Source: Gammaproteobacteria bacterium (GTDB lineage: Bacteria > Pseudomonadota > Gammaproteobacteria > UBA12402). Taken from it: a stretch of DNA of 64,000 bases. The notes below the pieces were generated by a model. It did not search any database, was not told the DNA's origin, and worked only from the letters and a program-made list of their open reading frames with translations. Made by a program: the position numbers and the translations under genes. Below, piece by piece: positions 1 to 64,000 of the stretch; position 1 is the stretch's first letter, and each line of letters begins with the position of its first letter. The stretch is from the NCBI GenBank assembly GCA_050123375.1, contig JASFHF010000003.1:2064-66063 (forward strand), given 5' to 3'.

Positions 1-26
1 GAAAAAATCAATTATAATATCTCGCT

Positions 27-764
27 ATGCAAATTAAACCAGCGCAACAATTATCAGTAGTTATTCCCATGTATAACGAAGAGGATAACGTTGAGATTTT
101 GGTGCGTGAAGTACATGCCGTATTAGCGCAACATCCTGATTTTGAAATAGTTGTGGTGGATGATGGCAGTCAGGATTCTACCTTTGAAAAGCTGAATTCG
201 CTTGCTAAGGATATACCGCAATTGCGGCCAATAAAGCACTTTGGAAATTTTGGTCAAAGTATTGGATTGGTTAGCGGTATTAAGGCGGCTAAACATCCTT
301 GGATTGTAACGCTTGATGGTGATGGGCAAAATGATCCGGCAGATATTCCTAAATTAATTCAAACAGTAGAAGCAGCGAGGGTCGGTTCAGGAATATTATT
401 AGCTGGCCATCGTGTTAATCGTAAAGATACGAAATGGAAAAAATTTGGTTCGCGTTTTGCGAATCGTGTAAGACGTTGGTTTTTGAAAGATAATTGTCCA
501 GATACTGGGTGCGGGATAAAAATGTTTTCACGCGAAGCGTTTTTATTATTACCGCATTTTAATCATATGCATCGTTATCTCCCGGCTTTATTTAAGCATA
601 TCGGCGGTAAAGTCATAAATGTTTCAGTAAACCATCGTCCAAGAACGCAAGGTCAATCAAAATATGGCAATTGGGGAAGGTTAAAAGTTGGTATAGTAGA
701 TTTGTTTGGAGTAGCGTGGCTAATTCGCCGTATAAAAGTTCCGGAGTATAAAAATGACAATTGA
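27..764 (+). CDS. Glycosyltransferase family 2 (ArnC/polyprenol-phosphate glycosyltransferase-like)
   Basis: SVVIPMYNEE, VVVDDGSQD, TLDGDGQNDP, DTGCGIK and SKYG motifs. Confidence 0.9.
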   Translation: MQIKPAQQLSVVIPMYNEEDNVEILVREVHAVLAQHPDFEIVVVDDGSQDSTFEKLNSLAKDIPQLRPIKHFGNFGQSIGLVSGIKAAKHPWIVTLDGDGQNDPADIPKLIQTVEAARVGSGILLAGHRVNRKDTKWKKFGSRFANRVRRWFLKDNCPDTGCGIKMFSREAFLLLPHFNHMHRYLPALFKHIGGKVINVSVNHRPRTQGQSKYGNWGRLKVGIVDLFGVAWLIRRIKVPEYKNDN

Positions 765-1056
765 TCATGGTGTAATTATCAACGTAATTTGGTTAACTAT
801 TGGTTTTGGCGGGCAGGCGATTTTTTCGATGCGGTTTGTGGTGCAGTGGTTATGCAGTGAAAGACAAAAGCGTAGCGTAATTCCTTTAGCGTTTTGGTAC
901 TTAAGTATTCTTGGCTCGATAACTTTATGTGCTTATGCGGTACATCGGCGTGATCCGGTATTTATTATAGGCCAAGCATTTGGCATTTTAGTTTATTTGC
1001 GTAATTTATATTTTATTTATAAAGAAAGGCAAGCATTGGTAAATACAGAAGGCTGA
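754..1056 (+). CDS. Lipid A biosynthesis N-terminal (LAB_N) domain membrane protein
   Basis: GFGGQAIFSMRFVVQW...SVIPLAFWYLS...RRDPVFIIGQ signature; overlaps the glycosyltransferase stop. Confidence 0.85.
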   Translation: MTIDHGVIINVIWLTIGFGGQAIFSMRFVVQWLCSERQKRSVIPLAFWYLSILGSITLCAYAVHRRDPVFIIGQAFGILVYLRNLYFIYKERQALVNTEG

Positions 1057-1064
1057 GTAGTTAC

Positions 1065-2012
1065 ATGAAAATTTTAGTTACTGGCTGCGCTGGTTTTATC
1101 GGCGCAGCATGTAGTAAAAAACTTTTAGAGCGGGGTGATGAGGTTATTGGTATTGATAATCTTAATGATTATTATGATCCTGCATTCAAGCAAGCTCGTT
1201 TACAAAATTTGCATCAATATAAAAATTTTGTTTTTCACCAGATTGATATTACTGATTTAAAAGCATTGCAAAAAATTTTACAAGAAACCAAACCGCGGTG
1301 TATTTTACATCTTGCGGCACAGGTTGGTGTGCGTTTTTCAATTAAAAATCCATTGCAATATATTCAGGATAATATAGTTGGTTTTACTAATTTATTAAAT
1401 GAAGCGCAAAAACTGGATAGTTTAGAAAATTTGGTTTTTGCTTCAAGCAGTTCGGTTTATGGCGCAAATACTAAAATGCCTTATGAAGTTAGCGATTTTG
1501 TCGATCATCCGATAAGTATTTATGCTGCCAGCAAAAAATGTGATGAATTAATTGCGCATGTTTATGCGCACATGTACGAGATGCCTTTGACCGGACTGCG
1601 TTATTTTACTGTATATGGTCCGTGGGGCAGGCCGGATATGGCGCCAATAAAATTTGCTAAAAAAATTATGGCAGATGAGCCGATTCCGGTTTTTAATTAC
1701 GGTAATCATAGCCGTGATTTTACTTATATTGATGATATTGTGGAAGGAACGATTTTAACTTTGGATAATCCAAAACCATATAAAGTTTATAACATTGGGT
1801 TTGGTAATCCAATGCAGTTGATGGATTTTATTAAACTGCTTGAAAAAGCATTAGGTAAAAAAGCAATTATTGATATGCAGCCGAAGCAGCCTGGAGATGT
1901 TGATAACACTTGGGCGGATGTTAGTGGTTTAAAAAATGATTTTGGTTATCAGCCAAAAATTGCACTTGACGAAGGGATTGCGCGTTTCGCCAAGTGGTTT
2001 TTGGAATATTAA
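1065..2012 (+). CDS. NAD-dependent epimerase (UDP-glucuronate 4-epimerase-like)
   Basis: TGCAGFIG Rossmann motif, ASSSSVYG, YAASKK, YGPWGRPDMA. Confidence 0.9.
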   Translation: MKILVTGCAGFIGAACSKKLLERGDEVIGIDNLNDYYDPAFKQARLQNLHQYKNFVFHQIDITDLKALQKILQETKPRCILHLAAQVGVRFSIKNPLQYIQDNIVGFTNLLNEAQKLDSLENLVFASSSSVYGANTKMPYEVSDFVDHPISIYAASKKCDELIAHVYAHMYEMPLTGLRYFTVYGPWGRPDMAPIKFAKKIMADEPIPVFNYGNHSRDFTYIDDIVEGTILTLDNPKPYKVYNIGFGNPMQLMDFIKLLEKALGKKAIIDMQPKQPGDVDNTWADVSGLKNDFGYQPKIALDEGIARFAKWFLEY

Positions 2013-2026
2013 ACATTGCATCACGT

Positions 2027-2500
2027 CTACATGTCTATGCGGGATGCAAATTGTTCTATTTCTTTTATGCGCGCTTCTTCTTTAACTTTTCGATATGCAT
2101 CTTCAGCTTTTTGATATGCATCGTCAGTTTTATATTTAGCTTTTTCGATTTCGATTTGTAACTTATTTCGTTTGTTTTTGTTATCGTTAACTTCTTTTTT
2201 GATTTTTTTATTACTAAAAATCCCGCATGAGAACTGGATATTTTTTGTTTTTTTAAATGCAGTGTCAAGTCTGTGTTGTAATTTGTTAATTTTGATATTT
2301 ACTATTTTAAATTGGTTGTAAGTTTTTTCTAAATTTTTTCTTATAACTTGCTTGAATTTTTTAGGATATTTCAATAACAATTTTAAATCATTTTCATTTA
2401 ATTTATGCTTTTTGGATAATTTTAAACTACCTTTATAAAGCAGAGTTTCTGCAATACTTACTATTTGTTTGTTGTTTTTTTTATCAAATAATTCATACAT
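2027..2500 (-). CDS. Hypothetical Lys-rich coiled-coil protein
   Basis: 157-aa ORF with GAGG RBS upstream; no recognisable domain. Confidence 0.6.
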   Translation of the reverse strand: MYELFDKKNNKQIVSIAETLLYKGSLKLSKKHKLNENDLKLLLKYPKKFKQVIRKNLEKTYNQFKIVNIKINKLQHRLDTAFKKTKNIQFSCGIFSNKKIKKEVNDNKNKRNKLQIEIEKAKYKTDDAYQKAEDAYRKVKEEARIKEIEQFASRIDM

Positions 2501-2809
2501 TATAATTCTACCTCTTGTTATTATTTTGTTAGTTTTGATTAATTTTGGATTGCCAAATGTATTATAGCTTAAAATTTACAAACTTCCATGGTTGCCTAAA
2601 AATTGAACAACGCTCGTACTTTTAAGGAATTTGCCTTAAAAAAATTGGAGCAAAAATAAGTAAAAGCTGCCTGAATTTTGATTCAACAAGCTGTAGTCGA
2701 GAATAGATACTCTGTGTTTTTAAAAAGCCGCTGTTAAAATTGCTAAAGAGATGATTTTTCGTGATTTTCTGATATAATGCAAAAATTCTTTAAATATGAG
2801 GATATGATT

Positions 2810-3139
2810 ATGGGTTTTTTAATTCCTGATGCTTACGCTGCAGTTCCTGCAGTAGGACATGGCTCATCAATGAACATGATTTTAATACTGGTGATTTTTG
2901 GCGCTTTTATTTATTTCTTTTTATGGCGTCCGCAGGCGAAACGTGCCAAACAGCATCAACAACTAGTCACCTCGATTAAGCCAGGTGATGAAATAGTTAC
3001 TGCTGGCGGTATGATGGCTAAGATTACTAAAGTAACTGATGACTATTTCCAAATTCAGGTAAGCAAAGATTCGGAAATGTTGCTGCAAAAAAATTCGATT
3101 GCACGAGTATTGCCTAAAGGTACCATTAAAGAGTGGTAG
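2810..3139 (+). CDS. yajC: Preprotein translocase subunit YajC
   Basis: RPQAKRAKQHQ, GDEIVTAGG; upstream of secD; start placed at the ATG after the GAGG RBS (ORF track starts at 2777). Confidence 0.93.
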   Translation: MGFLIPDAYAAVPAVGHGSSMNMILILVIFGAFIYFFLWRPQAKRAKQHQQLVTSIKPGDEIVTAGGMMAKITKVTDDYFQIQVSKDSEMLLQKNSIARVLPKGTIKEW

Positions 3140-3153
3140 CAAGGAAAAAATAG

Positions 3154-5064
3154 ATGAATAAGTATCCTTTGTGGAAGAATCTATTACTGATTGCTGTTTT
3201 GATTATTGCGGCGTTATATGCATTGCCGAATGTTTTTTTTCAGGATCCTTCAGTGCAGATTTCCAGCACGACTCCTGGGATTGTTTTAAGCCAGGATTTT
3301 TTGCAAACGGTTACTACAACATTAAAGTCTAATAAGTTACCTTATAAATCAGCTAGTGTGGAAAAAGATCATCTTTTAGTTCGTTTTAGTGACATTGATA
3401 CTCAACTGCAGGCTCAGGAATTATTGAAGAAAACTTTAGGTGATCAATATATTGTAGCAATAGATTTAGCTTCGGCTGCGCCGGAATGGTTGAGTAAAAT
3501 CGGCGCTCATCAGGTAAAACTTGGTTTGGATTTGCGCGGCGGTGTGCATTTTTTACTGCAAATTGATCTTGATTCAGTATTGCAGCGCCGCTTAAAAGGC
3601 GATGTACATAATATCGAAGAAGAATTAAGAAGCAAGCGTATTCGTTATACCGGGATAGCGCAGCAACGTCAGAGTCAAGGTTTGATAATTCGTTTTCGTG
3701 ATGCTGCGACATTACAAAAAGCGCAAAGCGTTTTGGCTAATAATTTTAGCGAATTTAAATGGGAAGCAGTTAAAGGCACTAATAATCAATTGTCTGGTAA
3801 ATTAGTGCCGAATCAATTACAAAAAATTGGGCAGTATGCAGTTGAGCAAACCATGACAACTTTGCGTCATCGGGTAAATGAATTAGGAGTCAGCGAAGCT
3901 TTAGTACAGCAGCAAGGACAAAATCGTATTTCGATTGATTTGCCAGGAGTGCAGGATGCAACTCAAGCGAAAGATATTTTAGGGAAAACCGCAACGCTTG
4001 AATTTCACATGGTAGATACTGAACATGATGCAGCCAGCGCAGCAGCAGGAGGCTTAATTCCGCCGGGAACTTCTTTATATAATTATCAGGGCAGGCCGTA
4101 TTTATTAAAAAATCAAATTATCTTATCAGGAGACTCAATTACCAACGCTGAATCTGGTTTTGATCCAACTACAGGCCAACCGATGGTGGGAATTAAACTT
4201 GGTGGTGGTGGTGAATCTTTGTTTGAAAGAATTACTGCGGAAAATGTTGGTAAACCGATAGCGACGGTTTATATTGATTTGCAGCCACATACTACAAAGA
4301 TTAACGGCAAAGAAAAAATTACTTACAAAAAGAAAAGTCGCGTAATTAATATTGCAACTATCGAATCGGCATTAGGTAATAATTTCCAGGTTACCGGATT
4401 ATCCAATCCGCAAGAAGCTAATCAGTTGTCTTTATTGTTACGGTCAGGTGCATTGCCTGCAGTAATTGCAATTATCGAAGAAAAAACTGTTGGTCCCAGC
4501 ATGGGTCAACGCAACATTCATCAGGGCATGCTTTCAGTTGAAATTGGCTTGCTGTTAGTTGTTATTTTCATGATTATTTACTATCGGTTTTTTGGGTTGG
4601 TTGCTGATATCGGTTTGTTGGTTAATATGATTTTTTTAATTGCCGTTTTGTCAGCAATTGGCGCAACTTTAACTTTTGCCGGTATTGCTGGTATTGTGCT
4701 TACTGTTGGTATGGCAGTTGATGCGAATGTATTGATTTACGAACGTATTCGAGAAGAATTGCGTAATGGCATGACACCGCAGGCAGCAATTCACGCTGGT
4801 TATGAACGCGCGCTTATTACGATTGTAGATGCAAATGTTACTACTTTAATTGTGGCGATGATTTTGTTTGCATTAGGTTCCGGTTCAGTTAAAGGTTTTG
4901 CAATTACTTTGACGATTGGTTTAATAACGTCAATGTTATCTGCAATTATGTACACGCGTGCCATTGTAAATTGGCGTTATGGCGGCAAACGGGTTAAAAG
5001 TTTGTCGATAGGGGTTAGAGTTAATAAAAATATCGGGGAAAGTAAAAATGGGGTCAGGTCTTGA
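3154..5064 (+). CDS. secD: Protein translocase subunit SecD
   Basis: LGLDLRGGVHFLL, GMAVDANVLIYERIREE; last codons and stop lie inside a REP arm. Confidence 0.97.
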   Translation: MNKYPLWKNLLLIAVLIIAALYALPNVFFQDPSVQISSTTPGIVLSQDFLQTVTTTLKSNKLPYKSASVEKDHLLVRFSDIDTQLQAQELLKKTLGDQYIVAIDLASAAPEWLSKIGAHQVKLGLDLRGGVHFLLQIDLDSVLQRRLKGDVHNIEEELRSKRIRYTGIAQQRQSQGLIIRFRDAATLQKAQSVLANNFSEFKWEAVKGTNNQLSGKLVPNQLQKIGQYAVEQTMTTLRHRVNELGVSEALVQQQGQNRISIDLPGVQDATQAKDILGKTATLEFHMVDTEHDAASAAAGGLIPPGTSLYNYQGRPYLLKNQIILSGDSITNAESGFDPTTGQPMVGIKLGGGGESLFERITAENVGKPIATVYIDLQPHTTKINGKEKITYKKKSRVINIATIESALGNNFQVTGLSNPQEANQLSLLLRSGALPAVIAIIEEKTVGPSMGQRNIHQGMLSVEIGLLLVVIFMIIYYRFFGLVADIGLLVNMIFLIAVLSAIGATLTFAGIAGIVLTVGMAVDANVLIYERIREELRNGMTPQAAIHAGYERALITIVDANVTTLIVAMILFALGSGSVKGFAITLTIGLITSMLSAIMYTRAIVNWRYGGKRVKSLSIGVRVNKNIGESKNGVRS

Positions 5065-5160
5065 ATTTTAGGCTTTGATTTAGTGGATAGAGCTAGCAGA
5101 GTCAAGTTTTGAGTTTTAAATTAAAGTGTAAAATTCAAGACCTGACCCCACTACGGAGTA
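5049..5160. repeat. REPIN/MITE-like element, family A, copy 1
   Basis: Perfect 22-bp inverted arms TGGGGTCAGGTCTTGAATTTTA around a spacer, followed by a CTACGGAGTA tail. Confidence 0.9.
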
Positions 5161-5164
5161 ATTT

Positions 5165-6109
5165 ATGGAATTTTTTAAAACCAATACAAAAATTGATTTT
5201 TTAGGATTACAAAAATGGGCGGCAGCATTTTCCATTATTATTTTTATTGCATCCGTTGTGTCGCTAATTATTTTTGGTTTAAATTTTGATTTAGATTTTA
5301 CTGGCGGTACTCAAATTAATTTAGTTTTTCCACAAACTGTTAATATAGTGCAGATTCGTAAAGATTTAGATGCAGCGGGTTTGAAAGATGCGCAAGTGCA
5401 AACTTACGGAAGCACCAAGGATGTATTGATTAGTTTGGGAATTAGTAAACAGATGCGTAAATCTGGCCAAACTTTAAAACAAATACAAGATACTTTAACT
5501 CAGGCAGTAGCAAAAGCGGTGCCGAATGGGAATGTTGTAAGAGTGAATTCAATCGGCGCCAAGGTTAGTTCAGAACTAGCATATAAAGGTATTTTGGCAG
5601 TAGTAATTGCAATGTTGGTTACCATGATTTATATCGCCTTTCGATTTGAATGGCATATGGCAGTTGGTGCGGCGGTATCACTAGTACACGATCCAATTTT
5701 AATTTTAGGTTTATTTTCGTTTTTTCATATTCGGTTTGATTTGGTGGCGCTTGCCGCGGTGTTAACTGTGATTGGTTATTCATTGAATGACACCATTGTT
5801 ATTTTTGACCGGGTGCGGGAAAATTTCCGTAAAATGCGTCGCGGTACACCAAAAGAAGTTGTTAATGCTGCAATTAATCAAACTTTATCACGAACTATTA
5901 TGTCAGCAGGTTTGGTTTTGTTAGTAGTGGTAGTGTTATATTTGTTTGGTGGGCCAGTGATTCATGCATTTTCATTAGCTCTAATCATTGGTATCGTGAT
6001 TGGTACTTATTCTTCAATTTATGTAGCTGGATCTCTTGCGGTAGCTTTAGGTTTACAGCGTTCTGATTTATTAACGGCTGCGAAACGCGAGTATGTGGAT
6101 ACTCCGTAG
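5165..6109 (+). CDS. secF: Protein translocase subunit SecF
   Basis: LDFTGGT, GYSLNDTIVIFDRVREN, GTYSSIYVA. Confidence 0.97.
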   Translation: MEFFKTNTKIDFLGLQKWAAAFSIIIFIASVVSLIIFGLNFDLDFTGGTQINLVFPQTVNIVQIRKDLDAAGLKDAQVQTYGSTKDVLISLGISKQMRKSGQTLKQIQDTLTQAVAKAVPNGNVVRVNSIGAKVSSELAYKGILAVVIAMLVTMIYIAFRFEWHMAVGAAVSLVHDPILILGLFSFFHIRFDLVALAAVLTVIGYSLNDTIVIFDRVRENFRKMRRGTPKEVVNAAINQTLSRTIMSAGLVLLVVVVLYLFGGPVIHAFSLALIIGIVIGTYSSIYVAGSLAVALGLQRSDLLTAAKREYVDTP

Positions 6110-6175
6110 TTAACTTGTTAACTGTCCGCGAAGCGTATTATTTTTGTACAGAATTTTTTTTATTTTTTTCATGCT

Positions 6176-6208
6176 CTTAAGATTGTCTTAAGGTTAGAGT
6201 TCTATAAT
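6176..6208 (+). promoter_or_regulatory. PmrA-type box with -10 element
   Basis: CTTAAGATT-gt-CTTAAGGTT-N7-TATAAT matches the Legionella/Coxiella PmrA element layout. Confidence 0.75.
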
Positions 6209-6240
6209 TAAAATAAGAAAGTGATAAGGGGGTGTAGAAT

Positions 6241-7923
6241 ATGAGTTATAATGAATTTGAGACATTTGAGCAGAAGACTTTTAATGACGCAATTAGGTAT
6301 TATTACGATAAGCAAACTAGCAAAACATCTGAGGAAAAATATTTGTATTTATGTTTTTGCCCAGAGCGCTATGATAATTTTACAGGTAAACCGCAGTATT
6401 TTCTTTGGCAAAAACCATATGTAAATCAATATAATTTTATCTTTGAACTTAGTGAGCATATTCAAGAATTAGAAAAAAAACCAAGTAAAACAAATATTAG
6501 GAGAGCAGATCTTTTGAAAAATTTGGTTCATAAGTTATATAACATTAGTGAAACTAAATCTAAATTATCTAGCATTAGTGATGCTATTGAAAAATTTCAC
6601 AAAAACCATGCTAAAGAATTAGGAAAACACTTTATTTTTCCGAGTAAAACTTCGAAGTTTTTAGGAAAAATGATTGGGGAAACCAGTAAAATTCAAACGG
6701 GGGTTTCATTCAAAAACAAGATCAATTATAAATGTGAAAAATTAGAAGATTTTACTACTACAGATAAAGAACGTCATATTGATCCAGTGCTCGCTAAGTG
6801 TGTTGTAAATGAAAAGGTGAAAAACTTTCAGAAATTAATTAAAGATCGAGTTGTGGAAGAAAGAAAGAAAATATTAAGTAAGCGCGGATTTTTGACCAAA
6901 GTATTACATTTCTTTATGCCACCACTTAAAAAGGCGTATGTTAATAAAAAATTGAAATTTCTAAATGATGGGTTGGAAAAATATAAAAAACTTTCATCTA
7001 CCGAAGAAGTATTGAAGCAAGTAAAATCTGAAAAAAAATCCGATTCAGAATCTACAAACGTTTTTGGTGATACCACAGTTGGCAAAAAACTTTCAAACAT
7101 TTGGAATGGTTTCAAGTCAGCATTTAAAAAGGCAACAGAATTTTTGACGAAAAAAGAACGGGAGATTGAAAAGAAAGATCTTGAAGAAAAAAGTAAAAAG
7201 AAATTGATTGAGAAGAAAAAGTGTGAAAAAGAAAAGAAAAGAAGGTTGATGGAGCAGAAAAAACAGCAAGATCAAGAAAAGCAAAGGAAATTAATAGCGA
7301 AGAAGAAGATGTTTAATGATGAACAAGCTTGTGGTTTATTAAAGAAGACAATATTATCTGAAAAAGAATATGGTTGGCTCAAGGGGTATTTGGGTAATTT
7401 AAACAATAAAAAATTATCTAATTTGTTTTCCAATTTGTATGCAAAAAAAGTAGTGGGTGGCGAATGTAAATATATAGTGAAAAAAGAAAGAGAACCAAGA
7501 CGTTATGAAGGGAGAGCAAATGATAAAAAGATTAAATCTTATGAGCCACAAAATCAAAATACGGGACTAAAGCAGAAGAGGAGGAAACGAAATGCTAAAC
7601 GACAAAATAACTGTATATCGTTCTTTGATTTAAAACTTTATTCTAAACACATTAAGGAAATATGTTTTGATCAACAACCACAACAACAGTTTGGCGTGAT
7701 AAAAGTAACCGTCAAAAACTCTTCATATTGGATGCGGCAATATATTGATCAAAAGACATATATGAAATGTCAAAAAAGTCCAAATATTTTCTTACAAAAA
7801 ATTTCAGAATGTTATGACCCCACATGTGGTACTACTACAGGTTTTGAGTTTAATGAAGCAAAATTTAACAAAAATTTCTCAGGCAATAATAAAAATGTTA
7901 AAAGAACGTTTGTAAATCATTGA
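6241..7923 (+). CDS. Hypothetical K/E-rich coiled-coil protein, candidate secreted effector
   Basis: 560-aa orphan ORF behind a PmrA-type box. Confidence 0.7.
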   Translation: MSYNEFETFEQKTFNDAIRYYYDKQTSKTSEEKYLYLCFCPERYDNFTGKPQYFLWQKPYVNQYNFIFELSEHIQELEKKPSKTNIRRADLLKNLVHKLYNISETKSKLSSISDAIEKFHKNHAKELGKHFIFPSKTSKFLGKMIGETSKIQTGVSFKNKINYKCEKLEDFTTTDKERHIDPVLAKCVVNEKVKNFQKLIKDRVVEERKKILSKRGFLTKVLHFFMPPLKKAYVNKKLKFLNDGLEKYKKLSSTEEVLKQVKSEKKSDSESTNVFGDTTVGKKLSNIWNGFKSAFKKATEFLTKKEREIEKKDLEEKSKKKLIEKKKCEKEKKRRLMEQKKQQDQEKQRKLIAKKKMFNDEQACGLLKKTILSEKEYGWLKGYLGNLNNKKLSNLFSNLYAKKVVGGECKYIVKKEREPRRYEGRANDKKIKSYEPQNQNTGLKQKRRKRNAKRQNNCISFFDLKLYSKHIKEICFDQQPQQQFGVIKVTVKNSSYWMRQYIDQKTYMKCQKSPNIFLQKISECYDPTCGTTTGFEFNEAKFNKNFSGNNKNVKRTFVNH

Positions 7924-7945
7924 TAAAAGATGGGCGCTATTTAAT

Positions 7946-7974
7946 TCCCGGAAATTGCGCAGCAATTTCCGGGA
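7946..7974. terminator. Hairpin, probable terminator
   Basis: TCCCGGAAATTGC-gca-GCAATTTCCGGGA between the converging 6241 gene and the fba-end copy. Confidence 0.6.
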
Positions 7975-7987
7975 TAACAAATATTAG

Positions 7988-8045
7988 TTATTTTTCCATA
8001 TCCTTACTATATTTCCCCACCGCTGCGGTGCCGTTTAAGCGTGCG
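7988..8045 (-). repeat. Copy 1 of the fba 3' end (ARLNGTAAVGKYSKDMEK*)
   Basis: Matches 11282..11339 with 5 substitutions and includes the stop codon. Confidence 0.93.
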
Positions 8046-8073
8046 GATTTTTTTATCTTTCAAAAAATTTGCA

Positions 8074-8103
8074 TTATAACCAAAATAGGTTATAATTATA
8101 ACC
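8074..8103 (+). promoter_or_regulatory. Probable TA operator
   Basis: TTATAACC-N6-GGTTATAA-TTATAACC directly before the toxin ATG. Confidence 0.6.
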
Positions 8104-8367
8104 ATGTGTGATTATAATATAAAAATACACAAACAAGCTAAAAAGAAGCTGCAAAGCCTTAACGCAAAAGATAGGCTTAAAATAACGGATAAAATCATGG
8201 AGTTATCATATAACCCGGATTCTGCTAATTTGGATACGAAGGTTTTAACTAATTCGTCTCTGTGGCGATTAAGAATTGGAAAATGGAGGGTTATTTATTC
8301 ACGTGATGACATGGTGAAAATTTTAAGGATAGAAAAAATAAAGTCAAGAGGAGACGTTTACAAATGA
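8104..8367 (+). CDS. RelE/ParE-family type II toxin
   Basis: 87 aa, WRLRIGKWRVIY...IKSRGDVYK. Confidence 0.9.
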   Translation: MCDYNIKIHKQAKKKLQSLNAKDRLKITDKIMELSYNPDSANLDTKVLTNSSLWRLRIGKWRVIYSRDDMVKILRIEKIKSRGDVYK

Positions 8368-8681
8368 ATCAATTACAAACTATTAACAATATTAGCGGTA
8401 AGCCAGAGTATGTGTTATTACCGATAAATGTGTATAAAATATTACGACGCGACATAATTCAGGCGTTTAAAACTATAGATCAGGAATATGAAGATTTTGA
8501 TCCAAAAGATTTTATTAAAAATCCAATTACCTTGCTGCGTATGCGGGCAAAAATAACGCAAACAGAATTGGCTAAAAGATTAAAAGTTACACAGGCTTAC
8601 ATAAGTAAAATTGAAAATGACAATTATAATGTTACTTCAGAAGTATTAAAGAAAATTAAAAAAGTATTAAAAACGAAATAA
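8364..8681 (+). CDS. Xre/HTH antitoxin (toxin-first gene order)
   Basis: ITQTELAKRLKVTQAYISKIEN HTH; ATGA overlap with the toxin. Confidence 0.85.
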   Translation: MNQLQTINNISGKPEYVLLPINVYKILRRDIIQAFKTIDQEYEDFDPKDFIKNPITLLRMRAKITQTELAKRLKVTQAYISKIENDNYNVTSEVLKKIKKVLKTK

Positions 8682-8682
8682 A

Positions 8683-8830
8683 TCAATTGGGGGCAGCGTC
8701 TTTACTATATTTCCCCACCGCAGCGGCGCCGTTTAAGCGCGCGCGTTTTAGCAATTCTTGCTGCGCGGCAGTTACATTTTCTTTTTTGCCTAGCCATGCT
8801 TTTAGGCAGGGAGCTTGTAGTGCACGTCCG
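8683..8830 (-). repeat. Copy 2 of the fba 3' end, ending in a REP-like arm (...GKYSKDAAPN*)
   Basis: 8704..8819 is identical to 11300..11415 (116 bp); 8820..8830 differs only at synonymous positions. Confidence 0.95.
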
Positions 8831-8862
8831 CATAACATAGTTACATTTTTTAACTTGCTAAG

Positions 8863-8916
8863 GCATATTCATTCCTGTAAAATCCAAAATATATGGTTTT
8901 AATAGGAATGAATATG
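8863..8916 (+). promoter_or_regulatory. Inverted-repeat operator of the AbiE operon
   Basis: CATATTCATTCCT ... AGGAATGAATATG immediately upstream of the antitoxin ATG. Confidence 0.65.
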
Positions 8917-8918
8917 TC

Positions 8919-9713
8919 ATGAGATTGTCAGAATACATTGATTTTTTAATTGCCCATGGCAAATGCTGTTTTTCACTTGATGAAGCGGAGGAGTATTTGG
9001 GCAAAAAGCGTTCTCTTGTTATAAAAGCGATTAATCATCAAAAAAAATTGGGTCGGATAGCAAGTCCTGCTAAAGGTTTTTATGTAATTGTTTCACCTGA
9101 ATATCGTATTTATGGTTGTTTGCCTGCAGAATATTTCATTCCTTACCTCATGAAGTACTGGGAACAAGATTATTACGCTGGTTTATTAACTGCCGCACTT
9201 TATCATGGTGCATCTCATCAAAAGCCGCAAATTTTTCAGGTAATTACCAATAAAAAACGACCGGTAGTATATTGTGGAAAAATAAAAGTAGTTTTTTATT
9301 TAAAAAAATGGTTTAATAACATTGCTTTTCAAAACTTTTCCACTTCAAAAGGTATTTTAAAAATCTCTACACCGGAACAAACCGCTATAGATTTATTTTT
9401 ATATTCTAAACAAAGTGGTGGGATAAATCATATCGCAACAGTTTTAGCAGAGTTGTCCGAGGCAATTAATTCTGAAAAACTTTTATCATTAATTCAAAAA
9501 CATCCTTATGGTGCTTGGCAGCAACGTATGGGGTATTTGTTTGATGAGCTGGGAGAGAAAAAACTAGCAACGGCAGTTGAGCAAAATATACAAGCTCAAA
9601 AAAGAATAATTTATATTCCTCTTGCTGCGATGTTACAAAAAACAAACAAAAAATATAAACGCGATAAAAAATGGAAAATAATTATTAATTCAACTATCGA
9701 GACAGATTTATGA
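8919..9713 (+). CDS. AbiEi-family type IV antitoxin
   Basis: KGFYVIV, YYAGLLTAALYHGASHQ, KISTPEQTAIDL; coupled to an AbiEii gene. Confidence 0.88.
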   Translation: MRLSEYIDFLIAHGKCCFSLDEAEEYLGKKRSLVIKAINHQKKLGRIASPAKGFYVIVSPEYRIYGCLPAEYFIPYLMKYWEQDYYAGLLTAALYHGASHQKPQIFQVITNKKRPVVYCGKIKVVFYLKKWFNNIAFQNFSTSKGILKISTPEQTAIDLFLYSKQSGGINHIATVLAELSEAINSEKLLSLIQKHPYGAWQQRMGYLFDELGEKKLATAVEQNIQAQKRIIYIPLAAMLQKTNKKYKRDKKWKIIINSTIETDL

Positions 9714-9820
9714 TTGAAAAAATTTATCTGGATGAATGGCGACAAGCGGCTCCATGGAAAACTTTGTTGATGGTAGAGCAAGATTTAATTATAAGTAAGG
9801 CGTTGGTGTGTTTGTATAAT

Positions 9821-10452
9821 CCTGCTTATATATCCACCGCCTGAGGCGGTGGATTGGGCAATGGTTTAACCGTTGCCAAAACAACCTGCTCATGTTACCA
9901 ATGTTGAGTTATCCCCATAACTCAACAAAAGAGGAAACAAGATGAGCAGGTTTAAAAGATTATCTCATGTTTTATGGTGTTGTATCTACCATATTGTGTG
10001 GGTTCCGAAATATAGATACAGGATTTTGGTTGGTGAGGTAGCGAGAGAGTTACGAAAGACGTTACATGTATTTGCAGGAAGGCTGGGCTGTAATGTTGTT
10101 GAATTAAACATTCAGCCAGATCATGTGCATTTGTTGTTAAGGGTGCCGCCAAAAATTAGCATATCGAAATTGATGGGGACATTGAAGGGCAAGAGCGCCA
10201 TTCAAATATTTCGTCAATTTCCGAATTTGCGCAAGAAGGTTTATTGGGGTAATCATTTTTGGGCGAAAGGTTATTGTGTTGATACAGTAGGTTTGAGCGA
10301 AGAAATGATCAAGAAGTATGTGAAGTTTCAAGAAAAAGAAGAAAAGCTTCACGAACAAAGAAATTTATTTTAATAACGAGATATTGGGGATAGCAAGCAC
10401 CCTTTAAGGGTGCTAAACAAAACCACCTTCTTAGAAGGTGGATTCTTTACTT
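9821..10452 (+). mobile_element. IS200/IS605-family element (tnpA only); ends approximate
   Basis: Subterminal hairpins at 9832..9854 and 10421..10443; Y1 transposase; no clear target duplication. Confidence 0.9.
9942..10373 (+). CDS. tnpA: IS200-family Y1 HUH transposase
   Basis: YHIVWVPKYR, DHVHLL (HUH), FWAKGY, catalytic Tyr in IKKYV. Confidence 0.95.
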   Translation: MSRFKRLSHVLWCCIYHIVWVPKYRYRILVGEVARELRKTLHVFAGRLGCNVVELNIQPDHVHLLLRVPPKISISKLMGTLKGKSAIQIFRQFPNLRKKVYWGNHFWAKGYCVDTVGLSEEMIKKYVKFQEKEEKLHEQRNLF

Positions 10453-11281
10453 AATGAACACATAAAAAACACATTAGCATTTCGTGGTGGAACGGCGCTT
10501 AATAAAATTTTTATTACCCCAGCCGCACGTTATAGCGAGGATCTGGATTTTGTGCAAATTCCAGATGAGCCTATTGGTAAAACTGTTAATGCAATACGTA
10601 GTGCATTGGATAGCTGGCTCGGAGAACCAAGGCGTAATTTCACCAAACGAGGTGTAAAATTAATTTATCGTTATAAAGCTGCTGATAATTCTTTCGCTAA
10701 ATTAAAAATTGAAATAAATATAACTGAACATTTTCAAATTGAGCCATTTCAACAGTATCCATTTTCTGTATCTTCTGAATGGTTTGATGGGGATGCATTT
10801 ATTACTAGTTATACGTTAGATGAGTTAATGGGTACAAAATTGCGTGCGCTTTATCAAAGGCGTAAGGGTAGAGATTTGTTTGATCTGTGGTTCACATTAA
10901 AAAATGATTTGATTAATGTTTCTAATGTCATATCGATTTTTGAGAAATATTGTAGTTTTCAAAAAGAGCCTATTACTCGTGCCATGTTTGAAAAAAGTTT
11001 GCATTTAAAAAAGCAGTATCAAGATTTTCAGGTAGATATTTTGCCTTTGCTGACACCAGAAGCTCAGTGGGATTTTTCACAGGCAATGAGTGTGGTTGAG
11101 GATAAATTTATTCAGAAGTTGAAAGGGAAGTCATGGCAAGGTAATGCATAATCCTTATGCAAATCATCAAGTAAGCATAGAATTTTAAGATTTAATATTT
11201 GCGAAATTTTAATGTTATATTACTTTACCTTACTGCAGACACAGAATATTGATATATTAATTATGGTAAAAGTAATATCAG

Positions 11282-12295
11282 TTATTTTTCCATATCCCCA
11301 CTATATTTCCCCACCGCAGCGGCGCCGTTTAAGCGCGCGCGTTTTAGCAATTCTTGCTGCGCGGCAGTTACATTTTCTTTTTTGCCTAGCCATGCTTTTA
11401 GGCAGGGAGCTTGTAACGCCCGGCCGTAAGAAAAACTAAGGTACCATGGTTGTGGACCGATTTTATTGATGGCATTTAAATTTTCGGTAGCCATCACATC
11501 ACTTTGGCCGCCGGATAAGAAATTAATGGTAGGTACTGCGGCTGGAACGGTGCGGCGTAAGATTTTAATTGTTGCTTGAGCTACTTCTTCAACGGATGGC
11601 TGCTTAGAAAATTCTTTACCGGCAACGATCATATTGGGTTTTAAAATCATTAATTCCAATTCAACTTTATGTTTGTGTAATTTATCAAATACTTTATGGA
11701 AAACTTTTTCGCTAACTTCGGCGCATTTTTCTAAACTATGATTACTATCCATTAAAACTTCCGGTTCAACAATTGGCACAATTCCAGCATTTTGACAAAT
11801 TTTGGCATAACGTGCGAGTAAGCATGCATTATTTTTGATGATTAATGAGGATGGATAAATATCAGAGATTTTAAAGACTACGCGCCATTTAGCAAAACGT
11901 GCGCCCATTTTTTTGTATTCTTCTAAGCGTTCTGGCAAGCCATCCAATCCTTGAGTGGTTTTTTCTTCTGTAGATGATTCAAATAAAATTAAGCCTTTAT
12001 CAACTTTTATTCCTGGAATAATGCCGCGTTCAGCTAATAATTGCGGAAATGGTGTGCCGTCTGCAGTTTTTTGACCTAAAGTTTCTTCATATAAAATTAC
12101 ACCGCAAATATATTTTTCTAATTCTGGTGTAGTGAATAAAAGTTCACGATAAGCGCGGCGGTTTTCTTCGGTTGATTCTACTTTAATTGTATCAAAGCGT
12201 TTTTTAATCGTAGGTGAGCTTTCGTCAGCAGCTAAAATTCCTTTGCCTGGGGTTATCATTGTTTTTATGGTTTGTTCGAGTTGATTGATGTTCAT
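11282..12295 (-). CDS. fba: Fructose-bisphosphate aldolase class I
   Basis: GKGILAADES, IKVDKG, VPIVEPEV, FLSGGQS, SFSYGRALQ. Confidence 0.95.
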   Translation of the reverse strand: MNINQLEQTIKTMITPGKGILAADESSPTIKKRFDTIKVESTEENRRAYRELLFTTPELEKYICGVILYEETLGQKTADGTPFPQLLAERGIIPGIKVDKGLILFESSTEEKTTQGLDGLPERLEEYKKMGARFAKWRVVFKISDIYPSSLIIKNNACLLARYAKICQNAGIVPIVEPEVLMDSNHSLEKCAEVSEKVFHKVFDKLHKHKVELELMILKPNMIVAGKEFSKQPSVEEVAQATIKILRRTVPAAVPTINFLSGGQSDVMATENLNAINKIGPQPWYLSFSYGRALQAPCLKAWLGKKENVTAAQQELLKRARLNGAAAVGKYSGDMEK

Positions 12296-12311
12296 AAAGT
12301 TTCTCCTAAGT

Positions 12312-12423
12312 TACTCCGTAGCGGGGTCAAGGCTTGAATTTTACACTTTAAATTAAAAAACCAAAACCTAGCTCTACCGCTTTTGCCCATTAAGTCAAAG
12401 CTTAAAATTCAAGCCTTGACCCC
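12312..12423. repeat. REPIN/MITE-like element, family A, copy 2 (reverse orientation)
   Basis: Arms GGGGTCAAGGCTTGAATTTTA at 12323..12343 and 12403..12423; spacer and tail homologous to copy 1. Confidence 0.88.
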
Positions 12424-12447
12424 ATTATTACGTGCCCCTATATCCAT

Positions 12448-13230
12448 TTATAAAAATCCCCTGATAATTTCTAATAATTGCTTGGTGATTTTTGGATTAC
12501 CGCAAACCACATGTCCGGTTTGTAAATAATCTTCGCCGCCAGTTGTTGGGTCAATAATCATGCCGCCTGCTTCGCGGATTAATAAAGCGCCGGCAGCAAC
12601 ATCCCAGGTTCCTAAACCGAATTCCCAAAATCCATCTAGTTGACCACTGGCCACGTACGCTAAATCCAGAGCTGCTGATCCAGCACGTCGAACACCTGCG
12701 CATTGCAAGGCAATGGCTTTTAAAGTTTCATAATATTGGTCGCGATATTCTGGTGAGCGAAAAGGAAAACCAGTTCCTAATAAACATTTTGGCAGTTGAT
12801 GTTCTTGGCTGACGCGAATGCGTTTATTATTTTTTTGTGCGCCGGAGCCGCGTGTTGCAGTAAATAAATCTTGTTTTAGCGGATCGTAAATTACTGCATG
12901 TTCAATAACTGTATTAATACGCAATGCAATTGAAACAGAAAAATGCGGTAAGCCATGGATAAAATTAGCCGTGCCATCCAGTGGATCAATTATCCATTGG
13001 AATTCATCGCCGTCAACGGTGCCGGTTTCTTCACCCAAAAAACCGTGGGTTGGGTAAGCGGTATGTAAAATATCCATGATGGTTTGTTCAGATGATTTAT
13101 CGATGTTGGTGACAAAATCTTTAGGATTTTTTTCGCTGACTTTGACTAAATCTAACCGCTCATAGCCTTTCATGATGATTTTGCCGGCTTCGCGCGCGGC
13201 TTTAATGGCGGTATTGATGAATGGGTGCAT
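12448..13230 (-). CDS. suhB: Inositol monophosphatase family protein SuhB
   Basis: WIIDPLDGT, RRAGSAALDL, WDVAAG. Confidence 0.95.
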   Translation of the reverse strand: MHPFINTAIKAAREAGKIIMKGYERLDLVKVSEKNPKDFVTNIDKSSEQTIMDILHTAYPTHGFLGEETGTVDGDEFQWIIDPLDGTANFIHGLPHFSVSIALRINTVIEHAVIYDPLKQDLFTATRGSGAQKNNKRIRVSQEHQLPKCLLGTGFPFRSPEYRDQYYETLKAIALQCAGVRRAGSAALDLAYVASGQLDGFWEFGLGTWDVAAGALLIREAGGMIIDPTTGGEDYLQTGHVVCGNPKITKQLLEIIRGFL

Positions 13231-13233
13231 AGA

Positions 13234-14553
13234 TTATTTCTCCATGGTTATAGGGTTAAGTTTATCAAATAATCCTATGGCGTAAAGGGGATAATTATAT
13301 ACAATATCATCATGCTTAAAATTAAGCAAATTTGTTCTTAAGATGCTATTTGCTTTATATTTTTGTGCGTAAATTTTTAAACTTTTAGCAAGGGTTGATT
13401 TGCCGGCTTTAACTTCTAAAGGAAACACAACTGATTGATGTTCTAAAATAAAATCAACCTCAGCTGAGCCTGCGCTTGTCCAGTAGTAAAGTTGATCTGA
13501 ATTATTAGCTATTAATTCTTGTGTTACAAAATTTTCAGTGAATGCGCCTTTAAATTCTGTGAATAGTTCCGATCCTTGGGTAATGATTTTTGGTGATAAT
13601 TTGGCCATGGCGCCTAATAATCCCACATCTAACATATAAATTTTAAACGCAGATTTATCTGCGTATGCATCTAGTGGTAGTTTAGGTGTATTAATCTTAA
13701 AAGAATTATAAATTAAACCAGCATCTAATAACCATTGAATGGCTGTTTGATATTCCCGGGCTCGAGCACTTTTATGAATGGCTGCAAATATAAATTTTTT
13801 ATTTTCTTTAGCTAATTGGTTTGGAATAGATTGCCATATATTCATTATTTTCATTGTTTCATTTGCCGGTGCATGTTTTGCAAAATCTAAGGTGTAAGCA
13901 TCTAAAATTGCTTTTTGTATTTTTCTAACTTGAGAAAAATCATTCGCTTTAATAAAAATTTTTACTGCTTCAGGCATACCGCCAATCACTAAATATTGTT
14001 TCAGCAAATTTAATAAATCATCATGAAATAATTTATTAATGGGGTTAAAATTTTTTAAGGAAATTAATAATTCATAAAGCTTCTCTTTGCCCATTGCATT
14101 TAAAAACTCAAAAAATGACAATGGTTTTAATTCAAGAAAGTCAACTTTGCCAACAGGAAATCCTTTGCTGCGATTTAACTTAATGCCTAATAAAGATCCT
14201 GCTGCAGCAATGTGATATTCGTTGGCGTGTTCATTAAAATATTTAAGGCTATTTAATGCTTCCGGGCATTCTTGGATTTCATCAAAAATTATTAAGGTTT
14301 CTCCAGGAGAGATTGATTGATTAAAATGTATTTGTAAATTGTTGATAATGTTTGTTGGATTTATGTCCCCGGCAAAGAAAGCGGCGATTTTGGATGATTC
14401 TTCAAAATTCACATATATGCAATTGCGATATTCTTTAGCGAATTTTTTCAATATATATGTCTTGCCAACCTGTCTTCCGCCTTTAATAATCAAAGGTTTA
14501 CGGTATTTGTTGCTTTTCCAGGTTAGTAATGATGTATAAATTAATCTTTGCAT
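13234..14553 (-). CDS. AAA_14 ATPase with DUF4143 / PD-(D/E)XK C-terminus, paralog 1
   Basis: GGRQVGKT, IFDEIQ, GGMPE, EVDF...PLEVK. Confidence 0.88.
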   Translation of the reverse strand: MQRLIYTSLLTWKSNKYRKPLIIKGGRQVGKTYILKKFAKEYRNCIYVNFEESSKIAAFFAGDINPTNIINNLQIHFNQSISPGETLIIFDEIQECPEALNSLKYFNEHANEYHIAAAGSLLGIKLNRSKGFPVGKVDFLELKPLSFFEFLNAMGKEKLYELLISLKNFNPINKLFHDDLLNLLKQYLVIGGMPEAVKIFIKANDFSQVRKIQKAILDAYTLDFAKHAPANETMKIMNIWQSIPNQLAKENKKFIFAAIHKSARAREYQTAIQWLLDAGLIYNSFKINTPKLPLDAYADKSAFKIYMLDVGLLGAMAKLSPKIITQGSELFTEFKGAFTENFVTQELIANNSDQLYYWTSAGSAEVDFILEHQSVVFPLEVKAGKSTLAKSLKIYAQKYKANSILRTNLLNFKHDDIVYNYPLYAIGLFDKLNPITMEK

Positions 14554-14570
14554 AGGTACATTATGTTACA

Positions 14571-14645
14571 AAAACGTGATAATTTCCACATTTTTCCATG
14601 GTAAAACGTGATAATTCCCACGTTTTACCATGGAAAAACGTGATT
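14571..14645. repeat. Palindromic tandem array (32-bp period) upstream of DUF4143 paralog 1
   Basis: AAAACGTGAT at 14571, 14603 and 14635; perfect 20-bp inverted arms spanning 14591..14638. Confidence 0.85.
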
Positions 14646-14673
14646 TTGGGGTTTGGTGCAATAATGTTACAAT

Positions 14674-15387
14674 ATGATCGCTATGAAGAATATAAGAATC
14701 GTGTTAGTTAATCCTTCTCATCCCGGTAATATTGGTGCGGCTGCGCGTGCGATGAAGAATATGGGATTGCATTGTTTATATCTTGTGCAGCCTGAGAAGT
14801 TTCCACATCCAGAGGCGATTTACCGTGCTTCCCGCGCTGATGATATTGTACAGAATGCTAAGGTAGTAGCTACGCTAGATGATGCTTTGATTGGTTGTGC
14901 GCATGTGTATGGTACTAGTGCGCGTAAACGTGAAATGTCGGCGCCGGTAATTGATGTTCGTGAGATGGCGGAGATGATTGCAGAGAAACCCGTGGAAACT
15001 GCAATTGTTTTTGGCCGCGAAAAACACGGACTTTATAATGAGGAATTACAGCGTTGCCAATATCAAGTCAAAATTCCAACGGTTGATGATTATAGTTCTT
15101 TAAATCTTGGTGCCGCAGTGCAGGTAGTTGCGTATGAATTATATGTTGCAATGCAAGGAGATGCGCCTGAAATAACTCGTTCAACAGTCGAATTAGCCAC
15201 TGCAGATGAAATGGAGGGTTTATATCAACATTTAGAAAAAGTTGCGGTTGCAACCGGTTTTTTGAATCCGGAAAAACCAAAAACTATGATGCCGCGGTTT
15301 CGTCAAATTTTTAATCGTGCGCACCTTGATAAAGAAGATGTTAATTTAATTCGTGGAATGTTGGTTAAAATCGACAAATGTAAATAA
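14674..15387 (+). CDS. trmJ: tRNA 2'-O-methyltransferase TrmJ
   Basis: SHPGNIGAAARAMKNMG, FGREKHGL, YSSLNL. Confidence 0.93.
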   Translation: MIAMKNIRIVLVNPSHPGNIGAAARAMKNMGLHCLYLVQPEKFPHPEAIYRASRADDIVQNAKVVATLDDALIGCAHVYGTSARKREMSAPVIDVREMAEMIAEKPVETAIVFGREKHGLYNEELQRCQYQVKIPTVDDYSSLNLGAAVQVVAYELYVAMQGDAPEITRSTVELATADEMEGLYQHLEKVAVATGFLNPEKPKTMMPRFRQIFNRAHLDKEDVNLIRGMLVKIDKCK

Positions 15388-15408
15388 TAACGATAGAATA
15401 TTGATGTT

Positions 15409-16623
15409 ATGAAATTACCAATTTATCTAGACTACGCAGCCACCACTCCGGTTGATCCTCGGGTAGCGGAGAAAATGATGCAATGTATGATGCCTGATGG
15501 AGTTTTTGGCAATCCGGCTTCCACCTCGCATTCTTTTGGCTGGGATGCATCTGAATTAGTGGAAAAAGCCAGAAAACAGGTGGCTGATTTAATTAATGCA
15601 GATCCTAGAGAAATTATTTGGACTTCGGGAGCAACTGAGGCAGATAATTTGGCGATTAAAGGTGCAGCAGATTTTTATTCGCGTAAAGGTAAGCATATTA
15701 TTACCAGTAAAACTGAACATAAAGCTGTGTTAGATACCTGCAAATATTTGGCTAAAGAAGGTTATGATGTTACTTTTTTAACTCCCGAACCAAGTGGTCT
15801 GATTGATTTACAAAAATTACAAGATGCAATTCGCGACGATACAATTCTGATTTCTATTATGCATGTTAATAATGAAATTGGCGTGGTGCAGGATATTGCT
15901 GCAATTGGTGAAATTGCGCGCAAAAAAGAAATAATTTTTCATGTTGATGCAGCACAAAGTATTGGCAAGTTACCGATTGATTTACAGAAATTGAAAGTTG
16001 ATTTGATGTCGTTTTCCGGACACAAAATTTATGGTCCTAAAGGTATTGGTGCTTTATATATTAGACGTCAACCGCGGGTGCGTTTAACTACACAAATACA
16101 TGGTGGCGGGCACGAACGCGGTTTTCGTTCAGGAACTTTGGCAACTCATCAAATTGTTGGGATAGGTGAAGCTTTTCGGATTGCAAAAGATGAAATGGCG
16201 GAAGAAACTCAGCGATTTACTAAACTGCGCGAACGTTTGTGGGAAGGTATTAAGCAAATTGAGGCAATTCATCTTAATACTGATTTAGTACACAGTGCGC
16301 CGCATATTTTGAATGTGAGTTTTCACTATATTGAAGGTGAATCGTTGATTTTGGCGATTAAAGATATTGCGGTTTCAACCGGTTCAGCTTGTACCTCAGC
16401 CAGTCTTGAGCCATCTTATGTGTTGCGGGCTTTGGGGTTGAGTGATGAATTAGCGCATAGCTCAATTCGGTTTGCGGTAGGCCGATTTACTACTGAAGAA
16501 GAGATTGATTATACGGTACGATTAGTGCAAAATGCAGTGCAAAAATTGCGCGATATGTCGCCTTTGTGGGAGATGTATAAGAAGGGCGTAGATATAGAAA
16601 ATTATAACTGGGATAAGCATTGA
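15409..16623 (+). CDS. iscS: Cysteine desulfurase IscS
   Basis: [34 protein letters not shown]. Confidence 0.97.
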
Positions 16624-16630
16624 TGTATGC

Positions 16631-16697
16631 GGGACGGAGCTTTACATAATTACAAGTGCCTTGTTTGTTGCTTTGTAATCATGTAAAGCTCCGTCCC
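16631..16697. repeat. REPIN-like palindrome, family C
   Basis: GGGACGGAGCTTTACATAATTACAA ... TTGTAATCATGTAAAGCTCCGTCCC; second copy at 45412..45469. Confidence 0.85.
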
Positions 16698-16760
16698 TCA
16701 AGAAATCTAATTCATTACTTTGTAATTTGTAAAAACGTGATGTTACACATGAGGTGAAAA

Positions 16761-17177
16761 ATGACAGCAGAATCAAAATCAAAACCAAATTTAGGTTACA
16801 GTGAAAATTTAATGGATCACTACGAAAATCCACGTAACATTGGAACACTTGATGAAAATGATCCTAATGTTGGTACTGGAATGATAGGTTCACCTGCATG
16901 TGGTGATATTATGCGTTTACAAATCAAAGTAAATGATAAAGGCATAATTGAAGACGCAAAATTTAAAACTTACGGCTGCGGCGCCGCCATTGCTTCCAGT
17001 TCGGTTGCAACTGAATGGATCAAAGGCAAAACTTTAGATGAAGCATTGCAGCTTAAAAATGACAAAATTGTTGAATATTTAAAATTACCGCCGGTTAAAA
17101 TTCATTGTTCGATTCTAGCAGAAGAAGCGATCGCTGCAGCGATCAAAGATTATCGGGATAAGCATCAGAAAAAATAA
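16761..17177 (+). CDS. iscU: Fe-S scaffold IscU
   Basis: PACGD, FKTYGCG, LPPVKIHCS. Confidence 0.96.
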   Translation: MTAESKSKPNLGYSENLMDHYENPRNIGTLDENDPNVGTGMIGSPACGDIMRLQIKVNDKGIIEDAKFKTYGCGAAIASSSVATEWIKGKTLDEALQLKNDKIVEYLKLPPVKIHCSILAEEAIAAAIKDYRDKHQKK

Positions 17178-17178
17178 A

Positions 17179-17232
17179 AACGAAAACACCATGGTGTTTT
17201 CGTTAGATACTTAAAAAAACACCATGGTGTTT
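17179..17232. repeat. Two CCATGG-centred palindromes upstream of DUF4143 paralog 2
   Basis: Perfect 26-bp AACGAAAACACCATGGTGTTTTCGTT and 16-bp AAACACCATGGTGTTT, centres 33 bp apart. Confidence 0.85.
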
Positions 17233-17286
17233 ACTTGACTTCGTATTAAAACTACCCTATATTTTATTTAGGGGGTTAATATTGCA

Positions 17287-18651
17287 ATGTATAGAACAGC
17301 ACTGGCAGATTTACAGAATTGGCTTCAATCTAGTGATCGTAAACCTTTGGTTATGCGAGGGGCTCGTCAAGTTGGTAAAACTTGGCTAGTGCGGCAATTA
17401 GCAAAAATTACTGGTAGTCAGCTAATAGAGATAAACTTTGAGCAAAATCCGCAATTTGCTTCCATGTTTGAGAGTAATGATCCAAAGCAAATTATAATTA
17501 ACTTAGGTGCTGCTTTAAACACTACTATTGCGATTAGTAAAAGCATCTTATTTCTCGATGAAATTCAAACCGTTCCAGAGTTGTTAAGTAAATTACGCTG
17601 GTTTGCAGAAGATCTGCCTGAGTTAGCAGTAATTTCTACTGGTTCATTATTGGATTTTGTTTTAGCCGAACATAGTTTTAGCATGCCCGTAGGTAGGATA
17701 AGTTATTTACACCTGGAGCCTTTAACTTTTGAGGAATTTTTATTAGCAAAAGGACAAAAAAAGCTGTTTGAATTTATTCAAAATTTTAGTTGGCAAAATT
17801 CCATTCCAAAATTAATTCACGAAAAATTACTTAGCCTATTCAAGGAATATATAATAATTGGTGGCATGCCTGCTGTTACAGCTAGTTGGATTAAAAATAA
17901 TTCTCCGGTCGAAATAAACCGTCTTCATCATGAGCTTTTGACAGCTTATAAAGATGATTTTGCCAAATATGCAGGTAAAATTTCAACTGTTAGATTAGAA
18001 GAAGTATTAACAGCTTTTTCTCAAATGTTAGGAAAAAAATTCATCTATAATAAAGTAAATAAAGAAGTTTCTTACACTAGTATTAAAAATGCTCTGCAAT
18101 TATTGGTTAAAGCTGGAATATGTCATCAAGTGATTAGTACTGCTGCAAATGGCATTCCTTTAGGCGCAGAGATAAACACAAAATTTTTTAAAGTTATTGG
18201 AATAGATGTTGGATTAGTTTCCGCAGCGCTTAAGTTGGGATTACATCAAATGGATTCTATAACAGAAATAAACTTAATAAACAGTGGCGGTATTGCTGAA
18301 CAAGTTGTAGGGCAGCTTTTACGTACTATAGAACCAGGTTATATTGAACCATCTTTATATTATTGGGTAAGAGAACAAAAAAATTCTGCGGCAGAAGTAG
18401 ATTATTTAATACAGCATCAAAATAAAATTATTCCAATCGAGGTAAAGGCTGGCAGCACAGGTACACTTAAGTCGCTTCATTTTTTCATGGCGTTGAAAAA
18501 ATTGCAAACCGCGGTTCGAATAAATTCAGATGTTCCAACTATTACACAAATTAATACTAAAATTCATAATGGCAGCACGATAAAGTATCAATTAATTTCT
18601 ATACCATTTTATTTAACTCAGCAGCTTTATAGGTTGCTCGAATCTTGTTAG
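17287..18651 (+). CDS. AAA_14/DUF4143 ATPase, paralog 2
   Basis: GARQVGKT, FLDEIQ, GGMP, EVDY...PIEVK. Confidence 0.88.
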   Translation: MYRTALADLQNWLQSSDRKPLVMRGARQVGKTWLVRQLAKITGSQLIEINFEQNPQFASMFESNDPKQIIINLGAALNTTIAISKSILFLDEIQTVPELLSKLRWFAEDLPELAVISTGSLLDFVLAEHSFSMPVGRISYLHLEPLTFEEFLLAKGQKKLFEFIQNFSWQNSIPKLIHEKLLSLFKEYIIIGGMPAVTASWIKNNSPVEINRLHHELLTAYKDDFAKYAGKISTVRLEEVLTAFSQMLGKKFIYNKVNKEVSYTSIKNALQLLVKAGICHQVISTAANGIPLGAEINTKFFKVIGIDVGLVSAALKLGLHQMDSITEINLINSGGIAEQVVGQLLRTIEPGYIEPSLYYWVREQKNSAAEVDYLIQHQNKIIPIEVKAGSTGTLKSLHFFMALKKLQTAVRINSDVPTITQINTKIHNGSTIKYQLISIPFYLTQQLYRLLESC

Positions 18652-18680
18652 TAATTATTTATGACAACTTGATGACAAAA

Positions 18681-19553
18681 CTAATTAAATTTGTTGGTGA
18701 TAAAATTAATAAAATGGTGAATTTTAGGTTCGAGATATAAACTTTTTTTATAAAAAATATAGATTTTACGTTTTGGGGGAGCATATTCTTTTAAAAGCGG
18801 TACTAACAATCCTTGTTTAATTGCGTCTGCAACTATGTATTCATTCAAGGTTACAATGCCTACGCCGTTTATTGCTGCATACAGCATGGATTCTGCATCA
18901 TTGAGGTAAAGTTTTGGCTCCACGCAAACTTGTTGTTGATTGTTAAAATACAATATATTGTTAAGGTTACGCATACTATGCGTAATGTAATAATGTTGGT
19001 TAAGATCGGCAGGCGTATTTGGTGTTCCATGTTTTTTTAAATAAGAAGGAGAGCCGCAGATTACATAACGGCTTGCGGTTAATAATTTTTTACTTAGATT
19101 TGCTGCATCGATATAGTCAGAACCAAATATAATGTCAATATTTTCACATGCAAGATCCGGAGTTCTTTCGGCAACTTCAATATCTATAATTAATTTTGGA
19201 TAAAGTGTGCTAAGTTCCAATAAATGTGGAATTATATATTTTTTTGCAAAGTAACGGCCGCTGGTGATTCGCAATTTACCGGTCGGTTCTGAATGTAAAT
19301 GAGAAATTGCGCGTTCTGATTCGTCAACTGCTTCCAAAATTTGTTTGCAATGTTCATAGTAGATTTTACCAATTGCAGTTAAGGTGACATTTCTGGTTGT
19401 GCGGGTGAATAATTGCGTATTTAGTTTTTGTTCGAGTTTGGCGATTTGTTTGCTAATGGCTGGTGTAGTGACGTTAAGCTTGTCTGCTGTTTTTGAAAAG
19501 CCATTATTTTCAACAACTTGCACGAAGATTTTAATTAGTGATAATTCGCTCAT
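18681..19553 (-). CDS. LysR-family transcriptional regulator
   Basis: N-terminal HTH (FSKTADKLNVTTPAISKQIAKLE, LFTRTTR) plus substrate-binding domain. Confidence 0.93.
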   Translation of the reverse strand: MSELSLIKIFVQVVENNGFSKTADKLNVTTPAISKQIAKLEQKLNTQLFTRTTRNVTLTAIGKIYYEHCKQILEAVDESERAISHLHSEPTGKLRITSGRYFAKKYIIPHLLELSTLYPKLIIDIEVAERTPDLACENIDIIFGSDYIDAANLSKKLLTASRYVICGSPSYLKKHGTPNTPADLNQHYYITHSMRNLNNILYFNNQQQVCVEPKLYLNDAESMLYAAINGVGIVTLNEYIVADAIKQGLLVPLLKEYAPPKRKIYIFYKKSLYLEPKIHHFINFITNKFN

Positions 19554-19675
19554 AATTTATCCATTTTGTTAACCAAAAGGTTACATTTTATTGAGTTTTT
19601 GCTCTATTGTAAACTAAATTGTAGTGTATTATTATGCAACTCCTTTTTAATAATAATAACAGAGGAGGAAGTCAG

Positions 19676-20224
19676 ATGGCTTTTAGTAATGTTAATGGGT
19701 ACGATATTTTGAAGCAGGCTGAAATTGAGGAGGATAATAAAGAATCTCAATTAAAATCAAAAATCACAGCATTTTTGAGTGATGATAATAAACTAAAGGA
19801 AAAGATTCGACAGGATATTAAATCTTGGATGAAGAGTGCTAAATCAGGTTTATCTTTAAATCACGAAACATATGTTCAATCGTTATGTGCTATTTTCAAA
19901 ATGTTAGATAATACAGCATATCAAAAATACATTGAAAAAAATAATATATCAGTAAATTTGAATAAAAAACAGCAGTTAAACAGCAATGTTAATTTAAAAG
20001 TTATATTTGGGAAAACAAATAAATTGTGCAAATTTCTTTATAGTACTTTTTTTTATTCCGGAAATTCGCAAGCTGTACAATTACTTAGAATTTGGAAAAA
20101 TATAATAAATGAATTTGGTTGGGAAAAAACTGATGACTTAAGGAAGCTAAAAATAAAAGGTGAGAAGTTTATACCTACCGAAAAAAAGAATATTGAATTA
20201 AAAGATTTTAAATTTGGTCAATAA
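19676..20224 (+). CDS. Hypothetical protein divergent from LysR
   Basis: GGAGG RBS before ATG 19676 (ORF track starts at 19634); no known domain. Confidence 0.6.
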   Translation: MAFSNVNGYDILKQAEIEEDNKESQLKSKITAFLSDDNKLKEKIRQDIKSWMKSAKSGLSLNHETYVQSLCAIFKMLDNTAYQKYIEKNNISVNLNKKQQLNSNVNLKVIFGKTNKLCKFLYSTFFYSGNSQAVQLLRIWKNIINEFGWEKTDDLRKLKIKGEKFIPTEKKNIELKDFKFGQ

Positions 20225-20225
20225 A

Positions 20226-20342
20226 GATATTGCCTTTGCCGAGTTCGCTTTAGATTTTAATCTGAGCATTGTGCCGGTTTAACACGTGCTTCACGATTGC
20301 CAGTCCTAAACCGGTCCCGCCGCTAGCGCGGGATCTGGTTTT
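20226..20342 (-). pseudogene. C-terminal fragment of a PhoR-like histidine kinase
   Basis: Minus strand reads [36 protein letters not shown] (G2 box) with an internal stop; no upstream part present. Confidence 0.8.
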
Positions 20343-20361
20343 TATAGCAAGAGTATGATAG

Positions 20362-21528
20362 TTAATATTTTTTTGAAAAATATTTTTTAATTCCTTCTTG
20401 CCAAGGTAAAACTAAAATGTTTTCTATTTTTCTACGATATTTTTCTTTGGTTAAGCGAATTGCTTCGCATTTACCAAAATCTTTAGTTAATTTAATAAAA
20501 TTGGATAGTTTAGTGTCTGATACATTTATAGAGCTTTTTATCTCGATAAATAAAGTAGGCAATCCTGGTCGTTCCACGATTAAATCTATTTCAACGTCAT
20601 CTTTAGTTTTTAAGTATGAAAATTTAAATTCTGGATAGTAATACGATGCAAGTTTTATGCATTCTAAAATGATAAAGTGTTCGAAGGCTTCGCCGTATGC
20701 GCTGGTTCTTGGTTTTAATTCAGATGTTAAAGTGCGAGTTAACGCTCTGGTTACACCAATATCAAAATAATAAAATTTTGGTTTTAAACTTAAGCGTTTA
20801 CGAAATGAATTTTTAAATGGTTCTAAAAAGAAACCAAGCAAAGTATCTTCTAAAATAGAAAAATAGCTTTTTACTGTTTTGTGATCTACACCTACATCTT
20901 GTGATATATTATTGAAATTAATAATTTTTCCGTTACTTTGTGCCGAAACTTCTAAAAATTTTCTAAATGGATCTAGTTTTCTGATAAATTGTTCGTTCCA
21001 AATTTCTTCTTTTAAATAAGTATGTGCATAGGCGCGCAGGAATTGAATTTTTTCTTCACTGGTAGTAAAGCTAATTATTTCTGGTAAAGTGCCCCAGTTT
21101 AATACTGCATCTAAGTTAAATTTATCTTTTAATTCAAGAAATGAGAATGGAAATAAATGATAAACAAAGGCTCTGCCTGCTAAAAGATTTGCGCCACCGT
21201 GTTTTAATTTTCTAGCGCTTGAACCGGTCAAAATAAATTTTTTGTTAGTAACTCTAATCAAATGATGAATGACATCTAATAATTTTGGAATTTTTTGTAC
21301 TTCATCAATGATGATATGGGTTTGTTTTACCGGCATAGCATCGACTAATTCTTTTAACAAATTTGGATTACGCGCGAAACGATCTTCTTCAGCTGGATCT
21401 AATAAGTCAATCCATAAGGCTTGGGTTGTGGTAAATAATTGTTCTAGTAAAGTGCTTTTGCCGGTGCCTCTAGCCCCGAAGATAAAGAAGCTACGGTTTT
21501 TGGGTAGAGTTAATAATCTGGTTAGCAT
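20362..21528 (-). CDS. AAA_14/DUF4143 ATPase, paralog 3
   Basis: GARGTGKS, IIDEVQK, TGSSARKL, EIDL...FIEIK. Confidence 0.88.
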   Translation of the reverse strand: MLTRLLTLPKNRSFFIFGARGTGKSTLLEQLFTTTQALWIDLLDPAEEDRFARNPNLLKELVDAMPVKQTHIIIDEVQKIPKLLDVIHHLIRVTNKKFILTGSSARKLKHGGANLLAGRAFVYHLFPFSFLELKDKFNLDAVLNWGTLPEIISFTTSEEKIQFLRAYAHTYLKEEIWNEQFIRKLDPFRKFLEVSAQSNGKIINFNNISQDVGVDHKTVKSYFSILEDTLLGFFLEPFKNSFRKRLSLKPKFYYFDIGVTRALTRTLTSELKPRTSAYGEAFEHFIILECIKLASYYYPEFKFSYLKTKDDVEIDLIVERPGLPTLFIEIKSSINVSDTKLSNFIKLTKDFGKCEAIRLTKEKYRRKIENILVLPWQEGIKKYFSKKY

Positions 21529-21542
21529 TGTTATATTCCTTT

Positions 21543-21589
21543 TTAGACCATACTCCCAAATTGTACGCCATTTTGGGAGTATGGTCTAA
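21543..21589. repeat. Inverted repeat upstream of DUF4143 paralog 3
   Basis: 18-bp perfect arms TTAGACCATACTCCCAAA with an 11-bp loop. Confidence 0.85.
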
Positions 21590-21646
21590 GAATTTTTACC
21601 TATCTTCTTGAATTTTCCTAAAACAGCGCATATTTTATAAGTAATG

Positions 21647-21757
21647 GGGGTCAGGTCTTGAATTTTGACTTTGGCTTAATGGATAAAGATGGCAAAATTA
21701 GATTTTAAGTTTTAAATTAGGGTTTAAAATTCAAGACCTGACCCCGCTACGGAGTAA
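21647..21757. repeat. REPIN/MITE-like element, family A, copy 3
   Basis: GGGGTCAGGTCTTGAATTTT ... AAAATTCAAGACCTGACCCC followed by GCTACGGAGTAA. Confidence 0.9.
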
Positions 21758-21784
21758 GCTTAACTTTCTACGGAGTAATGAAAT

Positions 21785-24355
21785 ATGCGTTTTGACAAAT
21801 TAACCAGCAGTTTTCAGGTGGCGTTATCAGATGCGCAGTCGCAAGCTTTAGGACGCGATAATGCGTTTATTGAGCCGGTGCATTTGATGAAGGCGTTGCT
21901 TGAGCAGGATGGCGGCACGGTACGGCCTTTGTTGATACAAGCCGGTGTTGATATTCAAACCTTACACGCCAAAATTAATCAGGCGATTGATGCTTTGCCC
22001 ACAGTTTCAGGAACAGGCGGGGAAATGCATATTTCTAATGATTTGAATAAAATTTTAAATTTAACCGATAAGCTTGCGCAAAAAAATCAGGATCAATTTA
22101 TCTCATCTGAATTATTTGTGTTGGCAGCATTACAAGATAAAGGATCGCTGGCTAAAATTTTAAAACAATGCGGCGCGACCGAAAATTTATTACAAAATGC
22201 GATTAAAAATATTCGCGGGGGACAAACAGTGAATAGTCAGGATGCAGAACAACAGCGGCAGGCATTAGAAAAATATACGATCAATTTAACCGAACGTGCG
22301 GAAGATGGAAAATTAGATCCAGTGATTGGGCGTGATGATGAAATTCGCAGAGTTATTCAGGTTTTATCGCGCCGTACTAAAAATAATCCGGTGTTAATTG
22401 GTGAGCCCGGGGTTGGTAAAACTGCAATTGTTGAGGGTTTGGCGCAACGCATTGTTAATGGTGAAGTACCCGAAGGTTTAAAAAATAAAAGCGTATTGAT
22501 TTTAGATATGGGTGCATTAATTGCTGGCGCAAAATTTCGTGGTGAATTTGAAGAACGTTTAAAAGCGGTATTGAAAGATCTTGCAAAACAAGAAGGCAAT
22601 ATAATTTTATTTATTGATGAAATTCATACGATGGTTGGTGCTGGTAAAGCTGAAGGAGCGATGGATGCAGGCAATATGTTAAAACCGGCTCTTGCTCGTG
22701 GTGAATTGCATTGTATTGGTGCAACTACTTTGGATGAATATAGAAAATATATCGAGAAAGATGCAGCGCTTGAGCGAAGGTTTCAAAAAGTTTTGGTGGA
22801 TGAGCCGACCAGTGAAGATGCAATTGCAATTTTACGCGGTTTAAAAGAACGTTATGAAATTCATCATGGTGTAGAAATAACTGATGCGGCAATTATTGCG
22901 GCGGTAAATTTATCGCAGCGTTATATTACTGATCGGCAATTGCCGGATAAAGCAATTGATTTAATTGATGAAGCAGCAAGCCAAATTAGAATGGAAATTG
23001 ATTCGAAGCCGGAAGAAATGGACAAATTGGATCGACGTTTAATTCAATTAAAAATTGAACGCGAAGCATTAAAAAAAGAAACTGATGCATCATCAAAAAA
23101 ACGTTTAGCAGATTTAAAAGCAGAAATTAAAAAACTTGAAAAACAATATAGTGATTTAGAGGAAATTTGGAAAGCAGAAAAAGCAGCTGTTTTAGGTACT
23201 AAACAAATTAAGGAAGATTTAGATCATGCCAGAGTTGAATTAGAAGCGGCTAAACGACAAGGTGATTTAACTAAAATGTCAGAATTGCAATACGGGAAAA
23301 TTCCAGAACTTGAAAAAAAATTACAACAAGCAACAACCGCAGAAAAGCAAGAGCCAAAATTATTGCGTAACAAAGTAACTGCTGAAGAAGTTGCAGAAAT
23401 CGTTTCCAAGTGGACGCATATTCCGGTAAGTAAAATGCTCGAAGGCGAAAAAGAAAAATTATTAAAGATGGAAGAGTTTTTACACAAGCGTGTTATAGGT
23501 CAGGATGAAGCTATAAATGCAGTGGCAAATGCGATTCGGCGTTCGCGTGCCGGGTTAGGTGATCCGAATCGTCCAGTTGGTTCATTTTTATTTTTAGGGC
23601 CGACCGGTGTTGGTAAAACCGAATTATGTAAATCATTAGCTGAATTTTTATTTGATACCGAAGAAGCGATGATACGGATTGATATGTCAGAATTTATGGA
23701 AAAACATTCGGTGGCGCGGCTAATTGGCGCTCCGCCCGGATATGTCGGATATGAAGAAGGCGGATATTTGACCGAAGCGGTTCGGCGCCGTCCATATTCG
23801 TTGATTTTGTTAGATGAAGTGGAAAAAGCGCATACGGAAGTTTTTAATATTTTGTTGCAAGTTTTAGATGATGGGCGTTTAACTGATGGGCAGGGCAGGA
23901 CAGTTGATTTTAGAAATACCGTAATTGTGATGACATCAAATCTTGGGTCGCAATTAATTCAGGAAATGGCAGGTGATGGTTATAATAAAATGAAGAATGC
24001 GGTAATGGAAATTGTTGCCCAACATTTTCGTCCGGAATTTATTAATCGGATTGATGAAACTGTGGTGTTTCATAGTTTGAATGAGGCGCAGATTCATGCG
24101 ATTGCTGAAATTCAAGTGGGACGACTTGCAAAACGTTTGGCGGAAAAAGAAATTAAATTATCAGTTACAGAAAATGCAATAGATTTTCTTGCCAAAGCTG
24201 GTTTTGATCCAGTGTATGGTGCGCGTCCTTTAAAGCGTGCAGTGCAGAATTATTTGGAAAATCCATTAGCACAAGAGATTTTAGCGGGTAAATTTTTACC
24301 AGGAGATAAGATTAAAGTTACAAAAGTTGCTGATAGATTACAATTTAAAAAGTAA
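21785..24355 (+). CDS. clpB: Chaperone ClpB
   Basis: Two AAA modules ([16 protein letters not shown]), M-domain, GARPLKR. Confidence 0.97.
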
Positions 24356-24430
24356 CGAAACACCTTCCAAAAGAAACTCCAAGCTGTTAATATCTAAATG
24401 ATATGGATATAACTAAATGGAGGACCCGTC

Positions 24431-25300
24431 ATGAAAAAGATCTTTTTATGTGTTTTATTGTTTATTATTCCTGCTTTTGTTTTAGCCGTTCCGCGAATGC
24501 AGTTTGTTAAAAAACATGGGGTTACTAATGTTGATTTTTTGTGTGATTTACAACAAAAAGCACAAAGAGGTGATGCAGAAAGCGCCGCTTATCTTGGGAT
24601 GAAGTATGTTGGTGGCACCATAGGAATTTTGCCTAATTATAAATTGGGGTTGTATTGGTTGAAGAAAGCTGCGCAGCAAAAAGTTCCATTGGCTTGTTAT
24701 ATTTTGGCAAGATATTATTTGGAAGGTTGTCCGGGTTTGTCGGTAAATAAACAAAAAGCACAAAAATATGCCAAAATAGCTTTTGATGCATTTCAAGCAG
24801 ATTTAGCTGCGAATAAATATAGTAAGGCGATGAAATCGATAATCCAATATAATTTAGGAGATTTATATTTTTGGGGATTTCCAGGAGTCGTAAAACAAGA
24901 TTTAGCTAAGGCATTTGCATTGACCAAGCTTGCTGCAAATGGTGGTGATGAACATGCTATGCGTAGGTTATCTCTGATGTATCGTTATGGAGTTGGAACG
25001 AAGAGTAATTTAGTTAAAGCGCATAAGTGGTCTTTGTTTTTGGCTAACCTTGGTTTGGTGGAAGCACAATATGCAACGGGTTTAGATTATATTAATGGTA
25101 TTGGTACTGCGACAAATAGAGATAAAGGTCTTTACTGGCTAAGTGAAGCAGCAGGTAATGGTTATTATCCAGCGATAATTGAGCTGGTAGAACTTAGTAA
25201 ACAAGGGAAAATTACCAGTATATCAGATACGCGCAGAATGAGGATAAAGAATGTTATTGAGCGTATGATGACGCATGGCGCACCTTTTGTGGCAAAATAG
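24431..25300 (+). CDS. Secreted Sel1-repeat protein
   Basis: Signal peptide and repeated A..LG..Y..G.G....KA..W...AA units. Confidence 0.85.
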   Translation: MKKIFLCVLLFIIPAFVLAVPRMQFVKKHGVTNVDFLCDLQQKAQRGDAESAAYLGMKYVGGTIGILPNYKLGLYWLKKAAQQKVPLACYILARYYLEGCPGLSVNKQKAQKYAKIAFDAFQADLAANKYSKAMKSIIQYNLGDLYFWGFPGVVKQDLAKAFALTKLAANGGDEHAMRRLSLMYRYGVGTKSNLVKAHKWSLFLANLGLVEAQYATGLDYINGIGTATNRDKGLYWLSEAAGNGYYPAIIELVELSKQGKITSISDTRRMRIKNVIERMMTHGAPFVAK

Positions 25301-25379
25301 ATTTAAAGTCTTGGTGACATTATTCTAAAATGCTAAAATTGCAGTTTAATAGGTGTCGGATACCATAATAGGAGGTTAC

Positions 25380-25820
25380 ATGCTTAAGTATAAACACATC
25401 TTATTGGCTACAGATTTTTCTGAAGGTACGGCTCACATTCTTGATGAGGGGTGTGAGTTGGCCAAGCAAATGGGTGCAAAAATTAGTTTGTTACATGTTG
25501 TAGAACCATTGCCAGGTTATGGTTATGCTTTTATTGGTTCAGCTGAGATTGAACTGCAATTGGTAGATGAATCAAAAAAACAATTAGCCAAATTAGGCAA
25601 AAAATACTCGATTGATACAAAAAATCAGTTTGTGGAAATTGGTCCTCCTAAAGCTGAAATTACCCGAGTTGCTGAGGAACAAGGAGTAGATCTGATTATT
25701 GTTGGCAGTCACGGTAGGCATGGGTTTGTTGAAAATTTATTAGGTTCTACTGCAAACGCAGTAGTACATCATGCTAAATGTGATGTGTTGACAGTAAAGA
25801 TCAAAGAGCGCAAAAAATGA
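25380..25820 (+). CDS. Universal stress protein
   Basis: ILLATDFS, IIVGSHGRHG, LLGSTANAV; GGAGG RBS before ATG 25380. Confidence 0.92.
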   Translation: MLKYKHILLATDFSEGTAHILDEGCELAKQMGAKISLLHVVEPLPGYGYAFIGSAEIELQLVDESKKQLAKLGKKYSIDTKNQFVEIGPPKAEITRVAEEQGVDLIIVGSHGRHGFVENLLGSTANAVVHHAKCDVLTVKIKERKK

Positions 25821-26551
25821 ACGAAACAGAAGAGCGCGAACGACGGTTTATAAAAGGGATTTATCTTTTACCTAATCTTTTTACCACTTCAGGTTTGTTT
25901 GCTGGTTTTTATGCTATTGTTGCTGCTATGAAAGGTATGTTTACGGTTGCATCACTAGCAATTTTTATTGCTATGGTGGCAGATTCTTTGGACGGCCGCA
26001 TTGCGCGGCTAACGCATACTCAAAGTGCGTTTGGAGCCGAATATGATAGTATCTCGGATATGGTGGCATTTGGTGTTGCACCAGCTTTAGTTGCGTATAG
26101 TTTAGCTCTCCATCATTTAGGCAAGATTGGTTGGTTGATTGCGTTTTTTTATATGGCTTCAACTGGTTTAAGGCTTGCCAGATTTAATGTATTAACCAAA
26201 AAAATTGAACCTGATAAACGTTATTTTAAAGGTTTACCATGTACAGCATCTGCTGGTTTTGTTGCTGGAATGATTTGGATGCAGCAAATATATCAATTGC
26301 AAGGTTGGTATGTGGATCTTTTTGTAAGCGTGTTGACTATTATAGCTGCAATTTTAATGGTTAGTAATGTACGTTATCGTAGTTTTAAGGATATAAATTG
26401 GCACGGTAGCGTGCCATTTTTGCATGTTTTGATTTTGGTGTTATTGTTTGTAGCGATTGCGCTTGATCCTCCACGGGTTTTATTCGCAATTTTTTCTTTG
26501 TACCTTATTTCTGGACCGCTCACGATACCAAGTAGAATAATAAAGAAATGA
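25817..26551 (+). CDS. pssA: CDP-diacylglycerol-serine O-phosphatidyltransferase
   Basis: [15 protein letters not shown]...[24 protein letters not shown]. Confidence 0.93.
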
Positions 26552-28017
26552 ATTGTATGGAAAATCAATTATCTTTTGCTAAACAAGAATTATTAGAGCC
26601 GGCTGGTTTGGATGAAACAAAATTACAGCAGGTTTTGTCTGATATTTTAACTCATAAAGTTGATTATGCTGATTTATATTTTCAAGCAAATCATTCTGAA
26701 TCATGGGTATTAGAAGAAAGTATTGTTAAGCATGGTAGTTATAGTGTTGCGCGAGGTGTGGGAATACGTGCATTAAGCGGAGTTAAAACTGGTTTTGCTT
26801 ATGCAGATGAAATTGAGTTAACTAGTTTGCAGCGGGCAGCAGTTGCTGCGCGCAGTGTTGCTAATGTTAATACGCCACAAAAAGTTCAGTCCATTAATCC
26901 GGTTAAAGCTCATAGTTTGTATTCATCAATAAATCCTCTAAATACTTTGTCCGAAGAAAAAAAAGTTGCATTATTGCATCAGATTGATCAGGAGGCGCGC
27001 GCGCAGGATAAACGTGTTTCTCAAGTAATGGTAAGTTTAAGCGGTGTTTATCAAACTATATTGGTAATTGCAAGCGATGGTACTTTAGCTGCTGATGTTA
27101 GACCATTAGTTAGTATGAATGTTAGTGTGATTGCAGAAGAAGGTAGTCGGCGTGAACATGGTTCTTGCGGCGGCGGTAGTCGGGCTGGTTATGAATTTTT
27201 TCTCGAAGAAAATCGTTGTTTATATTACGCTAATTGCGCAGCAAGACAAGCTATTGTGAATTTATCTGCGGTTGCAATGCCGGCTGGAGTTATGCCGGTA
27301 GTGTTAGGTCCTGGTTGGCCGGGAGTATTATTGCACGAAGCAGTTGGGCATGGTTTAGAAGGTGATTTTAATCGCAAAAAAACCTCGATGTATGCTGACA
27401 AAATTGGTAAACAAGTTGCATCAAAACATTGTACCGTAGTTGATGATGGGACTTTAAAACAACGTCGTGGTTCAATAAATATTGATGATGAAGGAGTTCC
27501 ATCAGAACATACAGTCTTAATTGAAAAAGGAATTTTAAAAGGTTACATGCAGGACAAATTCAATGCACGATTGATGGGGGTAAAATCTACAGGAAACGGT
27601 CGTAGAGAAAATTATGCCAATTTAGTTTATCCGCGGATGACTAATACTTATTTAATGGCTGGTGAGTATATGCCGGAAGAAATTATTGCTTCCATTGACA
27701 AGGGCTTATATGCAGTGAATTTTTCTGGCGGGCAAGTAGATATTACTTCAGGAAAATTTGTTTTTTCTACTAGCGAAGCTTATTTAATTGAAAAAGGTAA
27801 AATTACTAAACCAGTAAAAGGCGCAACTTTAATTGGCAGCGGTCCGGAAGTGTTAAACCAGGTTTCAATGGTAGGGAATAATTTGCAATTTGATTTGGGT
27901 GTTGGTGTTTGTGGTAAAGAAGGTCAATCAGTAGAAGTTGGTGTTGGACAACCAACTGTTAAGGTTGATGAGATTACGGTTGGTGGTACTGGGGTCGGGT
28001 CTTCACTCATTACATGA
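26548..28017 (+). CDS. tldD: Metalloprotease TldD
   Basis: [30 protein letters not shown]; stop codon lies in a REP arm. Confidence 0.95.
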
Positions 28018-28059
28018 TGCAACATACAACGCATATGTAATGAGTGAAGACCCGACCCC
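27991..28059. repeat. REPIN, family B
   Basis: Perfect 25-bp arms GGGGTCGGGTCTTCACTCATTACAT. Confidence 0.92.
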
Positions 28060-28103
28060 CCATTGGCTACTTAAATATTGCTTCGAAACAACACAGGAAA
28101 GTT

Positions 28104-29432
28104 ATGAAGTTTAAAAAACTAGAACAACTTAAACAAAAAATCGAATATGTTTTGCATTGCGCCAGGCAAGCAGGCGCAAGTGATGCTGAAGTACATGCAG
28201 TAATCGAAGATGGTTTTATCGTTACTGTGCGTAATGGTGAATTAGATACAGTTGAATATCATTGTGATAATGGTATTGGTATAGATGTGTATTTTGGCAA
28301 AAAACATGGAGTAGTCTCAACTGCTGACATGAGTAAATCTGCTTTGCGTGAAGTGGTGATAGCTGCGTGTAATATTGCTAAATTTACTCAAGAAGATCCA
28401 TGCAATGGTTTGGCTGATAAAGAGTTAATGGCAAAAAAAATTGAAAATTTGGATATATATCATGATTGGGAAATTGATTCTGAGCAAGCGATTAAAATCG
28501 CGTTAGAAAATGAAACTTATGCAAGAAATTTAGATAAGCGAATTAAAAATTCTGAAGGGGTTTCAATTTCTAGTCACAAAAATTTTTATGTTTATGGTAA
28601 TAGCCATGGTTTTGTTGGAGCAGTTCCTAGTACACGGCATAGTGCGAGTTATGCATTGATTGCTGAACAAAACGGCGAAATGGAACGTGATTATGATTAT
28701 ACAGTATCGTGCGATGCGCATAACTTAGAAAATTTTCAGTCAGTTGCGAAAAAAACCGTAGAAAAAACAGTTACACGGTTAGGCGCGACTAAAATTGCTA
28801 CGCAAAAAAGACCGGTAATTTTTGCATCCGACATTGCCAAAAGTTTACTTGCTAATTTTGCGGCGGCAATTAACGGTAATAATTTATATCGCAAGGCATC
28901 TTTTTTAGTTGATCATTTAAATAAACCGGTGTTTGCGAAACGGGTAAGAATTTTTGAAGATCCATGGATCAAAAAATCTTTAAACAGTTCTTATTTTGAT
29001 GCGGAAGGTGTTGCTACATATAAAAAAGATTTTGTTAAAGACGGCATGCTGCAAAATTATGTTTTAGGAAGTTACTCGGCGCGTAAATTGGGTATGCAAA
29101 CTACAGCTAATGCTGGCGGTGTATTTAATTTATTTATTCAGGATGATGGAATTGATTTACCAGGATTACTTAAAAAAATGGATACAGGTGTATTAATTAC
29201 CGAATTATCAGGGCAGGGTATTAATCTTGTAACTGGTGATTACTCTCGTGGTGCGGTTGGTTTTTGGGTTGAACGTGGCGAAATTCAACATCCGGTTTCT
29301 GAAATAACTATTGCGGGTAATTTACGTGATATGTTTATGAATTTAGTTGCAGTTGGTAACGATATTGATTATCGCGGCAACATAAAATCCGGTTCGATTT
29401 TATTGGAAGAGATGACGGTTGCGGGGCATTAA
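28104..29432 (+). CDS. pmbA: Metalloprotease PmbA (TldE)
   Basis: FDAEGV, VTGDYSRGA, EITIAGNL; start moved out of the REP. Confidence 0.93.
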   Translation: MKFKKLEQLKQKIEYVLHCARQAGASDAEVHAVIEDGFIVTVRNGELDTVEYHCDNGIGIDVYFGKKHGVVSTADMSKSALREVVIAACNIAKFTQEDPCNGLADKELMAKKIENLDIYHDWEIDSEQAIKIALENETYARNLDKRIKNSEGVSISSHKNFYVYGNSHGFVGAVPSTRHSASYALIAEQNGEMERDYDYTVSCDAHNLENFQSVAKKTVEKTVTRLGATKIATQKRPVIFASDIAKSLLANFAAAINGNNLYRKASFLVDHLNKPVFAKRVRIFEDPWIKKSLNSSYFDAEGVATYKKDFVKDGMLQNYVLGSYSARKLGMQTTANAGGVFNLFIQDDGIDLPGLLKKMDTGVLITELSGQGINLVTGDYSRGAVGFWVERGEIQHPVSEITIAGNLRDMFMNLVAVGNDIDYRGNIKSGSILLEEMTVAGH

Positions 29433-30463
29433 AACACTTGAATTTTATTTTTCAAACCAAATTCATCTGCTAGTTTTAAGGTTTTATCTAATGGCTTAAT
29501 GCCGTCGGAATTGTGCGGTGAACCGATTGCGGCGGCGGCACAAGCAGTAGCGAGTTTTTGGGTTTTTTTGTGCGGCCATTGTTCATGTAGTCCAACTAAT
29601 ATTCCAGTGCAGAATGCATCGCCTGCACCGCACGCAGCGACAAAACCATGCGGCGGGATATTTAATGATGGATACCAGGTGCCGTGTTGTTTACCTTTGA
29701 TTAGCCAATATGAGCCTTCGGGCATGTGAATAATTACATTTTTTTTCACGCCGCGTTCAAATAAAAACTGCGCAGCTTTTTTTATAGCTTGCTTATTAAG
29801 GTTGTTTTGCAAATCACGAATTAGTTGGCCAGAGGTTTTTTGGGCTTCAAGTTCATTTATCACAAAATGATCAATATAAGGTAAAGCAGGAATTACAATT
29901 TTTTGATAGCGGTTAGCGCTTTCTGTTGCAATATCAACTACAGTTTCCATGCCGGCTTGTTGCACATCATGTAAAACTTTTGCGGCTGCGATAACAAAAC
30001 GTGCATCCGGACTTTCCATGGCATCCATTAATAATAAATGGCCAAAATAAAAGAGTTTGGTTTCATTGGCTTGTAGTTTTTTAATTGGAATGTGATGGTG
30101 CGCAAAAATACGATTGACTCCTCTAAAATGAAACATGGTGCGTATGCCGCCACGTTGCAGAGTCATCACATCAGTATAAGCTGTCATGCCTTTTTTAATC
30201 GTTTGTAGAAATTTAATATTAATTTTTTTAAATTTGCATAATTTTTTAATGTAACGTCCGCCAAAATCATCACCGATACATCCAATACCGTAAGTAGGAA
30301 TATTGATATTTAAATTTGCTAAATTAATAATAATATTAAATGGTGCGCCGCCATTTGATAAAAGTTCAGCTTTAATATTACATAGTTCAGATTTTTTTGG
30401 CCAATGGTCAATAAATTTAATGTGATCGACTACCCAATGTCCTGCACATGCTATTCCCGGCAT
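29429..30463 (-). CDS. PfkB-family carbohydrate kinase
   Basis: GGAPFN, INELEA, GAGDAF. Confidence 0.88.
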   Translation of the reverse strand: MPGIACAGHWVVDHIKFIDHWPKKSELCNIKAELLSNGGAPFNIIINLANLNINIPTYGIGCIGDDFGGRYIKKLCKFKKINIKFLQTIKKGMTAYTDVMTLQRGGIRTMFHFRGVNRIFAHHHIPIKKLQANETKLFYFGHLLLMDAMESPDARFVIAAAKVLHDVQQAGMETVVDIATESANRYQKIVIPALPYIDHFVINELEAQKTSGQLIRDLQNNLNKQAIKKAAQFLFERGVKKNVIIHMPEGSYWLIKGKQHGTWYPSLNIPPHGFVAACGAGDAFCTGILVGLHEQWPHKKTQKLATACAAAAIGSPHNSDGIKPLDKTLKLADEFGLKNKIQVF

Positions 30464-30729
30464 TTTTCTTCTCCAAAACCACTGTTAATTAATGCTTTGA
30501 TTTCTTTCATAGCTTGTTTTTCATCTTTGCCGTCAATCTCAAAATTAATTTTGGTGCCCTCAGTTGCAGCAAGCATCATAACATCCATAATATTCTTACC
30601 ATCTACACATTTATCTCCTTTGCATAATTTGATTTTGCTGCTGAATTTTGAAGTAAGCGCAACTAGTTTTGCTGAAGTTCGTGCATGCAAACCTAATTTA
30701 TTAATAATGGTTAATTTTCTTTTAATCAT
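30451..30729 (-). CDS. HPr/NPr phosphocarrier
   Basis: GLHAR motif, DGKNIMDVMML. Confidence 0.92.
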   Translation of the reverse strand: MIKRKLTIINKLGLHARTSAKLVALTSKFSSKIKLCKGDKCVDGKNIMDVMMLAATEGTKINFEIDGKDEKQAMKEIKALINSGFGEEKCRE

Positions 30730-30757
30730 GTTAATTTTTCACCATATTTATTGATAG

Positions 30758-30873
30758 ATGATTATGAGGTTTTGGGTGACTTTTTTCGACGACTAGCGCC
30801 CATGGATGGAAGCGCGGGAGACACATGGATGTGTCAGGGAGGAGAAAACAGTCACCCAAAACCTCATAATCAT
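30758..30873. repeat. Palindromic element with 24-bp arms (family E)
   Basis: ATGATTATGAGGTTTTGGGTGACT arms; GC-rich core with two CATGGATG motifs. Confidence 0.8.
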
Positions 30874-30918
30874 TTGAGGCCGAAAAATAAAAAATGACTG
30901 AACAGTTGCTAATCATAA

Positions 30919-31326
30919 TTATTCATAGGGTAAATGTTGGTCATCAATAATGCCTTTTTTGCCGCCGCGGATTACCTTGGTTACCATTTTATCTAATGGT
31001 AAATTAGCATAATTAACGATGGTTACTAACATTGGCAGATTAACCCCGGAAATAATTCGAATATTATTGCTGCATTGTTTTTTTAATGTATAAGCAATAT
31101 TGCTGGGAGTTGATCCATACAAGTCAGTTAGAATTAATATGCCGTCGCCTTTATCTAATTGTTTAATTTTCTTGTTTAGTTGATCAATCAAAATTTCCGG
31201 ATCCTCTTGTTGTTTAATATTGCTGGCAACAAAAGTTAACGGCAATTTCTCAAAAGTATTTTTTAATTCATTAAGCAGTGATTTCCCCATATTTGCATGG
31301 GTGATTAATAAAACACTTATATTCAT
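30919..31326 (-). CDS. PTS EIIA component (mannose type)
   Basis: LLITH, LTDLYGSTPSN, SGVNLPML. Confidence 0.9.
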   Translation of the reverse strand: MNISVLLITHANMGKSLLNELKNTFEKLPLTFVASNIKQQEDPEILIDQLNKKIKQLDKGDGILILTDLYGSTPSNIAYTLKKQCSNNIRIISGVNLPMLVTIVNYANLPLDKMVTKVIRGGKKGIIDDQHLPYE

Positions 31327-31338
31327 AATAAACTCTAA

Positions 31339-31632
31339 TTATTCGCTATGATCCGTCATTTTTTCTTTTACTTTAATTATTTGGCGATCTAGTTTGATTA
31401 ACATTTCATCGATAGCTTTATACATATTTTCAGCTTCACCGTGCGCATTAACTTCTATACCATTCGCGTGGATATTAGCTTTGGCAATATTATTTAAATT
31501 TTCAACGGTCAACACAATGTCAGCTTTGGTAAAACCATGCGTAAAGTGTTTTTCAATTTTTTTAAATTTTTTTTCAATTAAACTGCGTAGCGGATCAGTA
31601 ATATCAATTTTGTGTCCGGTTATTGTGATCAT
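31339..31632 (-). CDS. hpf: Ribosome hibernation promoting factor
   Basis: ITGHKIDITD, MYKAID...KLDRQ; follows lptB. Confidence 0.88.
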   Translation of the reverse strand: MITITGHKIDITDPLRSLIEKKFKKIEKHFTHGFTKADIVLTVENLNNIAKANIHANGIEVNAHGEAENMYKAIDEMLIKLDRQIIKVKEKMTDHSE

Positions 31633-31650
31633 AGTTTTTCTCCTTTTTTG

Positions 31651-32379
31651 CTAAAGTTCAAAATCATCCCCTAGATAAATATCTCGTACAATCTTATTGT
31701 TTAAAATTTCTGTAGGGGCACCACTGTGAATAATTTTACCATTGTGCACAATGTATGCTCGATTACATACATCTAAAGTTTCACGTACGTTGTGATCGGT
31801 AATTAATATGCCTATATTGCGATTTTGTAAGTGTTGGATAATTTCTTTGATGTCGACCACGGAAATTGGATCAATGCCTGCAAACGGTTCGTCTAATAAA
31901 ATGAATTTTGGTTCATTAGCAAGGGCTCTAGCAATTTCTACGCGTCTTCTTTCACCGCCAGAGAGACTTAATGCGACATTATCACGTAATGATCCGATAT
32001 GGAATTCATCTAATAATAATTCTAGTTTTTCTAAACGTTGTTTTAGATTTAGTTCTTTTTGCAGTTCCAAAATAGCTAGAATATTGTCTTTTACAGTTAA
32101 TTTGCGGAATACAGAAGGTTCTTGCGGTAGGTAGCCTATACCAAGTCTTGCACGTTCATGCATGGGTAATTCTGTAATGTTTTGTTGGTCAAATAGTATT
32201 TTGCCTTTGTCGCTATTGATTAAACCAACAATCATATAAAAAGCAGTGGTTTTGCCAGCCCCGTTAGGACCTAGCAACCCTACGATTTCACCGCTATTGA
32301 CCTCTATGGTTACATCATCAACAACTTTGCGTTTGTAGCTTTTTTCTAAATGTTCAGCTCTAAGATTGCTCATATTCAA
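31651..32379 (-). CDS. lptB: LPS export ATPase LptB
   Basis: [39 protein letters not shown]. Confidence 0.96.
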
Positions 32380-32403
32380 TGCTATGTTAGCGGGTAAAGT
32401 GGT

Positions 32404-32994
32404 TTAAGGCAACAGCTTTGTTGAGCTGGTTTTGCCATATTGTCCATGTACATTAGATATTAATTTAATTACATTTTTATTCAAATCTGCTCGTAACCCT
32501 TTTGAATGAATAATACTGCCGGGTTGTTCAATAACAACTGGCTGGTGAGTAATTGCTAACGCTTTTTTAGGGTAATAAGTTAATTTGCTGGTAGTTAGAG
32601 TGATATTGTGACTATTTGGTCCTGGTAATTGTTGAGCTTTTACATGATCTGTTAAAATTATCGTATTTCCATTTTCGAGCGCTTGGCCGTGTTTTGCAGT
32701 AATATGCCATGGAGGCGCGTTTGGCACATTATGAATGATAAATGGAGCGTCAAAAGTAGTCTTATTTTGTTGGGTATAATTAAGAGCTTTGGTAGCAAAA
32801 AAAGTGTTTTCTAATTGTCCGCTTTTATTTACTTGTGTTACTTTGAGATCCATCATATAAGAATCCGGACTTAAGGATGAATATTTAGCAAATTTGATTG
32901 ATTTTGAAGTGAAAATAAACCAAAAACTAATAGCCACAATACAAATAAGAGTGATTAAAATGGCAATATTTTTTCTTTCAAATTCTATTTTCAT
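32404..32994 (-). CDS. lptC: LPS export protein LptC
   Basis: N-terminal TM helix, beta-rich domain (PWHITAKHG); sits between kdsD and lptB. Confidence 0.85.
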   Translation of the reverse strand: MKIEFERKNIAILITLICIVAISFWFIFTSKSIKFAKYSSLSPDSYMMDLKVTQVNKSGQLENTFFATKALNYTQQNKTTFDAPFIIHNVPNAPPWHITAKHGQALENGNTIILTDHVKAQQLPGPNSHNITLTTSKLTYYPKKALAITHQPVVIEQPGSIIHSKGLRADLNKNVIKLISNVHGQYGKTSSTKLLP

Positions 32995-33078
32995 AGGTAT
33001 TTATACTCATATTATGCTAATAGTGTATATTCAGCATCTTCATTGGCGATCGGTATATACATTTCGAGGAGTAATGTA

Positions 33079-34059
33079 TCATACTACTCCGGCTTGAAGT
33101 AAATCGTGCAGGTTAAATGCGCCAATAATTTCACGTTTTTGATCGACAACAAAAAAACCATTAATTTTACGTTCTTCCATAATATTTAATGCTTCAATTG
33201 CTAAATTATTTGCTGGGATGGTGGTAAATTTTTGTGTCATTACATCATCAATAGTAGTTTGATGCACGTTTACTCCATTATCAAGTGCGCGGCGCAAGTC
33301 ACCATCAGTGAAAATGCCGATCATTTCATTTTTATCGTTGGTGATTGCTGTCATTCCAAGGCTTTTTTGGCTCATTTCTACTAATGCATCCTTGAGTAAG
33401 GTTTTGGATCGTACTTGCGGGATACCAATACCGGTGCGCATAACATCAGAGACTTGCAGTAATAAGCGCCTGCCTAATCGTCCAGCTGGGTGTGAAAGGG
33501 CAAAATCCTCTTTGGTAAAGCCGCGTGTTTTTAATAAGGCGATGGCTAGAGCATCTCCTATTACTAATGCAGCAGTGGTGCTGGCGGTTGGGGCTAAATT
33601 TAATGGGCAAGCTTCCAAAGTAATGTCCAGGTTAATATTTATTGTGGATTGTTTGGCGATCGGTGATGAATCGTTGCCGGTAATCGAGATAAGTGGAGCT
33701 CCAATTCTTTTGATAGTCGGCAGAATGGTTAAGATATCTCTGGTTGATCCTGAGTTAGAAATAGCTAGCACTACGTCTTGCTTGGTTACCATGCCTAGAT
33801 CACCATGATTTGCTTCTGCTGAATGAACAAAAAATGCAGGGGTGCCGGTGCTGGCTAGAGTTGCAGCAATTTTGCGGCCAATATGGCCTGATTTTCCCAT
33901 ACCGGTGACTACAACACGGCCCTGGCAATTAAGGATTTGTTTGCAGGCATTATTAAAATTCTCATCAATTTTATCTAATAGGCTGTTAATTGCGTCCAGC
34001 TCTGTTTTAATTACTTCAGCAGCATAAGCACGAAAATCGTTATTTTTAATGGTAGACAT
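33079..34059 (-). CDS. kdsD: Arabinose-5-phosphate isomerase KdsD
   Basis: GMGKSGHIG, ASTGTP, SIS plus two CBS domains. Confidence 0.94.
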   Translation of the reverse strand: MSTIKNNDFRAYAAEVIKTELDAINSLLDKIDENFNNACKQILNCQGRVVVTGMGKSGHIGRKIAATLASTGTPAFFVHSAEANHGDLGMVTKQDVVLAISNSGSTRDILTILPTIKRIGAPLISITGNDSSPIAKQSTININLDITLEACPLNLAPTASTTAALVIGDALAIALLKTRGFTKEDFALSHPAGRLGRRLLLQVSDVMRTGIGIPQVRSKTLLKDALVEMSQKSLGMTAITNDKNEMIGIFTDGDLRRALDNGVNVHQTTIDDVMTQKFTTIPANNLAIEALNIMEERKINGFFVVDQKREIIGAFNLHDLLQAGVV

Positions 34060-34132
34060 GTTTCATTTTCTCCAGAATGTCATAATGTACCAGAAAGTAA
34101 GTGTCAAATCTAGATTTGAGTAGGCGTCAAAT

Positions 34133-34783
34133 TCAGATTTGATATCCATATATTTTTTCTGCATAAATGTAGTCATATACAGCTTTTGGCAGTGAATCAG
34201 TTGGTAATTTATGCTCATGCAGTTGTTTGCGAATTTTGGTTGCGGAGATTGGAATGGGGGTGATATGCAGTTGATAAATCAAGCCATTCGGTTTGTGTTG
34301 AAATGCAGTCGGATCAAAAATTTCGGAATTTTTTAATAATTCCTTAATTGATGAGGATATTTCGATTTTGACGCCAAGCCTGTTTATTACAATAAAATTT
34401 GCATAATTAGTTAATTGTTGCCACTGATGCCAGGTATCAAGGTTTGCAAATGCATCGGTTCCAAGAATTAAGCAGAGAGAATTATTAGGGTAATCTTTCT
34501 TTAATGATTGTAAAGTATCAATCATAAATGAAGTGCCTTGACGCTTTATTTCCCGGTCATCAGCAATAAAATTCGGATAATCTTTAATTGCTAGTTGTGT
34601 CATAGTTAAGCGTTGTGCAGCAGTTGCAATAGGTTGATAACGATGTGCGGGTGTGTGGCATGGAATAAAAATAACTTTTTGTAGATTACATTTTTTTAAC
34701 GCATATTCAGCAATTTTAATGTGTCCAAGATGAATTGGATCAAACGTTCCGCCTAAAATGCCGATGGGAGTTAAATTATCCAT
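34133..34783 (-). CDS. nadD: Nicotinate-nucleotide adenylyltransferase
   Basis: GGTFDPIHLGH, ISATKIR. Confidence 0.95.
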   Translation of the reverse strand: MDNLTPIGILGGTFDPIHLGHIKIAEYALKKCNLQKVIFIPCHTPAHRYQPIATAAQRLTMTQLAIKDYPNFIADDREIKRQGTSFMIDTLQSLKKDYPNNSLCLILGTDAFANLDTWHQWQQLTNYANFIVINRLGVKIEISSSIKELLKNSEIFDPTAFQHKPNGLIYQLHITPIPISATKIRKQLHEHKLPTDSLPKAVYDYIYAEKIYGYQI

Positions 34784-34916
34784 ATTAATAATTGTACTTA
34801 GTTGTGACGAAATGCCAACAATTTTTTGGAATTTTATGTTAAACTGCGTTTTATGCTCATTGCATTTGGAAATGTGGAATTTATAGAAAAGACTGATAGT
34901 TTGTTGTTAAATTGGA

Positions 34917-35009
34917 ACTCGTAATTTTACAACCAGTTTGTTTTTGTAAAATTACGAGTCAGCAAGCATGAGAATAACTAAAAAAAACGCAGATCTACCA
35001 TGCGCGGTA
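34917..35009. repeat. Structured repeat, family D, copy 1
   Basis: ACTCGTAATTTTACAA...TTGTAAAATTACGAGT hairpin; homologous in reverse to 47615..47708. Confidence 0.75.
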
Positions 35010-35098
35010 GCTGCCACAGAAATTTAATAGGTGATTTTGTCAGTTATAAATCTCGCATCTTGAGATGATATTGGTATATATTTTATTGGGGTGATCTT

Positions 35099-36025
35099 AT
35101 GGCCTTATTGTTTATTTCTAATTTCAAAAATGCAGATTCGTGGGTGAAAGAGTTTCACAATCAGGCTAGAGATATAGAGCTTTATGTTTGGCCGAGAATT
35201 GTAGATGTAGAAAAAGTTGAGTTTATTGCCGTTTGGAGTTATGAAGACATTGATTATAATGTTTTTCCGAATTTAAAATGCATTTCCTCATTGGCTGCAG
35301 GAATTGATCATCTTGATTTAAAAAAAATTCCGCAAGAAATATCTGTTACACGTATAGTTGATCCTGCAATGCGTACTCAAATGTCAGAATATGTGATCAT
35401 GGCTGTATGTAATTATCGTAGGCATTTAATTGAGTACAAATTTCAACAGCATACAAAGGTTTGGACTAAAATTCCGGAAATTGATATGGCTGATTTGACG
35501 GTTGGTGTTATGGGGGTTGGTAGTCTTGGAATGGATGCAGCGCTAAAACTACAAGCGTTAGGCTATCCAGTGATTGGCTGGAGTTATTCGCCAAAACCTG
35601 ATGCAGAAATAACGGTTTTTTCCGGGAAAAAAGGTTTGCAGGATTTTATTGCACGCAGCAAAATTTTAGTTTGTTTTTTACCAGTTACCGATAAGACTGA
35701 AAATATTTTGAATCGTGCAACTTTATCACAATTACCCAAAGATGCTTATTTGATTAATGTTGCGCGTGGTGCTTTATTGGTTGATGAGGATTTGATTTCT
35801 TTGTTAGATAGCAATCATTTGTTTGGCGCATGTTTGGATGTTTTTCGTAAAGAGCCTTTGCCGTTAGAGCATCCATTTTGGCATCATCCAAAAATTATTG
35901 TAACTCCGCACATGTCTTCTAACCCGATTTTTAAAAATGCGGTCAAACAAATTATTGCCAATTATCGTCGAATGAAATCTGGTGAAGAGTTACTAAATGT
36001 AGTTGATAAAAATAAAGGTTATTAA
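35099..36025 (+). CDS. ghrA: Glyoxylate/hydroxypyruvate reductase A-like 2-hydroxyacid dehydrogenase
   Basis: GVMGVGSLG, INVARG, LDVF..EPL, TPH. Confidence 0.85.
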   Translation: MALLFISNFKNADSWVKEFHNQARDIELYVWPRIVDVEKVEFIAVWSYEDIDYNVFPNLKCISSLAAGIDHLDLKKIPQEISVTRIVDPAMRTQMSEYVIMAVCNYRRHLIEYKFQQHTKVWTKIPEIDMADLTVGVMGVGSLGMDAALKLQALGYPVIGWSYSPKPDAEITVFSGKKGLQDFIARSKILVCFLPVTDKTENILNRATLSQLPKDAYLINVARGALLVDEDLISLLDSNHLFGACLDVFRKEPLPLEHPFWHHPKIIVTPHMSSNPIFKNAVKQIIANYRRMKSGEELLNVVDKNKGY

Positions 36026-36064
36026 CCGGAAACGATTATCTGCTTATTTTCCCACAAATTAATG

Positions 36065-37261
36065 TTATTTACACCAATGTTCTATTGGGATTTGTAAAAA
36101 TTCTTTGAGTGGAATGCCATTACCGCCTATTAATAATATATGTTTGGGATTATATTTTTCTTTAAAGGTTTTCATGCCGGGTAATGCATTTTTAGTGATT
36201 CCGCTTTTAACTTCAATTGCAATTAAATTACTATTGTAACGTAATACGAAGTCTATTTCTTTGCTTAGTTCGCGCCAATAAAATAATTCTATATTTTTTC
36301 CAATTATATTATTTAATAAATAAGCTCCGACAGTTGATTCAACTAGTCTTCCCCAATATTCGCGATTTAATTGTGCGGCGTTAAAAGCAATATTAGATTG
36401 AGCTGAAATTAAAGCGGTATTTAATACTTGTAATTTAGGGCTGGAAGCACGTTGCCTAACATATCTTGCAGAAAATTTGTCAATACCAGCTAACATTCCA
36501 GCATTTTCCAAAAGTTTTAAATAATGTGATAAAGTTGTAGTGTTGCCGGCATCTTGTAATTGTCCCAACATTTTTTGAAAAGATAAAATTTGTCCAGAAT
36601 AATGGCATCCTAATTGAAATAGTTGGCGCAACAAAGATGGTTTTTTAACGGAGCTAACTAATAAAATGTCACGTGATATAGTAGTTTCAATCAATGAGTT
36701 TCTAATGTAATTTGACCATCGCGCTTCGTCATTGATTAATGGTGCAGCGCCTGGATATGCTCCAAAGAAAATATATTGTTCTAATGTCCAGTTAAAAGCT
36801 TGTTGCATTTCAACAAATGACCAATGTGTTATTGGGATTATTTCGAAACGCCCAGCTAAACTTTCAGTTAAACCTTGCTGAATAAGTAGTTTTGATGATC
36901 CTAAAAGTACAACCTTAAGAGGAATGTTATTTCGTAAATCTTCGTCCCATAGTTTTTTGATGGTTTCTGACCACTTAGTAATTTTTTGAATTTCATCCAA
37001 GACTAATATTGCATAAGAGGATTTTCTTGCTTTGATCCTTCCGATTTCCCATTGCTGTTCAATCCATGTTTCGTTGAATGAATTGATGTCATCCGCGGAA
37101 GCGTAATGATAAGATTGCTCCAGGGTTTTTATAACTTGTTGAATTAAAGTGGTTTTTCCTACTTGGCGAGGGCCGGCTAAAATTTGTATAAAACGTTTTG
37201 GTTCTTGCAGTCTTGCAAGAACTTGTGCAAAAATAAATCGTTTAAACATAGTTTTATCCAT
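36065..37261 (-). CDS. AAA_14/DUF4143 ATPase, paralog 4
   Basis: GPRQVGKT, LDEIQK, ESLAGRF, EIDF...AIEVK. Confidence 0.88.
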   Translation of the reverse strand: MDKTMFKRFIFAQVLARLQEPKRFIQILAGPRQVGKTTLIQQVIKTLEQSYHYASADDINSFNETWIEQQWEIGRIKARKSSYAILVLDEIQKITKWSETIKKLWDEDLRNNIPLKVVLLGSSKLLIQQGLTESLAGRFEIIPITHWSFVEMQQAFNWTLEQYIFFGAYPGAAPLINDEARWSNYIRNSLIETTISRDILLVSSVKKPSLLRQLFQLGCHYSGQILSFQKMLGQLQDAGNTTTLSHYLKLLENAGMLAGIDKFSARYVRQRASSPKLQVLNTALISAQSNIAFNAAQLNREYWGRLVESTVGAYLLNNIIGKNIELFYWRELSKEIDFVLRYNSNLIAIEVKSGITKNALPGMKTFKEKYNPKHILLIGGNGIPLKEFLQIPIEHWCK

Positions 37262-37320
37262 TGTATTGAGTAAAATTACTCATTATGTTGAGTAATTTTA
37301 CTCAATACACTGAGTAAATT
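37262..37320. repeat. Palindromic tandem array (22-bp period) abutting the DUF4143 paralog 4 start
   Basis: TGAGTAA..TTACTCA units at 37267, 37289 and 37311 (partial); 21-bp perfect inverted arms spanning 37262..37309. Confidence 0.85.
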
Positions 37321-37326
37321 CAATGA

Positions 37327-38328
37327 TTATCTACTTAATTTTATACTCAAAGACAATAACACATCCCAAATATTACCAATTTCTGCACCTTTGATAACGC
37401 GGTCAACTTTAGCTGCAAGACGTAATAATTGAAATAGTGATTTTTGATTGTGGCGTTTTAGTGCAAGTCTGACAAAAGGTTTTCTTTTTTCCCATACGTG
37501 GTTTTTATAAAGGATATTATTGATTGATTCTCCTTGTTGTAATTGGTGTTGCATTAAAGATAAATTACGAATTTCACGTGCTAATGTCCATAATATCAAA
37601 ATTGGTTCAGCGCCTTCATCTTTTAAACCAGTTAAAATGCGGGTGGTGCGTTTTGTGTCACCGCTTAATGCGGTGTCTGCTAAAGTGAATACATCAAAAC
37701 GTGCATTATCACTGATTGCTGCAACTACTTCTTGTAGAGTTAAGTGCTTTTTATCGTATAATAAAGTAATTTTTTCGATAGCTTGTTTGGCGGCTAATAA
37801 ATTACCTTCAGTATTTTCTGCTAAAAAGTTAATTGCATTTTTATCTATGGTGATGTTATGTTGTTTTAATTGTTGTGTAATCCAATTTGGTAATTGTTGT
37901 TTTGCCACTGGCCAAATTTGTACAAATACACCAGTTTTTTCAACTGCTTTATACCATTTAGTATTTTGTGTTGGGGCGCTAAGTTTTTTAGTAATAATTA
38001 GCAGGATTTTGTTTTGTGGAGGATTGGCGGCATAATCTTGTAAAGCTTTTTTTCCAGCTTCATTTATTTTGTCACTTGGCATACGCAGCTCTAATATTGA
38101 ATTATCATCAAATAAAGACAGACTATTAGCGCTGGCTAGTAGATTATTCCAATCAAATTTGGAGTTAACATGAAAAACTTGCCGTTCGGTAAAATTATTT
38201 TGTTGTGCGTGTTTACGAATTATCATGGATGCTTCTTCAACCAATAAGATTTCATCGCCGCCAATTAAATAAATTGGTGACAATGATTTGTTTAAAGTTG
38301 ATTTTAGGCGGTCAATGGTGATTTTCAT
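37327..38328 (-). CDS. holA: DNA polymerase III delta subunit
   Basis: YLIGGDE, SLSLF, EGNLLAA; leuS-lptE-holA synteny. Confidence 0.94.
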   Translation of the reverse strand: MKITIDRLKSTLNKSLSPIYLIGGDEILLVEEASMIIRKHAQQNNFTERQVFHVNSKFDWNNLLASANSLSLFDDNSILELRMPSDKINEAGKKALQDYAANPPQNKILLIITKKLSAPTQNTKWYKAVEKTGVFVQIWPVAKQQLPNWITQQLKQHNITIDKNAINFLAENTEGNLLAAKQAIEKITLLYDKKHLTLQEVVAAISDNARFDVFTLADTALSGDTKRTTRILTGLKDEGAEPILILWTLAREIRNLSLMQHQLQQGESINNILYKNHVWEKRKPFVRLALKRHNQKSLFQLLRLAAKVDRVIKGAEIGNIWDVLLSLSIKLSR

Positions 38329-38857
38329 GTTTAATCGCTGAATATTTGTTGAGTGTGAGAATAGTGTGTTTTGAAGTTAATTGAAACATTAATTTCATAA
38401 TTAAATTACGTATTAATGTTTGTTTGGTAATATCTAATTTATTACTGTTTTCTAATATTTCATTTTGGTTGACTGTAATAGTGTCAGTAGCGCTAACTGA
38501 TTTTGGTTTTACAATAGTATTGCCGTATTTGTTTTGTAGGCTATAAGTAATAGTATAAGTTGCGTTATAGTTGCGTGTTTGTGCGGTGCTGGCGACAGTG
38601 GTTTGATTCGTGTAAAAGTGTTCTTGTGATATATATAGAATAATTAGTGCTTGCCTGGGGTCATTAACTAATTTTACTTTGGACAATCTAAGTGCGTTTT
38701 TTAATTGTTTAGTAAAGTCTGAGTACGGTGAATTACTTTGTAAATACATGACACGCAGTTGTGGCGGCCATGGTTGCGTTCCTCTTAAATGGAAGCCGCA
38801 GCCGGTCAGTAACAAAGCAGTAATAATCAAGATTGATGTTTGTTTTAAAATTTTCAT
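38312..38857 (-). CDS. lptE: LPS assembly lipoprotein LptE
   Basis: Lipobox LTGCGFHLRG; start moved out of the REP. Confidence 0.9.
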   Translation of the reverse strand: MKILKQTSILIITALLLTGCGFHLRGTQPWPPQLRVMYLQSNSPYSDFTKQLKNALRLSKVKLVNDPRQALIILYISQEHFYTNQTTVASTAQTRNYNATYTITYSLQNKYGNTIVKPKSVSATDTITVNQNEILENSNKLDITKQTLIRNLIMKLMFQLTSKHTILTLNKYSAIKHENHH

Positions 38858-38871
38858 GTTACATTCCTGAG

Positions 38872-38931
38872 AGGGTTGGGGCTTCACTCATTACATGAGC
38901 GAAGCTATGTAATGAGTGAAGCCCCGACCCC
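38872..38931. repeat. REPIN, family B
   Basis: AGGGTTGGGGCTTCACTCATTACAT ... ATGTAATGAGTGAAGCCCCGACCCC directly after the leuS stop. Confidence 0.9.
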
Positions 38932-41405
38932 TAAACCACAATATTAACTAATTTCTTCGGAACCACAATGATTTTTTTGATTTTTTTATCGGTCAGATAA
39001 GATTTAACCTTGGAGCTATTAACCGCAGTTTTTTCAATCATGTTTTTATCGGCGTTACTTGGTATCATGATGTTATCACGCAGTTTACCATTTACTTGCA
39101 CAACGATTTTTATTGTATCAGCCTGCAAGACTGTTTGTATTGGTTTAGGCCAATGGGCTTTTAATATGTTCTTACCGTAATGTAATTTTTTCCATAGATG
39201 CTGCGTAATGTGCGGTGCAATTGGGCTTAGCAATCGCAAAATAATGCTAAAGCCTTCATGAATTAATTGCTGGTCAATAATATTGTCTGCAGATATTTCA
39301 TACAAAATATTAAGTAGTTTCATACAAGCTGATATTACGGTATTAAATTGCAATTTTTCTATATCATAATTTGCCTGTTTTAAGATTGTATGAATTTGAT
39401 GGCGTATTTCTTGTTGCTGTGAAGTTGCTTGTTTCCACGTTTCATTTGCAATTGAACTTTTTTCTTGTGCAATGTTTTCGTTTTCGATACATTTTTGATT
39501 TTTATATGCAAAAGCCCAGAGACGTTTTAAAAATCGATATGCGCCTTCAACGCCGCTGTCTGACCATTCTAAACTTTGTTCTGGCGGTGAAGCAAAAATC
39601 GTAAACACTCGTACGGTATCAGCGCCGTATTTATCAATTAAAGCTTGCGGGTCAACGGTATTACCTTTTGATTTTGACATTTTAGCACCGTCTTTTAATA
39701 CCATTCCTTGAGTTAATAAATTAGTAAATGGTTCATCGGAGTTTAGCATACCAAAATCACGCATTACTTTGTTAAAAAATCTTGCGTACAATAAGTGTAA
39801 TACTGCATGTTCAATTCCGCCAATATAATGATTTACCGGAGTCCAATATTTTGCGCGGTCATCTAACATGCTGTTATGTTGGTCATAACACGCAAAGCGT
39901 GCATAATACCAAGATGAATCAACAAACGTATCAAAAGTGTCAGTTTCGCGTCGTGCTTTACCGCCGCATTTTGGACAAGTAGTTTCATAAAATCCCGGCA
40001 TTTTGGTTAGCGGTGAGGTCGCACCGGTGAATTCTACATCTTCTGGTAATGTTACCGGAAGATCTTTTTCGGGAACCGGAATATCCCCGCATTTTTCACA
40101 ATAAATAATTGGGATTGGTGTTCCCCAGTAACGTTGGCGGGAAATTCCCCAGTCACGTAAACGATAATTAACTTTTTCTTGTCCAAGATTATTTTGTTTT
40201 AATTTTTCAGTGATGGCAATGCATGCTTCTTCAGTGGTAAGGCCATTAAATTCATCTGAATTAGTTAATATCCCTGGTTCGCTATAAGCTTTAGTTTGTG
40301 TTTGTTCATCGTAATCGCCTTCGAGAACTTTTTTTAATGGTAAATTATATTTGCGTGCAAATTCAAAATCGCGTTGATCGTGTGATGGAACTGCCATTAC
40401 TGCGCCAGAACCATATTCCATTACCACATAATTGGTAATCCAAATCGGCATTTCAGTTTTGGTCATTGGGTTAATTGCTTTAAATCCTGTATCTATGCCT
40501 TGTTTATCCATAGTAGCAAGATCAGCTTCCGCAACTTTGACATGTTGGCATGTTTTGATAAATTTTTTAATTTTTTGGTTTTTTTCGGAAGCCTCTTTTG
40601 CGAGGGGGTGCGCAGGTGCGATTGCAATAAACGTTGCGCCGTAAATTGTATCAGCACGCGTAGTGTAAACTTCCAAAACAACAGGATTGTCTTTTACGAT
40701 AAATTTGATTTCTGTTCCTTTAGAGCGGCCGATCCAATTGCGCTGCATAGTTTTAACTTGATGCGGCCAGCCGTCAAGTTTATCTAAATCATTTAATAAT
40801 TCTTCAGCATACGCAGTAATTCTAAAAAACCATTGCGGAATTTCACGTCGTTCAATCGGTGCTCCGCTGCGCCAGCCTTTACCATTAATTACTTGTTCGT
40901 TGGCTAAAACAGTCTGATCTACTGGATCCCAATTAACTACAGAATTTTTTCGATATACCAGGCCTTTTTCCAGCATTTTGGTAAACAGCCATTGTTCCCA
41001 TTTATAATATTCTGGTTGGCAAGTTGCAAATTCGCGACTCCAATCATATGCGATACCCAATTGTTTAAGTTGTTTGCGGATTGCATCGATATTTTTGTAA
41101 GTCCATTTAGCGGGAGCAATTTTATTTTTGATTGCAGCATTTTCTGCTGGCAAACCAAAAGCATCATATCCCATTGGTTGTAAAACATTTTTTCCCTGCA
41201 TTATTTGATAACGAGAAATGACGTCTCCAATAGTATAGTTACGTACGTGTCCCATATGCAGAGTCCCGCTGGGATAGATAAACATCGAGAGACAATAGAA
41301 TTTTTCTTTGCCTGGATCCTCAGTGACTTGAAAAGTTGCATGTTCTTCCCACTTTTGCTGAATTTTTTGTTCTATTTCCTGTGGGTTATATTGTTCGTTG
41401 ATCAT
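38931..41405 (-). CDS. leuS: Leucine-tRNA ligase
   Basis: HMGH and KMSKS motifs; start at MINEQY after a GGAG RBS. Confidence 0.97.
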   Translation of the reverse strand: MINEQYNPQEIEQKIQQKWEEHATFQVTEDPGKEKFYCLSMFIYPSGTLHMGHVRNYTIGDVISRYQIMQGKNVLQPMGYDAFGLPAENAAIKNKIAPAKWTYKNIDAIRKQLKQLGIAYDWSREFATCQPEYYKWEQWLFTKMLEKGLVYRKNSVVNWDPVDQTVLANEQVINGKGWRSGAPIERREIPQWFFRITAYAEELLNDLDKLDGWPHQVKTMQRNWIGRSKGTEIKFIVKDNPVVLEVYTTRADTIYGATFIAIAPAHPLAKEASEKNQKIKKFIKTCQHVKVAEADLATMDKQGIDTGFKAINPMTKTEMPIWITNYVVMEYGSGAVMAVPSHDQRDFEFARKYNLPLKKVLEGDYDEQTQTKAYSEPGILTNSDEFNGLTTEEACIAITEKLKQNNLGQEKVNYRLRDWGISRQRYWGTPIPIIYCEKCGDIPVPEKDLPVTLPEDVEFTGATSPLTKMPGFYETTCPKCGGKARRETDTFDTFVDSSWYYARFACYDQHNSMLDDRAKYWTPVNHYIGGIEHAVLHLLYARFFNKVMRDFGMLNSDEPFTNLLTQGMVLKDGAKMSKSKGNTVDPQALIDKYGADTVRVFTIFASPPEQSLEWSDSGVEGAYRFLKRLWAFAYKNQKCIENENIAQEKSSIANETWKQATSQQQEIRHQIHTILKQANYDIEKLQFNTVISACMKLLNILYEISADNIIDQQLIHEGFSIILRLLSPIAPHITQHLWKKLHYGKNILKAHWPKPIQTVLQADTIKIVVQVNGKLRDNIMIPSNADKNMIEKTAVNSSKVKSYLTDKKIKKIIVVPKKLVNIVV

Positions 41406-41415
41406 ATTTACTCCA

Positions 41416-42796
41416 GGGGGTCGCATCTTCACTTATTACATGATAACCCCTTGATTTTAAATCATTTTCATGGGGGTCGCATCTTCACTCGTTACATGAG
41501 TATAGTTTTTTATCCAAATTCACGCTAATTATACTGAAATCTTTTTCGTTTTCATAGGGATGACTTAGAATAGGCCTATTGTTCTAATAGTTTTTTTTCT
41601 AATTTATGAATATCTTCCATAATGGTAAAGTTTTTTTCATTTTGGATTTTAATGCGCCATATGGCAGTTGATACGCTTGAATATGATTTATTGGAAAATT
41701 CTTTAGCGATTTCTTTCAAACTATATTTTCCGATTTTGCGTGCTAGCCACATTGCTATTATTCTAGGTGTGTTTGTTGTAAATGGAGTTGGTTTTTCAAT
41801 TTCATCTAGGTTGACTTTATAATATTTTGCTACTTCTTTTTTGATTTTTTCTATCGTTGGATAATTTTTTGTAATGTTTTTAGTTATTTCAATGCTGTAT
41901 TTACGTTTTAGCTTTTTAATTATTTCTTCAAATTCTCGGTTGCCGTATACTGTAACCCATTTACCATTTTTATATGGTTGTTCTTTATGTTCAGTTTCAA
42001 CGAATTCCTTATAAGCAGCTATTGTATTCTTGCCAGAAAAATAACCGAGGATTTTATTTAGATGCAACCATTTTGGAGGATTGACATTTTGCAAATAGGC
42101 AGCATAGCTGGACCATTGATAATTTTGTGGTTTTTTAACCATATTTGCTCTTACTGGATTAAGGTGAATGTAGCGGCTAACGTACAATAAATATGTGTCA
42201 TGAGAAACTATGGTTGATTTAAATCTGCCTTTAAAAAGTGGTCCATCAGTTTTTCTGGTGTGATTATAATATGCTGCATACAAACTGTTTAAATATCTGA
42301 TAGCGCTGCTTAAATTAGCAGAGGGTGTTTTTATTAACAAATGGTAGTGATTGCTCATCAGACAATAAGCGTGTACTTCAATTTCGTATTGTTTGATGGT
42401 TTTTTGTAATAAAGATAAAAACTTTTTTCGGTCATTATTAGAGTGAAAAATTGTTTTGGAAGCGGCACCGCGGTTAGTAACATGATGCCATGAGTTGTTG
42501 TAATTTATGCGAGGTTGTCTTGCCATAAACATCTCCTATGAAGTGTAGAAATTATCGCGATTGTGTATCGCGGAAAAGATTATATTAAAATAAAAATTTG
42601 GTTTTGATTGAATGGAGTGAAAAGTTATGATGAAAAGCTTATTATTGCAAAAAAAATAAAAAAAATAAATTGTTTTTTAATAAACAAGTTGTGTATAGTT
42701 AACTCCTTCTTTGCCATGTAATGAGTGAAGATGCGACCCCTATTAAAATTAAATAAAATCAAAGAGTTGCCATGTAATGAGTAAAGATGCGGCCCT
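41416..42796 (-). mobile_element. RAYT locus: transposase flanked by 2+2 family B REPs
   Basis: REPs GGGGTCGCATCTTCACTYRTTACATG at 41416 and 41472, inverted copies at 42715 and 42771; IHF-consensus site between each pair. Confidence 0.85.
41576..42532 (-). CDS. REP-associated tyrosine transposase (Y1 HUH) with DnaA-C-like HTH tail
   Basis: HHVTNRG, YCLMSNHYHLL, GPLFKGRF, YIHLNPVRA, YQWSSY; C-terminal RIIAMWLARK...SLKEIA. Confidence 0.9.
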   Translation of the reverse strand: MFMARQPRINYNNSWHHVTNRGAASKTIFHSNNDRKKFLSLLQKTIKQYEIEVHAYCLMSNHYHLLIKTPSANLSSAIRYLNSLYAAYYNHTRKTDGPLFKGRFKSTIVSHDTYLLYVSRYIHLNPVRANMVKKPQNYQWSSYAAYLQNVNPPKWLHLNKILGYFSGKNTIAAYKEFVETEHKEQPYKNGKWVTVYGNREFEEIIKKLKRKYSIEITKNITKNYPTIEKIKKEVAKYYKVNLDEIEKPTPFTTNTPRIIAMWLARKIGKYSLKEIAKEFSNKSYSSVSTAIWRIKIQNEKNFTIMEDIHKLEKKLLEQ

Positions 42797-43601
42797 ACTT
42801 TTGTTGTTGCCGGTGTTGGTGTTTGCACGGCCAGTGCATAAGGTTGTAGCGCTCGCGCCAAATTTAACGGAGATTGTTTTTGCTGTAGGGGCAGGCAAAA
42901 AATTAATTGGTGTTTCAAGTTTTAGTGATTATCCAAAAGCCGCCAAAAAAATACCGGTGGTTGCGACATTTAATGGTTTGGATGTAGAAAAAATTATTAG
43001 TTTGCATCCTGATTTAGTGCTTGCTTGGCGAGGGGGCAATCCGGCTGAACAGCTTAATCGATTAAGAAAATTAGGTATTACAGTATATGTTGCATCATTT
43101 AATAAAATAACCGACATTCCGAACAATATTTTAGCAATTGGTAAATTAGTTGGAAAGCAAACAACTGCGCGTAAGGTTGCAAACAAATTTACACAAAATT
43201 ATTTGCAATTAAAAAATAATTACGCGCATAAAAAACCAATAAAAGTTTTTTATGAATTGTCCTGGCAGCCGTTGATTACTTTAAATAAAAAATCAATGGT
43301 TGGTCAGGTAATTAAGTTGTGCAGTGGAAGAAATATTTTTGCTGACACATCAATTGTAGCTCCGCATGTTGGTATTGCGAGTGTGTTGGCGGCTAATCCA
43401 CAATTGATTTTAGTGAGTAAACAAGCTGGATTTGGTGATCTTGCTATTAAAGGATGGAGTGATTACCCGCAGTTAAACGCAATTAAAAATCATCATATTT
43501 TTACTGTGGGTTCGAATACTTTAGAACGCCCTGGACCGCGTATTTTACAAGCAGCGCAGCAAGTATGTGCTGCTATTGATGTGGTGAGAATGAATCATTG
43601 A
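42777..43601 (+). CDS. btuF: Cobalamin-binding periplasmic protein
   Basis: VVALAPNLTE, SDYP, EKIISLHPDL, ERPGPR. Confidence 0.85.
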   Translation: MSKDAALLLLLPVLVFARPVHKVVALAPNLTEIVFAVGAGKKLIGVSSFSDYPKAAKKIPVVATFNGLDVEKIISLHPDLVLAWRGGNPAEQLNRLRKLGITVYVASFNKITDIPNNILAIGKLVGKQTTARKVANKFTQNYLQLKNNYAHKKPIKVFYELSWQPLITLNKKSMVGQVIKLCSGRNIFADTSIVAPHVGIASVLAANPQLILVSKQAGFGDLAIKGWSDYPQLNAIKNHHIFTVGSNTLERPGPRILQAAQQVCAAIDVVRMNH

Positions 43602-43610
43602 GCTTTTTAG

Positions 43611-44624
43611 TTATATATTATTTATAGAATAATTTAGTAGTTTTGTTTTTTCAGAGAGTGATTCTGGATTTTCTAGCGTGTTTTTGATTTTATCTAATAA
43701 TTTATGGGATTTTGATTGATATCCCTCACAACATCCACAATTAAACAAAGAATAAAATCCGGTGCCAGTGTTTTTAATAATGTCTTTTTCGTTATCTGCA
43801 ATGATTTGCAGAATTTCTTCGTTGCTTTTATTTTCTTCAATTGCATCAATAACTTTTTTTATACCGAGTGCTTTAAGTAAATCTTTGCGGGTTGCTCTGT
43901 TTATTATGGTTAGTATGGATTGTTTTAGTTTTTTGAACTCTTCTGTTTTTGTTAATAGGGGTAATTCTTGGTTAGGAGTTTTTTCAGGGTAATTTAATTT
44001 TATTTGATTTTTTAAGAGTTGTTCCAATTGTGAACCGGTTATTTGTATATCAATTATTGCATCATATTTTGACATTTGCTTTTTTTTATTGAAAGGTGGT
44101 GTAACTTTGAATTCGTAATCTTTTCGTGATCTCGCTGCTGTTAATTTAACGGCATTTATAAACAAGTCTGTGAGAATATATTGTACGAAACTGTCGTAAC
44201 ATGTTGGGTGTGTTCTGCTAGTGCTATACCTTGTATGAATTTTATGTTTTTTTATATGATCTTTGAATTCGTTTGATAGGGTTTTAATTGTTTTGTCAGG
44301 AGCTAATGTTATAGCTTCATAAGCGGTAAAATATAAGCTTAAATATGGCGTACTTCGCCAAAAAGTATCTGGTGTAAAACAACTATTTGAATTAATTTTT
44401 ATTAGTTTTGAGGTTATGTGATGCAGTCGTTGTTTTGTTAAAAATGGTGCGATGTTGATTACAAAATCAATCATAGCTTCTTGTTTGTTACAGCCGTTTA
44501 CTATAAAGTTTTTTTGCTTTGCTAGAGTTTCTAATTCCTTATCTTTAATGGTGCCATTTACAAGTTTGGCGCCATATTTTTTGATTAATTTCAATGTATT
44601 TTTCAATGGTCCTTTTGATAGCAT
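43611..44624 (-). CDS. Hypothetical protein, candidate secreted effector
   Basis: 337-aa orphan ORF behind a PmrA-type box. Confidence 0.7.
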   Translation of the reverse strand: MLSKGPLKNTLKLIKKYGAKLVNGTIKDKELETLAKQKNFIVNGCNKQEAMIDFVINIAPFLTKQRLHHITSKLIKINSNSCFTPDTFWRSTPYLSLYFTAYEAITLAPDKTIKTLSNEFKDHIKKHKIHTRYSTSRTHPTCYDSFVQYILTDLFINAVKLTAARSRKDYEFKVTPPFNKKKQMSKYDAIIDIQITGSQLEQLLKNQIKLNYPEKTPNQELPLLTKTEEFKKLKQSILTIINRATRKDLLKALGIKKVIDAIEENKSNEEILQIIADNEKDIIKNTGTGFYSLFNCGCCEGYQSKSHKLLDKIKNTLENPESLSEKTKLLNYSINNI

Positions 44625-44654
44625 TTTTTGTCCCTCAGGTTAGAATTTTATTAT

Positions 44655-44687
44655 AGTTTAACAGTTAATTCTTAAGGGAATATTAAA
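44655..44687 (-). promoter_or_regulatory. PmrA-type box with -10 element
   Basis: Minus strand TTTAATATT-cc-CTTAAGAAT-N7-TAAACT. Confidence 0.7.
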
Positions 44688-44688
44688 T

Positions 44689-45288
44689 TTACGAAAAAAA
44701 TAAATCATTTATTTCTGTTTGTGAAATCGGTCCTTGGCGCAAAATTTTTGGTTTTTTACAAGTTAAATCTACGATGGTAGAAGCAGATTTTAGTTTGCAG
44801 ACGCCACCATCGACAATTAAATCTGTTTTATTTCCTAAGGCTTGTTTAACTTCTTCTGCAGAAGTTGGCGGTGGTTCGCTAAACAAATTTGCTGATGGTG
44901 CGGCAAGTCCATGCGGAAAATTTTGTAAGATTTTTTGTGTAAGCGGATGATTGGGACAGCGTAAACCAATCGTTTCAAGTCCGCCAGTAATAATTGTAGA
45001 AATGTTCGGTGCTTTTTTTAAAACAATCGTCAATGGTCCCGGCCAAAATTTTTCGATTAATTTATAGGCAATTTTTGGAATATCAATTGCTAAATTATTT
45101 AAGTCAGTTTCGCGCGCAATCATCACTGGTAATGGATGACTGAGCGGTCTGTTTTTTACTGCAAAGATTTTTTTTACTGCATCAATGTTAGTGGCATCCG
45201 CCGCTAAACCATAAACAGTTTCGGTTGGTATTGCGACTAATTTGCCGTTACGCAATAATTCGATGGCTTGTTCAATTTGATCGTTCAT
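44689..45288 (-). CDS. Threonylcarbamoyl-AMP synthase (Sua5/TsaC family)
   Basis: PTETVYGL, KNRP..HPL, FWPGPLT, APSAN. Confidence 0.92.
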   Translation of the reverse strand: MNDQIEQAIELLRNGKLVAIPTETVYGLAADATNIDAVKKIFAVKNRPLSHPLPVMIARETDLNNLAIDIPKIAYKLIEKFWPGPLTIVLKKAPNISTIITGGLETIGLRCPNHPLTQKILQNFPHGLAAPSANLFSEPPPTSAEEVKQALGNKTDLIVDGGVCKLKSASTIVDLTCKKPKILRQGPISQTEINDLFFS

Positions 45289-45361
45289 GGCAAGCAGTCT
45301 AGCATGATTATAGAAGCCAATTAAAGATTTATTTTTGACCAATTTTCCTGCATAATAACAC

Positions 45362-45498
45362 GGGGTCGCATCTTTACTTATTACATATGGGATGTAAGCT
45401 GGATTCTTTAAGGGTCGGAGCTTTACATGATTACACGCTGCACGTGTAATTATGTAAAGCTCACGACCCGCTTGATTGATAAGTGAAGATGCGACCCC
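45362..45498. repeat. Nested REPIN: family C element inside a family B element
   Basis: Outer arms GGGGTCGCATCTTTACTTAT / ATAAGTGAAGATGCGACCCC; inner palindrome 45412..45469. Confidence 0.88.
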
Positions 45499-45514
45499 AT
45501 TATTGGAGGGATTT

Positions 45515-46714
45515 ATGACTACACAACAACGGGTTTTATCAGGGATGCGGCCAACCGGTGGTTTACATTTGGGTCATTACCATGGGGTTTTGAAAAATTG
45601 GCTTAAATTACAGCATGAATACGACTGTTTTTTTGGTGTGGTTGATTTGCATGCGTTAACTACTGAATATGCAACTCCGGGAAAAATTAAGCAAGATACA
45701 TGGAATATGGTGATTGATTGGTTGGCAGCGGGAATTAATCCGGGGGCGGCGCATATTTTTATTCAGTCAAAAGTCCCAGAGATATCTGAATTGCATGTTC
45801 TGTTATCAATGATTACCCCTTTAAGCTGGCTGGAACGGATGCCTACTTATAAGGATCAACAGCAGAAGCTTAAAGATAAAGATTTGTCTACTTATGGCTT
45901 TCTTGGTTATCCGTTGCTTCAGGCGGCTGATATTTTAGCGTTTAAGTCAGATCAAATACCTGTGGGCGAAGATCAGGTGCCGCATGTGGAATTAGCGCGT
46001 GAGATTGCACGGCGTTTTAATCATTTGTATGGACGGGATGCTGATTATCAGCAAAAAGCAGAAGATGCCATCAAAAAGTTAGGCAAAAAACAAGCGAAAC
46101 TATATCGCGAGCTGATGAATAATTATCAGGAAAAGGGCAAGCTGGAAGCATTGGAGAAAGGGTGCGCTTTGGTAGAAGGTCAAGGGCATTTGACACTTAA
46201 TGATCGAGAGCGTCTATTTGGGTATTTAGAAGGTGGCGGCAAGATTATTTTGCCGGAGCCGGAGGCTTTATTGACCGATATACCGCAATTTCCGGGTTTG
46301 GATGGGCAAAAAATGTCCAAATCGTATCATAATACGATTGAGTTGCGTGAGGATCCCAAAAAGGTCGATATCAAGGTGCGGACTATGCCGACTGATCCGG
46401 CCAGGATACGTAGAACTGACCCTGGTGACCCAAAAAAATGTCCGGTGTGGAAGCTGCATAAGGTGTATTCTGATGATGGGGTGAAAGATTGGGTATGCGA
46501 AGGGTGCCGTTCTGCTGGTATAGGATGTATTGATTGCAAAGAGCCATTGATTGAAGCTATTATTAAAGAACAGGCTCCGATTCGTGAGCAAGCGCAAGAG
46601 TTTGTGAATAATCCAAATTTAGTGCGTACTATAGTTGCTGAGGGATGTGAGGCGGCGCGTGATGTTGCAAAGCAAACTATTGAAGAAGTGCAGGAAATTA
46701 TAGGTTTGGCGTGA
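45515..46714 (+). CDS. trpS: Tryptophan-tRNA ligase
   Basis: SGMRPTG.LHLGH, VGEDQ, KMSKS; GGAGG RBS before ATG 45515. Confidence 0.96.
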   Translation: MTTQQRVLSGMRPTGGLHLGHYHGVLKNWLKLQHEYDCFFGVVDLHALTTEYATPGKIKQDTWNMVIDWLAAGINPGAAHIFIQSKVPEISELHVLLSMITPLSWLERMPTYKDQQQKLKDKDLSTYGFLGYPLLQAADILAFKSDQIPVGEDQVPHVELAREIARRFNHLYGRDADYQQKAEDAIKKLGKKQAKLYRELMNNYQEKGKLEALEKGCALVEGQGHLTLNDRERLFGYLEGGGKIILPEPEALLTDIPQFPGLDGQKMSKSYHNTIELREDPKKVDIKVRTMPTDPARIRRTDPGDPKKCPVWKLHKVYSDDGVKDWVCEGCRSAGIGCIDCKEPLIEAIIKEQAPIREQAQEFVNNPNLVRTIVAEGCEAARDVAKQTIEEVQEIIGLA

Positions 46715-46715
46715 G

Positions 46716-47597
46716 ATGACAGAGGCAGAAGCACAACAGGCTGGGACAGAATCACAAGCTAATGTGGAAGCAGTAACCTCTTATGCAAAAGTTCAAGGGG
46801 AAGCGATTACTTCTTTGCCGCAGGATTTATATATTCCTCCGGAAGCATTGCAGATTTTTCTCGAGGCGTTTGAAGGTCCTTTAGATTTATTACTGTATTT
46901 AATCAAAAAACAAAATATCGATATTTTAGATATTCCAATTGCTGAAATTACCCGGCAATACATGGAATATGTTGAAATGATGAAAGAGCTGCATTTGGAT
47001 TTAGCAGCAGATTATTTGGTAATGGCGGCGATGTTGGCGGAAATCAAATCACGCATGTTACTGCCGCGGATAATTAACGAAGAAGGTGAAGAAGAGGATC
47101 CGCGCGCAGAATTAATTAGGCGTTTACAGGAATATGAACGTTATAAACAAGCAGCGGAAGATTTGAATGAATTACCGCGGCGTGAACGTGATACATTTGC
47201 GGCTTTTGCTGATGTTCCTAAATGGGAAGTTGAAAAACCAAAACCGCAAGTTGATTATAAAGATTTAATTTTTGCTTTTCATGATGTGTTAAAGCGGATT
47301 GAATTAAGAGCGCATCATCACATTAAACGCAAAATTTTGTCAGTAAATGATCGCATCAAACGTATTTTGCAACAAGTGGAAGCGGAAGAATTTGTGCCGT
47401 TTACGGCTTTTTTTGATTTTGCTGAAGGACGCATGGGCGTTGTAGTGACATTTATTGCGATTTTAGAATTATTTAAAAGTGCATTAATTGAAGTTGTACA
47501 ATCTGATGCTTTTGAGCAATTACATATTAAAGCTGCGGTTAATGCTATATCCATTGTGCCTGAAGATGCGAGATTTACAACTGACAAAAATACTTAG
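46716..47597 (+). CDS. scpA: Segregation and condensation protein A
   Basis: FEGPLDLLLYLI, IKSRMLLP, VVTFIAILEL. Confidence 0.95.
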   Translation: MTEAEAQQAGTESQANVEAVTSYAKVQGEAITSLPQDLYIPPEALQIFLEAFEGPLDLLLYLIKKQNIDILDIPIAEITRQYMEYVEMMKELHLDLAADYLVMAAMLAEIKSRMLLPRIINEEGEEEDPRAELIRRLQEYERYKQAAEDLNELPRRERDTFAAFADVPKWEVEKPKPQVDYKDLIFAFHDVLKRIELRAHHHIKRKILSVNDRIKRILQQVEAEEFVPFTAFFDFAEGRMGVVVTFIAILELFKSALIEVVQSDAFEQLHIKAAVNAISIVPEDARFTTDKNT

Positions 47598-47614
47598 TTG
47601 AGTTTAGTGATAAT

Positions 47615-47708
47615 TACCGCGCATATAAGATTGATGTTCTTTTAGAGCTATAATGATGCGCGGTTACTCATGATTTTACAAAAACAAACTAATTGTAAAA
47701 TCATGAGT
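47615..47708. repeat. Structured repeat, family D, copy 2
   Basis: ACTCATGATTTTACAA...TTGTAAAATCATGAGT plus an ACCGCGCAT/ATGCGCGGT stem. Confidence 0.75.
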
Positions 47709-47778
47709 TTCTTTTAAAAACTGACACTAGTATTTTTTGCATCTTAATGTAATGGGTATTTAATAGAGGTAACAGAAA

Positions 47779-48552
47779 ATGAGTGATTTGAAACAATTAC
47801 ATCGTATTATTGAGGGTGCTTTATTTGCATCAAATGAACCGCTTTCAATTGAGCGTATTGCTGCATTGTTTGCGGATGAAGCAGAAAAACCGGATAAAAA
47901 AACTATTCGGCAGGCACTGCAGGATTTAATTGAAAATTATGCTGAGCATGGAGTGGAATTAAAAGAATTAGCTAGTGGTTATCAATTTCAGGTTAAAGCG
48001 GATTTGGCAAAATGGATAAAACGTTTATGGGAAGAACGTCCGCCAAGATATTCGCGGGCTTTATTGGAAACATTGGTATTAGTTGCTTATCGACAACCGA
48101 TTACCCGAGGTGAAATCGAAGAAGTACGCGGTGTGGCGGTAAGTACAAATATCATGAAAACTTTATTAGATCGCGAATGGGTAAAAGTTGTTGGTCATCG
48201 TGATGTTCCGGGAAAACCAGGATTATATGCTACAACTAAAGCATTTCTTGATTATTTTGGTTTAAAAAGTTTAGAGGATTTACCGCCGTTAGCTGAAGTG
48301 CGTGATTTAGATAAAGCTGGTGAAAAGTTGCAGGAACAACTTGATGCTGCAGTTGAAAATGTTTTGGCTTCCGAAAATTTAGTTGCGACAAATGAAGTAA
48401 AGGATGAAGATGTTGTTGAAGATGTTATTAATAATGCTGCTAGTGATGAAATTATTGCAGATAAAACGCAAGATGATGTTGATGATATAGTTACTGATGA
48501 TTTGTTAAATATGTATAATGAAGCAGAAGAAAATTTTGGGCAAACTGAATAA
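47779..48552 (+). CDS. scpB: Segregation and condensation protein B
   Basis: SRALLETL..VAYRQPITRGEIE..RGV, FLDYFGL; acidic tail. Confidence 0.95.
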   Translation: MSDLKQLHRIIEGALFASNEPLSIERIAALFADEAEKPDKKTIRQALQDLIENYAEHGVELKELASGYQFQVKADLAKWIKRLWEERPPRYSRALLETLVLVAYRQPITRGEIEEVRGVAVSTNIMKTLLDREWVKVVGHRDVPGKPGLYATTKAFLDYFGLKSLEDLPPLAEVRDLDKAGEKLQEQLDAAVENVLASENLVATNEVKDEDVVEDVINNAASDEIIADKTQDDVDDIVTDDLLNMYNEAEENFGQTE

Positions 48553-48671
48553 ATTGTGAAAACTGAAAAACCTGTAGTGTCATCCCGCGGCCTGGTTTGT
48601 TGACCGCGGGATCCACGCTGTTTTTATCCCACTTATTAAAAAGTTGTAAACAAATTGTGAAAACTGAAAAA
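48551..48671. repeat. Family F palindrome flanked by a 20-bp direct repeat of the rluB start
   Basis: AAATTGTGAAAACTGAAAAA at 48551 and 48652; GTCATCCCGCGG...TTGACCGCGGGATCCA between them. Confidence 0.85.
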
Positions 48672-49403
48672 ATTCAAAAAGTTTTAGCAAATCTAGGTTT
48701 AGCTTCGCGCCGGCAAATTGAACAATGGATTTCAGCAGGACGGATTAAAGTTGATGGTAAAATTGCTAAACTTGGTGATCGCGTTACTGATCAGGAAAAA
48801 ATTTCTGTTGATGGTCGTCTAGTTAAAAGAATTCCAGTAAAAACTTCAACTACTAGAGTATTGATTTATCACAAACCTATTGGCGAAGTTTGTACCCGTT
48901 CGGATGAAAAAAATCGCAAAACAGTTTTTGATAATTTACCGGTTTTGCACAATGCGCGTTGGATAATGGTTGGACGTTTAGATATTAATACTTCGGGTTT
49001 ATTATTGTTTACCAATAACGGAGAACTGGCAAATCGACTAATGCATCCATCGAAGCAAATTGAACGGAAATATTCGGTTAGAGTTTTGGGAACGGTGAGT
49101 CAGGAAATTTTAGATAATTTATTGCGCGGCGTTCAATTAGAAGATGGACATGCGCGGTTTGTTAAGATTCATCGTGTTCGTAGTTTTGAACGTAATGCCG
49201 CGAACCAATGGTATCATGTAGTGCTGCGCGAAGGACGTAACCGCGAAGTGAGACGTTTGTGGGAATCGCAAGGACTAAAAGTTAACAAATTATCGCGCAT
49301 TCGATTTGGCGGCATAAAACTACCGCGCACGCTACCGCGCGGACAATGGTTTGAATTAAGCGACAGAGAAGTCAAAGCCATGTTGCATCGGGTTGGAATG
49401 TAG
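48657..49403 (+). CDS. rluB: 23S rRNA pseudouridine synthase RluB
   Basis: S4 domain, VGRLDINTSGLLL, EGRNREVRRL; GTG start at 48657. Confidence 0.93.
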   Translation: MKTEKIQKVLANLGLASRRQIEQWISAGRIKVDGKIAKLGDRVTDQEKISVDGRLVKRIPVKTSTTRVLIYHKPIGEVCTRSDEKNRKTVFDNLPVLHNARWIMVGRLDINTSGLLLFTNNGELANRLMHPSKQIERKYSVRVLGTVSQEILDNLLRGVQLEDGHARFVKIHRVRSFERNAANQWYHVVLREGRNREVRRLWESQGLKVNKLSRIRFGGIKLPRTLPRGQWFELSDREVKAMLHRVGM

Positions 49404-49424
49404 AAAGTTATTAGCATGGCTATG

Positions 49425-49540
49425 GCTGTCATCCCGCGGTGCTTTTTTTGCTGTCATCCCGCGGCCTTGTCAGTTGACCGCGGGATCCAGGATTCACAAC
49501 TGTCATCCCGCGGCCTTGTCAGTTGACCGCGGGATCCAGG
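49425..49540. repeat. Cluster of family F palindromes (one partial, two identical 41-bp copies)
   Basis: CTGTCATCCCGCGGCCTTGTCAGTTGACCGCGGGATCCAGG at 49451 and 49500. Confidence 0.9.
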
Positions 49541-49625
49541 GCTGTTATTGTTTGTTAAATTAAATATTAATTGCGATGAGCTATTATATTTACTAAAATC
49601 CTGTTTCACAGCTTTCAAAGATAAG

Positions 49626-49698
49626 GCTGGCGTAGCTCAGCAGGTAGAGCAACTGATTTGTAATCAGTAGGTCGTAGGTTCGATTCCTATCGCCAGCT
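49626..49698 (+). tRNA. tRNA-Thr (anticodon TGT)
   Basis: GCTGGCG/CGCCAGC acceptor stem, ACTGA-TTTGTAA-TCAGT anticodon arm, GGTTCGATTCC T arm; followed by TCA rather than CCA. Confidence 0.95.
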
Positions 49699-49932
49699 TC
49701 AATTAAATCAAAGAGTTATATTGAAAATTCCCACCTCGAAACCACGACGTTTATTTTTTTGCAACGTATTTGCAACGGATGGATTAATCTTTTAGCTGTT
49801 TAAATCTGGGGTCTCCAAATTTGGGGGCAAAGATAATTAAGCACATAATACTCTCATACGGATACGATAGTTGTCAAAGTTTGTAAAAATGCATTTATGA
49901 TTTTTTATATGTTGGTAGTTTTAAGATCAGTT

Positions 49933-50061
49933 TCAGAGTTTGAATTTGGGCGGTAATTTGGGCATAGCTGTTGATATTTCGTTTACATCTGGAAGATTAT
50001 AGCGTTTATTGCTACGCTAGGCTTGTAAGGTGTCTTCTTTTAACCCATTTTCTTTTGCTAA
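49933..50061 (-). pseudogene. Decayed copy of the excisionase-like gene at 61238
   Basis: Aligns to 61238..61450 with a 72-bp deletion and a TGG>TAG change. Confidence 0.85.
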
Positions 50062-50162
50062 AGATGCGCAAAACCGCTTTCAGTGTGGGATATCGGCAAA
50101 TTCATTTTTTTAATAACTCTGAATAATCCATGGTATGCCCTCGCTTCAATATTATTAGTAAA

Positions 50163-50573
50163 TTACATTCCCCATTCTTTATGAAAATAATCTTCTTTAA
50201 CTTGTTTGGCTTTTTCTTTTGCCCATTTTTCTAATCCCATTTTTTTAATCAAACACAAATTAAAAACTTTGGTGTTGTGTGGCAAACTATCTGCTTTATC
50301 CGCGTAAGGATGCAAATAATCACACGGAAAATCAGGACAATCACAGCATAATTTAACGCCTCGCTTTTTCGCGCAAGGATATACTCTGCATGGGGACGAA
50401 ACCACCGGACATTTGCCTTTAACTGCGCGACATCCAGAACATGTTACTTTTTCTTCAGGCAAATTAAATTGTTTTGCTACTTGCTTTCGTATTTCTGGAT
50501 CGTTGTTAGCAAGATACGCCACACAATTAAAACATGCTATGCCACAAGGCGCAGTCATTTCTTCATAATTCAT
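50163..50573 (-). CDS. Cys-rich DUF3795-like protein
   Basis: APCGIACFNC, CSGCR, CCDCPDFPC. Confidence 0.8.
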   Translation of the reverse strand: MNYEEMTAPCGIACFNCVAYLANNDPEIRKQVAKQFNLPEEKVTCSGCRAVKGKCPVVSSPCRVYPCAKKRGVKLCCDCPDFPCDYLHPYADKADSLPHNTKVFNLCLIKKMGLEKWAKEKAKQVKEDYFHKEWGM

Positions 50574-50954
50574 TTTTTTATCCTCGCAAGTTAGGAGTTA
50601 AATATACAACAAACAAAATTAAAACTCAAAACAACATATAATTATCAAAATAAATCAATACATTATAAAAGCTTAAATTTGTTGCCACATTTGGCAACGT
50701 GCTATATTCATAGTATACTTCGCCAATATTAGCATAAGGTATTGCTATATGTTAGAGAAGTTTTTATCCAAACAAATGGGTACACAAATCACAAATTTAC
50801 AAAGATTATCGGATGGCTTATTCTCACAAGCACAATAGTACATCTTGATGCATTGAAGCCGATATTGGCGAATAAAAAATTTACTGAGAACAATATTGTT
50901 TTAGCAAATAATGTTGATAGAAGTCATTAATAATCATAAAGAGAGCGCTATAGC

Positions 50955-51551
50955 ATGTTAATAACAGCAATTCTTATTTTTTTAGCATATTTATGCGGAT
51001 CTGTTTCCAGTGCAGTTATTGTGAGTAAATTATTAGGACTTCAAGATCCTCGTTCCGGCGGTTCAGGTAACCCTGGAATGACTAATGTGTTGCGGTTATC
51101 AGGCAAAAAAGCAGCAGCACTGGTGTTTATCGGTGATGTTTTTAAAGGTGTTTTGCCTGTATTGTTGGCTAGACTACTGAATGTTGATGGTTTATGGTTG
51201 GGGTTAGTGGGTGTAGCAGCGGTAATTGGACATATTTTTCCAGTCTTTTTTAAATTTAAAGGAGGAAAAGCTATTGCCACATCGTTTGGTGTGGTAATCG
51301 TTTTGTCGCCATTAGTAGCGTTTTTAGCATTAGTTACATGGTTAGTAGTGGCGGTGGTATCACGTTACTTATCATTAGCGTCAATTGTTGGAACTATCTC
51401 CGCGTTGATTTATGCTCTATATTTTCACCAATCCATGTACATTATTCCATTTTTTATCATAGCAGCATTAATAATATGGCGACATAAATCCAATATAAAA
51501 AGACTATACCAAGGTAATGAAGATAAAATCAACTTTAAATCGAAAAGGTAA
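50955..51551 (+). CDS. plsY: Glycerol-3-phosphate acyltransferase PlsY
   Basis: GSGNPG.TN, FKGGKAIAT, RHKSNIKRL. Confidence 0.93.
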   Translation: MLITAILIFLAYLCGSVSSAVIVSKLLGLQDPRSGGSGNPGMTNVLRLSGKKAAALVFIGDVFKGVLPVLLARLLNVDGLWLGLVGVAAVIGHIFPVFFKFKGGKAIATSFGVVIVLSPLVAFLALVTWLVVAVVSRYLSLASIVGTISALIYALYFHQSMYIIPFFIIAALIIWRHKSNIKRLYQGNEDKINFKSKR

Positions 51552-51562
51552 TTACATAATCA

Positions 51563-52690
51563 ATGACTATTGAATTTAAAAAATTTAGTGAAGAAGATGT
51601 GCCTGTATTTTATAATTGGGCTGAAAAACCTCACGTCAAAAATACTTGGTTTCAGGAAGTTTACGAAAAAAAAGAAGCCATTTTAGAAAAAATCAAAGGC
51701 AATAGTTACGATTATCCATTTTTGATTTTAATTGATGATAAGCCAATTGGTTATATTCAATGTGAAGATTTAACAACGTTTTTCAAAGAAAATCCCGACT
51801 GTAAGAATAAATATTATTTTAATGAACCAAAAGGCACTTATTGCATTGACTTGTTTATTGGTGAAAAAGATTATTTAGGCAAAGGTCACGGCACTAAAAT
51901 TATCAAGCAATTTTCTAATTGGTTATTAACCAAACCAGAAGTTAAAAAATTAGTAATTGACCCCAGCACCAGCAATAAAAAAGCCATACATTGTTACGAA
52001 AAAGCTGGTTTCAAATATGTCAGAACAGCAAAAGACAACGTTGATGAATATCACATTATGGAAAGAGCGCATATTAGCGAGATACATCTAAACGATGATT
52101 TGCCTAAAGAATATTTCAATAAAACTTTTAAAGAAATGGATTTGGCTCAAAAAACCGTACCAGAAAAAATATTTGAAAAATGTAAATTTATTAAGTGCAA
52201 TTTCAACGAAACTAATTTTCAAAAATGCAGATTTTGTGATTGTGAGTTTATTAGCAGCAATTTAAGTGTTATAAAAATCAAAGGCTGCACGTTTTCTGAA
52301 GCTGTATTTGATAACTCAAAAGTTATAGGAATAAATTGGGCTGAAGCCACCTGGCCTAAAATTAAACTTGCTTGCACAATAGGATTTTTTAAGTGCGATA
52401 TAAGCCATTCAACTTTTCCAGGATTAAATTTACGGGAAATTAATATCGTAGAATGCCGAGCGCATGATGTAGATTTTAGAGAAGCTGATTTGACTTGCGC
52501 CAACCTCACTTATTCAGATTTTGAAAATAGCATGTTTATTGAATCTAACCTAACTGAAGCTGATTTTACTTTTGCTGAAAATTACCGTATTGACGTGAAT
52601 TTTAACAAAATAAAGGGAGCAAAATTTATGTTGCCGGAGGCAGTATCCCTACTGCAAGGATTAGATATTGAGTTGGTTGATTCAAATTAG
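51563..52690 (+). CDS. Fusion of an AAC(6')-like GNAT acetyltransferase and a pentapeptide-repeat domain
   Basis: PIGYIQ, IDLFIGE..YLGKGHG, DP...N..AI.CYEKAGF; C-terminal (F/L)xxx(D/N) repeats. Confidence 0.85.
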   Translation: MTIEFKKFSEEDVPVFYNWAEKPHVKNTWFQEVYEKKEAILEKIKGNSYDYPFLILIDDKPIGYIQCEDLTTFFKENPDCKNKYYFNEPKGTYCIDLFIGEKDYLGKGHGTKIIKQFSNWLLTKPEVKKLVIDPSTSNKKAIHCYEKAGFKYVRTAKDNVDEYHIMERAHISEIHLNDDLPKEYFNKTFKEMDLAQKTVPEKIFEKCKFIKCNFNETNFQKCRFCDCEFISSNLSVIKIKGCTFSEAVFDNSKVIGINWAEATWPKIKLACTIGFFKCDISHSTFPGLNLREINIVECRAHDVDFREADLTCANLTYSDFENSMFIESNLTEADFTFAENYRIDVNFNKIKGAKFMLPEAVSLLQGLDIELVDSN

Positions 52691-52889
52691 CATATCTATC
52701 AGCCTTGTGCTAAACTATATTTATTCTTCACTCAAAAAGAAGTTATAATCATGAGACTTTGTATTTAGCCCTTGGGGCGATTATTTTAACTAGACATATT
52801 GACAATTTAACATGTGCAACATGGCACATGTGTTTTGTTATGCCTAGTTTTCCTATTTTTTTTATAATTGAAATAAAAAGAGGCTAAAT

Positions 52890-54059
52890 ATGAAATCATT
52901 AATTCATTTATTTTTAATTACCGTTTTTTTATCTGCTTTAGGGCAGATAGCATCGGACATTTATTTGCCATCGCTGCCCCACATGGTGCATGCGCTGCAT
53001 ACCAATACTCATTTGGTACAATTTACTGTTGCAGCATTTATGTTGGGATTTTGCGTGCCAAGATTGGTGTACGGCATTACATCAGATGCATTCGGACGCA
53101 AAACCCCGTTGCTAATTGGTTTATTGATATGTTTAGTTGGCGGTGTAATTTGTAGCGTTTCGGTCAATGTTTGGATGGTGATTGTTGGTAGACTTTTACA
53201 AGGCTTAGGTGCTGCTGCGGGCGTAACAGTTACCGGTGCAATTGTGCGTGATTGCTTTGAAGGAACAGACTTAGCAAAATTTGAATCTTATCGCGCAGCA
53301 ACGATTGTAACCGTATTATCGTGTGTGCCACTTTTAGGCGGTTACATTCAACACTATTTGAATTGGCGTGCTAATTTTATTGCAACACTTATTTACACCA
53401 TCTTTGTGTTAGGTTTATTTTTCCTGCTCCCGGAAACCAATAAGCACAAAGACACAAGCCATGTAAAACCAAAATACATTAAAGAAAATGCAAAAATTTT
53501 GTTAGGTAACAAATATTATCGAGCATACGGTGTGTGTATCTTTATGTCCTATGCTGGTATTTTGGCTTGGTTAACATTAGGACCAATACTGCTGCAAAAT
53601 TCATTGCACTTTTCAAGCATACAATTTGGCTGGGCAGCAATGGTTGTTGGTGTTTCCTATGTTATTGGTGCATTGGTTAATGGCAAACTGGTAAAACGTT
53701 TTGGCATGCATCACATGCTTAAAACTGCTAATTACATATTGATAACGAGCGCACTAATATTGCTATTATTTGCGGTATTGAGCGTACTAAATATTTACGT
53801 AATTCTAATACCAGTTGCATTGTTTGTAATGGGAACAGGTTTGGTATTTGCTAATGCATATACTGGCGCATTGATTCCATTTCCAAAAATGGCAGGTTTT
53901 GCATGTTCTATTTTAGGAACGTTACAAATATTAGGCGGATTTATTGCGAGCAGCGCAATATCAATATTACCAGACATAAACCAAATGCCGTTAGCTGTGA
54001 TAATATTAATTTGCGCGATTAGTTGTTTTGTTGCAACGAAAATGGCATTGCGAAGTTAA
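52890..54059 (+). CDS. Bcr/CflA-family MFS efflux transporter
   Basis: SDIYLPSLP, SDAFGRK, GRLLQGLG; about 12 TM segments. Confidence 0.9.
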   Translation: MKSLIHLFLITVFLSALGQIASDIYLPSLPHMVHALHTNTHLVQFTVAAFMLGFCVPRLVYGITSDAFGRKTPLLIGLLICLVGGVICSVSVNVWMVIVGRLLQGLGAAAGVTVTGAIVRDCFEGTDLAKFESYRAATIVTVLSCVPLLGGYIQHYLNWRANFIATLIYTIFVLGLFFLLPETNKHKDTSHVKPKYIKENAKILLGNKYYRAYGVCIFMSYAGILAWLTLGPILLQNSLHFSSIQFGWAAMVVGVSYVIGALVNGKLVKRFGMHHMLKTANYILITSALILLLFAVLSVLNIYVILIPVALFVMGTGLVFANAYTGALIPFPKMAGFACSILGTLQILGGFIASSAISILPDINQMPLAVIILICAISCFVATKMALRS

Positions 54060-54153
54060 TTAAAATTTTATGCTGCTGCAAGGTGACATAAATATCGCAT
54101 CTTCAGGTGTGATGGGTGTATACTCTGCTACTGCAAAAGTGGGGAGCCAATAA

Positions 54154-54378
54154 ATGTTAGAACAATTTTTGTCCAAGCAAATGGGCGAACAAATCACAAA
54201 TTTACAAAGATTGTCTGATGGTTTGTTTTCACAAGCCTACTCATTTACTGCCGACGAAAAAGAATATGTGGTACGCTTAAATAAGCATGAAAAAGACTTT
54301 AAAAAAGATATTTATGCTTATCAGAATTTTGGTGACAAATTACTAATTCCAAAAATAATAAAATATGGAAATTGTTGA
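54154..54378 (+). pseudogene. N-terminal fragment of an aminoglycoside phosphotransferase-like kinase
   Basis: G..SQAYSF...EYVVRLN...F.KD..AY...IPKI..YG then stops at 74 aa with no catalytic motifs. Confidence 0.6.
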
Positions 54379-54829
54379 AATGGAAAAAGTGATTGTAAGA
54401 AAAGCCAATGTCAATGATGTTCCCCAATTAATACCGTTGATGGCGCAACTTGGTTATCCTCCAGAATTAGAATTTATGCGAAACCGTTTTAAAGATTTTG
54501 TTAGCAATGATGGTTATGGTGTTGCTGTTGCAGAACAGAATGATAAAATCGTTGGTTGGATTGCTTGGTCAAAATCTATGTTGTTTGTTTTACCTAAAGT
54601 TAGATTGCGTATAGAAGGTATTGTTGTTGATAATGATTCCCGCAGACAAGGTGTTGGTAAAAAGTTAATGAAATTTGTCGAAGATATTGCAAAAAAGCTA
54701 AATCCATGCGTGATTGATTTAACCTCCGGACTTAGGCGCAAAAAAGACGGCTCACATGAATTTTATAAAGCACTTGGATATGCAAACGAGGGTTATATGG
54801 CAAAATTGTATTTAAGGAAGGAATTTTAA
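54365..54829 (+). CDS. GNAT acetyltransferase
   Basis: QLGYP, RRQGVGKKL, FYKALGY. Confidence 0.88.
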   Translation: MEIVEMEKVIVRKANVNDVPQLIPLMAQLGYPPELEFMRNRFKDFVSNDGYGVAVAEQNDKIVGWIAWSKSMLFVLPKVRLRIEGIVVDNDSRRQGVGKKLMKFVEDIAKKLNPCVIDLTSGLRRKKDGSHEFYKALGYANEGYMAKLYLRKEF

Positions 54830-54831
54830 AT

Positions 54832-55446
54832 ATGGTAATAATGTTATTAAAAAGCATATTAATGTGGATGGCCATTGTGGCTTCAATCGGACCGATTGGA
54901 TTATTGTGTATCAATAGAACGTTAAAGCACGGTTTCTGGGCTGGCACAATAACAGGTGTGGGAGTTTCAGTTGCTGATGCTATTTACGGATGTATTGCTG
55001 GATTCGGTTTAACATTTATTTCTGATTTTTTAATCTCGCATCAACTTATTATTCGGCTTATTGGTGGTTTATTCCTTTGTTATTTAGGTTTGAAAATATT
55101 TTTTAAAGCAAAAACTCCTGGTGTTATTAAGGAAGGCAAAAAAACATATATTGGCGATTTTTTGTCAGCTTTCATATTAACTTTAACCAATCCAATGACA
55201 ATAATAACTTTTATTGCGGTTTTTGCCAGCATGGGAATTGGCAGTGTTTACACAGGATACAATCACGCAGTAATTGTTATTGCGGGAATTTTCTTCGGTT
55301 CGCTTTTGTGGTATTTGATTTTAAGTTCTTTAGTAAGTCTTGCACATAAAAGAATTAATGCTGAAATAATGAGATGGATTAATATAATTTCAGGGGTTAT
55401 TATCATTATCTTTGGAATATTGGCTATAATTGGTTTTGGAAAATAA
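54832..55446 (+). CDS. LysE-family exporter
   Basis: IGPIGLLCINRTL, LTLTNP. Confidence 0.88.
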   Translation: MVIMLLKSILMWMAIVASIGPIGLLCINRTLKHGFWAGTITGVGVSVADAIYGCIAGFGLTFISDFLISHQLIIRLIGGLFLCYLGLKIFFKAKTPGVIKEGKKTYIGDFLSAFILTLTNPMTIITFIAVFASMGIGSVYTGYNHAVIVIAGIFFGSLLWYLILSSLVSLAHKRINAEIMRWINIISGVIIIIFGILAIIGFGK

Positions 55447-55458
55447 CGAGAGTGTCTA

Positions 55459-55887
55459 ATGAAGATAGAAGTTAAAACAGTGAATTTTAATAACGATTAT
55501 AATTATATTAAAAGCAAGTTAAGAGAATATAATATTTCTCAAGTTGGAATGTATGGTAAACGAGAGCCAGTTTTTTTTGGATATTATGACGATGAAAATA
55601 ATTTAATTGCCGGTTTGTATGGATATTTGGTTTGGGGGATGTTGTATTTAGATTTATTATGGGTAAGTGAAAATTATCGTAATAAAAAATTAGGTAAAAA
55701 TCTAATGTATAAAGCAGAAGAATTTGCAAAAGAAAAAGAGGCTTTGTATATTCGAGTCAATACCGCCACATTCCAAGCATTGGATTTTTACGAAAAATGT
55801 GGTTATGAGATATTTGCTAAGTTACCTCTGAAAATAGAAGGGCATAAAGAGCAGCACGATTATTATTTAATTAAATATTTAGAGTAG
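55459..55887 (+). CDS. GNAT acetyltransferase
   Basis: LLWVSENYR...LG, FQALDFYEKCGY. Confidence 0.88.
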   Translation: MKIEVKTVNFNNDYNYIKSKLREYNISQVGMYGKREPVFFGYYDDENNLIAGLYGYLVWGMLYLDLLWVSENYRNKKLGKNLMYKAEEFAKEKEALYIRVNTATFQALDFYEKCGYEIFAKLPLKIEGHKEQHDYYLIKYLE

Positions 55888-56073
55888 TGTTGATTTGAAG
55901 AAAAAACTATGCAAGCTAATTGTATTAAATAAAAAATCAAAAACCATTAGCGTTTTTATTGCTAATTGTGCCAATCGCCATTATGATTTACCTATATTTA
56001 GGCAGGCAGAAAAATGCCAAAGTTTAATTATGCTTAAATATAAAAATCATTTATATGCAATGCGGAGTCATTT

Positions 56074-56607
56074 ATGACCATATATTCACTAAATGAAAAG
56101 CGTCCTAAAATTGGAAAAAATTGCTACATAGCAGAAAATGCAACAGTGATAGGTGATGTCACCATAGGCAATAATTCTACTGTTTGGTTTAATGCTGTGA
56201 TTCGGGGAGATCTTGATTCTATCATTATCGGCGATGACATTAATATACAGGACAACTGCGTATTACATGTCGATTATGACTGTAAATTGATTATTGGTAA
56301 CAGGGTAACTGTTGGACATAAAGCCATGCTGCACGGCTGCACGATAAATGATGAAAGTTTAATAGGCATAAATACAGTTATCTTAGATGGAGCTGTTGTT
56401 GGAAAACATTGCATTATAGGTGCGCAGTCTCTCATTACAAAAAACAAAAAAATTCCTGATAATTCTTTAGTTATGGGTTCTCCCGCAAAAGTTGTACGCC
56501 AACTTACGCCGGAAGAAATCGAATATACAAAATGGGAAGCGCAGCACCATGTGGACAAAATAGCGATTTATAATGAAAATCTAAAAGTCTTGAACGTTGA
56601 TTTCTAA
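56074..56607 (+). CDS. Gamma carbonic anhydrase family protein
   Basis: Hexapeptide repeats, IRGD, NIQDN..LH, VGH.AMLHGC. Confidence 0.92.
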   Translation: MTIYSLNEKRPKIGKNCYIAENATVIGDVTIGNNSTVWFNAVIRGDLDSIIIGDDINIQDNCVLHVDYDCKLIIGNRVTVGHKAMLHGCTINDESLIGINTVILDGAVVGKHCIIGAQSLITKNKKIPDNSLVMGSPAKVVRQLTPEEIEYTKWEAQHHVDKIAIYNENLKVLNVDF

Positions 56608-56660
56608 AGCATTTTTGATTAGAAAATCGTATTACAATTTTGCGGAGGAGCAATAGATGC

Positions 56661-57515
56661 ATGTGCATATACGGCATTAAATTATTTTTCGATGTGTATG
56701 GCTCAAAATTGGATATAAAACCAGATAGAGTTGAAGAAAAGCCAACATTGATTGTGCTGCACGGTGGACATGGTTTTGCAGATCATACTTTATACGTTGA
56801 ATTTTGGTCGCAATTTTCGGATATTGCTCAAGTTATTTTTTTAGATCAGCGCGGTTGCGGTCGTAGTGATGCCAGCGAGCCTGATAAATGGAATTTGCAG
56901 CAATGGGCAGACGATTTACATAAGTTTTTTGTTACATTAAATATAAAAAAACCAATAATTGCTGGTGTTTCAATGGGTGGTCATGTGATGTGTGAATATA
57001 TTAAAAATCATCATGATTATCTTGGCGGATTGGTTTTTTGTAATACTGAAGCTAAATTTTCATTAGATAAAGTGTGTGCAAAGCTGCAAAAATTAGGAGG
57101 TAGTGAGCCTGCAAAGGCTTGTCATGATTTTTACACTGAACCAAATGAAAAAAATTTTGCCGTGTTTGCTAAATTATGTATGCCTTTTTATGGGAAAAAG
57201 ACATATTCTCCACAAGAGCTTAATAGATGCATAAAACATCCAGAAGTTTTTTTCCATTTTTGTCAACAAGAGGCGTTAAGTTTTAATTATTTGGATGTGG
57301 TGCATAAAATTCAGTGTCCGACTCTTATGCTGGCCGGCTCAGACAGTTTGCATCTTGTTGAAGCAGCAAAAGAAATGGCCAGTAAAATCGACTCTGAATA
57401 TTTAACTTTAGAGGTTTTTGCGAATACCGGTGCTCCAGTTTATAAAGATGAGCCTGACAAGTCATGTCAAGTGGTTAAAAAGTTTTTAACGGAGATAACG
57501 TCAAATGATAGATAG
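56661..57515 (+). CDS. Alpha/beta hydrolase (start uncertain)
   Basis: LHGGHG, DQRGCGRS, GVSMGG nucleophile elbow. Confidence 0.85.
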   Translation: MCIYGIKLFFDVYGSKLDIKPDRVEEKPTLIVLHGGHGFADHTLYVEFWSQFSDIAQVIFLDQRGCGRSDASEPDKWNLQQWADDLHKFFVTLNIKKPIIAGVSMGGHVMCEYIKNHHDYLGGLVFCNTEAKFSLDKVCAKLQKLGGSEPAKACHDFYTEPNEKNFAVFAKLCMPFYGKKTYSPQELNRCIKHPEVFFHFCQQEALSFNYLDVVHKIQCPTLMLAGSDSLHLVEAAKEMASKIDSEYLTLEVFANTGAPVYKDEPDKSCQVVKKFLTEITSNDR

Positions 57516-58011
57516 TAATAAAGAAGCTCTTTGGAAAGATGGTAGGTTAATGGCTGTAGCGGTAAAAGCTATGTATGAAAAATGGGGTAGAGAAGCTATT
57601 GATGTTTTATGTAAAGCATTTTATGAATACGGATTGTCAGAAGGTAAGCAATATAAAGAAAAATTTGGTTACAAGGATAAAGAAGATGAAATTGATGTGC
57701 CAACTGCCATGAAAGTTTATGCTGATTTTCATAAACATATTATTGCTGCGGGATTAAATAGCGAAGTTGTGAATGTTTGTGCAACCGAAAGAGAAGCGTG
57801 TGTGTTAGAATGTCCGATTTTTGATGCGTGGAAATCAGTTTGGGATAAATCTTATTTTATGTGCGAGATAATGTCTAAATCTTTAGATGAAGGATTTATG
57901 CAGGGACTTAATCCCAAGCTGGAATGGGTTAATTATCCAGAGAAGGATGAGCAGGAGGGGCTTGCTAGAGGGGCGAAATGCTGCAGGGTTAAATTATATC
58001 TTAAGGATTAA
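57505..58011 (+). CDS. ATC-hydrolase/V4R-like protein
   Basis: CP..DAW, MC.....D..F..G.NP, GAKCC pattern. Confidence 0.6.
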   Translation: MIDSNKEALWKDGRLMAVAVKAMYEKWGREAIDVLCKAFYEYGLSEGKQYKEKFGYKDKEDEIDVPTAMKVYADFHKHIIAAGLNSEVVNVCATEREACVLECPIFDAWKSVWDKSYFMCEIMSKSLDEGFMQGLNPKLEWVNYPEKDEQEGLARGAKCCRVKLYLKD

Positions 58012-58042
58012 TATTTTTTTTAAATGAATTTAGGGGAGCAGA

Positions 58043-58654
58043 ATGCAAAAAATAGATTTAAAAAAAGAATTAAGGCAATTATATAATCCATCGAAAAAAG
58101 AAATTAGTGTAGTCGATGTGCCGGCAATGAATTTTTTGACCATTGATGGTACGGGTGATCCTAATACCGCGCAACAGTATAAAGATGCTGTTGAATCCTT
58201 GTTTTCAGTTTCTTATGCATTGAAATTTATGATTAAAAAAGGCAAGTTGGGAATAGATTATGCGGTTATGCCGCTGGAAGGATTATGGTGGACAGAGAAA
58301 ATGGAGGATTTCTCTGTGGAGCGCAAAGATGATTGGCAATGGACGGCTATGATTATGCAGCCTAAATGGGTAACTAAAGTTTTAGTTAAACAGGCGATAG
58401 AACAAGTAAAAAAGAAGAAAGGTTTCGTTAATCTTAAAGATTTGCATTTCACTACCATCACAGAAGGCAAGGCTGCGCAGATTATGTATATAGGGCCATA
58501 TGCAAATGAGGCGCCAACAATTCAAAAAATTCACGATTTTATTAAACAGAGCGGTAATAAATTAAGCGGTAAGCATCACGAAATATATTTAAACGATCTT
58601 CGCAGATCTGCGCCAGAGAAGCCTAAAACTATTCTCCGGCAGCCATTTGAATAA
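58043..58654 (+). CDS. GyrI-like small-molecule-binding domain protein
   Basis: G.GDPN, PLEGLWW, GPY..E, GKHHEIYL. Confidence 0.85.
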   Translation: MQKIDLKKELRQLYNPSKKEISVVDVPAMNFLTIDGTGDPNTAQQYKDAVESLFSVSYALKFMIKKGKLGIDYAVMPLEGLWWTEKMEDFSVERKDDWQWTAMIMQPKWVTKVLVKQAIEQVKKKKGFVNLKDLHFTTITEGKAAQIMYIGPYANEAPTIQKIHDFIKQSGNKLSGKHHEIYLNDLRRSAPEKPKTILRQPFE

Positions 58655-58968
58655 CATCTGCGATGTTTAATTTATAAATCAGTTACTTGCAAAATTTTCC
58701 ATACGACATCTTCAGAAAATTAGCCAAACTAATATATCTATGCTATAAATCAATCTCAGGTCAATTTTGATCTGTATTTCTTTAATTTGTTAAATGAGGT
58801 GAAAACTATAGTGCATTAACTCGGCTTTGCCGATTGGTGTGCAAGAAAAAATAAATAGTACGACAAAACTGCAGCACATTTGTGCTGATCGTAGAGCTGC
58901 TTAGGCGCGTTTGTGTCTATTGCTGCTCGGTATTTATTTAACTTGCAACTAATTTTGAGGACGAGAAG

Positions 58969-59766
58969 ATGACTTTAGATTTTAATTTAGACAATTTAAC
59001 AGCCTTATTGCGTGAGATCGGTCTTTACAATGAAAAAGGCCAATTTTATCAGCAGCGTATTCGTAAGCATCAACAGATTTTTGCTTATATTCCGCAAATC
59101 GCATCTGCCTTTAGTAAATTAAGTACTAAAAGACCGATTGTGATGTTGGATTGCGGATGCGGCAAAAGTTATTTGTCGTTTGTGCTGTATGAATACTGCA
59201 CCAAAGTGCTTGAGCGCAAAATTAAAATTATTGGTGTTGATAGCAATAGTGAATTGATTGATAAGTGTAGTCGCAGTGCTGCTGTATTGGGTTTTGATAA
59301 TATGTATTTTTATGATGCTGACGTTCTAGCATTTAAATTTGATGACAGCATTGATATTGTATATTCATTGCATGCCTGTGATTTTGCTACCGATCAAACT
59401 ATTGCTAAAGGAGTGCAGCTGGGAGCAAAATACATTTTTTCAGTGTCGTGCTGTCAGCATAGCAATCGTAAAAAAATGCGCCAACATCCTTTGATTAGCA
59501 TTTCGCGTTACCAACCATATAAAGAACGTTTAGTAGATATGGTTGGTGACAGTATGCGCGCATTGTTATTGGAACAATTAGGTTATGGTGTAAACATTTT
59601 TGAATTTGTTGCTGCGGAACATACACCGAAAAATGTTATGCTACGCGCGGTAAAAAATACGGTTAAAAAACAGGATCGCGTTAAAGCTGTAGGCGAATAC
59701 CAGCATTTAGTGGAAATGTTTGGTTTTGCGCCGAAGCTTGAAGTCTTGTTGGGCAGTATTAAATAA
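58969..59766 (+). CDS. SAM-dependent methyltransferase
   Basis: LDCGCGKSYLSF, LHACD.ATD, SCCQH, HTPKN. Confidence 0.85.
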   Translation: MTLDFNLDNLTALLREIGLYNEKGQFYQQRIRKHQQIFAYIPQIASAFSKLSTKRPIVMLDCGCGKSYLSFVLYEYCTKVLERKIKIIGVDSNSELIDKCSRSAAVLGFDNMYFYDADVLAFKFDDSIDIVYSLHACDFATDQTIAKGVQLGAKYIFSVSCCQHSNRKKMRQHPLISISRYQPYKERLVDMVGDSMRALLLEQLGYGVNIFEFVAAEHTPKNVMLRAVKNTVKKQDRVKAVGEYQHLVEMFGFAPKLEVLLGSIK

Positions 59767-59960
59767 TTGCATTTATAGAAAAGCGAGCTATACTTATGCA
59801 TATGAAAGCAAAATTTCAATTTACATATTGCCTGCCGGCAAATTCACCTATTAAGCGGGCTAGCTCGTTCGCGTAAGTTTCTTTAAGCGGACGATTAGTC
59901 CGCGCCAATTAAAAATCCATAAACTCAAATTACCTTTAACTAATTTTTAGGGTGAATTAT

Positions 59961-61208
59961 ATGAAAATTCGTAAATTGAATATTACAGCTATTATTGTAT
60001 GCAGTTTAGCATCGTTATTTTATTTATATGACTTTTTGCTGCGGGTTATGCCAAGCGCAATGACTAATGACTTAATGAGTCATTTTCATATTGGAGCAGC
60101 GAGATTGGGAATTATGCTGGCGATTTTATATTATGCTTATGCGCCTATGCAAATTCCTGCCGGCTTGTTGTTTGACCGTATTGGCACAAGATTGTTGTTA
60201 ACTATTATGATATTGGTATGTGCAATTGGAACGCTGCTTTTTGGTATTACAGATAGCATTGTGATTGCAACCATAGGTCGTTTCTTGATTGGCTTTTCTT
60301 CTGCTTTTGCATTTTTAGGCGCGTTGGTGTTAGCTGCCCGCTTTCTACCACACAAATATTTTGCAATGTTTGTTGGATTAGTCCAATTACTTGGCTGCGT
60401 GGGGGCGATCGCAGGTGAAATCCCTATTGCTATTGCAGTTAAACATTTCGGTTGGCAGAAAACCAATCTTGTAGCGGCATTAATTGGATTTGTGTTAGCA
60501 ATATTATTTTGGATTTTGCTGCGCGATCATCCTGAGGGCGCGGTGATCGAAAAAGCAAAATCTGTAAACGTATTGCAACAATTATCTGCGGTTTGTAAAA
60601 ACTCACAAAACTGGTGGGTTGGATTGTACGCTTTCGCAATTTGGGCGCCTGCAACGATATTTGCGGTGTTATGGGGCGTGCCTTTTCTCATGGTTTTATA
60701 CAAGATTAGCGCATCATTAGCTGCCGGAGCTGTATCATTGGTATGGGTTGGTATTGGAATAGGCGGCTCTTTAATTGGTTGGTGGTCAGACCATATCGGC
60801 AAACGATGTTTGCCTTTGATTGCGTCAGCGGTTTTAGGCGTTATTACATCAGGATTGGTTTTGTACGCTAATAACTCATTGCATTTAATGTACTTGTGGT
60901 TAGTTTTACTGGGGATAAGTATTTCCGGTATGGTGGTAACTTTTGGTGTTATTAAAGATATAAATGACAAGTCAGTTAACGGTACTGCAAATGGTTTTAA
61001 TAACATGGCAATTCTGATAGGAGGAATTATGTTTCAGCCTACGGTTGGTGTTGTTTTACACGCTTTGTGGAATGGAAAATTAGCAAACAATATTCCGGTT
61101 TATAGCTTGTCTAATTACAAAATTGCGCTTAGTATTGTGCCTGTATGTTTTTTATTGGCGTTTATTGTGAGTATATTTTTTATAAAAGAGACGAATTGTT
61201 CAAATTAG
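59961..61208 (+). CDS. MFS transporter (Legionella Pht-like)
   Basis: LRV.PS, YA.MQIPAG.L.DR.G, GW.SD..G.R. Confidence 0.85.
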   Translation: MKIRKLNITAIIVCSLASLFYLYDFLLRVMPSAMTNDLMSHFHIGAARLGIMLAILYYAYAPMQIPAGLLFDRIGTRLLLTIMILVCAIGTLLFGITDSIVIATIGRFLIGFSSAFAFLGALVLAARFLPHKYFAMFVGLVQLLGCVGAIAGEIPIAIAVKHFGWQKTNLVAALIGFVLAILFWILLRDHPEGAVIEKAKSVNVLQQLSAVCKNSQNWWVGLYAFAIWAPATIFAVLWGVPFLMVLYKISASLAAGAVSLVWVGIGIGGSLIGWWSDHIGKRCLPLIASAVLGVITSGLVLYANNSLHLMYLWLVLLGISISGMVVTFGVIKDINDKSVNGTANGFNNMAILIGGIMFQPTVGVVLHALWNGKLANNIPVYSLSNYKIALSIVPVCFLLAFIVSIFFIKETNCSN

Positions 61209-61237
61209 ATTTCAAATTTAGTGGTTTAAAGTTAGTT

Positions 61238-61492
61238 TCAGAGTTTAAATTTGGGCGGTAACTTGGGCATAGTTGTTGATATTTTGTTTACATCAATAGT
61301 TCTTTCTTGAATAAATTTTACTACTGCTTCAGGGTTATACCGCACATATCTACCAATTTTAACATATGGAAGATTATAGCGCTTATTGCTACGCCAGGCT
61401 TGTAGGGTATCTTCTTTTATGCCTAATTGTTCGGCAACTTCCTTTGCTGTTAGTAGTCTTATTTGGTTTGAGGGAAGATTGTTTTTGCTCAT
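61238..61492 (-). CDS. Excisionase-like HTH protein
   Basis: LLTAKEVAEQLGI...TL..WR...LPYVKIGR.VRY. Confidence 0.85.
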   Translation of the reverse strand: MSKNNLPSNQIRLLTAKEVAEQLGIKEDTLQAWRSNKRYNLPYVKIGRYVRYNPEAVVKFIQERTIDVNKISTTMPKLPPKFKL

Positions 61493-61822
61493 ACTTTGAT
61501 GCCTTTGTTTTTATTGTTAATATCTACCGGATAATTAAGCGCATGATTATTATATAGCATATTGCATACAAAAATGCAAACATTTGATGTAAAGATCCGC
61601 ATTTTCATAAAATCATTAATGCTTCGCCACAATCATAAACTATATAAGTTGTGCAAATTTTTGCCAAAAAAGCGGGTTTTTGATGGGGAAACCTTCAAAA
61701 ATATGCTAGTATTAAATATAAGTGTGGTTATTTTATGCCAGAATATTTGAAAAATGTGTTTTTTGTATACAAAAGTGCATATTTTATGAGAGTGGCTATT
61801 ATAGCAAAAGTGGAGAAGTGTT

Positions 61823-62191
61823 ATGAGCATGAGGCTTTTTAAAGAACCTAATACAAAAGGAAATTTGGAGGTTGAGATGAAAGTTGATTCTGAGAAATTT
61901 GGTACTTTGGATGCGCTGATGTGCTTTGTGGAAAATGTTAATGTTGAAATTTCAGATGAAATGAAGGATTTCGCTCATGAAGTTCTATTTCAAATTATTC
62001 CCTCTCATTTACAGCATGTTGAAGATCACATTGATCAGTTTTCAGAGAAACAGGCAGTAATTACCACATGCATGGAAGAACTACAAGAGCGCAGGTCTGC
62101 GTTAATACGGCTGCAATCAGATTTGACCAATAAATTAGATGCTTTTTCCAATTTAGAGCAAAATACAGTTGAACCAGGCTTAGGAAGCTAG
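61823..62191 (+). CDS. Hypothetical acidic protein
   Basis: 122-aa ORF with GGAG RBS. Confidence 0.55.
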   Translation: MSMRLFKEPNTKGNLEVEMKVDSEKFGTLDALMCFVENVNVEISDEMKDFAHEVLFQIIPSHLQHVEDHIDQFSEKQAVITTCMEELQERRSALIRLQSDLTNKLDAFSNLEQNTVEPGLGS

Positions 62192-62665
62192 ACGCACTTT
62201 TGATTTTAAGATTAATTTCAATGTAATTTTTTTTACTATGACAATGTACAGCAAGGCTCATTTTCATATATTTATTTGAATTGGATTTAGCGCCAAATCT
62301 CAGGATATTTATAGACAGTGGTTCAATGTTTAAATTTTTTTAAGAAAATATGATTTTTGTAGATTAAATTGCAATTTCACTGTTATAATATTTCTCGAAT
62401 TTAAACCTAATCGGACTTGTGGAACGGTAAGAAAAAGCCGCATATATTAACCAAATGAAAGAATTATTGTATCGTTATTAAAATCTGCTTGCATGTCGTT
62501 TGGTGTGGTTGGCAGAGTTGTTGGTTTTGTGCCAATATATTCAGTCCTTGACGGTGTTAGTGAAATTGGTGTATCACAAGTAGAAAAATTGCAATTTATA
62601 GATGAAAATGTGGTTGGTTGTTGGAAAAAAGGTGGTAACACTGTTTATGGCAGTTAGGAATAAAT

Positions 62666-63931
62666 ATGTATACTGATGATAATAAGCAATTATTTAAAGA
62701 TGGTAGGTTATATGATCATTTGCAAGGACTTGAGAATAAAATTAGGTCTGATATAGATCATATGACTTCCAATTATTTTCGTGCAAATACCGATGAAGAA
62801 GTAGTTAAGCATTTCAAAAATAAATACTCTGTAACACCGTTGGTATTAGATGTAGACAATAAAACGCTGGAAGATTCTGAAACTACAGTAGATGTCAGTC
62901 GTGACCCGATGAGGAATCCATTTGGTGATAGACAATGCACCACTAAAGGCATGAGATTAATGTTAACTATGCCGTACTCTGGTGATTCTTGCTTGTGGAA
63001 TTTACAACCAGATAGTTATAGCTTTAATCATTCTAATAGACAAAAAGCAATTACAAAGCCACATGGTGATATTCCTGGAAGTTTGACAATAACTTTTGAA
63101 TATATTCAAGATCAAGCGCGGACAGAACAGATCAAAAGTGATATAAACAGTGAAATTTCACTTATTCAAACAAACGTTGATTCTCAAAAAGGGCAAATAA
63201 TACGCTACCACAATAATCTTGAAAAATTCATTATGGAATGCATAGGAAAAAGAAAAAACGCATTAAAGCAACGTAATATTATTTTAGACGGATTAGATAT
63301 ACCATTGAAACCAAAAGCGGACATGCCGGATATTGAACCCATACAAGTAAAAAAACGAATTGTTCCTTTAAAATTAAAATCACAGCCACTTACACTTAAC
63401 ACTGTTCCTGAACCAGGTATTAGTGAGGAAATTTTTTTAGATATAATAGCAATTTTACGATTTATGGGGAGAACTTTTGAAGAAACATCAAAGACATTTG
63501 CCAAGCTTGAAGAAGAAGATTTGCGTAATGTTTTTTTAGCTGCATTAAATGGATATTTTGAAGGTGAAGCAAGCGGTGAAATTTTTCGGAAGAATGGAAA
63601 AACAGATATTTGTATTAAGGAAAAAGAAAAAGCAGCTTTTGTCGCTGAATGTAAAATTTGGCATGGTGAAAAAGCCGCTGGTGAAGCATTAAATCAACTT
63701 TTAGGATATTTAACCTGGAGAGATTGCAAAACTTCATTAATCGTTTTAAATAAAGGTGAGACAGCTTTTTCTAAAGTGCTGACCAGCTTACCTGAAGCAA
63801 TTAGGCAGCATAAGTTATTTGTAAAAGAATTAACAAAACCTAAGCATGAAGGAGAATGGAAGTTTATTATTAAGCATAAAGATGATGATGAGCGTTACAT
63901 AACACTACATGTTTTCGCTTTTGATTTGTAA
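62666..63931 (+). CDS. Hypothetical protein with C-terminal PD-(D/E)XK nuclease-like domain
   Basis: EEDLR...GE....GKTDI...FVAECK motif. Confidence 0.7.
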   Translation: MYTDDNKQLFKDGRLYDHLQGLENKIRSDIDHMTSNYFRANTDEEVVKHFKNKYSVTPLVLDVDNKTLEDSETTVDVSRDPMRNPFGDRQCTTKGMRLMLTMPYSGDSCLWNLQPDSYSFNHSNRQKAITKPHGDIPGSLTITFEYIQDQARTEQIKSDINSEISLIQTNVDSQKGQIIRYHNNLEKFIMECIGKRKNALKQRNIILDGLDIPLKPKADMPDIEPIQVKKRIVPLKLKSQPLTLNTVPEPGISEEIFLDIIAILRFMGRTFEETSKTFAKLEEEDLRNVFLAALNGYFEGEASGEIFRKNGKTDICIKEKEKAAFVAECKIWHGEKAAGEALNQLLGYLTWRDCKTSLIVLNKGETAFSKVLTSLPEAIRQHKLFVKELTKPKHEGEWKFIIKHKDDDERYITLHVFAFDL

Positions 63932-63965
63932 TTTTTTATAAGTACAAAATGTTTAGGAGAAAAAA

Positions 63966-64000
63966 TGGATACAAAAGAGCAGTTTAAAGAGCTTGCTATT
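63966..64000 (+). CDS. Start of an ORF cut off by the window edge
   Basis: AGGAG RBS followed by MDTKEQFKELA. Confidence 0.5.

What the first reader, a model, noticed from the sequence alone, without database searches (positions are those of the whole stretch)
7946..11426. Integrase-free stack of toxin-antitoxin cassettes delimited by copies of the fba 3' end
Seen: on the minus strand the order is fba, AbiE module, fba end copy 2, RelE/HTH module, fba end copy 1, hairpin. Copy 2 has 116 bp identical to fba (8704..8819 = 11300..11415), and its adjacent 11 bp (8820..8830) encode the same GRAL residues with four synonymous changes. Copy 1 (7988..8045) has 5 substitutions and keeps the stop codon. 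The three ends read SGDMEK*, SKDAAPN* and SKDMEK*. No integrase or attC site is nearby. Inference: each cassette arrived carrying a diverged allele of the gene's tail and integrated by a single crossover that left fba intact, so a housekeeping gene end acts as a reusable landing pad for TA/defence cassettes. Recombination between the 116-bp repeats should excise the AbiE cassette as a circle.
Basis: partly seen in the sequence, partly recalled or inferred. Interest (0 to 1): 0.85.

Follow-up and report, generated by a model that had tools for sequence, protein, structure and literature searches.

The report
Toxin-antitoxin cassettes stacked on duplicated gene tails
Small toxin-antitoxin and phage-defence gene cassettes have been inserted one behind another at the end of a housekeeping gene, each leaving a copy of the gene's last 60-150 bases, with no integrase in sight; the same scar recurs at other genes of this genome and bears on the open question of how such cassettes enter chromosomes.

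Summary
The class I aldolase gene fba (11282-12295, minus strand) is followed by an AbiEi/AbiEii module, a 148-nt fba tail copy, a ParE-type toxin/HTH antitoxin pair, a 58-nt tail copy and a hairpin. AbiEii is split by an IS200 copy.

It is not an assembly artefact. The sister species G001 has fba | ParE-HTH | tail | HigBA. A contig from another study (run X2) has fba | intact AbiE | tail | 765 unknown nt | tail | ParE-HTH remnant | tail. Three relatives at 84-88% aldolase identity have no cassette.

In this genome 12 loci show a gene-tail copy downstream on the same strand, against 2-4 in control geometries. They include ffh, gshA, htpX, mutM, yhdP, eno and prmB/yciB, with clean empty sites in G001 for htpX and eno. 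No tyrosine or serine recombinase lies on the window's contig, and ten inserts share no terminal repeats or end motifs.

The AbiE insert carries native-type fba tail sequence that the recipient site no longer had, so homology-guided entry is favoured over a blind staggered cut.

The closest known kind is "insertion with long target duplication", described for restriction-modification genes. The new parts are the toxin-antitoxin cargo and the serial, strain-variable stacking. The circle and single-crossover step remains untested.

The parts
11282..12295 (-). fba, class I fructose-bisphosphate aldolase, intact, 337 aa, ends SGDMEK*
   Evidence: ORF; PF00274 E 4.9e-146; 98% identical to the G001 protein
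11300..11426 (-). Tail repeat within the live fba gene (116 nt identical to copy 2, plus 11 nt with 4 synonymous changes)
   Evidence: D2
11246..11281 (-). Sequence just after the fba stop, shared with the G001 tail copy that precedes HigBA (native post-stop bases plus about 28 nt common to two different cassettes)
   Evidence: unique in the genome
10452..11151 (+). AbiEii toxin gene, 3' part (nucleotidyltransferase, type IV TA / abortive infection)
   Evidence: PF08843 E 2.8e-36; contiguous with 9710-9819 in the X2 contig
9820..10451 (+). IS200-family insertion (Y1 transposase ORF 9942-10373, hairpins near both ends) splitting AbiEii
   Evidence: PF01797 E 7.3e-42; X2 contig skips 632 nt; depth about 650 against about 92, so about 7 copies; hairpin at 10423-10441
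9710..9819 (+). AbiEii toxin gene, 5' part
   Evidence: ORF 9710-9844; joined to 10452 in the X2 contig
8919..9713 (+). AbiEi antitoxin/regulator gene
   Evidence: PF09407 E 5.4e-36
8831..8918 (+). AbiE promoter/operator side of the cassette (promoter-like site 8855-8883; inverted repeat 8864-8886 / 8894-8916)
   Evidence: I4
8683..8830 (-). fba tail copy 2 (GRAL...SKDAAPN*), a displaced former fba end. The same end is the live fba end in G001.
8364..8681 (+). HTH (Xre-type) antitoxin gene. Its stop lies 1 nt from the stop of tail copy 2.
   Evidence: PF01381 E 4.4e-12; 95% identical in G001
8104..8367 (+). ParE/RelE-superfamily toxin gene
   Evidence: PF05016 E 2.2e-07
8052..8103 (+). Promoter side of the ParE-HTH cassette (TTTGCA-17-TATAAT at 8068-8096; palindrome 8068-8123)
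   Evidence: I3
7988..8051 (-). fba tail copy 1 (…SKDMEK*), the presumed original native end
   Evidence: D1, 4; the empty-site relative L029 ends …TKDMEKQINTP*
7946..7975 (.). Hairpin between the convergent 560-aa ORF and the original fba end, a likely two-way terminator
   Evidence: read; conserved in G001. Not called by the simple terminator scan.

Best explanation
This is a serial 'insertion with long target duplication' at the 3' end of fba. Self-contained addiction or defence cassettes (own promoter, toxin and antitoxin, convergent with fba) entered by recombination guided by homology to the gene's tail. No cassette-borne integrase or transposase was involved. Each entry keeps fba open, either with a donor-type tail or with a few cassette-encoded codons, and pushes the former tail downstream as a pseudo-tail. 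Every tail copy, live or displaced, remains a substrate for the next entry, for swaps between strains and for loss, which yields a strain-variable stack. The host's general recombination (RecA is present) is the inferred engine. The addictive cargo and the preserved housekeeping gene explain why such insertions persist. Shown: the duplications, their allele mosaic, the variable content, the empty sites, the recurrence at other genes, and the lack of recombinase genes in cis and of common element ends. Inferred: the DNA form that enters (a circle by single crossover, or a linear piece from a donor that already has the duplication, by double crossover), RecA dependence, and how the first duplication arose.
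For: (1) There are four arrangements at one site. G000 has fba|AbiE::IS200|tail|ParE-HTH|tail. G001 has fba(SKDADPN*)|ParE-HTH|tail|HigB-HTH|hairpin. The X2 contig has fba|AbiE intact|tail|765 nt|tail|54-nt HTH remnant|tail. L029 and L030/L085 are empty.
(2) The AbiE insert begins with native-type tail end plus post-stop bases (compare copy 1), which the recipient site, ending DAAPN*, lacked. The 4 changes in 11 nt are all synonymous, so two functional fba alleles met here.
(3) Genome scan of 1377 ORFs of at least 150 aa: 20 rows (14 loci; 12 after dropping the 2 tandem-paralogue loci C28 and C51) have a tail copy downstream on the same strand. The controls gave 2 rows on the opposite strand (19 nt each), 8 rows (4 after paralogues) for tails upstream, and 8 rows (2 after paralogues) for heads upstream.
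(4) Cargo identified by Pfam: YafQ/RelB, HicAB and HigBA at ffh; a Panacea-HTH pair at gshA; BrnT at htpX; a VWA/U-box protein at mutM; AAA_14-DUF4143 between prmB and yciB.
(5) G001 has clean empty sites for htpX and eno, a different first cassette at ffh and an extra distal HD-domain cassette at gshA inside a 36-nt duplication of the displaced tail.
(6) 0 of 12 recombinase hits lie on the contigs examined for these loci. 0 of 10 inserts show terminal inverted repeats or shared ends above the random level.
(7) RecA, ComEC and DprA are present.
(8) Passages read in Furuta et al. 2010 (PMC2853133) describe the same scar for restriction-modification genes: repeats over 30 bp, variable in length, no other mobile element, often spanning a stop codon, mostly in competent species.
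Against: No entering or excised molecule was seen. Only contigs could be laid, and run X1 (the probable source) breaks at the 116-nt repeats. From X1 alone, an AbiE circle at equal depth beside an AbiE-free chromosome cannot be told from the integrated form. The X2 contig crosses repeats and could be chimeric. A plain crossover does not predict a perfectly identical 116-nt block beside diverged edges, so later gene conversion or an identical donor block must be assumed. No donor was found: the nearest AbiEi is 46% identical, the tail motif had 0 hits in viral contigs, and plasmids matched only IS200. All cassettes at fba share a roughly 45-nt common tail segment, so a core site for an unknown trans-acting recombinase is not excluded. 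ComEC, DprA and RecA are near-universal (controls ring in 10-14 of 14) and weigh little. The stacks were found only in this genus: 0 of 23 other fba loci and 0 of 9 other ffh loci had tail copies, many with only 1.5 kb of downstream sequence. This could point to a lineage-specific enzyme.
Confidence: 0.6

Rival explanations
1. Site-specific accretion in trans. The cassettes are integrase-less, CIME-like mini-elements bounded by attL/attR. They are integrated and stacked at the 3' end of target genes by tyrosine recombinases encoded elsewhere (ICEs, IMEs, prophages), as in tandem accretion at tRNA or protein-gene ends.
For: The architecture (gene end restored, displaced end downstream, tandem elements sharing a repeat) is that of att-site accretion (passage in PMC5704250). 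The genome holds 9 PF00589 and 3 PF00239 hits. A tRNA-Leu 3' half is also present three times around integrase-free segments. All fba cassettes share a roughly 45-nt tail segment that could hold a core. A related AbiE module in another MAG sits in a classical integrase island with 51-nt repeats.
Against: At least 9 different protein-gene tails carry inserts, which would need as many specificities. Repeat lengths and start points differ between cassettes at the same gene (148, about 137 and about 58-64 nt at fba). No motif or end is shared by 10 inserts. No recombinase lies on the contigs concerned. Cargo of 0.6-0.7 kb leaves no room for arm-type sites on the stop-codon side, where cassette and host stops are 0-1 nt apart.
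Confidence: 0.17
2. De novo illegitimate insertion with a true long target-site duplication. Foreign DNA without homology is captured at staggered breaks 30-150 nt apart, as first proposed for restriction-modification genes, and selection keeps only events that leave the gene ends intact.
For: At htpX the two copies are 30/30 identical and G001 has a clean empty site. At prmB/yciB and mutM/ATPase the duplicated 38-44 nt hold the overlapping ends of two convergent genes, so both stay intact. Repeat sizes of 38-47 nt recur, close to the 45-47 nt in Table 2 of PMC2853133.
Against: The AbiE insert carries fba-homologous sequence at its stop-side end, and an 11-nt synonymous-variant stretch lies at the other junction. 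The left htpX and eno copies continue to match the native tail beyond the perfect block. Unrelated cassettes share flanking 'frame' sequences: 28 nt at fba and about 50 nt at ffh. This fits exchange by homology better than independent blind captures.
Confidence: 0.15
3. Assembly artefact: the tail copies or their order come from mis-joined strains or collapsed repeats in a metagenome-assembled genome.
For: The genome is a 74-contig assembly. Unitigs of the probable source run stop at the 116-nt repeats, and a minor strain is present there (a 430-nt piece with 43 differences at depth 10.5).
Against: An independently assembled sister species has the same kind of tail copies with other cassettes. 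A contig from another study runs from 6500 to 11785 through three tail copies and AbiE. A third study's contig reproduces the G001-type joint, including its 4-nt deletion. Depth of the repeat bin is about twice that of its flanks (205 against about 92), as expected for two copies.
Confidence: 0.03

Closest known systems
Insertion with long target duplication of restriction-modification gene complexes (Nobusato et al. 2000, Gene 259:99, seen only as a citation; Furuta, Abe and Kobayashi 2010, PMC2853133, abstract and passages read)
   Same: An addiction-type gene unit lies between direct repeats longer than 30 bp and variable in length. The repeats are a duplicated piece of the target, are unique in the genome and often span a stop codon so that the target gene stays intact. 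There is no other mobile element, and related genomes have empty sites.
   Different: The cargo here is toxin-antitoxin or Abi modules, plus some non-addiction genes, rather than restriction-modification genes. A break made by the cargo's own nuclease, the idea offered for RM, does not apply to RNase-type toxins. Insertions are serial at one gene tail and differ between strains. Insert ends carry diverged gene-tail alleles.
Tandem accretion of ICE/IME/CIME elements at the 3' end of a target gene (review PMC5704250, passage read). From recall only: ICESt1/ICESt3 and CIMEs at the 3' end of fda (aldolase) in Streptococcus thermophilus.
   Same: The target gene end is rebuilt, the old end is displaced, integrase-less elements are bounded by repeats, and elements stack at the same gene end. 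By recall, an aldolase gene is even a classic target.
   Different: No integrase lies in cis or on the contig. Many different target genes are used. Repeat extents vary at one gene. Units are 0.6-2.5 kb without transfer or recombination genes.
Phage 21 / e14 integration into icd with a substitute 3' end (recalled, not looked up)
   Same: The incoming DNA brings an alternative, partly synonymous 3' end of a housekeeping gene and leaves the old end as a pseudo-tail.
   Different: Those are prophages with their own integrase and a fixed att core.
Integron cassette arrays, including toxin-antitoxin cassettes of chromosomal integrons (PMC8191803 seen in a search listing only)
   Same: Promoter-proximal or gene-proximal stacking of small single-function cassettes whose content varies by strain, with toxin-antitoxin pairs among the cargo.
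   Different: There is no IntI, attI or attC. The cassettes bring their own promoters and are bounded by copies of a host gene tail.
Orphan CdiA-CT/CdiI and Rhs-CT arrays (PMC3967940 and PMC4927057 seen in a search listing only; the mechanism is recalled)
   Same: A new 3' end plus its linked immunity gene displaces the old end downstream. The displaced pieces keep a stretch of homology that allows later recombination.
   Different: There the exchanged 3' end is itself the toxin domain of the host gene. Here the host gene is a housekeeping enzyme and its tail is only the handle.

Membership tests
Insertion with long target duplication (criteria of Furuta et al. 2010) | Insert under 20 kb holding a complete addiction-type unit | tested here: met
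   Inserts are about 2.5 kb (AbiEi+AbiEii, 1.8 kb without IS200) and about 0.65 kb (ParE+HTH). The original criterion names R and M genes; here the unit is a toxin-antitoxin pair.
Insertion with long target duplication (criteria of Furuta et al. 2010) | Flanking direct repeats longer than 30 bp that are a duplicated piece of the target | tested here: met
   127-148 nt and 58-64 nt at fba; 30-80 nt at 8 further loci
Insertion with long target duplication (criteria of Furuta et al. 2010) | No mobility gene in or beside the insert; repeats not a dispersed family | tested here: met
   0 of 12 recombinase hits on contig C3. No recombinase among 25 neighbouring ORFs up to 32 kb. Flanks are unique. 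The IS200 copy is a secondary hit inside AbiEii and is absent in X2.
Insertion with long target duplication (criteria of Furuta et al. 2010) | Empty site in a related genome that aligns once with the repeated sequence | tested here: met
   Clean for htpX and eno in G001. For fba: G001 lacks AbiE and has the copy-2 end as its live end. L029, L030 and L085 lack all cassettes but are only 84-88% identical in protein.
Site-specific integrative element (attL/attR, ICE/IME/CIME) | Integrase in the element or an adjacent one | tested here: not met
Site-specific integrative element (attL/attR, ICE/IME/CIME) | One fixed core/crossover position shared by all elements at a target | tested here: inconclusive
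   Repeat starts differ (8830, about 8819 in X2, about 8051), but all copies share about 45 nt that could hold a core
Integron | IntI integrase, attI, and attC at each cassette end | tested here: not met
   No PF00589 hit on the contig. No conserved inverted-repeat ends among 10 inserts. No dedicated attC model was available.
Transposon / IS-borne cassette | Terminal inverted repeats or conserved ends, and a short fixed target duplication | tested here: not met
   Inverted-repeat scores of 6-10 against a random mean of 8.0 (sd 1.8); duplications are long and variable
AbiE (type IV toxin-antitoxin / abortive infection) | Adjacent AbiEi (PF09407) and AbiEii (PF08843) genes in one operon, with an inverted-repeat operator | tested here: met
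   I4. In this genome the toxin gene is split by IS200; it is intact in the X2 contig. Function was not tested.
ParE/RelE-type type II toxin-antitoxin pair | Small toxin (PF05016) overlapping a DNA-binding antitoxin gene, with its own promoter/operator | tested here: met
   (E 2.2e-07 and 4.4e-12); 4-nt gene overlap; promoter-like site and palindrome. Toxicity and neutralisation were not tested.

The most novel reading that the evidence does not exclude
In this lineage the last 30-150 bases of housekeeping genes act as recombinase-free attachment sites of an 'integron without integrase'. Cassettes (toxin-antitoxin, Abi, ATPases, effector-like genes) travel as small circles or fragments that carry a copy of a conserved gene tail. 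They enter any live or displaced tail by host homologous recombination, stack, swap inside conserved frames and pop out again. Their addictive cargo enforces retention. This would be a general answer to how toxin-antitoxin modules reach 'ordinary' chromosomal positions.
Probability: 0.35. Interest if true: 0.8.

Novelty: new variant of a known kind. Interest (0 to 1): 0.62.

Why it matters
[quoted passage not shown] Surveys of defence hotspots likewise report sites with no identifiable mode of mobilisation (PMC10121019).

This locus and its sister loci show a readable scar of entry. They also show several independent states of the same site, a mosaic of gene-tail alleles, and no recombinase in cis. 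Together these make a concrete, testable model: tail-homology-guided entry with long target duplication. The model links toxin-antitoxin mobility to what was described for restriction-modification genes.

The finding also gives a simple search rule for finding such cassettes in other genomes: a low-copy copy of a gene's 3' end within a few kb downstream on the same strand.

My literature searches found no description of toxin-antitoxin cassettes stacked between copies of a housekeeping gene tail. Subscription journals are not covered, and supplements were not opened.

Tried and rejected
- **Donor search.** The nearest AbiEi relatives in genome contigs are only 34-46% identical (10 loci). Two of the 10 have repeats spanning the module, and one of these is a classical integrase island. 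No donor with an fba tail was found.
- **Tail motif in viral contigs:** 0 hits.
- **Whole region against plasmids:** 319 records, all matching only IS200 tnpA.
- **Other fba and ffh loci.** Tail copies were found at 0 of 23 other fba loci and 0 of 9 other ffh loci in the family. Many of these had only about 1.5 kb of downstream sequence.
- **HTH antitoxin in the family:** 3 of 14 genomes, namely G000, G001 and one 47% relative.
- **Shared ends, inverted repeats or motifs among 10 inserts:** none above the random level.
- **Orphan tails far from their gene:** the hits were paralogues and gave no information.
- **Rfam on 6000-13500:** only a sub-threshold miRNA-model hit on the palindromic repeat at 12321-12425.
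- **Excision.** No deletion or circle joint was listed in the contigs of four runs, and AbiE depth (92) equals that of its flanks (86-93) in X1. Contigs cannot show rare forms.
- **RecT:** not found. MutS is present, so loss of mismatch repair is not the explanation.
- **A GCAGC/GCTGC motif** seen by eye in several tails was not tested beyond its genome frequency of 2.4 per kb and was dropped.

Full report
**What is in the sequence**

The window is contig C3:2064-66063 of a 1.97-Mb, 74-contig genome with 35% G+C. On the minus strand, 11282-12295 encodes a full-length class I fructose-bisphosphate aldolase (PF00274, E 4.9e-146).

Going downstream of fba, towards lower coordinates, the order is:
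- An AbiE module on the plus strand: AbiEi at 8919-9713 and AbiEii in two pieces, 9710-9819 and 10452-11151.
- A 148-nt copy of the fba end (8683-8830).
- A ParE/RelE-type toxin (8104-8367) overlapping an Xre-type HTH antitoxin (8364-8681).
- A second, 58-64-nt copy of the fba end (7988-8051).
- A hairpin (7946-7975).

These assignments rest.

8704-8830 matches 11300-11426 over 127 nt at 97%. That is 116 identical bases followed by 11 bases with four changes, all synonymous. Copy 1 has five substitutions and keeps its stop. The ends read SGDMEK*, SKDAAPN* and SKDMEK*.

Each cassette has its own promoter-like site and palindrome. Each ends within a base or so of the adjacent tail's stop codon.

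AbiEii is split by a 632-nt IS200-family element (Y1 transposase at 9942-10373). This element has about seven copies by depth, and it is absent from the same gene in another strain.

**It is real and it varies**

The sister species G001 shares 98% aldolase identity and about 92% DNA identity across fba. It has fba ending SKDADPN*, which is the window's copy-2 end used as the live end. The same ParE-HTH cassette follows, then a tail copy that has lost 4 nt at the stop. After that comes a different cassette (HigB-like toxin plus HTH) and the same hairpin, with no third tail copy.

I laid Logan contigs of four public runs on 6500-13000.

- **Run X1**, the probable source, matches perfectly. Its unitigs stop at the 116-nt repeats. 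The repeat bin has about twice the flank depth.
- **Run X2**, from another study, gave one 5047-nt contig. Its matching pieces are 96-99% identical, apart from one 192-nt tail piece at 93%. It reads 6500-8053, 8 nt, 8628-8819, 765 unknown nt, 8699-9819, then straight on to 10452-11785. This strain therefore has an intact AbiEii and an extra cassette-sized insert between two tail copies. It has lost 574 nt of ParE-HTH.
- **Run X3** gave a contig that joins 11337 to 8049 and carries the 4-nt deletion, which is the G001-type joint.

Three metagenome relatives with 84-88% aldolase identity (L029, L030, L085) have no cassette after fba. L029 ends …TKDMEKQINTP*, which supports SKDMEK as the native end. 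None of 23 other fba loci has a tail copy downstream.

An assembly artefact is therefore very unlikely. One caveat remains: contigs that cross repeats can be chimeric.

**The same scar elsewhere in the genome**

I took the last 90 nt of 1377 ORFs of at least 150 aa and searched the genome for copies. Multi-copy tails (44) and heads (64) were set aside.

| Geometry searched | Rows | After dropping tandem paralogues |
|---|---|---|
| Tail copy within 10 kb downstream, same strand | 20 (14 loci) | 12 loci |
| Tail copy downstream, opposite strand | 2 (19 nt each) | 2 |
| Tail copy upstream | 8 | 4 |
| Gene head copy upstream | 8 | 2 |

The two tandem-paralogue loci dropped from the first row are C28 and C51.

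Nine of the 12 loci hold at least one ORF between the copies (Pfam):
- fba.
- ffh: YafQ/RelB, then a tail, then HicB/HicA, then a third tail, then HigA/HigB.
- gshA: an HTH-Panacea antitoxin plus a 141-aa ORF, within 47-nt repeats.
- htpX-like M48 peptidase: BrnT plus an 81-aa partner, within 30-nt perfect repeats.
- mutM: a 1066-aa VWA/U-box protein, within 44-nt repeats.
- yhdP: a 517-aa unknown protein, within 60-80-nt repeats.
- eno: a 627-aa unknown protein.
- prmB/yciB: an AAA_14-DUF4143 ATPase.
- A TPR-methyltransferase gene with a more complex arrangement.

Of the other three loci, uppS and pyrB have tail copies about 120 nt downstream with no gene between them. The third (C31, a 27-nt match) was not examined.

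At mutM and at prmB/yciB the duplicated 38-44 nt contain the overlapping ends of two convergent genes. Both genes therefore stay intact.

**Comparison with G001 at these loci**

- G001 has clean empty sites for htpX and eno. The repeated segment is present once there.
- At ffh it has a different first cassette, another HicB/HicA pair that is 25-29% identical in protein. The shared tail copy and the shared HicB follow.
- At gshA it has the shared Panacea cassette plus an extra 1.6-kb HD-domain gene. That gene was inserted into the displaced tail with a 36-nt duplication.

New cassettes therefore enter live and displaced tails alike. The ffh stacks were not seen in 9 other genomes of the family.

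**What moves them**

The genome has 9 tyrosine-recombinase and 3 serine-recombinase hits. None is on the contigs that I examined for these loci. The 25 other ORFs within 32 kb of the window start are housekeeping genes or AAA_14-DUF4143 ATPases.

Ten inserts share no terminal inverted repeats and no common ends. Their scores lie within the range of random internal 60-mers. This argues against a transposon and against one dedicated site-specific system.

Three observations point to homology.

1. The AbiE insert begins, on its stop-codon side, with a native-type fba end plus the first bases after the stop. These are nearly identical to copy 1. The site it entered ended in DAAPN*, as in G001 and in copy 2. 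The incoming DNA must therefore have carried an fba tail from a genome with the native-type end.
2. The 4 changes in 11 nt at the other junction are all synonymous, so two functional alleles are juxtaposed. There copy 2 and G001 read alike and the live gene differs.
3. The left copies at htpX and eno go on matching the native tail beyond the perfect block.

A blind staggered-cut capture predicts none of this.

RecA, ComEC and DprA are present, RecT was not found and MutS is present. These are weak indicators, because the controls show that they are near-universal.

**What remains open in the mechanism**

A Campbell-type single crossover of a circle (tail fragment plus cassette) reproduces the architecture. 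So does a double crossover with linear DNA from a donor that already carries the duplication.

The second route fits a local peak of G000-G001 divergence: 10-12 mismatches per 60 nt at 11396-11485, against 78 per 996 overall. That peak lies just upstream of the repeat edge, outside anything a 148-nt circle could carry.

Neither route by itself explains a perfectly identical 116-nt block beside diverged edges. Later gene conversion between the repeats is the simplest addition.

How the first duplication at a site arises is unknown.

Two 'frame' observations are unexplained.
- About 28 nt after the fba stop are shared by the AbiE cassette (G000) and the HigBA cassette (G001).
- A stretch of about 50 nt at the promoter-side end is shared at 84-89% by three unrelated cassettes of the ffh stacks.

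These may be native downstream DNA carried along when a mobile piece formed. Alternatively they may be borders within which cassettes are swapped.

No donor, plasmid or phage carrying the cassettes was found.

**Comparison with what is known**

The closest described kind is "insertion with long target duplication". It was established by genome comparison for restriction-modification gene complexes. Its features are direct repeats over 30 bp, variable in length (46 bp in Haemophilus influenzae, up to about 400 bp in Helicobacter pylori), and no other mobile element. The repeats often span a start or stop codon so that the target gene survives, and most cases occur in naturally competent species. 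The authors proposed a virus-like cycle, but release and re-entry were never shown (PMC2853133, abstract and passages; PMC3874152, passage). Nobusato et al. 2000 was seen only as a citation.

The present loci meet the criteria that I could test (see the membership table). They differ in three ways:
- The cargo is toxin-antitoxin, Abi and other genes, for which a self-made double-strand break is not an explanation.
- Stacking is serial and strain-variable at one tail.
- Insert ends carry gene-tail alleles.

Accretion of integrase-less CIMEs next to ICEs or IMEs at gene 3' ends looks alike but depends on integrases (PMC5704250, passage). I recall that the aldolase gene fda is such a target in Streptococcus thermophilus, but I did not look this up. 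Integrons, the icd-targeting prophages and orphan CdiA/Rhs tips are analogies in outcome, not in machinery.

**Verdict**

The circle and single-crossover step is untested, and the ParE-HTH end is not an allele.

I file the finding as a new variant of a known kind. It has real interest because it gives a concrete handle on how toxin-antitoxin and defence cassettes reach ordinary chromosomal positions. A 2020 review calls that question unelucidated (PMC7167474), and defence-hotspot surveys leave it open (PMC10121019).

My searches found no earlier account of toxin-antitoxin stacks between housekeeping-gene tails. The library lacks most subscription journals, and supplements were not opened.

Noticed in passing
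window 9820-10451: An IS200-family element (Y1 transposase, hairpins near both ends) lies inside AbiEii. Depth is about 650 against about 92, suggesting about 7 copies. It is absent from the same gene in the X2 contig, so the insertion is recent and inactivates the toxin gene.
   Followed up: partly
window 13234-14553, 17287-18651, 20362-21528; L116 1180-2469: Four AAA_14-DUF4143 ATPase genes are interleaved between housekeeping genes (suhB/trmJ, iscU/lysR-type and others). The one between prmB and yciB is bracketed by a 38-nt duplication holding both gene ends, so these ATPases seem to be mobile cargo of the same process.
   Followed up: partly
L028 (G000:C17:11000-19000) 1514-1602, 2821-2867, 6472-6530: The 3' half of tRNA-Leu(taa) is present three times, delimiting two integrase-free segments of about 1.2 and 3.6 kb (unknown ORFs and a response regulator). 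A second AbiEii/AbiEi pair follows the third copy.
   Followed up: partly
window 12321-12425 and many other places: A palindromic repeat of about 100 nt (34-nt arms) lies between fba and suhB. It is multi-copy (depth 620-890 against about 90) and has many copies in G001. It gives a spurious sub-threshold miRNA-model hit.
   Followed up: partly
L115 1746-1807 (G000:C1): A 62-nt dispersed repeat (35 BLAST hits on about 20 contigs, the fullest 5 at 95-98% identity) supplies the last codons and the stop of the present eno gene. It also occurs downstream of tamB in G001.
   Followed up: partly
window 6241-7923: A 560-aa lysine-rich ORF with no Pfam match lies convergent with the original fba end. 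It is length-polymorphic (457 aa in G001; a contig of run X4 skips 665 nt) and has two paralogues beside fba in L029.
   Followed up: no
L025 2127-5327 (G000:C4): A 1066-aa protein with VWA and U-box domains (a eukaryote-like ubiquitin-ligase fold) is inserted between mutM and a P-type ATPase within a 44-nt duplication. It looks like a secreted-effector-type gene acquired by the same route.
   Followed up: no
window 8839-8866 against 8770-8797: A 28-nt stretch just outside copy 2 is 75% identical to an inner part of the fba tail. It may be a decayed further tail fragment, or it may be chance.
   Followed up: no
L119 (G000:C9:46000-52000): A complex locus: a 51-nt tail copy of a TPR-methyltransferase gene and a 103-nt copy of the head of a neighbouring gene bracket ORF6N, ATPase_2 and unknown ORFs. 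It was not resolved.
   Followed up: no

Follow-up and report, generated by a model that had tools for sequence, protein, structure and literature searches.

Clade-specific phased palindromic arrays as candidate private operators of AAA_14/DUF4143 ATPase-nuclease genes

Each of the four AAA_14/DUF4143 ATPase-nuclease genes in the stretch of DNA analysed here (64,000 nucleotides, hereafter the window) has a symmetric element at its 5' end. Among relatives of these genes such arrays are clade-specific, accompany the gene in different phyla and show one fixed period per clade. Taken with the predicted structure of the proteins, these sequence comparisons make it probable that each protein controls its own expression by binding a phased operator of its own, so forming a self-contained, horizontally moved cassette. 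All four proteins belong to PDC-S01, a PADLOC phage-defence candidate (COG1373; Pfam AAA_14 plus DUF4143), and what appears to be new over PDC-S01 as described is the presence of clade-specific phased arrays that co-diverge with the protein.

Results and discussion

Four AAA_14/DUF4143 genes among housekeeping genes

The initial annotation had placed four paralogues beside or inside core gene blocks, and Pfam searches of all four open reading frames and of their neighbours agree with this. The genes are:

g1, 13234-14553, minus strand: 439 aa; Pfam AAA_14 E 7e-29, DUF4143 E 4e-37; PADLOC PDLC04786 E 2e-175
g2, 17287-18651, plus strand: 454 aa; Pfam AAA_14 E 8e-24, DUF4143 E 2e-26; PADLOC PDLC04788 E 4e-154
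g3, 20362-21528, minus strand: 388 aa; Pfam AAA_14 E 3e-27, DUF4143 E 9e-31; PADLOC PDLC04790 E 1e-61
g4, 36065-37261, minus strand: 398 aa; Pfam AAA_14 E 5e-26, DUF4143 E 6e-25; PADLOC PDLC04791 E 7e-178

All match PDC-S01 models full length (E 1e-61 to 7e-178), the PDLC04791 alignment on g4 beginning at residue 5, and no fifth copy was found by tblastn within the 64-kb window. The occurrence of both Pfam domains in all four agrees with the joining of a P-loop ATPase to a PD-(D/E)XK-like domain established for the family; g1 and g2, which had been thought the most alike, are indeed so, at 34% identity against 22-27% for the remaining pairs. Nearby genes in the window encode Inositol_P (suhB-like), a SpoU methylase (trmJ-like), IscS, IscU, ClpB, DNA polymerase III delta (holA), LptE, LeuS and a cytidylyltransferase (nadD-like); g4 is flanked by holA on one side and a 2-hydroxyacid dehydrogenase / nadD-like gene on the other. 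A plasmid gene of Simkania negevensis has 58% identity to g3, and g4 is 62% identical to plasmid genes of Coxiella burnetii.

The ATPase plus PD-(D/E)XK architecture of g1-g4, which are single-gene units, is that described for PDC-S01 (PMC12988326, PMC3424549), DUF4143 is listed among the PD-(D/E)XK families (PMC3424549), and the accessible portions of the PDC-S01 accounts in PMC12988326 and PMC3424549 make no mention of cis elements, DNA-sequence specificity or autoregulation. PDC-S01 is reported to be among the commonest defence candidates in prokaryotes, and one PDC-S01 gene assayed in E. coli B fell outside the four systems that were protective against T4, T5 or T7. Since the family is PDC-S01, phage or plasmid defence would be the leading candidate role of g1-g4.

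A symmetric element upstream of each gene

The elements upstream of the four genes are:

Array 1, 14571-14648: AAAACGTG / CACGTTTT half-site lattice (GTGA-N6-CCAC dyads), 32-bp period, 2.5 units
Array 2, 17179-17232: 16-nt palindrome AAACACCATGGTGTTT, two copies 33 bp apart
Dyad 3, 21544-21588: TAGACCATACTCCCAAA, 11 nt, TTTGGGAGTATGGTCTA; arms of 17 nt at 21544-21560 and 21572-21588
Array 4, 37266-37322: TGAGTAAAATTACTCA-type (TTGAGTAAAATTACTCAA-type) palindromes, 22-bp period, 2.5 units

The proposal that each gene has a different symmetric array thus holds for g1, g2 and g4, the element of g3 being a single dyad, and the periods given earlier for arrays 1, 2 and 4 (32, 33 and 22 bp) were all recovered. 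Array 1 lies between the divergent g1 and trmJ; its 22-nt unit AAACGTGATAATTYCCACRTTT occurs twice (14572-14593 and 14604-14625, with 14/14 matches at offset 32), and a third half-site extends to about 14648. The copies of AAACACCATGGTGTTT in array 2 occupy 17184-17199 and 17217-17232 (14/14 matches at offset 33). The first extends to a 26-nt palindrome directly after the iscU stop codon, and the second abuts a promoter-like TTGACT-17-TATATT (17235-17263). Dyad 3 ends 15 nt from the g3 ATG. Array 4 has units at 37266-37283 and 37288-37305 together with an incomplete third one at 37311-37322, and takes up the 65 nt that separate the holA stop (37327) from the g4 ATG. Promoter-like hexamers, none of them above shuffles, were also seen in the proximal unit of array 1 (TGGAAA-17-CATAAT, 14588-14560, minus strand), in dyad 3 (TAGACC-17-TACAAT, 21588-21560, minus strand, with the -35 in one arm and the -10 in the loop) and in array 4 (TTGAAT-17-TAAAAT, 37323-37295, minus strand); over the arrays as a whole such hexamers were no commoner than in shuffled sequence. 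At g1, g3 and g4 in the window the arrays lie over the core promoter, and in many relatives they lie upstream of the -35. The sequence CCATGG, remarked on earlier as common to arrays 1 and 2, is present in both, but in different contexts (TTTT-CCATGG-AAAA and AAACA-CCATGG-TGTTT respectively), and that position is variable in sequence among g1 relatives. No description of these arrays was found in the literature searched.

A palindrome alone is not special in this genome, because the window, with 96 inverted-repeat pairs, holds at least three REP/MITE-like palindrome families in other intergenic regions. These families occupy two to six loci each in the window, the array motifs one locus each: every array unit is confined to its own locus in the 64 kb, where shuffles lead one to expect 0.01-0.58 matches. 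Assignment of the arrays to the REP/MITE-like repeats of the genome accordingly failed, the motifs not being dispersed in multiple copies. When 62 open reading frames of the window were ranked by the best inverted repeat found within 120 nt upstream, the four genes came 2nd, 5th, 6th and 8th; by our arithmetic, chance would put all of them among the first 8 with a probability of about 1e-4.

Arrays are kept with the gene across phyla

Relatives of g1 were represented by 51 genes (36-60% identity, at least 10 phyla). The best upstream direct repeat has a period of exactly 32 or 33 bp in 28 of these, against 9 of 533 control regions upstream of other open reading frames in the same loci; at the threshold used it is absent from 23 of the 51 representatives, and L001, L009, L022, L036 and L077 have no obvious array. 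At least two copies of the half-site AA[AT][AG][CT]GTG (AAAAYGTG) were found upstream of 19/51 g1 relatives and in 1/533 other upstream regions, 0/49 downstream regions and 3/3011 tiled windows. Adjacent sites form a lattice, with a spacing of 32 or 33 bp between those in the same orientation (18 of 22) and of 16 or 17 bp between those in opposite orientation (17 of 18).

The initial annotation suggested that array and protein co-diverge and that palindrome sequence should be compared with protein phylogeny. Upstream similarity does track protein identity (Mantel r=0.31, a value reached by 0 of 2000 permutations), whereas downstream similarity does not (r=0.08, reached by 131 of 2000), and motif types cluster on the protein tree. 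Smith-Waterman scores of at least 30 were obtained for 30 of 904 cross-phylum upstream pairs, the shuffled fraction being 0.0006; array 1, read in gene orientation, has its best match (score 82) in the region upstream of the Chlamydiota locus L005.

The comparison sets for g3 and g4 are small (5 and 7 loci) and give a similar picture. A dyad with arms of 11-22 nt lies within 120 nt of the ATG in 5/5 loci of g3 relatives, against 12/200 controls, and a GGAGTAT / TTGGAGT half-site is common to them. A 22-bp period recurs in 5/7 loci of g4 relatives, which come from Bacteroidota, Actinomycetota and Coxiella, and a Bacteroides plasmid copy has ATTGAGTAAAATTA three times, which is nearly the unit of array 4. 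Among g2-like plasmid genes a 32-33-bp period occurs in 4/6 loci. These comparisons support the view that array and gene stay together from one phylum to another, and that the array sequence diverges with that of the protein, the period remaining fixed within a clade. Such co-divergence would be in keeping with recognition of each array by the protein encoded beside it, which probably serves autoregulation.

An ORC/Cdc6-like fold with a putative recognition helix

The domain architecture is predicted with high confidence. The AF2 model of g1 (pLDDT 91.4, pTM 0.91) comprises an ORC/Cdc6-like AAA+ module, a winged helix at about residues 228-308, of order helix-helix-helix-strand-strand, and then a PD-(D/E)XK domain. 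Alignments A1 and A2 show conservation of residues of Walker A (R27/G30/K31/T32), Walker B (D91/E92) and the nuclease motif (D367...E380-x-K382); in the 78 rows of A2, G30, K31, D91, E92 and E380 do not vary, and conservation is 90% or more at D367 and K382. The best Foldseek match of the model is SSO1545 (2fna, E 1e-9), with PAB2304 (2qen), 2v1u and 2qby to E 2e-6; 2v1u and 2qby, which are Orc1/Cdc6 bound to origin DNA, were found together with 1fnn at E 1e-6 to 1.5e-5, the TM-scores of the archaeal structural matches being low (0.24-0.45). The half comprising the winged helix and nuclease alone matched nothing at E <= 0.001, and MarR-type winged-helix regulators matched only at E > 0.1. At the level of sequence, no Cdc6/ORC family of Pfam lay above threshold (ATPase_2 was sub-threshold only), the only NCBIfam match was to replication factor C (E 0.002, far below cut-off), and phmmer against the PDB gave no match. 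The resemblance to Orc1/Cdc6 and to SSO1545/PAB2304, in all of which an AAA+ module is followed by a winged helix, is therefore one of fold, without sequence-level membership; g1-g4 differ from Orc1/Cdc6 also in their extra C-terminal PD-(D/E)XK domain and in the lack of any sign of an origin. Archaeal orc1/cdc6 genes adjoin inverted repeats that are bound by their own product. For the C-terminal half the best fold matches were weak (McrC, Can2/Card1/Cdn1 and VC1899, E 3e-3 to 2e-2); g1 shares with these PD-(D/E)XK effectors the D...ExK motif (D367, E380, K382), but the matches are below usual significance and g1-g4 are without a CARF or McrB-type partner.

The putative recognition helix of g1 is formed by residues 263-268, ARAREY. 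Of 30 loci whose helix has the form A[RK]xR[EDN][YF], 26 have at least two GTG/CAC half-sites, against 3 of 27 with other helices; the association has a raw Fisher p of 6e-9 but comprises only three to four phylogenetically independent contrasts, and is not significant when these are allowed for.

A candidate autoregulatory cassette and its alternatives

In the arrangement that we favour, the cassette, present four times over, would consist of a promoter with an operator array and a single protein. The protein, an ORC/Cdc6-like (STAND-like) AAA+ ATPase with a winged helix and a C-terminal PD-(D/E)XK nuclease domain, would use the winged helix to read the half-sites of the lattice that overlaps or adjoins its own promoter. 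Two to three phased dyads, all facing the same side of the DNA, may be occupied by dimers or by a short nucleotide-dependent oligomer; the spacing of the dyads is three helical turns in the g1/g2 clade and two in the g4 clade, and the g3 clade has a single long dyad. Occupancy of the array would set transcription of the protein's own gene, most likely by repression. We infer in this way the binding of protein to array, the direction of regulation, the state of oligomerisation and the action of an active ATPase-nuclease. The half-site sequence and the recognition helix would drift together, so that four paralogues could coexist without cross-talk and gene and operator could move together between phyla.

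Alternatively, the array might be an assembly or parking platform rather than an operator, on which the AAA+/winged-helix protein nucleates in an ORC- or DnaA-like manner, either to be kept inactive there or to be loaded from it onto DNA, any effect on transcription being secondary. The nearest folds are those of AAA+/winged-helix initiators, which bind repeated elements of origins (2v1u, 2qby), two-fold axes alternate every 16-17 bp in a regular lattice, and in many relatives the arrays are upstream of the core promoter and not on it. Against this, the arrays are always 5', with a constant spacing to the start codon, and in the g3 and g4 clades they coincide in part with promoter-like hexamers or with the 5' untranslated region, all of which is operator-like, and neither an AT-rich unwinding element nor a second array was seen; we regard a platform without operator function as improbable.

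Slightly less probable again is that host transcription factors, of CRP/FNR type in the case of array 1, bind the arrays and thereby control these genes, with the ATPase-nuclease itself not the binder. CRP/FNR regulators, whose consensus is TGTGA-N6-TCACA, are found across many phyla. The initial annotation was right that array 1 resembles CRP sites, its units being cGTGA-N6-cCACa with A/T-tract flanks. In 11 of the 20 loci listed the last half-site begins 54-58 nt ahead of the ATG, some 20 nt upstream of a TTGACA-like hexamer, which puts dyad centres near the classic class I activator positions, and array 1 also faces trmJ-iscSU. CRP/FNR operators and g1-clade dyads share their shape, their A/T flanks and their phasing on one face upstream of the -35. 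The g1-clade arrays nevertheless differ in being 32-33-bp lattices tied to one gene family, with no regulon: the half-site motif is nearly absent from other upstream regions of the same loci (1/533), and the motif type shifts with the protein's own helix. Arrays 2-4 are unlike the CRP/FNR consensus, and sister clades of g1 have motifs unrelated to the CRP/FNR-like dyad. A host factor is unlikely because four motifs in one genome, each kept with its own ATPase clade across Chlamydiota, Bacteroidota, Actinomycetota and Bacillota, would call for four unrelated factors.

The initial annotation proposed a one-gene self-regulating or self-mobilising unit. The single-gene part is supported by the neighbourhoods of related loci, since no conserved partner gene was found among the 88 nearest neighbours of 49 loci (about 50 of them metabolic or housekeeping), and comparison fits autoregulation; self-mobilisation found no support. 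That the arrays are mobile-element ends or recombination sites, through which the ATPase-nuclease mobilises itself, is very unlikely, even though the genes are singletons among housekeeping genes both in the window and in relatives, have their nearest homologues in other phyla, and in some plasmid copies adjoin integrases. The arrays are at one end only, as the downstream regions show (0/49 with at least two half-sites), the four cassettes are flanked by neither target-site duplications nor terminal inverted repeats in excess of shuffles, and no transposase or integrase is regularly adjacent (one integrase among the 88 neighbours); classification of g1-g4 as a transposon or insertion sequence failed on the first two of these points. 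Nor does g1 look like a recent insertion, because suhB starts 3 nt from its stop codon and has its ribosome-binding site within g1.

Least credible of all is that the repeats are ordinary intergenic palindromes (REP-like, terminators or RNA hairpins) lying beside these genes by chance: the abundance of palindromes in the window, the position of the first array 2 palindrome after iscU and terminator-like patterns flagged at arrays 1 and 2 would favour it, but the four motifs are unique in the window where REP families are not, no Rfam RNA family was found at the arrays, and the related upstream arrays of homologues in other phyla, far above controls, appear already to have largely refuted it.

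For the autoregulatory cassette there are parallels in other self-contained transferable units. Regulators of the BrxR/CapW type and type II antitoxins are winged-helix/HTH repressors that bind inverted repeats in promoters, and their loci, like g1-g4, combine palindromic promoter operators with a potentially toxic gene. In g1-g4 the presumed DNA-binding domain is instead fused into the effector, and the operators are phased arrays of clade-fixed period.

More tentatively, PDC-S01 proteins in general might be sequence-specific ORC-like AAA+ switches, with the winged helix and a private operator lattice co-evolving in each lineage; we think this possible rather than likely. If it is true, the lattice would be both an autoregulatory operator and a platform that keeps the nuclease as an inactive, DNA-bound oligomer until a trigger arrives, and divergent half-site specificities would make paralogues orthogonal, so that several could be stacked in one genome. 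A cassette of promoter, operator and gene would then work in any host, which would explain the spread of the family across phyla and into blocks of housekeeping genes.

Four divergent PDC-S01 genes among housekeeping genes

Four genes in the window encode proteins in which Pfam recognises an AAA_14 domain followed by DUF4143.

Genes for AAA_14/DUF4143 proteins in the window
13234-14553, minus strand: g1, AAA_14 + DUF4143
17287-18651, plus strand: g2, AAA_14 + DUF4143
20362-21528, minus strand: g3, AAA_14 + DUF4143
36065-37261, minus strand: g4, AAA_14 + DUF4143

The proteins of g1 and g2 share 34% identity, every other pair shares 22-27%, and tblastn revealed no fifth copy in the window. All four match, end to end, the PADLOC models for the single-gene phage-defence candidate PDC-S01 (E-values from 1e-61 to 7e-178), and no NCBIfam profile scored above its own cut-off. 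They add new members to a family that is known but has yet to be characterised. In the available parts of the respective texts, PDC-S01 figures as a fusion of an ATPase with a PD-(D/E)XK domain, and most such candidates are said to await validation (PMC12988326); DUF4143 (COG1373) is placed among the PD-(D/E)XK families with its function unknown (PMC3424549).

The housekeeping surroundings ascribed to these genes in the initial annotation were borne out by Pfam annotation of their neighbours. Gene g1 is flanked by a suhB-like gene and by a trmJ-like gene heading iscS-iscU; g2 is located after iscU; g3 forms a divergent pair with clpB; and g4 stands between holA, of leuS-lptE-holA, and genes for a 2-hydroxyacid dehydrogenase and a nadD-like protein. 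The window ClpB shares 98% identity with its counterpart in a gammaproteobacterial MAG and about 77% with those of Legionella species, which marks the host as an uncultured gammaproteobacterium; the nearest homologues of g1, from MAGs of Chlamydiae, Verrucomicrobia and Gammaproteobacteria, are just 65% identical. Homology searches, and comparison of g1-g4 with the loci L081, L086 and L090, indicate that each of the four paralogues has its closest relatives in lineages that are intracellular or associated with amoebae (Chlamydiae, among them plasmids of Simkania and Criblamydia, and plasmids of Coxiella), a hint of gene exchange inside that niche.

The suhB ribosome-binding site (GGAGA) lies inside the 3' end of g1, whose stop codon is 3 nt from the suhB-like start (13228-13236). 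The g1 promoter probably also drives suhB, which may therefore come under the control of the repeats upstream of g1. The region containing those repeats (14554-14690) separates g1 from the divergent trmJ-iscS-iscU, whose trmJ-iscS interval is without an iscR gene. An extended -10-like element, TGTTACAAT, ends exactly at the annotated trmJ ATG (14674), and the real trmJ start may therefore be the ATG at 14684. Right beside the cluster lies a second defence-type system, of AbiE type: an HTH_3 ORF (8364-8681) is followed by genes resembling those for the AbiEi antitoxin (8919-9713) and the AbiEii toxin (10438-11151), the pair being split by an IS200-like Y1 transposase gene (9942-10373).

Each gene has its own palindromic repeats at the 5' end

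Re-reading of the sequence confirmed, to within a few bases, the positions originally assigned to the palindromic repeats at the 5' ends of the four genes. Arrays 1 and 2 (upstream of g1 and g2) have periods of 32 and 33 bp, respectively, each with 14/14 matches; the g3 feature is one dyad with 17-nt arms; and array 4 (upstream of g4) has a period of 22 bp. Within the 64 kb each of the four motifs is confined to its own locus, where shuffled sequences would give 0.01-0.58 matches, and when 62 ORFs were ranked by their best upstream inverted repeat g1-g4 occupied the 2nd, 5th, 6th and 8th places. That the arrays are not dispersed distinguishes them from three families of REP/MITE-like intergenic palindromes, which are also scattered in the genome.

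REP/MITE-like families in the window
5050-5149, 12323-12423, 21647-21745: first family
27991-28059, 38872-38931, 41417-41497, 42716-42740, 45362-45386: second family
16637-16691, 45418-45462: third family

One such copy lies in the g3-clpB spacer and another in the iscS-iscU gap; a possible mobiliser of these elements is the nearby Y1 transposase. Two more long inverted or repeated elements (30758-30873 and 49456-49535) lie away from every ATPase-nuclease gene: one has 30-nt arms of 97% identity, and in the other a ATCCCGCGG...CCGCGGGAT palindrome is duplicated a short way upstream of the tRNA gene at 49626-49698, which was the only feature that Rfam returned for the whole window.

A phased array accompanies the gene across phyla

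A scan of species-representative genomes yielded 80 loci from many phyla with genes 36-60% identical to g1, none of these loci being from the source genome or a near relative. Collapsing at ≥80% identity gave 53 clusters, of which 51 had at least 150 bp of upstream sequence and were kept (L018 and L069 were left out); truncated genes of less than 420 aa (L014 and L024) were additionally excluded from the tree and the Mantel tests. In a sequence-agnostic test, 32 of the 51 representatives had a direct repeat with at least 12/14 matches within 200 bp upstream, and in 28 of these 32 the copies were offset by precisely 32 or 33 bp. Other ORFs of these loci supplied 533 upstream regions for comparison, of which 73 reached the repeat score and nine did so at that offset. 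Two or more half-sites (halves of a dyad) of the form AA[AT][AG][CT]GTG were present in 19/51 upstream regions of g1 relatives, against 0/49 downstream regions, 3/3011 tiled windows and 1/533 other upstream regions. Between neighbouring half-sites of like orientation the distance was 32 or 33 bp in 18 of 22 cases, and between those of opposite orientation it was 16 or 17 bp in 17 of 18. These spacings define a regular lattice whose alternating dyad axes all share a single face of the helix. Read in gene orientation, array 1 itself gave its best alignments to sequence upstream of Chlamydiota genes (Smith-Waterman score 82 against locus L005).

The same repeat script found a 32-33-bp period in four of six g2-like plasmid genes (29-39% identity), whose unit sequences are quite different; array 2 has no sequence relative among these six loci. 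Plasmid relatives of g4 were found by tblastn in Coxiella burnetii (62%), Thermus oshimai (52%), Bacteroides finegoldii (48% and 45%) and Collinsella (42%), and a further one occurs in locus L023. The comparison sets for g4 and g3 are small, at seven and five loci. The best upstream direct repeat lies at 22 bp in five of the seven g4-clade loci, including the window, and at 21 bp in one, the last having none; in one Bacteroides copy there are three occurrences of ATTGAGTAAAATTA, which is nearly identical to the unit of array 4, and other g4 relatives have TGAACA-type variants. Relatives of g3 occur on plasmids of Simkania (58%) and of Treponema, Moraxella and Wolbachia (27-30%). In this clade a single dyad of 11-22 paired bases lies no more than 120 nt from the ATG in 5/5 loci including the window, compared with 12/200 controls, and a GGAGTAT/TTGGAGT-like half-site recurs in the window, in Simkania and Treponema, and at a second paralogue of locus L020.

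In several related loci a second, divergent AAA_14/DUF4143 paralogue adjoins the first, each with its own distinct upstream repeat, so the stacking of paralogues with distinct arrays is not unique to the window.

Loci with a second paralogue
L019, 11364-12683, minus strand
L023, 3136-4317, minus strand
L010, 7294-8311
L020, 20472-21216

Array and protein diverge together, without marks of self-mobilisation

When the loci are ordered by the protein tree, the unit sequences fall into blocks: CGTGA-N6-TCACG dyads, direct AAAATGTGATA repeats, ATTCG-N-CGAA with AAATGT units, and several idiosyncratic types. Protein identity correlated with upstream local-alignment score over 57 loci (Mantel Spearman 0.31, with 0 of 2000 permutations as high), the value for the downstream-region control (53 loci) being 0.08, reached in 131 of 2000 permutations. 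These comparisons support the idea that palindrome sequence tracks protein phylogeny. Between phyla, 30 of 904 pairs scored at least 30, against a fraction of 0.0006 for shuffled sequences.

The 88 nearest-neighbour ORFs at 49 g1-clade loci included about 50 metabolic or housekeeping genes, 23 without a Pfam family, five regulators and ten defence- or mobile-like genes (ParE, RloB, Schlafen/AlbA_2, AAA_21/15, GmrSD, an integrase, PRiA4_ORF3, ParB and two DUF4143). No conserved partner gene was present among them, so the unit comprises a single gene. The cassette has clearly spread horizontally. The initial annotation had envisaged a one-gene unit, either self-regulating or self-mobilising, whose protein and cognate array co-diverge. 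The comparative evidence favours the self-regulating, co-diverging form. It gives self-mobilisation no support: the arrays are confined to the 5' side (0/49 downstream regions with at least two half-sites) and neither target-site duplications nor terminal repeats around the window's four cassettes exceeded those in shuffled sequences. Relatives of g1 are rare in phage records (13/50,697).

A predicted winged helix and its putative recognition helix

A confident AlphaFold2 model of g1 (pLDDT 91.4, pTM 0.91), built on 78 aligned rows, comprises, in order, a P-loop domain, a helical lid, a winged helix and a mixed alpha/beta domain in which the conserved D367, E380 and K382 lie. The predicted winged helix spans approximately residues 228-308 (helix-helix-helix-strand-strand). 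In the PDB the model comes closest to two archaeal AAA+ ATPases, SSO1545 and PAB2304 (E about 1e-9), and next to Orc1/Cdc6 and ORC subunits, some of them DNA-bound, and CED-4/Apaf-1; a phmmer search of g1 against the PDB gave no matches. The C-terminal half, modelled separately, reached a pLDDT of 89.9. Foldseek with residues 205-439 alone returned nothing at E ≤0.001, the weak best matches of the C-terminal half being the PD-(D/E)XK nucleases VC1899, McrC, Can2, Cdn1 and FokI and MarR-type winged-helix regulators.

The third helix of the winged helix contains g1 residues 263-268 (ARAREY), which are conserved where the half-site is GTG/CAC and replaced where the motif differs, while the flanking residues stay conserved. 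Two or more GTG/CAC half-sites were found in 26 of 30 loci with an ARAREY-type helix, against 3 of 27 others. Since these comprise only three or four independent contrasts, too few to reach significance, the covariation of residues 263-268 with the half-site motif is suggestive rather than proof.

The lattice and the promoter

In 11 of the 20 g1-clade loci listed, the last half-site starts 54-58 nt ahead of the ATG and is followed, some 20 nt on, by a TTGACA-like hexamer, distances which place the end of the lattice at the -35 element. In the window, the g1 lattice lies one period nearer, where it covers part of a TGGAAA-17-CATAAT pair whose end is 6 nt from the ATG. Array 2 abuts TTGACT-17-TATATT, and dyad 3 and array 4 enclose promoter-like hexamers. 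Promoter scans found such hexamers at all four arrays to be no commoner than in shuffled sequences, so they are merely consistent with an operator model.

The reading favoured here is that the winged helix of each protein would bind its own lattice, as dimers or as a short oligomer along a single face of the DNA, and that the bound protein would thereby autoregulate its gene. Repression seems the most likely mode, because in the g3 and g4 clades, and for g1 of the window, the sites lie over the core promoter.

In one g1 subclade (L002, L005-L010, L012, L020, L028 and L095) the last half-site, the TTGACA-like hexamer and a TAnnnT hexamer lie at fixed distances, the last about 6 nt before the ATG with no visible Shine-Dalgarno sequence. 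This arrangement suggests leaderless transcripts, which may occur in this subclade only; as a general property they were discounted, a -10-like hexamer 4-9 nt before the ATG occurring in 4/57 loci and 36/558 controls.

Significance for the PDC-S01 family

In those parts of the published accounts that are available, PDC-S01 ranks as the fourth most common prokaryotic defence candidate, counted 29,494 times in bacteria and 9,986 times in archaea (PMC12988326), and as the single locus met most often in rumen genomes (PMC13356809). A representative challenged with T7, T5 and T4 in E. coli B is not named among the four protective candidates in the portion available (bioRxiv 10.1101/2024.09.26.614923, PMC12881386). 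Similarly partial sources place a Thermus thermophilus AAA_14/DUF4143 gene in a table of expression changes when plasmid DNA is present (PMC4406477), and DUF4143 among the protein-domain families drawn in a figure, according to its legend, in a preprint on a Legionellales symbiont. The searched DUF4143, COG1373 and PDC-S01 literature, available in part and with the PDC-defining paper outside its scope, contained nothing on upstream repeats, DNA-sequence specificity or autoregulation. As far as these searches show, clade-specific phased arrays that move and diverge with the gene are an undescribed property of the family.

PDC-S01 is common, yet without a known mechanism or a positive functional test. 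The conserved, clade-specific cis element provides the family's first concrete molecular prediction, that the winged helix binds DNA sequence-specifically at defined sites, and the four putatively orthogonal gene-array pairs in the window form a natural test set of cognate and non-cognate combinations. The arrays could also act as a genomic signature for sub-typing the family, and they may explain how toxic nuclease genes are silenced and how several paralogues coexist.
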